Shown here one piece after another: positions 1 to 43,546 of a stretch of 43,546 nt of DNA. Under the pieces are notes generated by a model that did not search any database, was not told the origin of the DNA, and worked only from the letters and a program-made list of their open reading frames with translations. The position numbers and the translations under genes are program-made. Where the stretch lies: IMG/VR virus record IMGVR_UViG_3300037311_000460, positions 1 through 43,546 of that record; one strand, written 5' to 3'. The stretch comes from a virus. Its lineage: Duplodnaviria; Caudoviricetes. Each line of letters begins with the position of its first letter. The first letter of the stretch is position 1.

Positions 1-598
1 ACCAATCCGCAACCTCGCGGCTCCTACCGCTTCCGCGGCAACAAGTGTAACCAACCCCGGCCCGCGACCAATCCGCAACCTCGTTGCTGCCGCAAGCCTC
101 AATCGGGAAAGTGTAACCAACCCCGGCCCGCGACCAATCCGCAACGAACTCGCTTGGAACCCCCTGACGGGCCGCAGTGTAACCAACCCCGGCCCGCGAC
201 CAATCCGCAACTGCCCGCCGCGCTGGGGGACGCCGCATGGAGTGTAACCAACCCCGGCCCGCGACCAATCCGCAACTTCCCCGCCCGCAGCCTTGGCGAT
301 TCTCTGAGTGTAACCAACCCCGGCCCGCGACCAATCCGCAACCGGACGACAGTTACGCCGTTGGGAATTGCAAGTGTAACCAACCCCGGCCCGCGACCAA
401 TCCGCAACGCGGCCGTCGCGCGGATTGCGGCCCCGCAGAGTGTAACCAACCCCGGCCCGCGACCAATCCGCAACTCCGCGCTGTGTGTTTCGCTGTGCCC
501 CCAAAGTGTAACCAACCCCGGCCCGCGACCAATCCGCAACGGCCAAACCGGGTCGCGTTCCCAAAGCTGCAGTGTAACCAACCCCGGCCCGCGACCAA
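1..598 (-). CRISPR. CRISPR array, type II-C-like; repeat (minus strand) GTTGCGGATTGGTCGCGGGCCGGGGTTGGTTACACT; truncated by window start
   Basis: Identical 36-bp repeats starting at 44, 110, 176, 241, 307, 373, 439, 505; partial repeat 1-13; terminal repeat 571-598 truncated; nine 29-30 bp unique spacers. 36/30 geometry and GTTGCGG...TACACT ends fit II-C repeats. Orientation and subtype are inferred. Confidence 0.97.
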
Positions 599-632
599 GG
601 CCGCGTTTCGCTTCGCGAAACGCGGGCCTTGG
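595..632. repeat. GC-rich hairpin replacing the end of the terminal CRISPR repeat
   Basis: CCAAGG-CCGCGTTTCGC-ttc-GCGAAACGCGG-g-CCTTGG inverted repeat. Confidence 0.7.
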
Positions 633-895
633 AATGACATTGAAGGACGGCTCGCGATCGACCCAGCAACACTTGGATTTCGCGATTTTCTTTGTCAACC
701 GGGCGCGTCGTATGCGATACCCACGACTTCCGGACAGCGGGCCGCTCTAGAAAGAGCGAACTGGAACCTTCCGAGGCAGCTCTGACCCGCGTCGGTCGGC
801 TGCCCTGTCTCTCCTGCTCGCCCTCGGCGAGCTTTTGCTGGCCGCACCGGGCGGCTCGACGGCGGCTAGTTGGCGTCATCGACTTCTCATGCTGG

Positions 896-914
896 TCGAG
901 GAATCATTCCTCGA
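896..914. promoter_or_regulatory. Perfect palindrome upstream of integrase 1, candidate operator
   Basis: TCGAGGAAT-C-ATTCCTCGA, 15 bp before ATG 930. Confidence 0.45.
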
Positions 915-929
915 ACCCCGGCGAACCCG

Positions 930-2066
930 ATGAGTCAGCCCGTCCGACGTATCCTGGTCCTCAAGCGGCCCGGTGGCCGGTCCCCCAACTGGTACCTGCG
1001 CTACTGGGAACCCGACCCCACGACGGGGAAGCAGCGAGAGCGTTGGAGATCGACGGGCACCACCGTTCGCAAGCACGCGGAGCATCAGCGGCGTGAGCTG
1101 GAACGGCAGTTGGAGACCGCAAAACCGGTGTCGCTTCGCGCAACGTGGCAAACGTTCCGGAACACCTACCTGGCGATGCAGGCGTCGCGTAAGCCACCTT
1201 CGACGGTGGCGGCCTATCGGTCGTCGCTCGAGATCTTCGGCCGGGTGATGGCGACGCCGGATCCGGCGTTGATCTCGCCGGCGCTCCTGGAAGACTTTGC
1301 CGACAAACGGTTGCGGGCCGGGGCCGCACCGGCGACGGTCAATCGAGACCTGCGGCATCTGAAGGCCGCCACGCGGTGGGCGGCTCGACGCGGGATGATC
1401 GAGTCAGCCCCTGATTTCCACGGGCTGTTCGTGAGAGTGCCGAAGTCGCTGCCGGTCATGATCCCGGAGGACGACTTCCTTGCGTTGGTCCGTGCGACCC
1501 AGTCAGCAGAGACCGAGTTTCACCGACGAAGCGGAGCGTGGTGGCGTCTCTTCCTGTACGTCGCCTACTATCTCGGCCTGAGGAGGGGCGAAGCCCTGTC
1601 GCTGGCATGGGAAGACGTACGCCTTGACTCCCGAGAGGTTCGGGTGAAGGCGAGCACCTCCAAGGGGCGGCGAGAGCGAGTGCTCCCCTTGCCCAAAAAG
1701 CTTGCCGAGATGCTCGGCGAGTGGAGGCGGGAGAGTCAACCCACGTCGATCGCGGCGCCGGTGCTCCCTTGGCCGTATGACACCCACGGCCCGTTCTACG
1801 ACGACTGGAACGCCATCAACGCCGCCGCCGGCCTTCCCGAGGGCCGTCGTTACCGGCCGAAAGACTGTCGATCGTCCTGCGCTTCGGCCCTGATCGCGAG
1901 CAACGTCCCGACGATCGTGGTCAAGGACTTCCTGGGCCACGCCTCGGTGGCAACGACCGAGGGGTACTACGTGAACACGAAGCCGTCGCTCAAGGCGATC
2001 GGAGAAGTTCGCGACGTGAAGACGCTAGAGGGGTCGGCTGACGGGCGTGCCGAAAAAACCGTGTAG
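930..2066 (+). CDS. int: Tyrosine recombinase/integrase 1 (element to the left of the att site)
   Basis: N-terminal arm-binding region (WYLRYWEPDPTTGKQRERWRSTGT), ATVNRDLRHLKA, catalytic GLRRGE, KDCR (HxxR variant), LGHASVATTEGYY; ends 87 bp before the tRNA fragment. Confidence 0.95.
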   Translation: MSQPVRRILVLKRPGGRSPNWYLRYWEPDPTTGKQRERWRSTGTTVRKHAEHQRRELERQLETAKPVSLRATWQTFRNTYLAMQASRKPPSTVAAYRSSLEIFGRVMATPDPALISPALLEDFADKRLRAGAAPATVNRDLRHLKAATRWAARRGMIESAPDFHGLFVRVPKSLPVMIPEDDFLALVRATQSAETEFHRRSGAWWRLFLYVAYYLGLRRGEALSLAWEDVRLDSREVRVKASTSKGRRERVLPLPKKLAEMLGEWRRESQPTSIAAPVLPWPYDTHGPFYDDWNAINAAAGLPEGRRYRPKDCRSSCASALIASNVPTIVVKDFLGHASVATTEGYYVNTKPSLKAIGEVRDVKTLEGSADGRAEKTV

Positions 2067-2082
2067 CACTCGATGTAGCACT
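2062..2082. repeat. Direct repeat TGTAGCACT x2, candidate arm-type site of integrase 1
   Basis: TGTAGCACT at 2062-2070 and 2074-2082 (12-bp period), between int1 and att core. Confidence 0.6.
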
Positions 2083-2153
2083 ACGTCGTCGGAGCGACTC
2101 GAAGGCTGCCCAAAAATCGACGCAATCTTCTTCCAGGAAGTAACTTACGCAAA

Positions 2154-2197
2154 TGAGCCCGGCGGGACTCGAACCCGCGACCAACGGATTAAAAGTC
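2154..2197 (-). pseudogene. 3' half of tRNA-Lys(UUU), att core duplication
   Basis: Minus strand GACTTTTAATCCGTTGGTCGCGGGTTCGAGTCCCGCCGGGCTCA has anticodon loop CTTTTAA, T-arm with TTCGAGT loop and acceptor 3' strand; no D-arm or 5' acceptor strand upstream. Confidence 0.92.
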
Positions 2198-2290
2198 GCC
2201 TTCGAGGGTCCGACGAAGTGCCGAGTTTGCTGGGCGCTCGGGGATTTCGAGGGTCGCGGTTTCGGCGGGCGTCGCGCCGGTTCCGAAAAC

Positions 2291-2310
2291 GGTAACAGAT
2301 TCGGTAACAG
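2291..2310. repeat. GTAACA direct repeat, candidate arm-type site of integrase 2 (left end)
   Basis: GGTAACAGATTCGGTAACAG; matched by AGTAACATTTCGGTAACAC at 43475-43493. Confidence 0.65.
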
Positions 2311-2889
2311 TCAGGCGTGCTGCTCGACCGCATCCGCAGTGCGGCGGGTGTTGGCCTCGATATCGAGCATCACCTCGACCGACTGGACGACGACGCGGAG
2401 CAGCAGCGCGGTCATGATCCAGAAAGCGCTGATCACAGTAGCGGCGATGATTGTTGCAAAAAAACGGAGCATCGAGTCGTTGCCCTCGGCGAAGTCCGAT
2501 GCGATCCGCCACAACGCAAGCGCCGGCGGGATCACAACCGCTACAACGAGGTAGAGCGACGCGAGCCAGCGAATCCCCATCAAGCTCCAGACGAGCTCTC
2601 GATACCGCTTGCGCGAGTCCCCGTAGCGCGTGACGTCCGGCACCAGCTCGCGGCGCAGCCATTCGGTCGGGGAATCAGTGGGCTCGCTCGGGGCGGGCTC
2701 GGAGAGCGGGGGCGGCGCGGTAGGAGGGGGTGGCGCGGTGAAGCTCGGCAGCGGCGGGGGCGTAACGCTTGCCGCAGCGGGGACTTCGATCGTCCCTTGG
2801 CACTTAGGGCACTTCACCAATCGCCCGGCGAACTGCGCTGGCGCCGCTGCACGGTGGCCGCAGCCCGGGCATGCGATGGGGATGGTCAC
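2311..2889 (-). CDS. Zinc-ribbon membrane protein (planctomycete type), moron
   Basis: CPGCG...KCPKCQ zinc ribbon, Pro-rich linker, two TM segments, C-terminal LDIEANTRR motif. Confidence 0.8.
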   Translation of the reverse strand: MTIPIACPGCGHRAAAPAQFAGRLVKCPKCQGTIEVPAAASVTPPPLPSFTAPPPPTAPPPLSEPAPSEPTDSPTEWLRRELVPDVTRYGDSRKRYRELVWSLMGIRWLASLYLVVAVVIPPALALWRIASDFAEGNDSMLRFFATIIAATVISAFWIMTALLLRVVVQSVEVMLDIEANTRRTADAVEQHA

Positions 2890-3257
2890 TTGGGCTTGCG
2901 CTCCAGGGAGGCGATCGTGGCGCGTTCGGCGGTTGTCGCCTCGACTTGAAGCTCTAGCAGCTTACGCGAATGCGTGAACCGGTTGCTCCCCAACGAGTCG
3001 TCGGCCGCGATGGCCTGCGACAGCGGCGTCAGCCGACCACTGACCAGCCGATAGAGCTCGTCGTAACCAACGATCAGCTTCTTCGCATTCCGAAGCTCAA
3101 GGGCTTTCGTGCGGCTTCCAAAGACAAACCCGGAGCCCCAGCCTGCGGCCCCGCCGAGTGCGAGCCCGATTGCCACCGCCGCAAGAATCGGCACGACGCC
3201 GCGACGCGCAGGGGCCGGCTGGCGAACACTCTGCGGCAACGGAGGTGGCGACGGCAT
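2886..3257 (-). CDS. Single-TM hypothetical protein
   Basis: Hydrophobic segment VVPILAAVAIGLALGGAAGW; 4-bp overlap with the next gene. Confidence 0.65.
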   Translation of the reverse strand: MPSPPPLPQSVRQPAPARRGVVPILAAVAIGLALGGAAGWGSGFVFGSRTKALELRNAKKLIVGYDELYRLVSGRLTPLSQAIAADDSLGSNRFTHSRKLLELQVEATTAERATIASLERKPK

Positions 3258-3276
3258 CGGAGGGATTCTCTCGGGA

Positions 3277-3492
3277 TCAGGACCGCGCTAGTTCGCGCTT
3301 GAGGCTGGCAATCAGGCCATCGATTCGAGTGATGGCCACGGGGAATCCCTTGGTGCCCATGACGTTGAGCGGGCCGCCGGCCTGCCTTTGCACCTGGGCG
3401 AGCGCACCGAGCATCTCGGCCCGCTTTTGCAGGTCACGCGCCATCGCGGCGACCTCGTCGGCGGTCACCTCTTGTCTCTCTCGGGATGCCAT
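3277..3492 (-). CDS. Small helical protein in the cI position, no recognisable HTH
   Basis: ATG 3492, 71 aa, divergent from the early operon. Confidence 0.6.
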   Translation of the reverse strand: MASRERQEVTADEVAAMARDLQKRAEMLGALAQVQRQAGGPLNVMGTKGFPVAITRIDGLIASLKRELARS

Positions 3493-3513
3493 GGGCGACC
3501 GATAAGCGGGCGA

Positions 3514-3526
3514 TTTGTCACACAAA
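3514..3526. promoter_or_regulatory. Candidate operator TTGT-N3-ACAA (copy 1)
   Basis: TTTGTCACACAAA palindrome upstream of the leftward gene; second copy at 3630-3640. Confidence 0.5.
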
Positions 3527-3623
3527 CGCCCAGCATATGGCGTCGTTCAGCAAACGCAAAGCCTTTCCCGACAAACACTTGCGGCGTTTCCATGGTTCTA
3601 CACGTATTTTCCGGTCACTAGAC

Positions 3624-3651
3624 TTGCATTTGTGATACAAGATTGTACGAT
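3624..3651 (+). promoter_or_regulatory. Sigma70-like early rightward promoter containing operator copy 2
   Basis: TTGCAT-16 bp-TACGAT in an AT-rich patch; TTGTGATACAA (3630-3640) lies in the spacer. Confidence 0.6.
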
Positions 3652-3721
3652 ATGACACCAAGGAGGCGGGCAGCAGCCAGCCGCTTGGCACGGAAGCGAC
3701 CCCAGTTTGCTGGATCGCCAG

Positions 3722-3997
3722 ATGCCCGAGAAGGCCAAGCCCGACACCTGCCTGACCCCCGGCTGCGGCAAGGCCGCAACGGTCCGAGGCGTCTGCCCGG
3801 GTTGCTACCGCAGCAGTCGCTACGCCAAGGCCACCGGCAAGGTCACCGACGAGGAGCTAGTTCGGCTGGGGATGCTGCTGCCGCCGGACCGTCAGAAGTC
3901 GCGGGGGGCGTTCTCCGCGGAACTCGAAAAGTGGCTGGCCCGAGCGGCCCGCCCGCAACGGAGTGAAGAGCGATGCACGACGAAGGACAGTGCCTGA
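3722..3997 (+). CDS. Zinc-finger protein 1 (C-x4-C-x9-C-x2-C), cro position
   Basis: CLTPGCGKAATVRGVCPGCY then GKVTDEELVRLGML helix. Confidence 0.75.
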   Translation: MPEKAKPDTCLTPGCGKAATVRGVCPGCYRSSRYAKATGKVTDEELVRLGMLLPPDRQKSRGAFSAELEKWLARAARPQRSEERCTTKDSA

Positions 3998-4218
3998 TCG
4001 ACGGCTGCGACCGACCGGTGTCGTCGCGCGGATTGTGCCTCATGCACTACACGACGACGGTCCGGCGACGAAAGGCGGAGGGGCTCACCTGGGAGCAACT
4101 CATCGAGGCGGGGCTCGCCAAGGAAGCGAACCCGGGCCGCGGGCTCTCGCCCCTAGCGCAGCGCATCGCGGCCCTCAAGTCCACCAACCAAGCCGATCCC
4201 GCATGCCCCGCGAACTGA
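3973..4218 (+). CDS. Zinc-finger protein 2 (C-x4-C-x9-C-x2-H), paralogue of the previous gene
   Basis: CLIDGCDRPVSSRGLCLMHY then GLTWEQLIEAGLA. Confidence 0.75.
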   Translation: MHDEGQCLIDGCDRPVSSRGLCLMHYTTTVRRRKAEGLTWEQLIEAGLAKEANPGRGLSPLAQRIAALKSTNQADPACPAN

Positions 4219-4448
4219 AAACCCCCGAAAAGACCTCGCGACCGCTCAAGACGGCGCTCGGAACGTTCCTGGCGCCCGAGCGCCTCTACACGCTCCGCGG
4301 GTTCCTGCGGTGCGCGGCGATGAGTCGGACGCGGCTGATGGAACTCGAGCGCACGGTAAAGCTCCCGCGGAGGCGCAACGGGCGGGGCGTGTGGGTCGAT
4401 GGAGCGGACGCCATCGAGTGGATGAAGCAAGTGACGGAGCGACGCTGA
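4203..4448 (+). CDS. Excisionase-like winged-helix DNA-binding protein
   Basis: RLYTLRGFLRCAAMSRTRLMEL...RRNGRGVWVDGADAIEWM matches Xis/AlpA-type pattern; basic, 81 aa. Confidence 0.6.
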   Translation: MPRELKTPEKTSRPLKTALGTFLAPERLYTLRGFLRCAAMSRTRLMELERTVKLPRRRNGRGVWVDGADAIEWMKQVTERR

Positions 4449-4497
4449 GTGACGCGGCGAGTGCTGTTCTTCCCTCTCCTTCTTTTCGACTACGACC

Positions 4498-4983
4498 ATG
4501 CCCGTCCGACCCTACGACACCGAAGACGACATCGCCCACGGGATGGCCGACGACTGGGCCGAATCGTTCACGCGGATGCTCCGCCTGATGGGAGCGCCGA
4601 CGCTCTCCTGCGACGCGGCGTGGCTCGGTGACGACCTCTACGGCTTCTGGATCGCCGGGCGCCGCGTCGTCTGCAACACCGGCCGCGTCGAAGACGCCAA
4701 GGAAGTGTTGCTGGCCGAGGTGATCCGCGACTGCGGCGGGGAGGGCGCCGAGTGGCAAGACTGCCCGAAGCGTCTGGCGCGGGTCTGCGCGTGGTATCGC
4801 GAGACCTACGGCGAGTCGATCGAGCCGATCCTCGCGCACCCCGAACAGTGGTGGGGCCTGTTCCTGGAGTGGGCCGACGAAGAGCACCGCTTGCAGGCCC
4901 TGCAAGCCGAGACGAAGGCCGCGGTTGACGCGCTGTGCGACGGCATTCGCGACATCTGCAAGCCGTCGAGCGGCGCCGCATGA
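4498..4983 (+). CDS. Hypothetical acidic phage protein
   Basis: 161 aa ORF with ATGA overlap to the next gene. Confidence 0.7.
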   Translation: MPVRPYDTEDDIAHGMADDWAESFTRMLRLMGAPTLSCDAAWLGDDLYGFWIAGRRVVCNTGRVEDAKEVLLAEVIRDCGGEGAEWQDCPKRLARVCAWYRETYGESIEPILAHPEQWWGLFLEWADEEHRLQALQAETKAAVDALCDGIRDICKPSSGAA

Positions 4984-5210
4984 CGATCGATCACTTCGCG
5001 ATGCTCGCGTTCGTGTTGCTGCTGACGGCTTCGCCGGAGCCCTCCGCAGCGTGGTGGTTCGCGGGCGCGTGGTGCGTCTCGCGCCTGCTGCAATGGGTCT
5101 TGCTCGGCGCGGTGATCGAAGCGAAGCGACAGAGGAAGGGGCTCACGCTGTTCACGATCGACGAGCAGGAGCTTGATCGACGACTTCAACCCGAGCGAAA
5201 GGATTCATGA
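4980..5210 (+). CDS. Small two-TM membrane protein
   Basis: ATGA overlaps at both ends, hydrophobic segments. Confidence 0.65.
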   Translation: MTIDHFAMLAFVLLLTASPEPSAAWWFAGAWCVSRLLQWVLLGAVIEAKRQRKGLTLFTIDEQELDRRLQPERKDS

Positions 5211-5389
5211 TGCTTGTTCTGAGCCGAAACGTGGGCGAATCGATTGTTGTTGATGGCCCGTGCGTTCTCACGGTGACCGAGGTGCGCGGCGGCAAGGTTC
5301 GCATCGGCTGCGTCGCCGAGCGTGACGTGCGGATCGACCGCGCCGAGGTGGCCGAGCGGCGCGACCTACCGCAGGAGGACGCCGCGTGA
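5207..5389 (+). CDS. csrA: CsrA/RsmA family RNA-binding translational regulator
   Basis: MLVLSRNVGESIVV...VTEVRGGKVRIG..A..DVRIDRAEV, canonical CsrA pattern including the R44-equivalent Arg. Confidence 0.93.
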   Translation: MMLVLSRNVGESIVVDGPCVLTVTEVRGGKVRIGCVAERDVRIDRAEVAERRDLPQEDAA

Positions 5390-6258
5390 GCATCGAGCGC
5401 ATCCAACTCCCGACCCGCGCCGCGTGGCTCGCGGAGCGGCACAAGACGCTCGGCGCAAGCGACTGCGCTGCGGTCATGGGCCGCTCAAGCTGGCAGAGCC
5501 CCTACAGCGTCTGGTGGCACAAGACGAACCCCTTGGAGCCCGAGGACCCCACGGTCGAGCAGATGGTGGGCCACTGCCTGGAACCGCTTGTCTTGGAACT
5601 CTTCAACGCGCACAGCGGAGTGAAGGCGACCGCGACTCCCAACGTGGTCTATCGCAACAGCCAGTGGCCGTGGCTCCACGCCTCGACCGATGCGCTGACG
5701 CTAGACGGGCTGCCGGTCGAACTCAAGACGGCCAAGTTCGACGCTGCCAAGACGTGGAAGAAGACCGTGCCGCTGGCGTACCTCGTCCAGTGCCACGTTC
5801 AGATGCTGGTGCTCGAGCGTGACGAGGCGTTCTGCGCTGTGCTGCTGAACGACAGCGGGTTCGCGTGGCACCCCGTGAAGCGTGTTCCCTCGCTGTGCGA
5901 CGCGATCGTGAAGACGACGGATTCGTTCTGGCGGCACTGCATTGAGACGCGAACGGCGCCGTGGACCGACGCTCACCAAGCAACGTCCGAAGCGCTGGGC
6001 GCGCAGTGGCCCGAGGTGAAGGAGGACAAGAGCATCGTCGAGGCCCCCGACGAGCTCGCCGGCGCAGGAGACGAGTACGACGCGGCCCAAGCCGTGATCG
6101 CCGAGGCGACGAAGGCGAAGGACGAAATCGCGAACCGCCTTAAGGCCCTGATCGGCCCGAAGAGGTTTGCAAGGCTCCCCGACGGAACGGGCTTTGATTG
6201 GTCGGGCAAGCCCCGCCGTTTCACCCGCAAGACGAAGGAGATCAAAGTCGATGCCTGA
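5386..6258 (+). CDS. YqaJ-like viral recombinase/exonuclease
   Basis: WLAERHKTLGASD, GHCLEP, HASTDAL..VELKT, YLVQCHVQM. Confidence 0.92.
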   Translation: MSIERIQLPTRAAWLAERHKTLGASDCAAVMGRSSWQSPYSVWWHKTNPLEPEDPTVEQMVGHCLEPLVLELFNAHSGVKATATPNVVYRNSQWPWLHASTDALTLDGLPVELKTAKFDAAKTWKKTVPLAYLVQCHVQMLVLERDEAFCAVLLNDSGFAWHPVKRVPSLCDAIVKTTDSFWRHCIETRTAPWTDAHQATSEALGAQWPEVKEDKSIVEAPDELAGAGDEYDAAQAVIAEATKAKDEIANRLKALIGPKRFARLPDGTGFDWSGKPRRFTRKTKEIKVDA

Positions 6259-7153
6259 GAAAACTAGCTTTGCCGAGCGGCTTGCCGCGCTTCGCGAGAC
6301 GCTCCGCGACAACCGCGAGAAGTTCACGGCGGTGGCCGCCGCGGGGGTGAACTACGACGAGTACGTCGAGCGGCTCGTGCAGGCGATCGGGCGCAACCCG
6401 AAGCTCCTGGACGCGACGCTCGGCAGTCTGTGTCAGACGCTCTTGGACTCGGTGATTCTGGGGCTGCCGATCGGAGGCCCCAGCGGGTACGGGCACGCCG
6501 TGCCGCGCCGCTCGGAAGACAAGGTGCTCGCGCAGTTCCAGGCCGGCTACCTCGGCAAACTGCAACTCGCCTACCAGAGCCCTTTGGTCGCCGGTGTCGT
6601 GGCGCGGGAAGTCTACCCGAACGACGACTTCGGTTTGCGGCTTGGGACGACGCCGTCGGTCGATCACGTCCCGACGTGCGGCGAGCGTGGGGGAGACGCG
6701 ACGGGTTACTACGCGCTGGTTTCCCTGACGAGCGGGTTTGCGCTGGTCGAGTACATGACCCGCCAGCAGGTCGCCGCGCACCGCGACAAGTACAGCAAGG
6801 GCGCCGACCGAAAGGACTCGGCGTGGAAGAGCGCCTTCGACGCAATGGCGAAGAAGACGGTTCTGCTGCGCGTGCTCAAGTGGGCCCCGGCTGCCAACGA
6901 GACGGCCCGCCGTGTGTTGCAGCAGGAAGAGTACGACGACGCGGGGGTCGGCCTGCAATCGGGGGACGCGGCCCCGACGCACGAAGCGGAGACGGTGGCC
7001 CAGGGGTTGCTCGAAGCCCCCGACGATCCGTTCGGCCCCGAGCCCGAGAAGCCCGCCGATCGCCGCGTAGCGGACGACGGCGCCCCCTCGGTCGAGGAAC
7101 TGATCGAAAACGGGGAGCTGGTGCCGGCGGGTGACGACGGGTTCCCGTTCTGA
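6251..7153 (+). CDS. recT: RecT family single-strand annealing protein
   Basis: NPKLLDAT..SL, AQFQAGYLGKLQLA, AREVYPNDDF, WKSAFDAMAKKTVLLRVLKWAP; follows YqaJ. Confidence 0.92.
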   Translation: MPEKTSFAERLAALRETLRDNREKFTAVAAAGVNYDEYVERLVQAIGRNPKLLDATLGSLCQTLLDSVILGLPIGGPSGYGHAVPRRSEDKVLAQFQAGYLGKLQLAYQSPLVAGVVAREVYPNDDFGLRLGTTPSVDHVPTCGERGGDATGYYALVSLTSGFALVEYMTRQQVAAHRDKYSKGADRKDSAWKSAFDAMAKKTVLLRVLKWAPAANETARRVLQQEEYDDAGVGLQSGDAAPTHEAETVAQGLLEAPDDPFGPEPEKPADRRVADDGAPSVEELIENGELVPAGDDGFPF

Positions 7154-7160
7154 TTGCAGC

Positions 7161-7221
7161 AGCGTGGCCGCGGGCGCGTCCGTTCAGCCGGGCGCGGGCC
7201 GTTCGACTCGGCCGCCACGCT
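7161..7221 (+). ncRNA. D-armless tRNA-like structure
   Basis: 8-bp stem AGCGTGGC/GCCACGCT stacked on 5-bp stem GGCCG/CGGCC with TTCGACT T-loop; 8-bp middle stem; intergenic. Confidence 0.6.
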
Positions 7222-7303
7222 TTTCGGCCCCTCTGCCCCGTTCGTCGGGTCAGCACGGGCAGGAATCTATCCCCCACGGACGCCCACGGAGGGCGGGGCA
7301 ACG

Positions 7304-8233
7304 GTGATCGACACCGCCACCACCAACGTCAAGTTCCGCCGCCTTGTGCGGGCGATCGCCGCAAGCGTCGGGTGCTCGGCTGTCGTCGCCAAGGTGCGAG
7401 CGGTGGGGCACCTCGAGCTGCTGTGGCACCTGACGATGCGGTCGGCCAAGCGAGGGGACATCGGGTCGCTCGACAACGTCGAGATCGCCGACGAGATCGG
7501 GTGGGAGGGGGACCCCGACGAGGTGGTCGCGATGCTGGTGGAGGCGGGCTGGTTGGACGAATGCGACAGACACCGGCTTGTCGTTCACGACTGGCACGAG
7601 CACTGCCCAGGGTTCGTTAAGCGCAACATCGATCGAGTCGGAGGCTTCGTTTGTGCAGCCAAGCGACCGCTTAACTGCTCAGGTGAGCAAGGAAGCGAGC
7701 GCTTCCCTACTCAAGTGAGCACGGAAGCGGCCACACCAAACCCAACCAAACCCAACCCAACCAAACCTGTTGCTAGCGCAACACCCGCGACGGCTTCGCC
7801 GATCGCTGCTCCCGCATCGGTCGATGCCCCTCGACCCAAGCGATCGCGGAAGGCGCCCTCGTTGCCGCCTGACGATCCGGGATTCCAGCGGTTCTACGCG
7901 GCGTACCCGCGTCGGGAGGGCCCCGGTCCGGCACGCGAAGCGTTTGCGAAGGCGGTGGAACGCATCCGAGGGCGGGACGGACCGGGTGGCGACGACCCGG
8001 TCGCGTGGCTGGCCGAGCGTGCGAGCGCCTACGCGGCGAGCTGGAGATCGCGACCGGCGCACGACCAGCAGTTCATCCCGCACCCATCGACGTGGCTCAA
8101 CCAAGAGCGCTACGACGACGACCCGCAAGCCTGGAGGACCGGCGATGCCCGAATCGGACCTGGACAGCGATACGACCCAGCGGCTCCGCGACCTGTCGGA
8201 GCGGTCGCAGGTGCGGCAGCGGATGGCTTCTGA
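7304..8233 (+). CDS. Phage replication initiator (O-like / replisome organiser)
   Basis: N-terminal winged-helix-like region (LVEAGWLD...VHDWHEH), C-terminal FQRFYAAYPRR...FIPHPSTWLNQERYDD, precedes DnaC-like ATPase. Confidence 0.85.
   Translation: MIDTATTNVKFRRLVRAIAASVGCSAVVAKVRAVGHLELLWHLTMRSAKRGDIGSLDNVEIADEIGWEGDPDEVVAMLVEAGWLDECDRHRLVVHDWHEHCPGFVKRNIDRVGGFVCAAKRPLNCSGEQGSERFPTQVSTEAATPNPTKPNPTKPVASATPATASPIAAPASVDAPRPKRSRKAPSLPPDDPGFQRFYAAYPRREGPGPAREAFAKAVERIRGRDGPGGDDPVAWLAERASAYAASWRSRPAHDQQFIPHPSTWLNQERYDDDPQAWRTGDARIGPGQRYDPAAPRPVGAVAGAAADGF
7661..7767. repeat. Candidate replication origin: 32-bp iterons plus CCAAA/CCCAA repeats
   Basis: AAGCGACCGCTTAACTGCTCAGGTGAGCAAGG / AAGCGAGCGCTTCCCTACTCAAGTGAGCACGG tandem, then A/C-rich pentamer repeats 7736-7767. 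Confidence 0.7.
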
Positions 8234-8972
8234 GGCGGCCCCACAGCCGATCGCCGGTGCCATGGGGCAGTTTGCCAAGTACCTCAGCGATCCATCGCCG
8301 GAGCAGGTGGCGGCCGTGGACCGGCGACGGGAGGCGGCAGAGTCGCGCGAGGCGGAGCGGAAGCGGCAGGATCGTGCGAGCGCTTGGGACGCCGTCGTCC
8401 GCGAGGTCGGCCGGCGTCACGCCTCGGCGACTCTCGACAGCTACGTCACCCAGTGCGACGAGCAATCGCGGGCGAAGGGGATGGTGGAGTCCTACGCGAA
8501 GAACGTGGTTCAGCGGGTGCGGAGCGGGACGAACCTCGTGCTGTACGGCCCGCCGGGGACCGGGAAGGACCATCTCGCGGTGGCCGTTCTGCGGGCTGCT
8601 GTCGGCGCCGGGATGCGACCGCGTGCGATCGACGGACAGGTGCTGTTCCAGCGGGCGCGGGACGCCATCTCGTCGGACCTTGGCGAGCGGGAGCTTCTGA
8701 CGCCGTACCTCCACGCCGACCTGCTGCTGCTGAGCGATCCCATCCCGCCGCTCGAATCGACGGGCGGGCCTCGCGAATACCAGCTCTCGCTGCTGTGGCG
8801 GATCGTGGATGGCCGCTACCGAGAGATGCGACCGACCGTTGTGACACTGAACGTCGCCACCCGCGAGGAGATGGACCGCCGGCTAGCGCCGAACCTGGTC
8901 GATCGCCTGATTGACGGGGCGTTCGTGGTGTGTTGCAAGTGGCCGAGTCACAGGGCGGCGAGCGAGAAGTGA
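8223..8972 (+). CDS. DnaC/IstB-like AAA+ helicase loader
   Basis: ATLDSY, Walker A GPPGTGKD, ADLLLLSD, IVDGRY...PTVVTLN, DRL. Confidence 0.9.
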   Translation: MASEAAPQPIAGAMGQFAKYLSDPSPEQVAAVDRRREAAESREAERKRQDRASAWDAVVREVGRRHASATLDSYVTQCDEQSRAKGMVESYAKNVVQRVRSGTNLVLYGPPGTGKDHLAVAVLRAAVGAGMRPRAIDGQVLFQRARDAISSDLGERELLTPYLHADLLLLSDPIPPLESTGGPREYQLSLLWRIVDGRYREMRPTVVTLNVATREEMDRRLAPNLVDRLIDGAFVVCCKWPSHRAASEK

Positions 8973-9001
8973 AGACAACAACACACGGAAAGGACGCCCG
9001 C

Positions 9002-9493
9002 ATGAACACCCCTGATCACGACCACGACGGGAACGCAGCGCTGCGCTTTTGGGTCGCCGGCGTCCCTCAGACACGGGGCTCGAAACGGGCGTTCGCCTTC
9101 AAGCGCAGGAACGGCACGCTGGGGGTTTCGGTCGCCGACAGCAACCCCAATAGCAAAGACTGGATGGGGGTCGTGCGTCAAGCGGCGCTCGAGCAGTGCC
9201 CGGCGCTCTCGAGCGGGCCGTTGTCGGGCCCGCTCGAGGTGGCGCTCACGTTCCATCTGCCGCGCCCGAAGGGGCACTACGGCACCGGGCGCAACGCGGG
9301 GACGCTCAAGACGAGCGCCGACGAGCACCACGCGAAGAAGCCGGACCTCTGCAAGTTGATCCGACCAGTAGAAGACGCGCTGAGCGGCGTGGCGTGGAAC
9401 GACGATTCGCAGCTCGTCGGCTACCGCCGCGGGACGCGAAAGGTTTACACGACCGGAATGGCGGGCGTGATGGTGAGCGTGTACGCGTTGTGA
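9002..9493 (+). CDS. rusA: RusA family Holliday junction resolvase
   Basis: GVPQTRGSKR, FHLPRPK, KKPDLCKLIRPVEDALSGVAWNDDSQLV. Confidence 0.9.
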   Translation: MNTPDHDHDGNAALRFWVAGVPQTRGSKRAFAFKRRNGTLGVSVADSNPNSKDWMGVVRQAALEQCPALSSGPLSGPLEVALTFHLPRPKGHYGTGRNAGTLKTSADEHHAKKPDLCKLIRPVEDALSGVAWNDDSQLVGYRRGTRKVYTTGMAGVMVSVYAL

Positions 9494-9915
9494 CGCTCCG
9501 CCGCAAGACACCGCTGAGGGCGAAGGTCGGCCTGAAGCCGAGCTCGAAACCGATGAAGCGAACGCCGCTCCGCAAGGTCGGCAAACAGAAGCAAAGGGAG
9601 CAACGGACCGTGGACCCCATGCGACGGCTACTGCGATCGACCAAGGGACGCTGCGTCCACTGCGATCGGGCGTTTGCCGTCGATCATTTGGAGTGCCATG
9701 AGATCGTTGGTGGCTCGAACCGGTGGAAGGCGGTGCAAGACCCGGACTTGTGGTTGGTGGTCTGTCGCGAGTGCCACCAGGTGGTGCAGGGGATGACGAA
9801 GAGCGCGCAGGTCGCGCTCAAGACAAAGCAGGTGATTCAGGCGGTCAACGAGAAGCTGGGGCGCAACGCCGTGGAGGTCGCGGCGTCGCTCGACAACCAA
9901 CCCGCAACGGAGTGA
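9490..9915 (+). CDS. HNH-like zinc-binding nuclease (nin-region type)
   Basis: Basic N-terminal KRTPLR repeats; CVHC...LECHE...LVVCRECH. Confidence 0.75.
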   Translation: MTLRRKTPLRAKVGLKPSSKPMKRTPLRKVGKQKQREQRTVDPMRRLLRSTKGRCVHCDRAFAVDHLECHEIVGGSNRWKAVQDPDLWLVVCRECHQVVQGMTKSAQVALKTKQVIQAVNEKLGRNAVEVAASLDNQPATE

Positions 9916-9920
9916 AGACG

Positions 9921-10586
9921 ATGAGCACAGCGACAATGGAACCAGAGAAGGCCGAGGATGACGGCTGGGAGACCATCGACCCGATGGACGACAGCGTCGA
10001 TCACAACGGGAATCCAATCGCCGACGACGAACCGGAGTCCGACGCGGCGCCGAGCGACTACACGAAGCGCGAGCAAGAGCACTACGCGGCGATCGTTGCG
10101 CTGAACGTGCGCGTCGAGGTGGCCCACAACGAATGGACGATGGCCAAGGAGGAGGCGAAGGACCGCAAGACGGCCTACGACGCGTTAGCGGGGATGCTGG
10201 TGGACCTCATCAAGCGGGGCCCGGACCCGCAGAAGACGCTCGACTTCGCCGGTAGCGAGAGCGCCGGCGACGACGAAGGCGACCTCACGCTGTTCTCGCC
10301 CGACACGGAGCCTGAGTGGCGATCGCGTCCGATCGAAGCGCTTGGCATGAGCGCGGCGATGAACCGCCGCCTCGACGAAGGGGGTATCGGAACGCTCGGG
10401 GACCTCGCGGACTTCTGGCGTGACGAGAACCGAGCGCTGACGGAACTTGCAGGCATCGGCGCAGAGAAGGCGGCCACGATCGCCGACGTGTGGGCGACTT
10501 ACACGGCCGCTCACCGCGAGGTGTACGGCATGATCGAAACGCAGCAGGGTGACGACGAGGCCACGGAAGGGACCGAAGGCGAATGA
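9921..10586 (+). CDS. Acidic/coiled-coil protein with C-terminal RNAP alpha-CTD-like HhH domain
   Basis: RPIEALGMSAAMNRRLDEGGIGTLGDL...LTELAGIGAEKAATI. Confidence 0.75.
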   Translation: MSTATMEPEKAEDDGWETIDPMDDSVDHNGNPIADDEPESDAAPSDYTKREQEHYAAIVALNVRVEVAHNEWTMAKEEAKDRKTAYDALAGMLVDLIKRGPDPQKTLDFAGSESAGDDEGDLTLFSPDTEPEWRSRPIEALGMSAAMNRRLDEGGIGTLGDLADFWRDENRALTELAGIGAEKAATIADVWATYTAAHREVYGMIETQQGDDEATEGTEGE

Positions 10587-10945
10587 CCGCCACCCCCACC
10601 ATCACCGCGATCCGATGGGAATCCGGCGGCGGGGACTCGGTCACGCGATACCACTCGGCTATCGACTCGCTCCCCCCGGCGCGGATCGCCGCCGAGGTGC
10701 TGAGGATCGGCGAGACGCTCCTCGCGAAGAACGCCGACTACGGGTCGAGCGCCCACAAGCCGCCGGCCTTGGCCCCGCACCTCGATCCCGGCGCGGCGAT
10801 CCTGGTCCGCATGTCGGACAAGATCGCCCGCATCGTGAGCCTCACGAAGCCGGGGTTTACCGCCAACGTCGACGAGTCGCTCGACGACACGTTCCGCGAC
10901 CTAGCGGGGTACTGCGTGCTGTGGCTGACGCGGCCGAAGTCGTGA
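10583..10945 (+). CDS. DUF1599 / nucleotide-modification-associated domain protein
   Basis: KNADYGSS...ILVRMSDKIARI...ESLDDTFRDLAGYCVL. Confidence 0.85.
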   Translation: MTATPTITAIRWESGGGDSVTRYHSAIDSLPPARIAAEVLRIGETLLAKNADYGSSAHKPPALAPHLDPGAAILVRMSDKIARIVSLTKPGFTANVDESLDDTFRDLAGYCVLWLTRPKS

Positions 10946-11009
10946 CCTCTCGCCTCTGCCGCGCACGCGGCCCCAACTACGCGCCACTACACGAACCCGG
11001 AACCGTCGA

Positions 11010-11489
11010 ATGGCCTACGCGCAAAACACCACCGTCAGCGTTGAAAAAAGCCGCGCCGAGATCGAGCGCGTGCTCGAACGGTACGGGGCGAAGCAGTTCC
11101 GCTACGGCCGCGACGACGAGCGCGGGCTGGCGATCGTCGAGTTCTCGGCCAACGAGCGTCACGTCCGCTTTGTGTTGCGGCTCCCCAACCGCACCGAGAA
11201 GCGATTCCAGCTCAGCAAGCGCGGGGCGCGGACCCCCGAGGCGACGCTGCGCGAGTGGGAGCAAGCCTGCCGCCAGAAATGGCGAGCCCTGCTGCTGACG
11301 GTGAAGGCCAAGCTCGAAGCAGTCGAAGCGGGGATCAGCGTGTTCGAGGACGAGTTCCTCGCGCACATTGTGCTTCCCAGCCAAGAGACCGTAGGCGACT
11401 GGCTCCGCCCGCAGATCGCCGAGGCGTACCTCAGCGAAGAGATGCCGACGCGGCTGCTCGCGCTCCCGGCGCCGAGTGCGGATCGTTGA
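11010..11489 (+). CDS. Conserved-looking phage hypothetical protein
   Basis: MAYAQNTTVSVEKSRAEIERVL...WRALLLTVKAKLEAVEAGI..FEDEFLAHIVLP. Confidence 0.85.
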   Translation: MAYAQNTTVSVEKSRAEIERVLERYGAKQFRYGRDDERGLAIVEFSANERHVRFVLRLPNRTEKRFQLSKRGARTPEATLREWEQACRQKWRALLLTVKAKLEAVEAGISVFEDEFLAHIVLPSQETVGDWLRPQIAEAYLSEEMPTRLLALPAPSADR

Positions 11490-11538
11490 TCGCCCCTAGC
11501 CTGTGAATCCTGTCAGGCTCTTTCCACGGAGGGACACG

Positions 11539-11748
11539 ATGGACGACGACTTCCAAGAGAACCGCGAGCGGGCCCTTGCGAAGCGCAAGTCGGAGCCGCT
11601 GCGGCGGTGGGTCAGCAAGAAGAAACCCGCTTACGTCACCATCACGGAACCGGGCCGCTACCGCGTTAACGCCGACGCGATGGGGGGCGACGCCACGCTC
11701 GTGGTGCTGATCCGAGTGCCGTCGAAAAAGGAGCGGCGCAGCGGTTGA
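11539..11748 (+). CDS. Small hypothetical protein
   Basis: ATG preceded by GGAGG; 69 aa. Confidence 0.55.
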   Translation: MDDDFQENRERALAKRKSEPLRRWVSKKKPAYVTITEPGRYRVNADAMGGDATLVVLIRVPSKKERRSG

Positions 11749-11828
11749 CCCCCGCCGACCGACTCGCTACGCCCGCGGTGTACTGCTGTGACGGTGACCG
11801 CGTTCCGCGATCCTTAGGGGGGTGTGCG

Positions 11829-12398
11829 ATGCTCGACGAAACCGGTGCGGGCGCGGCCTGCAATCTGCAAGCGGCCGACCTGCGGATCGGCAAGCGATTC
11901 GGCGGGCGGGTCGCCGAGCTGCGGAACCTGTTCGACCTTTGGTCGCAGGCGAGCGGCCTGCTCGGGGACATTGACCTCGCGGACCTCGTGGGGCTCGCCT
12001 CGGAACTGATGGGGGCGCTCCGCGAGCTGCCTGACGCCGACAGCACGGCCGATTACTTTTCCATCGCCGTGCGGATTCTCGAGCCGGTCGCCCCGCTCAC
12101 GACCAACGACCTCGACGAGGGGCTGCTGATGGCCCTGCGTGCGCTCGGTCGCGACGCCGAGTTCATGGCGTACCTCGACCGCAAGCTCGCGCTCGCCGAC
12201 TCGCTCCCCGCCGGGGCGCTCGCTTCGACCGCCGACGACCTGCCGGAAACGGCCGAGCGGCAGTTTGTGGGGGCCGCCACCGCCGCGAGCTGGATTCAGT
12301 GGGTCCCGGTCGTCATCGAGCTGGTGAAGCAACTGCGCGACCTGCGCCGCGGCCGGCCCCGTCAGCCCGAGCCGCTCGAAACGTCGCTGGAGAACTGA
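11829..12398 (+). CDS. Helical hypothetical protein with C-terminal amphipathic segment
   Basis: Coding-like GC3 pattern; WIQWVPVVIELVKQLR. Confidence 0.7.
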   Translation: MLDETGAGAACNLQAADLRIGKRFGGRVAELRNLFDLWSQASGLLGDIDLADLVGLASELMGALRELPDADSTADYFSIAVRILEPVAPLTTNDLDEGLLMALRALGRDAEFMAYLDRKLALADSLPAGALASTADDLPETAERQFVGAATAASWIQWVPVVIELVKQLRDLRRGRPRQPEPLETSLEN

Positions 12399-12406
12399 AT
12401 CACGTG

Positions 12407-12479
12407 ATCAGCCGGCAGGCGCTAGCCTCCGGTTCGCTCGTGTCGGTGTGGAACCGGGGGCTAGCGCCCTGCGGCTGAT
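12407..12479. repeat. REP/REPIN-like inverted repeat (29-nt arms, 15-nt loop)
   Basis: ATCAGCCGGCAGGCGCTAGCCTCCGGTTC ... GAACCGGGGGCTAGCGCCCTGCGGCTGAT. Confidence 0.75.
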
Positions 12480-12504
12480 TTTCTCTGACCTCCGGCACAC
12501 GCCC

Positions 12505-13194
12505 ATGATTGACGGAGACGGCGACAGCGAACCCGCCCGCCGCTTCTGCGCGGTCCCCGACCGCAACACCAACGGCAGCATCTGCCGCTGGAACCAGCCG
12601 GCGTGGGACGGCAAACGCTGGGTCGGCACGCCGGCGCCGCGCAAGTTGTTATGGACCTGCGACCGCAGCGTGCCGACCTATTACCGCCCGTCGCTCGAGT
12701 GGGCGTGGCGGCAGTGGGAAAAAGTCTGCGCGATCGTCGCCGAGTACACGGACGACGAGCGCCGGGCGGACCTCGTGATTCAGGCGGGCCGGATCGACGG
12801 CACCAGCGGCACGCTCGCCTGGGCCAACCTTCCGTGCGGTCCCGACCGCCAGCTCGCTAGCCGCATCGACACGGCCGAGCGTTATCACCTCGACCCCACG
12901 GTTCGCCCGGACCGCGGCACGGTGCATTTGGGCGCAGTCATGTGCCACGAGTTCGGGCACGTTCTGGGGCTCGACCACGACGCGAGCCCGGCCCGCTCGC
13001 TGCTCGACCCGATGTACGGCGCCGACTGCCTGACGCCGCAGGCGTGGGACATCGAGCAGGCCGTGATGCGGTACGGCCCGCCGATTGGCGCGACACCGAC
13101 GCCGGACCCCGCGCCCAAGCCAACCAAGAACGCCACCGCCCGGGTGACGATCGACGGCGTGGTCTACGCCGGCGTGCTGACGACCGAGAGCTGA
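12505..13194 (+). CDS. Matrixin (M10-like) zinc metallopeptidase
   Basis: HEFGHVLGLDH, DGTSGTLAWA, SLLDPMY turn region, N-terminal RFCAVPD resembling the cysteine switch. Confidence 0.9.
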   Translation: MIDGDGDSEPARRFCAVPDRNTNGSICRWNQPAWDGKRWVGTPAPRKLLWTCDRSVPTYYRPSLEWAWRQWEKVCAIVAEYTDDERRADLVIQAGRIDGTSGTLAWANLPCGPDRQLASRIDTAERYHLDPTVRPDRGTVHLGAVMCHEFGHVLGLDHDASPARSLLDPMYGADCLTPQAWDIEQAVMRYGPPIGATPTPDPAPKPTKNATARVTIDGVVYAGVLTTES

Positions 13195-13221
13195 CGGAAG
13201 CCTGACAGGATTCACAGGAAC

Positions 13222-13434
13222 ATGACCACCGAAGAACGAATCGAACGGACGTGCAATGAGATCAAGCGGGCGATCATTGCAACGAGCGATGACGCGGAGC
13301 ATCGCATGCGTCTTGTGATGAGCGCTAAGGATCATCGACATGGCAGAGACGAGACAGCCGCGTTTTTCGTCGGATTGCTAGCTGGAAGCATCATAACGGC
13401 ATTGGTTGCAGCAATCGCGTGTGCGTGCTTTTGA
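13222..13434 (+). CDS. Small protein with C-terminal TM, lower GC
   Basis: AGGA RBS; AAFFVGLLAGSIITALVAAIACACF. Confidence 0.55.
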   Translation: MTTEERIERTCNEIKRAIIATSDDAEHRMRLVMSAKDHRHGRDETAAFFVGLLAGSIITALVAAIACACF

Positions 13435-13492
13435 CTAGGCAGCAGCCTTCACTTCTCGCATCTAACCTCTAGCCTCTGGCGCAGCCGTGCGC

Positions 13493-14827
13493 ATGACCAC
13501 CCTCGCCGCCCTCCTGCTGCTCGTCGCCTCCGCTGGCGCGGTGACGGAGCACGCCGACGCCACGATGGCGGTCGTGGACCTGCGCCGCCTGCCGGCCACC
13601 GAGCAGCCCGACGCGCTCTACGTTAGCTACGCCGCGGCACGCCCGAACGAGCGGGCGTCGCTCAAGGCGGCGGTGCGGCTGATGGTCGCCAGCAGCACGC
13701 GGCAGATCGTGGTCGAGCGGCTCGTGCCGCACGAAGTCACCCCCACGGTCGATCGCTGGGACCGCTCGAGCCTCGGCTGGCGCGACGACGAGTGGGCCAC
13801 CGTCACCAAAGGCTACCCCTACGACGGCTGGCAGGGCCCGGGGGTGACGCCGCAGATCGTCCGCGGCGACTGGCTGCTCGTGGAGCTCGCCGACGCCACG
13901 CAGAGCGAGGCGTACTACCGACTTCTCCTCGGCAAGGTCCCCAAGACGCGCGACGAATGGCTCGACGGCCTTCGCGTCGTGCGCAAGGGGGACCCGCTGC
14001 ACCGCTTCGGCCTGATCGAAGGGGAGTCGGGGGTGGCGGTCAACTCGGTCCGCTGGCTCGAGTCGTTCCCGGCCGACCGGGGCTACGCCTGGGGGACCCG
14101 CGACAGCCTCCGTACGGGGGAAGCCAACGATCCGCTCGAGCACCCGCTGGGCGACTTCGCCCACGACGGCGAGGAATGGATCGTCGGCATCCCCAAGGTG
14201 TCGATCGCCACCGGCAAGCGCGGCGTGTTGCAGATTTACCTGCTCAGTGACGGCAAGGGGAACCGCGTCGACAAGGCGCCGGTGGACCTGGTCGAGGACT
14301 CGTCGCGGTTCCGCGGCCGGGCCGAGATCCGCAACCCGGGCTCGTGCATCCAGTGCCACGACCAGGGCCTGCGCGAGCCGAGCCGCAACGAGCTCCGCGA
14401 GTACGTCGAGAGTGGCGCCGAGCTGTACGCCACCGAGCAGGCGACCCAGGAGCGACTCGAAGCGTTCCACCTAGGGGCGATCGGCCAAGAGATCGCGCGG
14501 GCCAACGAGGACTTTGGCGGCATCGTGCGGCTGGTGACCGGCCTCGCGCCGGAAGACGCCGCCAGCGAGTTCACGCAGGCCGTCCGCCGCTACGACGAGC
14601 CGCTCACGGTCGAGGACGTGGCCCGCGAGCTGGGGGTCACTCCCGGCAAGGCGCGGGCCGCAATCGCCCTACAGACGGGCATGGGTAAGCCGCTGGGCGC
14701 CCGGCTGTCGAGCCTTGCGCACGGCGGGACCGCCAGCCGCGACGCGGTCGAGGAACGCTACCGCACGCTGCGGAGTTACTTGGTCGAGTTCGAGACCCCG
14801 CTGGAAGCCCCATCAGGAGCCCCATGA
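13493..14827 (+). CDS. Secreted monoheme c-type cytochrome-like protein (planctomycete type)
   Basis: Signal peptide; FAHDGEEWIVGIP...LQIYLLSDGKGNRVDKAP..LVED...NPGSCIQCH (CxxCH at 14345-14359). Confidence 0.8.
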   Translation: MTTLAALLLLVASAGAVTEHADATMAVVDLRRLPATEQPDALYVSYAAARPNERASLKAAVRLMVASSTRQIVVERLVPHEVTPTVDRWDRSSLGWRDDEWATVTKGYPYDGWQGPGVTPQIVRGDWLLVELADATQSEAYYRLLLGKVPKTRDEWLDGLRVVRKGDPLHRFGLIEGESGVAVNSVRWLESFPADRGYAWGTRDSLRTGEANDPLEHPLGDFAHDGEEWIVGIPKVSIATGKRGVLQIYLLSDGKGNRVDKAPVDLVEDSSRFRGRAEIRNPGSCIQCHDQGLREPSRNELREYVESGAELYATEQATQERLEAFHLGAIGQEIARANEDFGGIVRLVTGLAPEDAASEFTQAVRRYDEPLTVEDVARELGVTPGKARAAIALQTGMGKPLGARLSSLAHGGTASRDAVEERYRTLRSYLVEFETPLEAPSGAP

Positions 14828-15522
14828 TGCACGATCGAATCATCACCCTGCTGCACATCGCCGAGGCGCTCCTGGGGATCGCCATCGCGGCCGAGAGCTC
14901 GGGGGCGGCCCCGTTTGCTCAGCAGCACTGCGGGCACGCAGCGTGCGCCGTCCAGCAGCACGTCGTCCACGCGCAGCCCGTCGTCCACCACCAAGTGGTC
15001 GAGAAGGTCGTCGAGCAGGTGGTCCAGCACCACGTCGTGCCGACGATCCAAAACGTCTACTACCAGGTCGGCCAGCCGGTCGTGCAGCAGGCGCTGATGC
15101 AGAAGGCGATGGAGGAAGCGCTCCGCAGCTACCGGTTCGAGGCGGACGTGCAGGCGCAGGTCCAAGCGACTGTCCGCGGCGCCGTGCAAGGGCTGGCTAG
15201 CGGGACAATCGCGGCCGCTGGTGGCGGGGGCTACACCGACGCCCCGCCCCCCGAGAACGCACCCGACGACGCCGGGTTAGGGGGCGACCTCCCGGCCCAG
15301 GCGATCCAGGCCCAGCGATCGGGCGGGGGCCAAGTCCCCGCGTCGTGCGTCGCCTGTCACGCCGGTGGCAAGCAGAAGGGGGGGCTCTCGCTCGACGGGC
15401 CGCTGTCGGACGGTCAGCGACTCGCCGCGGCGCGGCGCGTGCTCGACCAGTCGATGCCCCCGGGCCGCAAGCTCAGCCCCGAGGAGCAGGCGCAGGCCGT
15501 GGCGACTCTGCTCGGCGAGTAA
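14824..15522 (+). CDS. Secreted protein with Q/V/H-rich region and C-terminal planctomycete cytochrome c (PSCyt1-like) domain
   Basis: CVACHAGGKQKGGLSLDG...RVLDQSMPP (CxxCH at 15346-15360 plus distal Met). Confidence 0.82.
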   Translation: MMHDRIITLLHIAEALLGIAIAAESSGAAPFAQQHCGHAACAVQQHVVHAQPVVHHQVVEKVVEQVVQHHVVPTIQNVYYQVGQPVVQQALMQKAMEEALRSYRFEADVQAQVQATVRGAVQGLASGTIAAAGGGGYTDAPPPENAPDDAGLGGDLPAQAIQAQRSGGGQVPASCVACHAGGKQKGGLSLDGPLSDGQRLAAARRVLDQSMPPGRKLSPEEQAQAVATLLGE

Positions 15523-15569
15523 ACGACGAGGCGTTTCACCCCAACCCGACCCTACGAAGGAGACCGACC

Positions 15570-15956
15570 ATGAAAGACGCAATGCTGATGATCGCCGCCT
15601 GGTGTGTGGCGCTCGCCGTCGCACTCACCAACGTGAGTGCCGCGGCGGCCTGCGACGGCGCTTGCCCGACCGCCCAGCCCGCTACTGACGGCGCGCCGAC
15701 CTTCTCGTTCTCGGCGCCGGTTGAGCATTTCGTCACGCACGAGGTCGCTCAGCCAATCGTGACGGAGAAGATTGTCACGCGGCGCGTGGTGCAGGAGCCC
15801 TTGGTGGTTGAGCGAATCGTCGCTCAGCCGCTGGTGACCCGAAAAGTGGTGGTCGAGCGCCCGGTCGAAGTGCGGCGTGTGGTTCAGAAACCGATCGTGG
15901 TGCGGGAGTTCCGCGCACCGATCGCGACCTTCCGCGCGCGACGAGCCTGTCACTGA
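15570..15956 (+). CDS. Secreted Val/Pro/charged-repeat protein
   Basis: AAGGAG RBS, signal peptide, CDGAC, repeats VAQPIVTEKIV / VQEPLVVERIV / VERPVEVRRVV. Confidence 0.75.
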   Translation: MKDAMLMIAAWCVALAVALTNVSAAAACDGACPTAQPATDGAPTFSFSAPVEHFVTHEVAQPIVTEKIVTRRVVQEPLVVERIVAQPLVTRKVVVERPVEVRRVVQKPIVVREFRAPIATFRARRACH

Positions 15957-15978
15957 CGAAGCACCCCCAGGCCCGTTG

Positions 15979-16014
15979 AGGGGGCGCGGGTTGCTCGCCG
16001 CACCCGCGCCCCCT
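15979..16014 (+). terminator. 13-bp GC stem-loop after the cytochrome cluster
   Basis: AGGGGGCGCGGGT/ACCCGCGCCCCCT; no U-tract, so terminator function is uncertain. Confidence 0.5.
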
Positions 16015-16089
16015 GGGTCGCCTTCACCTTTCACCTCTCGCGTCGTCGCCGTGCCCCCCGTCATCGAACGAAAACTAGCGAGCGCCGGC

Positions 16090-16404
16090 ATGTCCGATTG
16101 GTGGATCAAGGCCATCGACCGCGTCGGCATGCCCGCGGCCATGTGCGCGGTGCTGATCTACTTCACGTGGCACCAGACCAACGCGCTCAGCAAGCAATCG
16201 GACGCGCTGCAACTGTTTGTGACGGCCACGGTCCGGGACACGACGGCCGCGCTGGTGAGGGCCGAAGAGACGAACAAGCGCGTTGAGGCGTCGCTCGATG
16301 AGATCCTGGCGATCCGCGAGCGGTGGATCGACGCGCTTGAGCGTCAGACCGAGGTGAGCGAGCGCGTCTTGCAGCGGCTCGATCCGCGCGGGGGGGGGCC
16401 GTGA
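16090..16404 (+). CDS. Holin-like protein (N-terminal TM plus coiled coil)
   Basis: IDRVGMPAAMCAVLIYFTW then heptad coil, BhlA-like architecture; start may be GTG 16051. Confidence 0.55.
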   Translation: MSDWWIKAIDRVGMPAAMCAVLIYFTWHQTNALSKQSDALQLFVTATVRDTTAALVRAEETNKRVEASLDEILAIRERWIDALERQTEVSERVLQRLDPRGGGP

Positions 16405-17546
16405 GCATCACCCTCGACGGACTCGAGTGCAACACGCACGGCTACCCCGAGAAAAACGCCTCTGGTTCGGCAGCCGAGTACGGGTGCGTCTACAACTGCG
16501 TGACCGGCTCGGGCCCTACGCTCATCGGCCCCACGCTGAACTGGGTCGAAGCCGCCGCCGCCTGGGCCGCCGCGCTGCCTGCGGTGAACGCCGCGCACAA
16601 CCCGTACCACTGGGGCGTTAACCCTGCGCCGGGGATGATTCAACAAGGGCTCGGCGACGACCTTCAGCCTTACCCCTGGTACAACTTTTTCGCGTACGAC
16701 GACGCGCTTCGCGACGCGATCAACGGAACGCCTCAATCCCCGTCCTGGCGAATCAATCCGCCGGCGCAAGTGATCGCCGCCGGCTACGCGGCCGACACCG
16801 TTAATCGCTCGGGCCTCGCGAGCACACTGCGGCTGATGCGCGACGTGTGCGCGGCGCGCGGCATGAAGTATCTCCAATACATGGGGCGGCTCGACACGCC
16901 CGACAGCAAAGCGCTGATCGAAGCCGATGAGGCGGCTTGGCGTGCGCGAGCCGACGCGGCGCTCGACTACATGCAGAACGTCGTCGGTGCTGACGCGGTG
17001 GCGATCGACGTGTCCGCCCCGTACGGCGGCTTCTCGCGCTACGCGGGCCCCATCAACGGAATCTCGGCACTCGCGCAAAGCCGGTTCGAGCGGTGGTTTG
17101 CCGAGGCCGCGCGTCGCCGCGAGCTCGACCCGACCTACCCGCTCGTCTGCGTCGAGCCGTGGCCTGAGTCGGCCGCCGACGCGAGCAACCCGCGCCAATC
17201 GAACCGACTGCTGAGTCCGCAGGCGACTGGCCGAGCGCTCGGCGTTCCCGCGTACATCAACAACAACGACGCCAAGCAGTACGGCCCGCTTGCCGCGAAC
17301 CCCGCTTCGTGGATGGCTCCCCTTGGCGATCACCGCTGGTTTTGCGCTCAGCACGCTGGCGACGAGACACCGGCCGACGTGCGGGCGATCGTAAAGGCGG
17401 GTGGCGTGTGGTGCGTGTCGCACTTCGAGGCGGCCAGTCGTACGCCGCTGCTGCCGCCCCGCGCTTCTGCGTCGCCGTCGATCGACGATCGCAGCGCCTA
17501 CCACCAACAGTACGCACCCAGCATGGGGGCCCGCGGGCGCCGCTAG
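16401..17546 (+). CDS. Hypothetical protein, possibly glycoside-hydrolase-like barrel
   Basis: 381 aa, aromatic-rich, alternating beta/alpha pattern (YLQYMG, AVAIDVS, VCVEPWP); function inferred only. Confidence 0.6.
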   Translation: MSITLDGLECNTHGYPEKNASGSAAEYGCVYNCVTGSGPTLIGPTLNWVEAAAAWAAALPAVNAAHNPYHWGVNPAPGMIQQGLGDDLQPYPWYNFFAYDDALRDAINGTPQSPSWRINPPAQVIAAGYAADTVNRSGLASTLRLMRDVCAARGMKYLQYMGRLDTPDSKALIEADEAAWRARADAALDYMQNVVGADAVAIDVSAPYGGFSRYAGPINGISALAQSRFERWFAEAARRRELDPTYPLVCVEPWPESAADASNPRQSNRLLSPQATGRALGVPAYINNNDAKQYGPLAANPASWMAPLGDHRWFCAQHAGDETPADVRAIVKAGGVWCVSHFEAASRTPLLPPRASASPSIDDRSAYHQQYAPSMGARGRR

Positions 17547-17549
17547 AAC

Positions 17550-18332
17550 ATGGGTCACGAAGCACTCTTGAGCGACCCGGCGCTCCACGCTCGGTGGGCG
17601 TCCGTCGGCTCGAACAACCCGAACGACTCGACGGCAGGGGGTCGCAACGCGATCTGGGGGGGCGCCGCGCTCTACGAGCCGAAGCCGGCCGGCGTCCCCG
17701 TCGAGGGAGCCTCGTTCCGCTTCGATCGCACCACGTGGCTCGGCGGTATCAACCTCGGGCTGACGACCAACACAATCACGCTGATGGCGTGGGTGCTCGA
17801 CGACGACTCGGCCGTGGCGGGGTCGGGGCTACTGTTCAACCGCGCCGGCGGCCTTGTCAACGGCCTCAACGTCGCCAACAACGACCGCGACCACTGGGGT
17901 TTCCACTGGAACACGGTGCCCGCGACCTACGACTGGGCGAGCGGACCGCTGCGGACACCGGGGCAGTGGCAGCACGTCGCGCTGCGAATCTCGCCGACAA
18001 GCGCCGTCATCCAAGTACAGAGCCCGGGGGGCCAGCCTACCGAAAGCGTGCTCGCCGGGACGTACGCGTCTGTCGCTGCGGGGGCGTCGTTCGAGGTCGG
18101 CCGTGACTCCGTTTTTGTCCCCCCGGGTCGCTACTGGGGAGGGCAAATGAACGACATCCGCGCTTACTCGCGCACTCTGTCGTTCGCCGAGGTGGCTTCA
18201 ATCGCTGTGTTATCACGCCGCGGCCGCCTCACGGCTCGAAACAACCACGTTGCGCAAGCGATTGCGATTCCAACCGCTCGGGACGTCATCGCGCACCCCG
18301 GCCACAACCTCGCCTCAGGAGCTTCGCGATGA
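17550..18332 (+). CDS. LamG / concanavalin A-like lectin domain protein
   Basis: TITLMAWV, GQWQHVAL, YWGGQMNDIRAYSRTLSFAEV. Confidence 0.85.
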   Translation: MGHEALLSDPALHARWASVGSNNPNDSTAGGRNAIWGGAALYEPKPAGVPVEGASFRFDRTTWLGGINLGLTTNTITLMAWVLDDDSAVAGSGLLFNRAGGLVNGLNVANNDRDHWGFHWNTVPATYDWASGPLRTPGQWQHVALRISPTSAVIQVQSPGGQPTESVLAGTYASVAAGASFEVGRDSVFVPPGRYWGGQMNDIRAYSRTLSFAEVASIAVLSRRGRLTARNNHVAQAIAIPTARDVIAHPGHNLASGASR

Positions 18333-18631
18333 GTCTCTCCCCCGTTGCGGTTCTCAACAACCAAACCACCAACGCCACGAGCAGCACGTTTCCGGTCTAC
18401 GCCGCACCCCAAGTGCTGTCGATCTTCGGCACGCTCGGAGGGGGACGGGTGATCGTCGAGACGTCCCCCGAGGGCGCCAACCGTTGGACCCCCATCGCCG
18501 TGGTGAGCACGGCGGACGATGGCTGCCAGCAGTTCATCCTGCGACAGCGCGACCGCGGTTCCTGGAGCCTACGGGCTCGACTTACGGGGGCCACCGGGGC
18601 GAGCGTCTCGGTGTGGCTTGATCCGCATTGA
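18329..18631 (+). CDS. Small beta-rich phage protein
   Basis: GTLGGGRVIVETSPEG..W...LRARLTGA; ATGA overlap. Confidence 0.7.
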   Translation: MSLSPVAVLNNQTTNATSSTFPVYAAPQVLSIFGTLGGGRVIVETSPEGANRWTPIAVVSTADDGCQQFILRQRDRGSWSLRARLTGATGASVSVWLDPH

Positions 18632-18639
18632 CGCACGCC

Positions 18640-19113
18640 ATGCCCGAGTCTGAAGACAATGCCAACCCTGGGGGGGAAAGGGGGGGCGTGCACAGCGCGC
18701 TAACCGGCGACGCCAATCCTCGCGAGACCCGGCGGCTCATTGAGCGTGCGACGCGCGAGCAGTGGCCGATCCCCGAGGACCGGCTGGCGGAGGTTGTTCG
18801 AATGCAGCTCGACGACGCGACCAACCAGAAGCTGAGTCCGCGCGACCGAGCGAGGGCCAGCACTAACTTAGTGCGGATGAGGTCGGCCAACGCCGCAGCG
18901 GCGAAAGTGGGGCTCGACAAGTCGCTGCCGGACCTCGTGACTTCCGACCCGCACGCGGAGGCGAGGTTCCGCGACTTGCTGGCGGAGGTGACCGATGGAC
19001 CTGACAACCGAGGGCGTGCGCGAAGCGTGGCTGGCTCACTGTTCGCCTCTGACGCTGGCGACGGTCGCGACGCGGGGTCGCATCCGCCCGACGCGGCACC
19101 AGGAGGCGATTGA
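18640..19113 (+). CDS. Putative terminase small subunit (by position)
   Basis: Helical protein directly upstream of and overlapping terL. Confidence 0.5.
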   Translation: MPESEDNANPGGERGGVHSALTGDANPRETRRLIERATREQWPIPEDRLAEVVRMQLDDATNQKLSPRDRARASTNLVRMRSANAAAAKVGLDKSLPDLVTSDPHAEARFRDLLAEVTDGPDNRGRARSVAGSLFASDAGDGRDAGSHPPDAAPGGD

Positions 19114-20428
19114 TGAGCGAGTCTGCCAGCTCATCGAGCGGCGACTGGGGCCCCGCATCCTTGTGGTGCAGGCCCCGCCGAGACACGGCAAGAGCGAGCT
19201 GGCAAGCGTGTGGTTGCCGGCGTGGTTCGTTGGTCGATGGCCCGACAAGTCAGTTGCGGTGACCGGGTACGAAGCGAGGTTTGCAGCGAAGTTCGGGCGC
19301 CGTGCCCGCGACATCTTAGAAGAGCACGGGCCGCGTCTGTTCGGGATGTCGGTCGATCAGGCGGTCCGGGCCCGAGACGAGTGGGGAATCACGGGTCGGC
19401 GTGGCGGGTGCTTCACCTCGGGGGTGGGGGGCCCGCTCACGGGGCGCGGTTTCGACCTGATCGTGGTCGATGACGTTCTCAAGAACAGCGAGCAGGCGCT
19501 ATCGCAGACGGTGCGGGAGTCGCACTGGGACTGGTGGGCCTCGACGGTCCTGACGCGGTTGGAGCCGCGGGGAGTGGTGGTCATGGTCGCGACGAGGTGG
19601 CATAAGGATGATCTGCTGGGCCGCGTGCTGCGCGCCGGGGAAGGACCCGACGGCGAACCGGTCGAGCTGCTTAGTCTGCCGGCGCTCGCCGGGGACGGGG
19701 ACGCCTTGGGTCGGGCGCCTGGCGAACCGCTGTGGCCCGAGCGCTGGAGCCGGACCCACCTCGAGCGCCTGCGCGACTCGTCGGACCCCTACTGGTTCAG
19801 CGCGCTCTACCAGCAGAACCCCGGCTCGCACCGGCTGGCGGAGTGGTCGGAGTCGCTGTTCGGCCCGCACGCGTGGTACGACCGCGCTCCGGACCCGGCG
19901 TCGCACGTCTGCCGGGTGCTGGCTCTTGACCCGAGCCTCGGCAAGACGGCCCGCAGCGACTTCTCGGCGTTCGTGATGCTCACCACCACGCTCGATGGGC
20001 TGGTCTACGTCGATGCGTCGATCGAACGCCGCAGCGTGACGCAAATGCTGGCCGACGGGGCGTCGATCGCCAACTACTTCCGGCCCGACCAGTGGGCTAT
20101 CGAGACCAACGCTTTTGGCGCGCTCGAGGATTTGCTCTACGCCACCTGGGACGGCGTGTTGCCCCCCGTGGCGACCGTCACCCAGCACACGGATAAGGTG
20201 GACCGCATCCGATTGGGGCTCGGGACGCTGTTGTCGCAAGGGCGTCTGCGGCTCCGCCGCGGGAGCGTTGGCGCCGAGCGACTTGCCGAGCAGCTGCAGC
20301 AGTTCCCGCGCGGATCGCACGACGACGGACCCGACGCGCTCGAGATGGGGGTACGTGTCGCCTCGGCCCTCGACGCCCAGCTCCGCACTTACGCAACCGA
20401 CCCCTCGCTAGAGGCCCAACGATCATGA
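18995..20428 (+). CDS. terL: Terminase large subunit
   Basis: APPRHGKSEL Walker A, LTGRGFDLIVVDD Walker B, TRWHKDDL, ALYQQNP, LDPS, HDDGPDAL. Confidence 0.95.
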   Translation: MDLTTEGVREAWLAHCSPLTLATVATRGRIRPTRHQEAIDERVCQLIERRLGPRILVVQAPPRHGKSELASVWLPAWFVGRWPDKSVAVTGYEARFAAKFGRRARDILEEHGPRLFGMSVDQAVRARDEWGITGRRGGCFTSGVGGPLTGRGFDLIVVDDVLKNSEQALSQTVRESHWDWWASTVLTRLEPRGVVVMVATRWHKDDLLGRVLRAGEGPDGEPVELLSLPALAGDGDALGRAPGEPLWPERWSRTHLERLRDSSDPYWFSALYQQNPGSHRLAEWSESLFGPHAWYDRAPDPASHVCRVLALDPSLGKTARSDFSAFVMLTTTLDGLVYVDASIERRSVTQMLADGASIANYFRPDQWAIETNAFGALEDLLYATWDGVLPPVATVTQHTDKVDRIRLGLGTLLSQGRLRLRRGSVGAERLAEQLQQFPRGSHDDGPDALEMGVRVASALDAQLRTYATDPSLEAQRS

Positions 20429-22056
20429 CCACCCCCGCCAACCCCTCGGCCAAGGAACGACTGGCCGAACTGCTCGCCGCCCGCGAAGCCCGCATCGTCG
20501 AGCGCGACCTCGCGATTCTGGAGGCGGAGACGCGCTACCTCGAATCAATCGGCCTGTTCGCCGGCGTGCCGAACGGCCCGGCCGGGGTCGCCGCCGCGCT
20601 CGAGCACAACGAGCTGGTGAGCCGCGAGCACGACGGGCAGCGAGACCCGTTCAGTGGATCGCTGCGCGACGAGCCGAACGACTACCAGGACGGCGACTTC
20701 TGGCCGCACTGGCGCACGGAGGTCGAGCTAGCGGAGATTCGCGGGCCGGCCAAGCAGATGCACGCTACGAACGCCGTCGTCATCAATGCGATTGACACAG
20801 TGGCGAACTACGTCCTGGGGACGGAGGGATTCACCTACTCGGTCGAACTGATCGAACCGGGCGCGGAGGGGCTCGCCGCGCTCTGCCAATCGATCGTGGA
20901 AGAGTTCCTCGAGCGCGTCGAGTACGCCGGCACCATTCAGCCCGAGCTATTCCAGCGGCGGCTGGTGGAGGGGGAGCGGTTTCTTGAAGTGGTCGCGAAG
21001 GACGACGGGACAAGCGCACTGCGGCTGCATGAGCCGTCGTGGATCACTGCCCCGTCGAATGCCGAGCTGCTGGAAGAGCACTACGGACTCCCCAGGCTGC
21101 ACTGGAAGTACGGGGTGGCGACCGACCCGGACAACATGGCAACGGTCCGTGCGTACTTCTCGGCTGCGTATGGCTCAGGGACACAGCGAGTCATCCCAGC
21201 CGACGAGATGCTTCACTCAAAGAAGAACGTCCCCACGGGGGTCAAGCGTGGCTTGTCGGACCTGTACGCCGCGTCGCGATGGATTCGCAAGAGCGACACG
21301 ACAGTCGGCAACGCGCTCGAGGGGGCGGCGATCCAGGCGGCCATCGCAATGGTCCGCAAGCACTCCGAGCGGGTCACGCGGGCGAGTCTTGAGCGCGGGG
21401 CGAGCGACGTGCGGTTCCTCACGCAGCGCAGCAGCGCGCCGGGATCAGCGAACGTGCGCGCCGAGCTCTGGCAGTCGGGGACAATCCTCGACACCCAGGA
21501 CGTTGACTACATGCTCGGCCCGATGGGTCAGCCGAGCGGCAACACTTTCGTGGACGTGGCGGAGGCCGGGGACCGGCGTTTCGGGGTGCGCTGGTCGCTG
21601 CCGTACCACATGGTGTCGGCCGACGCATCGAACGCCAACTACGCCAGCACGCTCGTCGCGGAGGCGCCGTTCGTGAAGTCGGCCGCACGGCTCCAGGGGG
21701 TGGAGAAGGCGCACGACGCGCGGCTGCTGTGGATGGTGCTCCGCAACGCGGTGGCGGCCAACATGATCCCGGGCGTCGCGAGTGTGCAGCAACTGCGACG
21801 CGTGGTGCGGCTCAAAATCACGGCACCGGCAATGGTGGTGCGCGACCAAACGCAAGAGCGTTTGGGGCGGATCGCCGAGCATCAAGCGGGGCTGCTGAGC
21901 CGTCGATCGGCGATCGAGGAATCGGACCGCGACCCCGAGGTCGAGCTGAAGCGCCTCGACGAAGAGCCGCGTCCCGACACCCCCAGCCCGTTCGGTCAGG
22001 CCCTCGCCCACGCGGCCGAGTCGTGGTCGCTTGATCGTCGGAAGGGGAAGCGATGA
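20425..22056 (+). CDS. Portal protein
   Basis: 543 aa after terL; VEGERF, IPADEMLHSK...KRGLS, DASNANYAS. Confidence 0.88.
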   Translation: MTTPANPSAKERLAELLAAREARIVERDLAILEAETRYLESIGLFAGVPNGPAGVAAALEHNELVSREHDGQRDPFSGSLRDEPNDYQDGDFWPHWRTEVELAEIRGPAKQMHATNAVVINAIDTVANYVLGTEGFTYSVELIEPGAEGLAALCQSIVEEFLERVEYAGTIQPELFQRRLVEGERFLEVVAKDDGTSALRLHEPSWITAPSNAELLEEHYGLPRLHWKYGVATDPDNMATVRAYFSAAYGSGTQRVIPADEMLHSKKNVPTGVKRGLSDLYAASRWIRKSDTTVGNALEGAAIQAAIAMVRKHSERVTRASLERGASDVRFLTQRSSAPGSANVRAELWQSGTILDTQDVDYMLGPMGQPSGNTFVDVAEAGDRRFGVRWSLPYHMVSADASNANYASTLVAEAPFVKSAARLQGVEKAHDARLLWMVLRNAVAANMIPGVASVQQLRRVVRLKITAPAMVVRDQTQERLGRIAEHQAGLLSRRSAIEESDRDPEVELKRLDEEPRPDTPSPFGQALAHAAESWSLDRRKGKR

Positions 22057-22931
22057 CCCGCATCGAGCGGCTGCGTCTGGCCTACGAACAGGACGTTCGC
22101 GACGCGCTCTCCGCGCTCGAACCGCGTCGTCGGGCCAAGCTGCGCGAGGCGCTCCGCCAGTACGGCGACCCCGAGTCGATCCCCCCGGAGTTCTGGCGCG
22201 CGCACGCCGCCGAGGTTCGACAGCCGCTTGTGGAGCTATCGCGCAAGTTCGCCGCCGACTGCTACGCCGACGGGGTGCGCAGCGCGAAGACCGGGGGGAA
22301 CTGGACGACTGCCGCCGTGATCGCGGGGCTGACGTACTGGTGGCTCTCGTCGGAGGACGATCCGCCGGAAGGGACCGCGTTTGGGACGCAACCGCCCACG
22401 ACCCCGGGGAGCTCCCCCACCTCGGTCCGTCAACTCGCGCCCGAACGGTCCGTGCGCCCGGACGCGAAGATACCCCTGGAGATGCCCCCCTTCGACGCCA
22501 CGCTGCTCGACACGATGGCGACCGAACGCACGGCGCCGCTCGGGGAGCGGTACGCCTCGTCGATTGCGATGGACGCGACGGCGAGCGCTCAGGTGCGGCT
22601 CGTCGATGGGTTCCGCGAAATCGAGGCCCGCGACGGCCGTGTGAAGGCCGACATACTGCTCGACATTGTGCTCGCGCCGGAGAGCACCGAGTCGATTGTG
22701 GTGACGCGCGCCACGGCAGGCGCTGCCGGTGCTCGAAGGCTCTCGGCGGCGGACCTCAAGCAAATTGGCCTAGAGCCGGTCGAGCTGTGGATCACGGAGG
22801 CGGACAGCAAGGTGTGCCCGCTCTGCCGGCCCCTCGCGCGCCGCCCTGCCGCCGAATGGGAGCGTGACTATCCGCTCGGCCCCCCAGCGCACCCTAACTG
22901 CCGCTGCGACACCCTGATCGTCCTGGAGTGA
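22053..22931 (+). CDS. Head morphogenesis protein (Mu gpF / SPP1 gp7-like)
   Basis: WITEADSKVCPLC...PPAHPNCRC. Confidence 0.88.
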   Translation: MTRIERLRLAYEQDVRDALSALEPRRRAKLREALRQYGDPESIPPEFWRAHAAEVRQPLVELSRKFAADCYADGVRSAKTGGNWTTAAVIAGLTYWWLSSEDDPPEGTAFGTQPPTTPGSSPTSVRQLAPERSVRPDAKIPLEMPPFDATLLDTMATERTAPLGERYASSIAMDATASAQVRLVDGFREIEARDGRVKADILLDIVLAPESTESIVVTRATAGAAGARRLSAADLKQIGLEPVELWITEADSKVCPLCRPLARRPAAEWERDYPLGPPAHPNCRCDTLIVLE

Positions 22932-23155
22932 GCGAGTCGATGCCGGATCGCGAACGCACCTCGACCGACGACGCGCCCGCTGGGTACGTCAAGCTCGTCA
23001 GCTACCGGCCGCTCTGCCCCACGCACGGCGACACGATGCGCTGCTACACGACGCAGCCCAACGGGGTAAGCTATTACCGCTGCACCGCCGAGGGGTGCGA
23101 GAACACGGGCAAGACGCCGCGTCGCGGACGGCGGCCGTTTGTGCCCGGATCGTGA
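22928..23155 (+). CDS. Ogr/Delta-like zinc-finger, candidate late activator
   Basis: CPTH...YYRCTAEGC resembles Ogr CxxC...YxxCxxxxC. Confidence 0.6.
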   Translation: MSESMPDRERTSTDDAPAGYVKLVSYRPLCPTHGDTMRCYTTQPNGVSYYRCTAEGCENTGKTPRRGRRPFVPGS

Positions 23156-23168
23156 CTTTGGTGAATGC

Positions 23169-23226
23169 TTACCGCGCCACAGTAACTGAGTCTGGAGCGA
23201 GAGAATACAGGCGCTAAGGTGGTTGC
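23169..23226 (+). promoter_or_regulatory. Candidate activator-dependent, leaderless late promoter
   Basis: TTAC-N9-GTAA at 23169-23185; -10-like TAAGGT at 23215-23220, 6 nt before ATG 23227; no good -35. Confidence 0.45.
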
Positions 23227-24360
23227 ATGAGCACCACCACACCCCGCCGCAAGGCGATCAAGAAGATCCGCCGCACCGTCGCCAAGCGCGAGACGACGCG
23301 TGAGACGGTCACCTCGGCGGTAGAATCGGTCTCGCTGGACGAGCGGAAGATCGACCGCAAGGCCGGGGTGATCTACGGCGCCCGCATCCTGAACGCCGAG
23401 AGTCGCAACGGCCGGGTCTACACCCGCGAGGCGATGGAAGGGGCGATCAGCAAGTACGACCGCAAGCCGGTCTGCTTCGACCATCCGTCGATGGACAAGC
23501 GCACGCAGCCGCGGAGCGTCCGGGAGTCGTGGGGCGAGATTCGCAACCCGCGGGTCCGTTCGTTCGGCGGCCAGCCCTGCATCGTCGGGGACGTTCACTA
23601 CACCAAGACGCACGCCGCGACGGAGTCGCTGCTCGAGCGGATCGAGCGGAAGTTCGCCGTCGGGCTTTCGCACAACACGGACGTGGTCGAGCGCGTCGGT
23701 TCCGACGGCCGCCGCGTCGTCGAGCGGATCGCGGAGGTCTACGGGGTCGATATCGTGTCCCGACCTGCCACGACCAACAGCGTGTTTGAGCACGAAACGC
23801 CCCGCAAGGCGAAGTCGGCGCGTAAGGTCCGAAAGCCCGCCGTCGAGCAGGACGAAGCCCCTCAGAGCCCGAGCGACCTCAACGAGGCCGAGGAAGCGGG
23901 CCTCGACGACGAGGGGGCGAAGGACCTGCTGGCCGAGATGCGGGAGGCGATGCTCCTGATCCTGGACGACGCCGAGCTCGACGACGCTAGCAAGCTCAGC
24001 CGCATCCGCGCGATGCTCGCCGACCCCGAGGCGGACGACGAGCAGGGCGAACCCGAGTCCGACGAGATTCACGCCGGGGGCGCCAGTGAGGCGGAAGAGC
24101 CCGGCGCGATGGCCGCCGCCTTGGAGTGGATCGCCAGCGCGGGGATCGACCTCAAGACGCTGAGCGGCGCCCTGGCGCTCGAGCTGATCCAGGCCGACGA
24201 CGACGAGGCCCGTGAGGCGATCGTCGCGAGCATCCCTCCGGCGAAGCGTGGCGTGAAGCCGCCCGTCGTGAAGACGGCGATGGAGAGCCAAGAGAGCCTT
24301 GCAACGCGACTCGGCGACCAGCCGCTCGCGATCGCTTTGGGAGTCGCGAAGAAAGCCTGA
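23227..24360 (+). CDS. Prohead protease fused to acidic scaffold
   Basis: ESRNGRVYTREAM, FDHP, VGLSHN, VDIVSRPATT; acidic helical C-terminal half. Confidence 0.85.
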   Translation: MSTTTPRRKAIKKIRRTVAKRETTRETVTSAVESVSLDERKIDRKAGVIYGARILNAESRNGRVYTREAMEGAISKYDRKPVCFDHPSMDKRTQPRSVRESWGEIRNPRVRSFGGQPCIVGDVHYTKTHAATESLLERIERKFAVGLSHNTDVVERVGSDGRRVVERIAEVYGVDIVSRPATTNSVFEHETPRKAKSARKVRKPAVEQDEAPQSPSDLNEAEEAGLDDEGAKDLLAEMREAMLLILDDAELDDASKLSRIRAMLADPEADDEQGEPESDEIHAGGASEAEEPGAMAAALEWIASAGIDLKTLSGALALELIQADDDEAREAIVASIPPAKRGVKPPVVKTAMESQESLATRLGDQPLAIALGVAKKA

Positions 24361-24406
24361 TCGCGGCTTCCGCACACGTTCACCACCAAGCCTACCGAGG
24401 GCGACC

Positions 24407-24877
24407 ATGCCGCTCCGCAGCATCGAAGAAGAGTCTGACACCGCCTACTACTACGTCGCCATCGGCGATCGGATCGACTACGGCGACCTGCTGTACCTCG
24501 ACACGGCCAACAACGTTGTGCGTCGTGCGTCGCAGCAGGCCGACCAAGGCACCGAGGTCGCCAATCAGGCGCTGTTCAACGACCTGTTCGTTGGGATCGC
24601 CGTCGGCGAGACGACTGGCGCCGAGACCACGCAGACTCGCATCCCAGTGCGTCGTTACGGGGTCGCGACGTACGACTGTGCGCCCGCCACGTTCCAGGTG
24701 GACGACTGGATCGGGCCGGTGGAGCAGGGGAACGGCACCCAGCTCGAAAACCAGCGCGTGATGCGGGTCACCAACGCGGCAAACGCCATCGGCCGCTGCG
24801 AGGATCGCACCGCGGCTAATGCAACCATGGTCCGCTTCCGCGTCCGCCCGTCGCGTATCTCGCTGGTCAACGGCTAA
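24407..24877 (+). CDS. Capsid decoration/cement protein
   Basis: Between protease and capsid; IDYGDLLY, FVGIAV, AIGR. Confidence 0.7.
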   Translation: MPLRSIEEESDTAYYYVAIGDRIDYGDLLYLDTANNVVRRASQQADQGTEVANQALFNDLFVGIAVGETTGAETTQTRIPVRRYGVATYDCAPATFQVDDWIGPVEQGNGTQLENQRVMRVTNAANAIGRCEDRTAANATMVRFRVRPSRISLVNG

Positions 24878-24955
24878 CGCTGCCGAAGCGCAGAGTCCCA
24901 CGTTCACGAGTCCCCTCCGCGCGATTGGTCGCGCTCCAGCAGCAGGATACCAAGG

Positions 24956-26263
24956 ATGAGCGTCACCCTTCAGCGCACTCTGGGCGCCCGTCTCGCGAAG
25001 CTCCGCAAGGACGGCGGTCGCAATGGCGCAGCGCGTGCGAACGCCAACTTCCTCAACGAATGGAATCAGACGCTGGGGCTCGTTGCTCGCAACGAAGTGA
25101 CCGGCGCGATGGAAGAGGTTCGCGACGCCTCGCATCGTCCTGCACTCGCCCCCGGCCGCATCCCGGCCCGCGAAGTGAGCATCAAGGACCTGGCGATTGC
25201 GATCGGCGGTCACGGGTTTCACTCCGCCTTTGACCCCGCCTATCGCGAGGTCGATTCGGTGGCGGCCCTCGAAGCGGGCGGCATGGGGATCGACCCCAGC
25301 CGCTTCCAGGACGTGTCGCTCTTCCGCGCCGCGACGGCCGGCTTGGTGCAGGCCCGCATCCTGGAAGCGTACATGGAGGAGCCGAGCGTCACGGCGGCGC
25401 TTGCCGACGTGCAGAGCACCAAGCGGAATGGCGAGGTCCTGACGGGCCTGGGCGGGTTCTCGCGAGCGTCGATCGACCTCACGCGGCTTCCCAACCAGCC
25501 GCACCAGCGTCTGTCGTTCGGTGACCGCGTCGTGCGGACCCCGGAGACCATCGAGCGTGGGGCCGCTTGCGAGCTGACCAAGGAAGCGGTGTTCTTCGAC
25601 GACACGACCAACGTGCTGGCGAATGCGGCGCAGATTGGTGGGCACCTCAAGTACGTCCAGGACAACGATATCCTGCGGACCGTCTTGGGGATTGACAACA
25701 CCTACAACTACAACGGCATCGGCTACAACACGTTCTTCGCTTCGGGAGGTCCGTGGGTCAACGATCACGTCAACATCTTTGTTGACGAGACGGATATCCA
25801 GAACTGCCGCCGCCTGGCGAGCCGCATGACCGACCCCGAGACGGGCAAGGAAATCGGCTACCCGGACGTCACCACCGTGGTCTACGACCCGGACCAGGAA
25901 GGTGTCTGGGCGCGCGTGCTGAAGAGCACCGAGCAGCGCTTCGTGACGGAGACCAACCGCACCACGATCGCCTCGGCGCCCGAGTATGCCACGCGGCAGT
26001 ACGTTCAGGTCGCCACCAGCCGCATCCGCAACCTGCTGATCGACTCGGGGGTGAGCGAGGCCGAGGCGACGCAGCGCTGGTTCTACGGCGCGCCCAAGAA
26101 GGCGTTCACCTGGTTCGAGAACTGGCCGCTGATGGTCAAGGAAGTGCCGGCGACCGACTACATGATGGTCGATCAGGGCATCTTCGCGAGCTTCTTCACC
26201 AACTACCGCGGTCGCTGCGGCGTGGTCGAGCCGCGCTACTGGATTCGCAACCGCGCGAGCTGA
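24956..26263 (+). CDS. Major capsid protein (Mu gpT-like)
   Basis: 435 aa; ILEAY, ELTKEAVFFDDT, C-terminal RGRCGVVEPRY; position. Confidence 0.85.
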   Translation: MSVTLQRTLGARLAKLRKDGGRNGAARANANFLNEWNQTLGLVARNEVTGAMEEVRDASHRPALAPGRIPAREVSIKDLAIAIGGHGFHSAFDPAYREVDSVAALEAGGMGIDPSRFQDVSLFRAATAGLVQARILEAYMEEPSVTAALADVQSTKRNGEVLTGLGGFSRASIDLTRLPNQPHQRLSFGDRVVRTPETIERGAACELTKEAVFFDDTTNVLANAAQIGGHLKYVQDNDILRTVLGIDNTYNYNGIGYNTFFASGGPWVNDHVNIFVDETDIQNCRRLASRMTDPETGKEIGYPDVTTVVYDPDQEGVWARVLKSTEQRFVTETNRTTIASAPEYATRQYVQVATSRIRNLLIDSGVSEAEATQRWFYGAPKKAFTWFENWPLMVKEVPATDYMMVDQGIFASFFTNYRGRCGVVEPRYWIRNRAS

Positions 26264-26324
26264 TCGCGACGAGTGACGACCCGCGGCCGACCCGCACCTT
26301 TCCCGCAATACCGAGGCCCTGACG

Positions 26325-26792
26325 ATGCCGAGTACCGATCGCAAGACGCACTCCGTGAAGGACACCGCCACCGTGCCGCCCGAGGGCGGCGCGGAGGGCG
26401 CTTCGGGCAGTCCGGCTCCGCCGGCGGGCGATGGATCGCGTGCGGGCGCGGAGACGCCGCCGGCGGGGTCGGACGCTTCGCCGGGCGCGGAGACTGCGAC
26501 CGACGCCGTGCGACTGAGCAGCGTCGATGCGCCCCCGGTGGCCCCGATCACCGGGGCCAAGGTCGCGGGGGTCCCCGACGAGCCGGAGGTCGCAGTCGAT
26601 CCGGGGACGCTGCCGCACGATGACGCTTCGCTGCCTTGGTTTGACGTGGAGATTCCGCGCTCGCTCACCAAGCCGATGCGCGTGCAGGCCCGTCATGAAT
26701 CGGAGGCCCTCGCTCGCTACATGGCGGCGGTCGGCATCCACTCGCACCTGACGCCGGCGAACGTGGCGGCCGTCCCGGTCGCTGTCGCATGA
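26325..26792 (+). CDS. Hypothetical protein with low-complexity N-terminus
   Basis: ATGA overlap with the next gene; folded C-terminal segment VQARHESEALARYM. Confidence 0.65.
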   Translation: MPSTDRKTHSVKDTATVPPEGGAEGASGSPAPPAGDGSRAGAETPPAGSDASPGAETATDAVRLSSVDAPPVAPITGAKVAGVPDEPEVAVDPGTLPHDDASLPWFDVEIPRSLTKPMRVQARHESEALARYMAAVGIHSHLTPANVAAVPVAVA

Positions 26793-27028
26793 CGCCCACA
26801 GCACTCGCCGCGCTCGAGACCCGCTACGAAGCCGTTGCGGCGGAGATTGCGGGTCTCGACCCGACCAAGGCCGGGGGCCTGCCCAACGTGGGCGGGGGGG
26901 CGGAAACGGATCACACCGGCTACGTCGATCGACTGTACCGGGAACTGGAGCAGCTCGAGCAGCGGATCATCGACGGCCGTCGGTCGGTCGATGGGTCAAC
27001 GCACATTGCGCGGAGGGGGTACAGCTAG
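26789..27028 (+). CDS. Head-tail joining protein (gpW-like)
   Basis: 79 aa helix-hairpin-helix pattern; position after capsid. Confidence 0.6.
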   Translation: MTPTALAALETRYEAVAAEIAGLDPTKAGGLPNVGGGAETDHTGYVDRLYRELEQLEQRIIDGRRSVDGSTHIARRGYS

Positions 27029-27303
27029 TGGCCGACGAGCCCCAAACCGCCGACGAGTCGCCGAGCGACGCTCCGACCGAGGTGACCGGCGTTGCCAAGA
27101 CGTTGGCAGTTCGCCCTTACGAAGTGATCGTCTGGCCGACGGGCGCGGATGGCGGCGACCCCCTCACGGTGCTCGTCGATGCCACGACCCCCGGCGAGGC
27201 GATCGACGCAGCCCGTCGCGTCGCGGCGGAATCCGGACTTGGTGACGAGCAATCTTTGACCGTGTCGATTCGGCGGCGCTGCCTGCCGAGCGCTGGGGAG
27301 TGA
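27028..27303 (+). CDS. Hypothetical protein
   Basis: GGAGG RBS, 1-bp overlap with the previous gene. Confidence 0.6.
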   Translation: MADEPQTADESPSDAPTEVTGVAKTLAVRPYEVIVWPTGADGGDPLTVLVDATTPGEAIDAARRVAAESGLGDEQSLTVSIRRRCLPSAGE

Positions 27304-27304
27304 G

Positions 27305-27658
27305 ATGCCGACGTTCACCGAGGTGGCCGCTGCCCGTCGCCAAGAGTGGCGGCTCCTCGCAGCCCCCTCGGTAGTGAACGCCTCGATTGTGGTCGAGGGT
27401 GGCCCGACAACTCTGGCCAAGGCGCACCGCCTGAGCCCGACGCGCGAGACAACCACGAGCGGGTTCCAGGAATCGACCGGCGACGTGTCGCGTGACACTT
27501 GGCGTGTGTGGGGCCTGGACGCCACGCCGGTGATCGTTCCCGAGCGCACCAGCGTCACGATGGGCCAGCGTCGCTACCGAGTCGCCTCGTCGTCCGAGCG
27601 CTGGATTGATGGGGCGCTCATCAGTCATGACCTCGCGCTCGTGAGCTACCTGGACTAG
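27305..27658 (+). CDS. Putative head-closure/adaptor protein
   Basis: 117 aa, beta-rich, neck position. Confidence 0.6.
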   Translation: MPTFTEVAAARRQEWRLLAAPSVVNASIVVEGGPTTLAKAHRLSPTRETTTSGFQESTGDVSRDTWRVWGLDATPVIVPERTSVTMGQRRYRVASSSERWIDGALISHDLALVSYLD

Positions 27659-27662
27659 CCCC

Positions 27663-28136
27663 GTGCCGATCACCGCCACCGAACGCACCGCCTACAACGA
27701 GAGCCCCGAGGGACGCTTCCTGGTCGCCGTGGTGGACGCGCTCGACGCGCTCCCGATGGTCGCCGCCGAGTTCCCGAACCGGGCGCAGCTCAGGCGCAAC
27801 CCAACCACCGAGCGGGGCAAACCGAACCTTTTGCTGCTGCCGCTCGCCGAGCGCACCGACCTCGCGGGGGAAATCGGCCGGCGAATCGTGCGGTACGCGG
27901 CGGACGTGCTGCTCGTGGTTCCCGCGGACGACGAGACGCGTGGCCTGCCGTGGCAACTCAAGGTGCGGGACCAGATTGTTCGGCGTTTCGCGGGAGACCT
28001 CCCGGAGAACAGTTTCCTAACGAACGGCGACTGCTACGCGACGCGCGTCGAGTACCTATCGCGGTTCCCGGCGTCGCTGCGGTCGCAGGGGTGGGACGGG
28101 CAGGCGCTATCGATCACTGGACTCTACCGCGAGTGA
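27663..28136 (+). CDS. Putative tail terminator/neck protein
   Basis: 157 aa, neck position. Confidence 0.55.
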   Translation: MPITATERTAYNESPEGRFLVAVVDALDALPMVAAEFPNRAQLRRNPTTERGKPNLLLLPLAERTDLAGEIGRRIVRYAADVLLVVPADDETRGLPWQLKVRDQIVRRFAGDLPENSFLTNGDCYATRVEYLSRFPASLRSQGWDGQALSITGLYRE

Positions 28137-28139
28137 TCG

Positions 28140-28664
28140 ATGGCCCGGGTCTTTTCCACAACGATCGGGTGGCGCCCTGGGGCCGGTCCTCCGGAAGTGC
28201 TGGGGCGATTCCAGCAGGCGCTCGAGTCGCTCGACTACGCCCCCATCTTTCGGCAGACGCTGGGGGACCTGGAGGCGATGAGTCGCAACCGTTTCGCAGC
28301 CGAGTCGGGTCCGATGGGACCGTGGGCGCCGCTCGCACCGGCGACGATCAAGCGGAAGGGGCACGCGACGATCCTCGTTGAGACGGGTCGGCTGCGGGAC
28401 TCGCTGGGGAGTCGCAATCAAGACAGCGTGCGGGCGATCACCAAGAACCCACGCGGTAAGGGGGGTGGTCGGCTGCGTTATGGAACGGCGCGGCCTTGGG
28501 CGGCGCTGCACCAAGAGGGAGGGGCACGCGTCCCTGCCCGACCGTTCGTCGGCATCCTGAGCCGTGAGCGGCAGGCCATCCGCGAGCGCATCCGCGTGTA
28601 CACGATTCTCAAGCTCAACAGCCGGCGAGCCGGCGGAGGTGGATCATCGGCATCTGTAGCCTGA
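28140..28664 (+). CDS. Virion morphogenesis protein (Mu gpG / P2 S-like)
   Basis: WAPLAPATIKRK...ILVETGRLRDSL...YGT...AALHQEG...VPARPFVG. Confidence 0.9.
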   Translation: MARVFSTTIGWRPGAGPPEVLGRFQQALESLDYAPIFRQTLGDLEAMSRNRFAAESGPMGPWAPLAPATIKRKGHATILVETGRLRDSLGSRNQDSVRAITKNPRGKGGGRLRYGTARPWAALHQEGGARVPARPFVGILSRERQAIRERIRVYTILKLNSRRAGGGGSSASVA

Positions 28665-28711
28665 CCGGGGCCCCTGACCACGTTTGCATCGCGCAAGCCG
28701 GCGCCGGCGCT

Positions 28712-29575
28712 GTGACGTTCGGCGCGACAGCCGTTCGCGTTTTTCCGACGAGCAACACGCTCACCGCGAAGACCGAGCGGATTAAGGCGGGCACGATGCG
28801 GGGCCTCGTCTACGGTCACAGCCTCGACTCGGTCGAGGGGCGGACGATGGTCGGCGGGACGATCAGCCTTGAGCCTTCGCGCCAAGACCTCGCGTTCTGG
28901 CTGCCGCTCATCCTGGGGGCGGCGCCGGTTGGGAACCTGCACACGCCCGTCGCCACGCTGCTGCCATTCACGGTGCTGAATCGTGTCGGTCCGCTCATCA
29001 ACAACCGCTACAACGACTGCTACGTCAGCCGCGCCGTCTTCTCGGCTGCCGAAGGAGAGTCGCTCAAGCTCTCCCTCGACATTGTGGGGCGCGGCACCAG
29101 CGAGCTCACCGACGCAGCGGCTCTTGCGGCGATCAATGGGGCGGTCGCGCCGAACACGACCGGTCGCGGTCGGATCGTGCTGTTCTCCGAGGGGACTGTC
29201 TCCTATTCCAGCACGTTCCTCTCGGCGCGTTCGTTCAACATGACGATCGACAACCGCCTCGGAGCGCAGTTCTTCAGCGCCGCCGTCGCGCAGTGCGTTG
29301 AGCGAACCAACGTCCGCTCCACAATGCTGAACATCAACGCAACGCCCATCCACCAGACCAACAACGTGGTCTACAAGATTCCAAGCGGCGCCGGACTGCT
29401 GTCGTTCCTTTCGTCCGACTCGCGGGAGATTTCCTTCGACTTCCCCTCGCTGGCGCAGACGCGCGAGCACACGAAGGTCGAAGGGCCCGGCGTGATTTAC
29501 TCCCCGTTCGAGTTCGAGGCGCTGGGGACCCAAACCGCGCCCGAGTTCACCGCGACCCTCAATCTAGGAGCGTAA
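28712..29575 (+). CDS. Major tail tube protein (true start may be about 28646)
   Basis: VGGTISLEP, YNDCYV...FSAAEGESLKLSLDIVG, FNMTIDN; precedes the tail chaperone. Confidence 0.75.
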   Translation: MTFGATAVRVFPTSNTLTAKTERIKAGTMRGLVYGHSLDSVEGRTMVGGTISLEPSRQDLAFWLPLILGAAPVGNLHTPVATLLPFTVLNRVGPLINNRYNDCYVSRAVFSAAEGESLKLSLDIVGRGTSELTDAAALAAINGAVAPNTTGRGRIVLFSEGTVSYSSTFLSARSFNMTIDNRLGAQFFSAAVAQCVERTNVRSTMLNINATPIHQTNNVVYKIPSGAGLLSFLSSDSREISFDFPSLAQTREHTKVEGPGVIYSPFEFEALGTQTAPEFTATLNLGA

Positions 29576-29582
29576 GACCGCG

Positions 29583-30020
29583 ATGGCCCGCAAGCGATTC
29601 ACTGTCCCGAAGGACGATCAGGACTGCCACGTCTACCTGTCGGAGTGCGTCTACTGGCCCGAGCTGCGACTCACGTTCCGGCCGATCAGCAACAAGGCGC
29701 TCGCTTCCTACCAACGCGAGAGCGAGCGGGCGAAGGCCCACACGGTCGCGCACCAGGAGGCGATCCGGCACCGACTCATCGCCAAGCAGGTGACGAGCTG
29801 GACCATCCAGGACGATCGCGAGGCGGACGACGATACCCCCGAGGATCACGTCTTCGAGACGATGCCGATCACGGTTGAGGGAATCGAGGCGTTGCACCCG
29901 ATGCTAATCCGTAAGCTTGAAGCGATCGTCTTGTCGCTCGACTATGGCGATGAGGACCCGCTCGCTGGCGAGCCGGAGCGGTTCGGCGCGGCCGACAAGG
30001 AAGCGCTGCTGGGAAACTAG
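29583..30020 (+). CDS. Tail assembly chaperone (G)
   Basis: Ends in slippery G GGA AAC TAG; between tube and tape measure. Confidence 0.8.
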   Translation: MARKRFTVPKDDQDCHVYLSECVYWPELRLTFRPISNKALASYQRESERAKAHTVAHQEAIRHRLIAKQVTSWTIQDDREADDDTPEDHVFETMPITVEGIEALHPMLIRKLEAIVLSLDYGDEDPLAGEPERFGAADKEALLGN

Positions 30021-30442
30021 CGCGCGGCGTCGTGCTCCAGCGGCTGCACCCGGAGGTCGCTGGCCGTTCGTGCGACGACTGCCGCAAGTACATCTACACC
30101 GCGGCCGGGGAAATCGACACTTACCAGGACCTCGACGAGAGCGGCGCCGTGGTGAAGCGGCCGAAGGAACGCCTGCCGGGGATTCGCACGCCGTGCGACA
30201 CCCCGACCGGCTGCCCCAAGGGTCACTACACGGCCCCGTTCGAGCTCTCGTCGCGGGCCGCGTCCGCGCTCGACTACTACCGCCGCTGCCGAGCGGTGGG
30301 GCGCTTTGAAGACGACGAGTGGCTGACGACCTACGCGACGGCGATCGACGGAGCGGAACGGCTCTGCGACCGGATCGAAGCGCGGCAGAACGCGATCGCG
30401 GCCTTCGCGAGCGGCACGGCAAGGAGTGTGAGCGGTGGCTGA
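30011..30442 (+). CDS. -1 frameshift extension of the tail chaperone (GT)
   Basis: GGGAAAC at 30011-30017; -1 frame open to 30442; CDDC...CDTPTGC motif. Confidence 0.8.
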   Translation, partial: GKLARGVVLQRLHPEVAGRSCDDCRKYIYTAAGEIDTYQDLDESGAVVKRPKERLPGIRTPCDTPTGCPKGHYTAPFELSSRAASALDYYRRCRAVGRFEDDEWLTTYATAIDGAERLCDRIEARQNAIAAFASGTARSVSGG

Positions 30443-31904
30443 GAATGACCCGGTGGTGATCGACGTGGACGTTGCGCTCGCGAGCGGCGTCGATCAGAAG
30501 CTCAAGAACGTCACCGACAAGCTGAACGACGTGACCAAGCAAGCGTCGGCGACCGGCTCGGCGGTGAGCGAGCTCGAAGTCGCCGCGCCGAGCGTCCAGT
30601 GGGAAAAGGCAAGCTCGGCGCTCGACACGGTCAAGTCAAAAGCGATGGGGGTCGGCCAGGCACTGTTCAACGCTTTTGTGCCGTCGTGGTTGCGCGAGTT
30701 CACTCCGCGTTTGCTGGCCGTGGGGTCGGCAATCAAGGAGCTGACCGCGGCGACGTGGGCCTGGGCGGCGGCGATGGACTCGGCGATCGGCACAGCGGTG
30801 CTGGCGAAGCTGACGGCGTTCGGGGCAACCGCGATGACCGTGATCCGCGGCATCGGGGCGGCGATCGCGGGGAGCCTGCCGCTGGTGGCGGCGATTGGCG
30901 TGGCGGTGGGGGTGGGTCTGTACCTTTGGAACCAGCTCTCGGCGGCTGTGAACGCCAACAACGAGGCGCTCGAGCGAGGGGAGGAACTTGATCGCCAGCG
31001 TCTGGAGCTGCGCAAGAAACTCGTCGAGCAGACCAACGCGCTGATCCGGGCGGACGGGCAGCGGGAGGCGTCGCGGGCCGGCACGACGATGGAAGTCGCG
31101 GGGATGATCGCTAGTCCGCAGGCCGGGCAGCGCGGAATCGACTCGGCTCGGTCAATGCTCACCTCGCAGATCGACACCACCACCGCCGAGCGCAATCGCT
31201 GGCGAACCGAAGAAAGCGTCGATTCCCTTGTCTCGGGGGACGGAACGGCGCAGCTTGAAAACCAAGTGAGCGCGACTCAGACGCTGTTGGAGGCGAACCG
31301 GTCGCTGCTGTCGCTGCGCGAGAAAGAGTTCGAGATTCAGAAGTCGATCGTCCAGAAGCGAATCGAAGAAATCGACTCGCAGCGGAAGCTGGCCGACGAC
31401 GCCCAGGCGATCCTCGCTCAGCAAGAGCAGCGAGAACAGTCGCTTGCCGAGACGCTCGGCCGAATGAACGAGGCGCGTCGCGAGCAGGTCAAGCTCGCGC
31501 TCGACGCCTTCGAGGCGAACAAGACCGACCAGACCGCCGCGCAACTTGAAGGGGTGTTGGGTGGCCGAACTTCGATCACTTCCGACTTCTACGCTTCTCA
31601 GGTTGACGTGAAGGGTGGCGGCTTTGATGCGCTCTTGGAGAAGCTCACCGCGGAACAGCAGGCGACGGTCGATGCCGCCGACAAGCTCGCCGCGTCGCTC
31701 GGCGTCAACGGCGTCGAGGCTCTTATCGCCAAGCTTCAGGCGATGAAAGTGAAGGAGACGGCCGCGCTCGAGGACTTGGAAAAGTCGTTCGCGGAAGACG
31801 CGCAGAAGCTCGGCGACACCATCATCGGCCTCGTAAAGGAACTCGCCGAGCTGCGCGAGAAGGTCGATGAGGCGAAGCGCGAAGCCCAGACGCAGGGGGT
31901 GTAG
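30435..31904 (+). CDS. Tape measure protein (short, 489 aa)
   Basis: Ala/Leu-rich helical protein with central hydrophobic segment; follows G/GT. Confidence 0.8.
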   Translation: MAENDPVVIDVDVALASGVDQKLKNVTDKLNDVTKQASATGSAVSELEVAAPSVQWEKASSALDTVKSKAMGVGQALFNAFVPSWLREFTPRLLAVGSAIKELTAATWAWAAAMDSAIGTAVLAKLTAFGATAMTVIRGIGAAIAGSLPLVAAIGVAVGVGLYLWNQLSAAVNANNEALERGEELDRQRLELRKKLVEQTNALIRADGQREASRAGTTMEVAGMIASPQAGQRGIDSARSMLTSQIDTTTAERNRWRTEESVDSLVSGDGTAQLENQVSATQTLLEANRSLLSLREKEFEIQKSIVQKRIEEIDSQRKLADDAQAILAQQEQREQSLAETLGRMNEARREQVKLALDAFEANKTDQTAAQLEGVLGGRTSITSDFYASQVDVKGGGFDALLEKLTAEQQATVDAADKLAASLGVNGVEALIAKLQAMKVKETAALEDLEKSFAEDAQKLGDTIIGLVKELAELREKVDEAKREAQTQGV

Positions 31905-31907
31905 CCG

Positions 31908-32711
31908 ATGAAAGCGACCTACACGCCGCTCGGGGGATCGGCCTACAACCACGACGATCGCGACGTGATGGTCACGTCATATGAGGGTCGATTCGAGTTC
32001 GACGACTCGGTCGTGCCGGCCGGGGCCTACCGAGGCTGGACGCAATCCGCCGGCATCGAGTTCACCGTCTACGCGACGACGCAGGTAGCGCTAGCCGCGA
32101 AGATGTTGGAAGCGGAGCGGGCCTACGGGCTCGCGCCCCTCGCCGGTGGTGGGTACCGCTCGGCGCAGGGCGGGACGTTAGTCTTTCTCCACGCCGACGG
32201 CTCGACCGCGCTGCACGCCATCGACCCCACGCGCACAGCGGGCGCCAGCCGCGTCCGCAGCTTCGCCTGGAAGCCGGGCGAGGGGGTCGAGTACGCGACG
32301 CAGCGCACGGCTGTCGTGCAGTTCACCAACGGCATTCTACCTCCGGGTGGCGACGCCAATGCGCCCAACCAGGTGACGGTCGTCTACAACGAGGGGACGC
32401 AGCAGGAGTGGAACGGCGGGGGACCAGGCAGCGAATCGAGTAGCAGCTACGTCGAGGAATACTCGGCGGAGGGAGGCGATCCCACCTACGGCACGATCGC
32501 GCTGCCGTTCGGCGCGCCGTACCAGTACCTCGTGAACCAGCGGAGCGTTCTGCGCGAGAGGCACACGATCACGATCACGACCGTGGGGTCTTTTGCGCCA
32601 CCGCCGGGGACGTTCCTCCAGGCGCCGTGGAAGTTCACGCAGCGCAAGCAGCGTGAGCGTCGAAGCCCCAACAAGCACACGGCCACCTACACCTACAGTC
32701 GCGAGAGCTAG
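31908..32711 (+). CDS. Tail tip / distal tail protein
   Basis: Beta-rich 267 aa directly after TMP. Confidence 0.6.
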   Translation: MKATYTPLGGSAYNHDDRDVMVTSYEGRFEFDDSVVPAGAYRGWTQSAGIEFTVYATTQVALAAKMLEAERAYGLAPLAGGGYRSAQGGTLVFLHADGSTALHAIDPTRTAGASRVRSFAWKPGEGVEYATQRTAVVQFTNGILPPGGDANAPNQVTVVYNEGTQQEWNGGGPGSESSSSYVEEYSAEGGDPTYGTIALPFGAPYQYLVNQRSVLRERHTITITTVGSFAPPPGTFLQAPWKFTQRKQRERRSPNKHTATYTYSRES

Positions 32712-32714
32712 GGG

Positions 32715-34412
32715 ATGGCCGAGGTCTGGACCATCAGCTACCCCGGACTCTCGCGGATCGTCTCTGCGCGGGTGCGATTCCCGCGCGGGGTGGAGCCGGG
32801 GCGGATCGTGCTCGACTGCGTCGGAACCGATCAGAACCCGGCCGGCATCGGTATGGTGACGCTCACGGCCAGTGAGTCGCAGACGATCCAGTTCCCGGAC
32901 TGCGTCCCGATCGCCCGCGCCTTCCGGGGCGTGGGCTCCCCGCCGGGGGTGACGGTCACGCTGGTCGATCGCCGCTGGCGCTGGAAGTACGGGACCATCA
33001 CGGGGGCGTACAACGTGCGCGAGGGCGCCGGAGAACTGCGGTGGCCTAAGACGGCGCGCGAGCTGGCGACGATGCTCGCCGTGGCGATGGACGAACCCAA
33101 CGCCGACGTGCAACTGCTGCCCGACGCCGTGGGGCCCGAGGTCGATTGGTTTGGCGCGAACCCGGCGGCGGAGCTGGCCTTGCTCGCGCAGTCCTACGGT
33201 TGCGTGATCGGTTTCACCAACCAGAACCGCATGACGCTCTACCGCGAAGGGAAAGGGGGTGGCCTGCCGTCCCTGCCGCGCGTGTTCCAATCGGCGCTCG
33301 CCGGCGAGACGAAGCAACTTCCCTGGGCCGTGTCGCTCTACGGGGGGCCCGATGAGTTCGAAATGGTTTTGAACCTGACGCCCGTGGGGACCGAGACCGA
33401 CGGCCGCATCCTTTCGATTGACCAGCTCAGCTACAAGCCGGCGGGGCAGAGCTGGGGGCGGACTTACGCCGGCAAGTTCATGGCGGTGACTAACGAAGAG
33501 CACCGCAAGCTCGCGCAGCGCGACGTGTTCCGCATGTTCCGGGTCGATGGCCAAGGGGCGATCGGTAGCACCACCCCCGAGCCGACGAGCTTCGCAGCCG
33601 CGCACCCCTCGCGGGCCGCGATCACCGATCTCGAACAGCTCGAAATCCTCAACGTGCGCCCGGGCTTCGTCATCAACGAGGAGGGGAAGAAAGAGCCACG
33701 CGAAGCCCGCGTCTTCGGCGTGTTCCTTGACCCCGACGAGGAATCGGACGGCAACAGTGCGCCCAAGGACCCGTGGCCGCACGACCACAGCTACCGCGAC
33801 TCGGGGCGGATTGTGCAGCTCCAGAAGCCGGCAGTAAGGATCGACGCCAGCAAAGACATTGTGGCCCCCCGTCTGTGGTTCCAGACGTTGGTGCGCGTTC
33901 GTGACTCGACCAACAACGTCGAGGTGGCGACGGAGTACCGGCAGGTCGTGTCCAACGGGCCGGGCCCCAACGCCGCGCAGTCTAACGTGCTCGTCTTGCA
34001 TCATCCGGAGATTGTGCGCCAGCACGCTGTGACAGTGATCCCACCGGCGACGGACAACGGCACGCCCCCCACGGTGGCCGACGACGCCGCGGCCAATGCG
34101 GCCGAGCTCGCCGCCAAGACGACGGAGGCCAACTACTACATCGACGCGACGCTCGACCAGTACGCTCCGAAGCCCACGGGCTCGATGCAAGCGATGGGTC
34201 TGTGGGCGGTGGGGCACAGCGGGGACATTACCGAGGTAGCGTGGTCGCTGGGGGGAGGGCCGCCGACGACGAGCCTGACGCTCAATGCCGGCTCGCGGGG
34301 AGACGCGCTCACGTTCGAGGAACAGACACGGCGCGCCGATGCGTTGTCGCGGGCGGTCAAAGAGAAAGGGCGTCGCGCCCTGCCACGCGACCAGCGGAGG
34401 CGTCGAAAATGA
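32715..34412 (+). CDS. Tail hub / baseplate-like protein
   Basis: 565 aa; TLVDRRWRW, KTARELA..L; position. Confidence 0.65.
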   Translation: MAEVWTISYPGLSRIVSARVRFPRGVEPGRIVLDCVGTDQNPAGIGMVTLTASESQTIQFPDCVPIARAFRGVGSPPGVTVTLVDRRWRWKYGTITGAYNVREGAGELRWPKTARELATMLAVAMDEPNADVQLLPDAVGPEVDWFGANPAAELALLAQSYGCVIGFTNQNRMTLYREGKGGGLPSLPRVFQSALAGETKQLPWAVSLYGGPDEFEMVLNLTPVGTETDGRILSIDQLSYKPAGQSWGRTYAGKFMAVTNEEHRKLAQRDVFRMFRVDGQGAIGSTTPEPTSFAAAHPSRAAITDLEQLEILNVRPGFVINEEGKKEPREARVFGVFLDPDEESDGNSAPKDPWPHDHSYRDSGRIVQLQKPAVRIDASKDIVAPRLWFQTLVRVRDSTNNVEVATEYRQVVSNGPGPNAAQSNVLVLHHPEIVRQHAVTVIPPATDNGTPPTVADDAAANAAELAAKTTEANYYIDATLDQYAPKPTGSMQAMGLWAVGHSGDITEVAWSLGGGPPTTSLTLNAGSRGDALTFEEQTRRADALSRAVKEKGRRALPRDQRRRRK

Positions 34413-34942
34413 GCACCACAGCGCGGAATCTGACGATCAAGAACGACGGATCGACGACGATCCCCCCGCGCGGCGCGGTCGAGGTCACGACTGCTACGCG
34501 GCAAACGGACGGGACGCTCGTCTATAGCGTGCGGCGCCCGACCGACCCCATCGGCGGGACGATCCTGTTCAACCACCGCTCTCCGGTCGCCGCCAATCAG
34601 TGGGGCACGGCCAGCGACCGACCGGTCGAGCAAGGGCTCACAACGGGGGTCGCCGGCGACGAAGTAGGGCCGGTCAATGGGAGCTATGAGCTGCAACCCT
34701 CGGCGGCCATCAAGACGCACCGCGTGGTCGCGGTGCTGAATCCGGCCGATAAGCTTGCGTCGCTCGAGCGATTGGGAGGTGGGGGCGGCGGAGGGGGATG
34801 CCCCCAAGGAATCGAGGTAAACACGTCGGGCGGGCTTCACTTCCGCATCAACTGCGGCGGCGCGGTCAGCGCTTGGAAGACGATCCCCGCCGTGGTGTGC
34901 GAAGAAGGGGGCGCGGTCGTGCTAACGACGGTGGAGCCATGA
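34409..34942 (+). CDS. Tail-associated protein
   Basis: IKNDGSTTIPPRGAVEVT; ATGA overlaps at both ends. Confidence 0.65.
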   Translation: MSTTARNLTIKNDGSTTIPPRGAVEVTTATRQTDGTLVYSVRRPTDPIGGTILFNHRSPVAANQWGTASDRPVEQGLTTGVAGDEVGPVNGSYELQPSAAIKTHRVVAVLNPADKLASLERLGGGGGGGGCPQGIEVNTSGGLHFRINCGGAVSAWKTIPAVVCEEGGAVVLTTVEP

Positions 34943-37554
34943 GCCACGAAATCGATATCGAGGTCGAGTACCTGAGCGCTGAGTGGTTGGAACCGATCGC
35001 GACGCAGTACGGACTGGTTTGCGGGATCAGCTTCGATCCCTGCAAGCTACCGAAGATCGCTCAGGTGACAGCGACCTACACGGGCAGTGAGCCGGGCGGC
35101 GTCGTCGATTGGGCTTGGTGCGACCACCCGGACCCGCTCAGGTTGTGCACAGACGGCGTGGAGCCAACGGACGGTCTGGCGCCACCACCATGCGCAGCAA
35201 TCCCTTGTGGCGTTGGTGTGTTCGCGTCGCCGGACACGGGCGGCTCGACGGACGGGTCCACGCCGATCCACGTCGTTAGCGCGACGACGACGCAGAGCGT
35301 CGCGCGCTTCTACCTTGGCCGCCAGCAAAACCCGAACGGTCCCAACGACTTCGTCAACACGCTCGCAGGCCAGAAGTCGTTCGACTACTACGACGTGTTC
35401 TTCGAGGTCGGCGCGCAGACGGCTGGCGGCTGGGAGCGGCAGAGCGGAAAGGTCGCGCAGTGCGATCACCGCGTCATTGACAACAGCGCCGGCAAGCTCA
35501 CGACCCAGCACTCGATTGGGTGCCCCTGGTGGAAATATAGTGTGATCTACCACAACGCGGGACCGTACGCGCCGGGCGATCAGCCGAGCGACGAGGGGGT
35601 CGTCGCGACGGTCACGTTCACGCGGTGCGAGCCGACCAACAACACGGCGCACCCGCTGGTCATCGACATGGACTATACGCCGTGCTGCGGCGGCGATGGG
35701 TCGCTCGTCTCACCCGAGGTCAACCCGACGAAGCTCTGCCGCGACTGGCTTCTTCCGGGCGCGCCATGCACGGGTGGGACTATCGCGCCGCTAGGCGACC
35801 TTGATTGCGTACCGAGGATGCTGCCGGCAGTCGGCTGGCCCAAGATGCCCGAGGCTTGGGTCGATGGCCTTGTGACGCCGGCGATCGTGCCGGTGTACCC
35901 GCGCTGCGGCAACTGGCCTTCCGTGCCGACGGTGATGAAGAACGCGAACGACTTCCGCGTCGTGCAGATAGCGCTCGGCAAGTGCGTCACCGCGCTGGCG
36001 ACGACGCCTCAAGACACCTGGGACCTACCGGGAACCGACGGGCTTGGGCCGACAACGGAGTACCAGAACGCATGCCGGCTCAACTGGCCCGAAGTGCTTA
36101 ACGACGACGCCGGGCTGCTGACGAACGTCTACGACAACGCACGCATTGAGGTGTTCTTGGTGCGCGGCGAAGACGGTCACGCTTCAACGGCAGCACAGAA
36201 AGCGGCGCGAGCGCAGAACGTGAAGCTCGTCAGCACGGGCGACGCCTGCATCAGCAAGTGCTGCGGTTGCAACGAGCTGTTCACCGCGCCAATTGCCGCG
36301 CGCGTTGCGTACATCGAAGGGACGCAGAAGTTCACGCAGACGTGCCAGACCTACGACGAGCCCTATCGTCGCGAGCAGTTCGGCTTTTGCGCGAGCTGCG
36401 GTACAGCGGTGAATCACGAGCTCGTCGGGTACGACCAAGGTGACATCAGCGACGATCGATGCGGCGTTACGATTGGCTGGGTGCCTGTCCTACAAAACGG
36501 CGCAGGCGGCCCAGTGGGCGGGCGGGCGTTCTCCGGCTTCCGCCTCAAGTCTTTCCTGGACGGAACGATTCTCGGCCGCCCCGAAGCGACTAACGTCGGC
36601 CAGCGCTGCTCACCCGGTGTAAATCAGCGCGGTGTTTATGACACGCACGCCTTCTCGTACAACGCCAATTGCGACGACCCTAACTTTCATCCCTGTCCGC
36701 CGTTCGTCACGCTGTGCGACGTCGACTGCATCTGCGTTTCGTACGCATTCAGCGACGGCTGCCCGTCACTGGATCAGATTCCTCCGTACTGGGCGAATGA
36801 AGCTGGGTCGACTGTGGCGTGCGTCTCTTGTGTGACAACGTACCCCGCTACGCCGTACTGCCCAGCAACAACCGTGACGACGAGCGCGGACAAGCTGCTC
36901 AGCGGCGTTCCCGCTCCGAGTTGCCTAGAGTGGCTGTACGGTCCGTTCACCTCGGTGGCGTCTTCGACGTCGGCGAACGAGCCCGGTTGCGCGGGCGGCG
37001 CGTCGTACACGCTGACAAGCTATTCGCGGAGCGGGAACGGATACTCTCGAGCGGAGTACGGGGGTGCTGGCAGCTCCGACTTCTGCGCGTGGGGAGACCC
37101 TTACCAGTACCCCGTGCAACCGGGATGCGATTTTGTGGATTGCAGCGGGTCGATTAACTTCACGACGATCCATTACGACTTGCCTCTCGCAGCGCTGCAA
37201 CGCATACAGGCGGGTCTCGCGCCGGGTACGACATGCTACGAACAGAACGCCGAAGGCGGCGTCACTCTCACGCTGTGCGTGCCGGCGAGTTGGATCGGTC
37301 AACCCCCGCCGACGATCAGACGAGCAACTGGAAAGTACGAGGCTGTCTCAGACGGCGTGGTAGTCGGCAGCGCGGCGGGGACATACTCACCGGGCGCGAC
37401 GGTGTACGCGCCGGTCATCACTACCTGCCCCTACTGCCTGCCGATCGACGCCATCCTGTCTGCCGGCGGTTTTGTCTTCTGGAATCACTTCACTTGCTCT
37501 CATACTCCGCTCCACGCGTCGCAGCCGTGGAGCGTACCTCGAGACCCAGCATGA
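34939..37554 (+). CDS. Cysteine-rich putative tail fibre / receptor-binding protein (871 aa)
   Basis: About 45 Cys counted by eye, Thr/Gly/Pro-rich, end of tail operon. Confidence 0.7.
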   Translation: MSHEIDIEVEYLSAEWLEPIATQYGLVCGISFDPCKLPKIAQVTATYTGSEPGGVVDWAWCDHPDPLRLCTDGVEPTDGLAPPPCAAIPCGVGVFASPDTGGSTDGSTPIHVVSATTTQSVARFYLGRQQNPNGPNDFVNTLAGQKSFDYYDVFFEVGAQTAGGWERQSGKVAQCDHRVIDNSAGKLTTQHSIGCPWWKYSVIYHNAGPYAPGDQPSDEGVVATVTFTRCEPTNNTAHPLVIDMDYTPCCGGDGSLVSPEVNPTKLCRDWLLPGAPCTGGTIAPLGDLDCVPRMLPAVGWPKMPEAWVDGLVTPAIVPVYPRCGNWPSVPTVMKNANDFRVVQIALGKCVTALATTPQDTWDLPGTDGLGPTTEYQNACRLNWPEVLNDDAGLLTNVYDNARIEVFLVRGEDGHASTAAQKAARAQNVKLVSTGDACISKCCGCNELFTAPIAARVAYIEGTQKFTQTCQTYDEPYRREQFGFCASCGTAVNHELVGYDQGDISDDRCGVTIGWVPVLQNGAGGPVGGRAFSGFRLKSFLDGTILGRPEATNVGQRCSPGVNQRGVYDTHAFSYNANCDDPNFHPCPPFVTLCDVDCICVSYAFSDGCPSLDQIPPYWANEAGSTVACVSCVTTYPATPYCPATTVTTSADKLLSGVPAPSCLEWLYGPFTSVASSTSANEPGCAGGASYTLTSYSRSGNGYSRAEYGGAGSSDFCAWGDPYQYPVQPGCDFVDCSGSINFTTIHYDLPLAALQRIQAGLAPGTTCYEQNAEGGVTLTLCVPASWIGQPPPTIRRATGKYEAVSDGVVVGSAAGTYSPGATVYAPVITTCPYCLPIDAILSAGGFVFWNHFTCSHTPLHASQPWSVPRDPA

Positions 37555-37871
37555 GCCGCACCATTCGCATCGTTGACGGCCGTGTCGTAAGCGACACCGG
37601 GCCAGAGCCCGAGCTCGCCGACGACTTCGTGCCGATCGCCGAACGGCCGCAGAGAGCGAATCCGCTCCCGCTGGGCGACTACACCGAGCAGCTGCTTGCC
37701 TCGGTGGGGATTACCAAAGACCGCTACGCCGCCGCGAAGGAAGCCCTGGGGCTCCCCCCAACGTGCGGCTGCGCGAGCCGGCAGGCGTGGCTGAACCGCG
37801 CAGGGGCGTGGCTCGCGGGACTTGCGCAGAAACAATCCACCGACCAATCAGGAGACCCCGATCATGGCTGA
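37551..37871 (+). CDS. Small CGC-motif protein, candidate fibre assembly factor
   Basis: LGDYTEQLLASVGIT...CGCASRQAWLN; ATGA-coupled to the fibre gene. Confidence 0.75.
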   Translation: MSRTIRIVDGRVVSDTGPEPELADDFVPIAERPQRANPLPLGDYTEQLLASVGITKDRYAAAKEALGLPPTCGCASRQAWLNRAGAWLAGLAQKQSTDQSGDPDHG

Positions 37872-38298
37872 CCTCACCATCACCCCAGCAAACGTGGCCC
37901 CACGCTCGAGCACGGCGCGCATCGAGACGGCGCTCTTTGCATCGGCAGTCACCGCGGGGCAGTCGGTCTGCCGGACGCAAACGCAGGCTTGGCGACCGGC
38001 CGACGCCAACGAGGCGGGGCCAACGGCAAGCGAGGCTGCCGGCCAGCGCGGGCTGGGGATCGCTCTCTCGAGTGGCGACAGCAACACACCGGGGATCGTC
38101 GCCACCGAGGGGCTAATCGACGTGGGCGCCACGCTGACGGTCGGCACGGCCTACTACGTCTCGACCAACGCCGGGGGAGTGGCTCCCGGCGCCGACATTG
38201 CTGCGGCGGCCGCGGGGACCAAGATCAGCCTGCTGGGGGTGGCGGTGGCGACCAACCGGCTTGCGCTCAACCCCTCGGCGCAGGTGGGGACGCGGTAG
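37864..38298 (+). CDS. Second decoration/cement-like structural protein
   Basis: MADLTITPANV, AVTAGQSV, GIAL, LTVGTAYYVS; AGGAG RBS. Confidence 0.7.
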   Translation: MADLTITPANVAPRSSTARIETALFASAVTAGQSVCRTQTQAWRPADANEAGPTASEAAGQRGLGIALSSGDSNTPGIVATEGLIDVGATLTVGTAYYVSTNAGGVAPGADIAAAAAGTKISLLGVAVATNRLALNPSAQVGTR

Positions 38299-38319
38299 AT
38301 GGCGGAGCTGCTGCTGCTC

Positions 38320-39114
38320 CTAGCGAGACGCTTTAGCGGTCTTCCCGGACTTTGCGGCAGCCGAAAGTGTGTCGATGGCCGCACGCAAGTACCCGCTGTC
38401 TTCCAGACTCAGTTTGGCGACGTTGACAGCCTTCACTTCGGGGCCCTTGAGTTTGAGTCGCACGGTGTCGCCATCAACGCTTAAAGCTTTAGCCTCGACG
38501 GTGTACTTCCCGTCCATGCTTTTCCAGACACGATAAGAATCCTTGCTCTCCACCGACGAAGTGGATCGCAAAGGAGAACGATCGTGCTCCGACACGATGA
38601 ACATCTGATCGGAGAGTGCTAGGGTCGAGATGGTAATGTTGTGGTTGACCCCGTCAGATCCGGTGATTGTGACGATCCCGGCCCTGGTGGAGGTCGCGTC
38701 CCCAACGACGACCACTTTGCCGGTAGTGTCGTGAAACACGTGAAGCTGCAGTGAGTGCAACGTCGCGAAATCCGGAACTGACGTTGCCTCTGCGCGAGTC
38801 TTGTTGCCCACGTCGAAAAGCGACTCGGCTAGCTCGTCGCCAGATGGCTTCTCCTCTTCCTGCACTTGCGGCGCGATTCGTCTGGGAGGCTTCGATGGCG
38901 AACTGCGGGGACGGCGCGGGGGCGTGAGCGATGAGGTCGATGGCTGTTGCTTGGGGATTGATTCAGACGGTGGTGGGCTCGAGGCTCCTGATCTGTGAGT
39001 GTGGTATCCACCCGTCTTCCGGTTGTAGTGCCCTCCATTGGCGTCTAGGCCGCCGGGGTGCGCACCCGCGGGGAGAACCACAAGGGCAACTAAAATCAGG
39101 GCTATGGGACGCAT
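38320..39114 (-). CDS. Secreted protein with His-rich YHYH-like motif and SHD1 domain(s)
   Basis: Signal peptide, HPGGLDANGGHYNRKTGGYHTH, RVWKSMDGKYTVEAK...LSLEDSGYL. Confidence 0.82.
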   Translation of the reverse strand: MRPIALILVALVVLPAGAHPGGLDANGGHYNRKTGGYHTHRSGASSPPPSESIPKQQPSTSSLTPPRRPRSSPSKPPRRIAPQVQEEEKPSGDELAESLFDVGNKTRAEATSVPDFATLHSLQLHVFHDTTGKVVVVGDATSTRAGIVTITGSDGVNHNITISTLALSDQMFIVSEHDRSPLRSTSSVESKDSYRVWKSMDGKYTVEAKALSVDGDTVRLKLKGPEVKAVNVAKLSLEDSGYLRAAIDTLSAAAKSGKTAKASR

Positions 39115-39211
39115 GGTGCCTGTCTAGACCAAAACGGGGCAGCGTACGCGGAGACCAGAAGAGGTTATCCTAGCGGGTTGCCGCTATCTACTTCCGTGTC
39201 GCGGATTTCCC

Positions 39212-40450
39212 ATGAAGACGTATTTGTCAGTCCTGAGCGTGGCCGCGCTCCTTGTAATTGCCCAGGTTGCGCGAGCCTGGAACGCCGGCGGCCACGCCAT
39301 CGTTGACTTGATCGCATGGGGCGAGCTCGCCGAGAGCGACCGAGCGGCGGCTGTGAGCCTGCTGAGGGACCACCCGCGGTTCGACCAGCACTTCCTCGAC
39401 CGCATGCCTCCCGACGTCTGGAAGGCGAGTCCCGCCGAGCAAGACGCGTGGGCCTTCGCGCACGCCGGGACGTGGCCCGATATCGTGCGCAGCCCCCGAG
39501 GCGCCGTCACTCGCGAGGACGTCGCGCTCTTCAATCGACCTACGTGGCACTACATCAACCTGTGCCACTTCCCGGCGCCGGCCGATCGTGACGAGCTGGC
39601 CCCTCTGCTGGACGTCAATCGATCGACGGAGCCCCCAGCCGACCCCGACGAGCGCGAGCAGAACGTCGCCCAGGCGATGGGCAGTGCGATGCGGGTCCTC
39701 GGCGACGGGGCCGCACCTCGCGCGCGTCGAGCGGTGGCGCTCTGCTGGCTGCTACACCTCGCTGGGGATGCTCACCAGCCAGCGCACGCGGGCTCGCTCT
39801 ACACCCGCGACCGGTTCCGCACCGGGGACCGCGGGGCAAACCAGATACCGGTCCGCGGGCGTGGCGGGAATCTCCACTCCGCTTGGGATGCGTCGATCAC
39901 GACCAGCAGGCGGCTGAACGACTGGCGCGGCGACGCCGTGCGCCTGACGAGTCGCCACCGTGAAGCAGGCCAAGCCGCGACGGCGGAGTTGACGGCCAAG
40001 GCGTGGCTCATGGAGAGCTTTGCGCTGGGGCGGAAGCTGGTCTACGCGCCCGAGGTACTGGCCGCGGTCCAAAGGCCCGCCAGCGAGGGCGACCTCGAGC
40101 CGCTCGCGCTCTCGCCGGAATACCTTCAGGCAGCCGGCCAAACGTCGCAGCGACGCGCGGTAGAAGCGGGCTTTCGGATTGCGGCGATCCTCGCCGGCAA
40201 CCTGCCCCCCTCCGACGACCAGCTCCGCGGGTTTGATCGGCCGGCGCCGGTAACTTCGCTCGCTCCGCGACCCACGACGGAGAAGCCCGAGGCTACCAAG
40301 CCTGCGGCGTCCGAGTCAGCCCACAGCCACTGGATCAACACCAGAACCGGGGCGCGGCACAACTCGACGTGCCGCTGGTTTGGGAAGACGAGCCACGGCC
40401 GCTACTGCGGGCCCGACGAGGGGCACGCCTGCGGGCAGTGCGGGGGGTAG
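39212..40450 (+). CDS. Secreted S1/P1 nuclease with C-terminal Cys/His metal-binding tail
   Basis: Signal peptide then WNAGGH, WPD, WHYIN, HLAGDAHQPAH, GDRGAN, NLHSAWD; tail RHNSTCRWF...C...CGQCGG. Confidence 0.93.
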   Translation: MKTYLSVLSVAALLVIAQVARAWNAGGHAIVDLIAWGELAESDRAAAVSLLRDHPRFDQHFLDRMPPDVWKASPAEQDAWAFAHAGTWPDIVRSPRGAVTREDVALFNRPTWHYINLCHFPAPADRDELAPLLDVNRSTEPPADPDEREQNVAQAMGSAMRVLGDGAAPRARRAVALCWLLHLAGDAHQPAHAGSLYTRDRFRTGDRGANQIPVRGRGGNLHSAWDASITTSRRLNDWRGDAVRLTSRHREAGQAATAELTAKAWLMESFALGRKLVYAPEVLAAVQRPASEGDLEPLALSPEYLQAAGQTSQRRAVEAGFRIAAILAGNLPPSDDQLRGFDRPAPVTSLAPRPTTEKPEATKPAASESAHSHWINTRTGARHNSTCRWFGKTSHGRYCGPDEGHACGQCGG

Positions 40451-40487
40451 CGCAAGGGCGATGGATAAGGGGCTGGGCTAGGCGACA

Positions 40488-40808
40488 TCACGCGACGTCA
40501 TCACCCGCCGCCACGATTGCCGTCGCCACTTTGTAGATGTCGTGCGCGTCGCCGTCGTGGCGGATGCCGATCGCCCAGACTTCGACCATTCTTCGGACTT
40601 CGTCGATCCGATAAACGATCCGGTAGCGGCCGGCGGCGCGGATACTGTTGCTTCCCTGCAGAGGCCCAGTCAGCGGCTTGCCAGCGAGTGGGTTGATCTG
40701 GAGGTGGTCGATTTTTCTGAAGACGCGGTCACGCACGCTGCCGTCGAGCGACTTTAGGTGCTCGATTGCAATAGGGGCGAGCGTGACCTCGTAATCGTCC
40801 CGCTCCAC
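40488..40808 (-). CDS. RelE/ParE family toxin
   Basis: YEVTLAP.A...L..NPLAGKPLTGPLQG..SIRA.GRYRIVYRID....VEVWAIGIR. Confidence 0.9.
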   Translation of the reverse strand: MERDDYEVTLAPIAIEHLKSLDGSVRDRVFRKIDHLQINPLAGKPLTGPLQGSNSIRAAGRYRIVYRIDEVRRMVEVWAIGIRHDGDAHDIYKVATAIVAAGDDVA

Positions 40809-40809
40809 G

Positions 40810-41142
40810 TCACAGTCCCAGCTCGGCCTTCACCTCACGCCAAGGGCGCCCCAGGCCGGCTTCGATCTCCGCTTTGCCACGGAGCGCAAGCTCCTGCAGC
40901 GTGGCGATCGTGAGGACGGGCGGGCCGATCGGGTTCATCGGCCGCGGCTCGCGTGTGGGCCGTCGCACGACGACTGCGTTAAATCGCGACAGGAACGCAT
41001 GATCGGTCTGCGGGAGGGTGCTATTTGCCATCGCGGCCGGGTCTACGATCCGGTCTCTGCGTACCTTTGGCTTTGCAGGAAACAGGCTCTTCTGGCTCTG
41101 GCTCCGCGTTTCAATGATGCTTTCGTCGACTGTCGAGTTCAT
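40810..41142 (-). CDS. Putative antitoxin
   Basis: C-terminal LRGKAEIEAGLGRPWREVKAELGL typical of RelE partners; start uncertain. Confidence 0.65.
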   Translation of the reverse strand: MNSTVDESIIETRSQSQKSLFPAKPKVRRDRIVDPAAMANSTLPQTDHAFLSRFNAVVVRRPTREPRPMNPIGPPVLTIATLQELALRGKAEIEAGLGRPWREVKAELGL

Positions 41143-41612
41143 AGCGACCTCTGCGTTCCGGGGACTGTTTGTGCTGTGATGCGTCGAGCCATCAAAAGCT
41201 CATCGTTTGCCCAAAGCTCGCATGCGTAGATCCCCTCGTGAGCGAATGGCAGGTCGAAGGAAACAGCTTCTTCAAAGACGTCGAGCGGCGAGGAAAACGT
41301 GGGGTTGGCGTGAAGCACGGCAAGGACACCGTCCTCGCTAATGGAGCTACTGGGTTCAACGACGTTGCCGACATCTATCGGAGGAGGTGGCGGCGGGCCG
41401 CTGGGACAATGTGCCGAATCGACGACCCGAATCGCTAGCCGGACGGGGCCGACCCCATCGGTGATTGCAAAGTACAAAGTAACGGGATGTACGATCGGGA
41501 ACTGCGTCGCGAAGACGGTTTCGTACAAGCCGAGCAGAGTAAACTTGCCCGTGCTCGGGTCTCGGTGGACGGCATCGCACAGAACCAACGCGAGGCAGAA
41601 CGGAGGGCTCAT
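41139..41612 (-). CDS. DUF6941-like beta-sandwich protein
   Basis: LALVLCDAVHRDPSTGKFTLLGLY...FAHEGIYACELWANDELL; ATGA-coupled to the antitoxin. Confidence 0.75.
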   Translation of the reverse strand: MSPPFCLALVLCDAVHRDPSTGKFTLLGLYETVFATQFPIVHPVTLYFAITDGVGPVRLAIRVVDSAHCPSGPPPPPPIDVGNVVEPSSSISEDGVLAVLHANPTFSSPLDVFEEAVSFDLPFAHEGIYACELWANDELLMARRITAQTVPGTQRSL

Positions 41613-41631
41613 TGCGAATAGGTCCGCGCAC

Positions 41632-41662
41632 AAAAAAACCACGCTCTCGACTTGAGGCGTGG
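41632..41662 (-). terminator. Intrinsic terminator
   Basis: Minus strand CCACGCCTC-AAGTC-GAGAGCGTGG followed by T7. Confidence 0.8.
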
Positions 41663-41770
41663 CGCAGACTCCCCTCCTACGCGGCCGCGTCTTGCGGTCG
41701 CCGGCGTCCTTGCCACCCCCCTCCATCTTCGGGCCGCTCCTACTCCGTAGCGCAGGCCCTGGTCTTGCGC
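41632..41770 (-). ncRNA. Candidate CsrB/RsmZ-like GGA-rich small RNA (5' end approximate)
   Basis: Six GGA motifs within 41670-41746, some in hairpin loops, then terminator; TTGACA upstream at 41798-41803. Confidence 0.55.
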
Positions 41771-41999
41771 GAGCCAGTTCGCAGACGAGCTCGCGACTGT
41801 CAAGGTGATTTGGGCTAGCCGGCCCGTCAACCTCCCGGACCACCAAGATTCTTCGGACGATATCGGCCGCCCCTTGATAGTTTACGCTGCCGGCGTGGTT
41901 TGGGTCGCCTGTTTGGTCTCCGGTCGCGACCCGGTGCTTCCACCCCCACCCCCTCCCCCCCTGCGCAAACCCGACCTCAAGGTTTGCGCAATCCGCGCG

Positions 42000-42027
42000 T
42001 TGCGTCACAAGCGCACACGCGTACACT
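42000..42027 (+). promoter_or_regulatory. Candidate promoter for the integrase 2 operon
   Basis: TTGCGT-16 bp-TACACT; preceded by inverted repeat TGCGCAAACC-N9-GGTTTGCGCA (41962-41990). Confidence 0.5.
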
Positions 42028-42164
42028 ACGCCAGCATCGGACGGCCGCACGGGGCCTGATCCGGTGAGCGGGTAGGCGACCCAGGCGGCAATCGGGCCGA
42101 CGGTCGGGGCCGAGCTGGGGCGCGTTGGGCGCCCCGGGATGCGTGGGTTTGCGGGGACTGTGCT

Positions 42165-42380
42165 ATGGCAACGCTGCGCGTGTTGGAGGTGCTGCCCGGG
42201 GAGCGGGTGGTGGTAGACGGGAAGGGATTGCGACGGGTGTTGATGGGGGACACGATCGTCGCGGAGTTGGTGACGCCGGACGTCGCCCGCTGCGTGGCGC
42301 GGACTCTGCGCGGAATCCCTGGCGGGTCTCTGCGGATTGTCCGCTACCGATCGAGTGACCCCGCGGAGGGCGCGGCATGA
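42165..42380 (+). CDS. Small hypothetical protein coupled to the integrase
   Basis: GGGGA RBS; ATGA overlap with int2. Confidence 0.55.
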   Translation: MATLRVLEVLPGERVVVDGKGLRRVLMGDTIVAELVTPDVARCVARTLRGIPGGSLRIVRYRSSDPAEGAA

Positions 42381-43546
42381 GCGGCGAAACGGGCCCGGTC
42401 CGGGTGGCGGTGATTCGCTACCCGGACCGGCCGAACTTGGTGCTGGCGTACACCGACCCGGTGACGGGGCGGCGGCGCACGAAGTCCGCGGGGACTCGCC
42501 GGATGGCGGACGCCCAGCGCATGGCGGCCAAATGGGAGGCCCAGCTCGAGGCCGGGGTGGTCCTGCCCAGCGAGCGGACCGGCTGGGATCGGCTTGTTGA
42601 CGAGTACGCCGAGACGGTGCTCAGCGTGCGGCGCAAGGCGACTCGCCAGTCCTACATGGGGACGATCACCGCGTACGAGCAGGCGCTGAATCCTCGGTCG
42701 GCGGGGAACCTGACGACGGCCGCGGTGGCTCGGTTCACGGCTGCTCTGCGAGCTCGGTCGATTTCCGAGGCGACGGTCGCCGGGCACCTGCGGAACCTCA
42801 AGGCGCTCTTCCGCTGGGCACAGCGTCAGGGGTACTTGCGCACCCTGCCCCAGTTCGAGATGCCGCGCGGTTCGAGCCGCATGAAAAGTCGCCCGATCAC
42901 GCTCGAGGAGTTCGAGCGGATGGTCGCGGCGGTCGAGCAGACCCCGGACGTGCCGGCGGCGCGCGTCGAGGATTGGCGGCTCTTGCTGCGCGGGCTGTGG
43001 GCCACGGGGCTGCGTCTGGGTGAGGCGCTCGCCTTGCGGTGGGAGCAGACCCCGGGGGGCGCGTGGTTGGTGCTGGACGGCCAACGGAGCGTCATCGCCT
43101 TCGACGGCGCCGCGCAGAAGTCGGGCCGGTCGGAGCTATGCCCTCTGGCCCCCGAGGCGGTCGCCCTGCTGGCCCCGCTGCGTCGCAAGAGCGGCTGGGT
43201 GTTCTCGGCCGGTCGGGACAAGTACCGCGTCTCGCGGACCATCTCGGCGATCGGGCGTCAGGCCGGTGTGGTGACGGATCCCGAGCGGAAGCGGACGGCG
43301 ACGGCTCACGACCTGCGCCGGGCGTTCGGGACGCGGTGGAGCCGGCTGGTGATGCCGGCCACGCTCAAGGCGCTGATGCGGCACGCTTCGGTCGAGACGA
43401 CCATGACCTACTACGTCGGGCAGCAGGCGGAGGCAGTGTCGATGGAGCTGTGGGCGATCGCGGCGGCGGCCGAAAGTAACATTTCGGTAACACCGCCCCC
43501 AATCGAGGCCCCCCGCAAGGGGGGTAAGGTCCGAAAGACCTTATAA
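42377..43546 (+). CDS. int: Tyrosine integrase 2 (prophage integrase)
   Basis: YTDPVTGRRRTKSAGT, ATVAGHLRNLKA, TGLRLGE, AHDLRR, MRHASVETTMTYY. Confidence 0.96.
   Translation: MSGETGPVRVAVIRYPDRPNLVLAYTDPVTGRRRTKSAGTRRMADAQRMAAKWEAQLEAGVVLPSERTGWDRLVDEYAETVLSVRRKATRQSYMGTITAYEQALNPRSAGNLTTAAVARFTAALRARSISEATVAGHLRNLKALFRWAQRQGYLRTLPQFEMPRGSSRMKSRPITLEEFERMVAAVEQTPDVPAARVEDWRLLLRGLWATGLRLGEALALRWEQTPGGAWLVLDGQRSVIAFDGAAQKSGRSELCPLAPEAVALLAPLRRKSGWVFSAGRDKYRVSRTISAIGRQAGVVTDPERKRTATAHDLRRAFGTRWSRLVMPATLKALMRHASVETTMTYYVGQQAEAVSMELWAIAAAAESNISVTPPPIEAPRKGGKVRKTL
43475..43493. repeat. GTAACA direct repeat, candidate arm-type site (right end)
   Basis: AGTAACATTTCGGTAACAC, same motif as 2291-2310. 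Confidence 0.6.
43509..43543. terminator. Two tandem hairpins at the end of int2
   Basis: CCCCCC-GCAA-GGGGGG and TAAGGTC-CGAAA-GACCTTA; could terminate int2 or a convergent tRNA transcript. Confidence 0.45.

Follow-up and report, generated by a model that had tools for sequence, protein, structure and literature searches.

We propose that the GGA-rich, terminator-like element near the right end of a provirus is the leader of an accessory cassette of likely toxin-antitoxin type, and that leaders of this kind are uncatalogued and probably CsrA-bound attenuators, which are likely to be read by whichever CsrA is present in the cell. The csrA gene of the same provirus is a genuine CsrA-family gene of an already known kind, with a putative GGA-binding and repressing activity. 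The original prediction had regarded this gene, the ANGGA motifs at the phage translation starts and the GGA-rich RNA as the three parts of one phage-encoded regulatory circuit; as discussed below, the three parts probably do not form such a private circuit. In the following, the window means the whole stretch of 43,546 nucleotides that was analysed, with its features collected in Table 1.

Table 1. Positions of the features in the window (SD, Shine-Dalgarno).
Feature	Position	Strand	Remarks
Repeated attachment core	2154..2196	.	left prophage end; resembles tRNA 3' half
ACGGA-containing SD block, 15 nt	3955..3969	+	identical repeat at 9904-9918
csrA	5210..5389	+	59 aa; could also start at the in-frame ATG at 5207
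Replication-initiator 5' region	7260..7295	+	CAGGA, ACGGA, then ACGGA in 5-bp hairpin overlapping SD
Replication-initiator gene	7304-8233	+	phrog_9474 match
ACGGA and AAGGA before rusA	8985..8994	+	GGA at 8987/8992
ACGGA in 4-bp hairpin before ORF 11539	11522..11534	+	TTCC-ACGGA-GGGA; unpaired probability 0.20
Three GGA motifs before ORF 13222	13194..13219	+	GGA at 13196/13208/13217
RelE/ParE-family toxin gene	40488..40808	-	PF05016 27.3 bits, cut-off 23; phrog_1213
110-aa ORF, likely antitoxin	40810..41142	-	antitoxin role suggested by position
DUF6941 gene	41139..41612	-	157 aa; PF22091 46.1 bits; first cassette gene
GGA-rich leader	41626..41750	-	six GGA, terminator-like hairpin, U run, TGCGC; 5' end unmapped
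Tyrosine integrase	42377..43546	+	PF00589; right prophage end

The window carries a provirus, whose host we infer to be a planctomycete. The GTAACA direct repeats at 43476 and 43487, at the integrase end, mirror the repeats at 2292 and 2304, and the attachment core corresponds to a 43-nt contig having a depth of 39.5 vs about 12 in the flanking contigs. The tRNA likeness of the core was read off the sequence, with ARAGORN giving no whole tRNA there, and no circular junction was seen in one DNA sequencing run, from which the window may derive. The CRISPR spacers gave only short chance hits to the prophage and the comparison sequences, and looking for RecT in 301 Planctomycetota genomes yielded distant hits only, in 10 of them. 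The homologue searches with csrA and with ORF 3277-3492 returned only the query itself or one near copy; the latter ORF, for which the Atlas gave no usable lead, matches the divergent ORF at the equivalent place in prophage G314 with a non-significant E of 0.28. As single-protein queries of the viral contigs, the capsid gene and DUF6941 recovered no relative and csrA recovered one.

The csrA gene lies in the early operon, as the original prediction had it, directly 5' of yqaJ-recT, and its product matches PF02599 with 56.1 bits (cut-off 27) in the profile search and phrog_9500 with E of 4e-12, the score against TIGR00202 (45.8 bits) being under the equivalog cut-off of 70.1. The phage protein retains L2, L4, R6, A36, R44 and E46, of which L2, L4, R6, R44 and E46 are invariant among it and 12 other planctomycete-type CsrAs, and R44 is the residue termed essential in the available text of PMC7366521. 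Compared with the solved proteobacterial proteins, R7, P37, H43, E45 and I47 are replaced by N, E, D, A and V, respectively. Among the five activity-predictive residues given in the accessible part of PMC13443453, where the accuracy of the prediction model is stated as 0.7, one (S11) is present, provided that both numberings coincide.

We now consider the leader. On the minus strand its GGAs are located at 41746, 41740, 41724, 41709, 41677 and 41672, followed by the terminator-like hairpin at 41639-41662, the 7-U run at 41632-41638 and then TGCGC. The start of DUF6941, which was fixed by the alignment with 27 homologues, is 20 nt past the U run. Three of the six GGAs are in local hairpin loops, one being an AAGGAC hexaloop at about 41702-41715, and with the 5' end assumed at 41745 four of five GGAs are predicted to be accessible (0.67-0.86), the accessibility varying with the assumed 5' end. 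The GGA-rich terminated RNA that had been predicted at 41632-41770 is retained in part: the hairpin and the U run are present and the element is rich in A(N)GGA (6 vs 2.0 in shuffled sequences, p=0.017) and in ANGGA (3 vs 0.85, p=0.04), while GGA as such is not significantly more frequent than in the shuffles (6 vs 4.5, p=0.245). Moreover, the element ranks first by A(N)GGA among 134 terminator-like sites of 11 phage sequences. Its fold is not more stable than that of the shuffles (z +0.39), the strict terminator scan missed the hairpin with its seven Us, and no consensus sigma-70 promoter was found 5' of it. Rfam matched neither the element, at E values of up to 5, nor the leaders of 10 related loci, at the gathering score. 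Taken together with the related loci described next, these data support, at the level of sequence, a terminated element that appears to be unusually rich in CsrA-type sites and to form part of a non-coding element that recurs.

The same arrangement of hairpin, T-tract and TGCGC is present in front of 22 of 52 DUF6941 loci, as counted by a T-tract/TGCG element at most 70 nt from the start and picked blind to GGA. In these 22 loci the unit lies 13-47 nt 5' of the start codon, which points to a leader. Among the 18 non-redundant leaders there are 22 ANGGA vs 5.6±2.3 in the shuffled sequences (reached in 0/500 shuffles), 11 GGATG vs 3.8 (0/300) and 14 looped GGA vs 7.1 (3/300), and in 16 of the 18 a GGA lies at 40-56 nt from the leader end vs 7.2 (0/1000), with this last interval having been set post hoc; owing to partial relatedness among these training leaders, the significance from the shuffles is overstated. 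Of 50 GGAs in the leaders, 8 are followed by ATG, showing no excess over the shuffled fraction of 0.16, and with TTG included the GGA-plus-start count of 26/50 is in modest excess (10/300 shuffles). In the distant held-out DUF6941 loci, where the GGA-blind rule finds the terminator element in 11 of 66, the richness is not significantly replicated: there are 8 ANGGA vs 4.5 shuffled (35/500) and 18 GGA vs 23.8, one leader (L404) has no GGA, and the positional GGA is found in 5/11 (405/1000), or in 5/8 (135/1000) when three non-leaders are removed. The leader model R1, a weak one with 4 base pairs and 0.49 bits per position, gave 26 matches in 101 Pirellulales-order genomes, including two before DUF6941 (L187 and L206), one repeating a training locus (L183) and three before other accessory ORFs (L185, L186 and L194), many of the 26 being generic terminators or coding sequence. 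The covariation score of the terminator stem is 0.218, the slid control reaching up to 0.204.

The genes behind the leader also recur as a group. The order DUF6941, small ORF and RelE gene is likely to be a toxin-antitoxin cassette that recurs in other planctomycetes. The Atlas look-alikes of DUF6941 are all DUF6941. The 110-aa ORF has no family match in the profile searches and shares a central F...RxP motif with the second ORFs of other DUF6941 cassettes. The third genes match PemK in all of the 21 that were tested, picked from 30 loci, 18 being above the cut-off. The leader family also points to a three-gene DUF6941 cassette, with exchangeable toxins, that is so far undescribed.

For the translation starts of the phage, all the motif coordinates of the original prediction were confirmed in the sequence, with the GGAs of the early leader at 3662, 3692 and 3712 and those before the capsid gene at 24945 and 24954. 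Scored within -25..-3, ANGGA is found at 10/60 starts of the whole phage vs 42/391 host starts (p=0.13), at 8/19 early starts (p=7.5e-4 vs the same host starts) and at 2/31 late starts. The predicted enrichment over the host is therefore seen in the early genes and not in the whole phage, and with the same gene caller the early region equals that of the csrA-less relative G306 (6/17 vs 8/23, p=1.0), so that the caution given with the prediction, that GGA is part of normal SD sequences, holds. The statement that the motifs are often in hairpin loops is not borne out, since there is no enrichment either by minimum free energy (5/60 vs 28/391 host starts, p=0.45) or by the local-hairpin rule (4/19 early vs 40/391 host starts, p=0.13). 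We consider the early ANGGA motifs as mainly strong Shine-Dalgarno sequences. By contrast, ACGGA occurs at 6/19 early starts vs 7/391 host and 0/31 late starts, and with the same gene caller at 4/17 early starts vs 0/23 in G306 (p=0.026). This ACGGA subset may comprise true CsrA targets, with the triple site in front of the replication initiator as the foremost candidate. There, CGCCC-ACGGA-GGGCG lies at 7281-7295, with the additional GGAs at 7262 and 7278, and the unpaired probabilities of the three GGAs are 0.03, 0.36 and 0.10 in order, that of the hairpin GGA being just 0.10 in its context.

Whether the element is linked to csrA bears directly on the circuit reading, in which the phage CsrA, acting on ANGGA hairpins, would repress the early and replication genes and be titrated by the phage sRNA, and the pair would replace cI. 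In its favour, all three parts lie within one prophage, ACGGA is concentrated at the early starts, the element has the highest A(N)GGA score of the terminator-like sites, R44 is retained and HTH_3 (cI-type) has no match within the window. However, none of the 28 csrA-bearing virus records other than the present one, of which just 6 are at least 90% complete, has DUF6941 or a true leader match; none of the 80 csrA loci with flanks has a leader match at E<1; and prophage G314, having csrA, has none in 58 kb. The expected co-occurrence of csrA and the element in related phages also fails from the other side, with the closest phage by gene content having the cassette and no csrA, as seen in G306. 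The element travels with the DUF6941 cassettes and not with csrA, leaving the three-part phage circuit unsupported. The lack of enrichment in loops also argues against it. As for the missing cI, the absence of HTH_3 from the window stands, but HTH_3 is matched above the cut-off in 12 of those 28 records, implying that csrA is not a general stand-in for cI. We thus consider the circuit to be very improbable. A leader-model match in the csrA-bearing record G582 was rejected, it being an ORF end plus a terminator beside the terminase gene.

Based on our proposal, to which we give about an even chance, the phage has a csrA and, separately, a DUF6941 cassette whose leader would be a recurring planctomycete CsrA-bound attenuator, csrA and leader having come together by phage mosaicism rather than having been co-inherited as a circuit. 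Transcription would begin 5' of 41750 and in most cases end at the U run, with the read-through fraction giving the cassette mRNA. A CsrA dimer would be supplied from the pool of the cell, consisting of the host paralogues and, when the early genes are on, the phage protein. The caution in the original prediction that host paralogues may be the real partners is well founded, with 6-20 csrA matches in each of the five planctomycete genomes examined. The dimer would contact two GGAs, one immediately 5' of the terminator stem and the other about 35 nt further upstream; the available sections of PMC7652899 describe CsrA dimers as bridging distances of 10-63 nt between sites. As to the direction of the effect, we infer that the binding most likely keeps read-through or translation low. 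In those sections, the CsrA-linked termination is Rho-dependent (pgaA) and is not at an intrinsic terminator. It is noted that an extended form of this proposal, where the planctomycete CsrA-sensing attenuators are an uncatalogued class and the early phage CsrA, by binding the cassette leader as well as the ACGGA sites in front of the replication initiator, couples the replication timing to the toxin switch in a phage with no recognisable cI, appears very improbable to us.

Two other readings of the element require no phage circuit. The one that it is an ordinary leader and terminator damping the toxin-antitoxin operon, with the GGAs due to SDs of upstream ORFs or to chance in purine-rich sequence, and with no role of CsrA, we regard as unlikely. 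It is consistent with the plain GGA count, with the held-out leaders being not significantly GGA-rich, and with the prophage copy itself, where five of the six sites are GGAG (SD-like) and none is GGAU and where there are two SD-led upstream ORFs, one with its ATG at 41726 in frame with DUF6941 and the other terminating on the DUF6941 start codon. It is at odds with the closer subfamily, where ANGGA and GGATG are in excess and a GGA keeps a fixed position, and also with the frames and ends of the SD-led upstream ORFs being not conserved among the leaders. A conserved leader peptide was rejected likewise, as the frames and stops differ among the leaders. The other reading, that the terminated RNA functions on its own as a compact planctomycete CsrA sponge which shares a promoter with the cassettes and by which the phage would titrate the host CsrA pool, would accord with the enriched GGATG and looped GGA of the family, with the predicted accessibility of the GGAs when the 5' end is at 41745, and with a promoter-like hexamer pair, identified by eye against the consensus, directly 5' of a 70-100 nt unit in several relatives. 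Nevertheless, the GGA density across the family is 1-5 per 100 nt vs 13-22 GGA motifs in the CsrB/CsrC-type RNAs, as given in the available text of PMC6546359, the unit keeps its place before the start codon, GGA is absent from some copies, and the interrupted U-tracts would suggest leaky termination. We regard a sponge as unlikely.

Compared with known systems, the element is like CsrB/CsrC and RsmX/Y/Z in being a short, apparently non-coding unit that contains several A(N)GGA, some looped, and has an intrinsic-terminator-like hairpin end, and unlike them in having no Rfam match, few sites and a fixed position directly before an ORF. It is closer to the CsrA-controlled leaders of pgaA and iraD, as far as they are described in the accessible text of PMC7652899, in having several CsrA-type sites at a dimer-bridgeable spacing 5' of the first gene and, in the prophage copy, an upstream ORF overlapping the first gene, as in the iraD coupling; by contrast, it has an intrinsic-type hairpin and U run in place of the Rho site of pgaA, and the operon downstream is toxin-antitoxin-like. 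The cassette, for its part, resembles the toxin-antitoxin-chaperone (TAC) operons, as covered by the available parts of 10.1101/2024.02.24.581848 and PMC6377645, in its prophage accessory positions (the window and G306) and in having three genes, namely a type II toxin (RelE/PemK), a small ORF that looks like an antitoxin and carries an additional conserved segment, and one more conserved gene; it differs in that the last of these is DUF6941, which is placed first and for which the role of a SecB-like chaperone binding the antitoxin would be putative. We found no RNA partner described in the literature for the planctomycete csrA paralogues. The leader family offers short, defined candidate CsrA-binding RNAs with termination before a toxin-antitoxin-like operon as a simple read-out, which makes planctomycete Csr control testable.

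Finally, we note that the phage and plasmid csrA/rsm alleles of Sobrero and Valverde 2020 (PMC7366521) are similar to the present gene in being CsrA-family genes in (pro)phages with R44 kept. They differ in that the host here is presumably a planctomycete, a word absent from the available text of that paper, and in the five replaced residues of the phage protein. That text reports csrA in 30 of 2517 phage genomes; in the present analysis, a single DNA pattern recovered 119 viral loci, each of which had a CsrA-profile hit.

On the minus strand, the GGA-rich element contains six GGA, followed by a bulged hairpin and then by seven U. It is noted that the original prediction of a GGA-rich terminated RNA holds here in part: the hairpin and U run are present and A(N)GGA is in excess (6 versus 2.0 in shuffles, p=0.017), but plain GGA is at the shuffle level (6 versus 4.5) and the U run, as had been missed, adjoins a gene, stopping 20 nt upstream of the DUF6941 start as set by homologues. 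Three of the sites are in local loops, one being an AAGGAC hexaloop. In an A(N)GGA scan of 11 phage sequences, which together have 134 terminator-like sites, the element comes out on top. It has no match in Rfam, and its folding stability is not unusual (z +0.39). The sole promoter-like pattern found upstream is a weak one at 41877, resembling the sigma-28 consensus.

Downstream of DUF6941 are a 110-aa ORF and then a RelE/ParE toxin gene. This order (DUF6941, small ORF with a common central motif, toxin) is conserved among the cassettes, with a layout resembling toxin-antitoxin-chaperone; the third gene is PemK-like in all 21 loci tested, picked from 30, with RelE instead in the window. The small antitoxin-like ORF keeps its central motif and varies at its C-terminus. 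Besides the window, cassettes are present at loci L002-L012 and L085-L114 and in the phage relative G306 (46676-47717). A search of the openly accessible literature found no paper naming DUF6941, and none of the titles listed dealt with a CsrA sponge encoded by a phage or with a Csr RNA of planctomycetes. It is the leader-plus-cassette family that is the uncatalogued part, the csrA gene being of a known kind.

The family was examined at 52 DUF6941 loci, comprising the window, 19 loci from genomes and 32 of 34 metagenome loci (the other two have no gene start). A T-tract followed by TGCG is present at most 70 nt from the start in 22 of the 52, with a hairpin upstream in nearly all, giving 18 leaders after removal of four duplicates (L086, L088, L092 and L108). 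In this closer subfamily ANGGA occurs 22 times versus 5.6 in shuffles (0/500), GGATG 11 versus 3.8, and looped GGA 14 versus 7.1; a GGA lies 40-56 nt from the leader end in 16/18 versus 7.2 expected, in a window set post hoc, and a second GGA at 70-90 nt, seen in 11/18, is not in excess over shuffles. GGATG is not an SD form, and it falls within the SELEX consensus quoted in PMC7652899. ATG does not follow the leader GGAs more often than expected, nor is there conservation of upstream ORFs. When 101 Pirellulales-order genomes were searched with a covariance model built on 17 leaders, 21 of them had matches, 26 in total, the good ones standing ahead of DUF6941 or other accessory ORFs (one precedes an SDH-family Clp-fold protease-like gene) and many others being generic terminators. 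Leaders of the same kind precede other accessory ORFs at L184, L185, L186 and L194, and L186 has a 3' segment in common with L107, with different downstream genes.

Among 66 more distant DUF6941 loci, held out and searched with a GGA-blind rule, 11 carry the element, where ANGGA occurs 8 times versus 4.5 in shuffles (35/500), plain GGA is under the shuffle level and the positional GGA is present in 5/11; an earlier examination of 30 loci, of which 26 belong to these 66, was likewise null for four new elements. This counts against reading the family as GGA-rich leaders of CsrA type, and it is the promoter-leader-terminator layout that is conserved more than the GGA content. Several relatives have promoter-like hexamers just upstream, and a GCCGAT box.

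The claim of a self-contained circuit of csrA, target sites and antagonist RNA is unsupported, since csrA and the element or cassette do not co-occur in the other records searched. DUF6941 is absent from the DNA covered at the 119 csrA viral loci listed (full flanks in 80, where the leader model has no match at E<1) and from all 28 csrA-bearing whole virus records (6 of them at least 90% complete). The single model match in those records was rejected as an ORF end plus terminator. The csrA-bearing prophage G314, with yqaJ and recT, has no element in 58 kb, and in G306, which has no csrA, the cassette sits at the corresponding map position; upstream of this cassette a hairpin and T run are seen by eye, with no leader-model match. 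A GGA-count scan of nine csrA-bearing phage sequences found no comparable non-coding unit, with three sites having 3-4 A(N)GGA. As for the missing cI, there is indeed no HTH_3 match in the window, but HTH_3 is over the cut-off in 12 of the 28 records, so csrA is not a general cI substitute. The unassigned divergent ORFs in the usual immunity position, a small leftward ORF opposite two cysteine-rich ones with no HTH repressor, form a possible non-canonical immunity module; a relative of the first cysteine-rich ORF lies near the integrase in G314 and near csrA at the csrA locus L241.

The ANGGA motifs at translation starts are all where they had been placed. At -25..-3, ANGGA is present at 10 of 60 hand-set phage starts versus 42 of 391 codon-score-called starts in 773 kb of planctomycete DNA (p=0.13), the host figure being depressed by miscalled starts and including some prophage neighbourhoods. 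Host starts are enriched in AGGAG, CGGAG and AAGGA at SD distance. The predicted enrichment is seen in early genes (8/19, p=7.5e-4 versus host; late 2/31, early versus late p=0.004), but it is equal in our key control G306, the closest phage by common genes, estimated complete and without csrA (8/23 versus 6/17 for the window with the identical caller, p=1.0). ANGGA thus marks phage early ribosome sites irrespective of csrA; in csrA-bearing viral loci of similar GC it is present at 87/331. Frequent placement in hairpin loops was not borne out (5/60 versus host 28/391; early 4/19 versus 40/391), and within their sequence context the hairpins at rep and at 11526 form only to a small extent (0.10 and 0.20). 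ACGGA occurs at 6/19 early, 0/31 late and 7/391 host starts, and at 0/23 G306 early starts (p=0.026 versus window, auto-called); because two of the six sites are one duplicated block and the motif was picked post hoc, this excess is a lead only. The block, an identical ribosome-site stretch of 15 nt at 3955-3969 and 9904-9918, precedes two unrelated early genes. At the capsid gene (24952-24958), AAGGA overlaps the start codon and reads CAAGGAUG, near the CsrA SELEX consensus.

The early-operon csrA is confirmed as a CsrA-family member (PF02599, 56.1 bits; phrog_9500), scoring under the equivalog cut-off; it retains L2, L4, R6, A36, R44 and E46, while R7, P37, H43, E45 and I47 of the homologues with solved structures are replaced. 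Phage csrA is a known kind of gene, reported in 30 of 2517 phage genomes in PMC7366521, some of which may be relatives; one DNA pattern gave at least 119 viral csrA loci, with a CsrA-profile hit in every one listed. The caveat on host paralogues was well placed: host CsrA partners are plentiful, with 6-20 csrA matches in each of five planctomycete genomes, in agreement with PMC13443453. The genome with 20, G003, has three copies spaced about 1.5 kb apart at L040 (7104-10273), two with near-identical upstream sequence.

We propose, at about even odds, that the leader is transcribed, that transcription would stop leakily at its terminator, and that a CsrA dimer may bind it and lower cassette expression. 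In the window copy, one route would be for CsrA to block the upstream start at 41726, which has an SD in front of it and from which ribosomes would otherwise run across the terminator. That the leader has no CsrA role at all is rather unlikely in our estimate; it would suit the held-out loci, and the ANGGA excess of the closer leaders speaks against it. A stand-alone CsrA sponge RNA, which the excess of looped GGA in the family would suit, is a little less probable still, the U run lying beside the DUF6941 gene. A private phage Csr circuit, for which the window has both csrA and the element, is improbable given the separation of the two elsewhere.

The window is a single virus record in full, of class provirus (features below). 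Three leftward ORFs are followed by the rightward early operon (csrA, yqaJ, recT, replication initiator, dnaC-like loader, rusA), after which come the genes for packaging, head and tail, then an accessory region, with the second integrase last. The GTAACA repeats at both ends point to the second integrase as the one that belongs to the prophage. The first integrase region (930-2196), with its own direct repeats and abutting the prophage attachment core, probably represents another element, inserted in tandem at the same tRNA gene. Seven spacers of the CRISPR array do not match the prophage.

Coordinates of features in the window
Feature	Position	Remark
CRISPR array	1 to about 600	left edge, beside integrase; repeat 35 nt, spacers 30-31 nt
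First integrase	930-2066	direct repeats at 2062, 2074
Repeated attachment core	2154-2196	depth 39.5 vs about 12
GTAACA direct repeats	2292/2304; 43476/43487	
Divergent ORFs	3277-3492; 3722-4218	cysteine-rich ORFs 3722-3997, 3973-4218
csrA	5210-5389	
M10 (matrixin) peptidase	12505-13194	accessory
SHD1-domain protein	38320-39114	accessory
S1/P1 nuclease	39212-40450	accessory
DUF6941 cassette	40488-41612	minus strand
Bulged hairpin of element	41639-41662	minus strand

The host is presumably a planctomycete, as full-length terminase relatives (44-47% identity) are in genomes of the order Pirellulales and 18 of the 19 DUF6941 loci from genomes have Planctomycetota-type names. In 161 of 251 Pirellulales-order genomes, the match to the large terminase subunit is confined to its C-terminal half; these matches are in long frames that do not seem to belong to related prophages.
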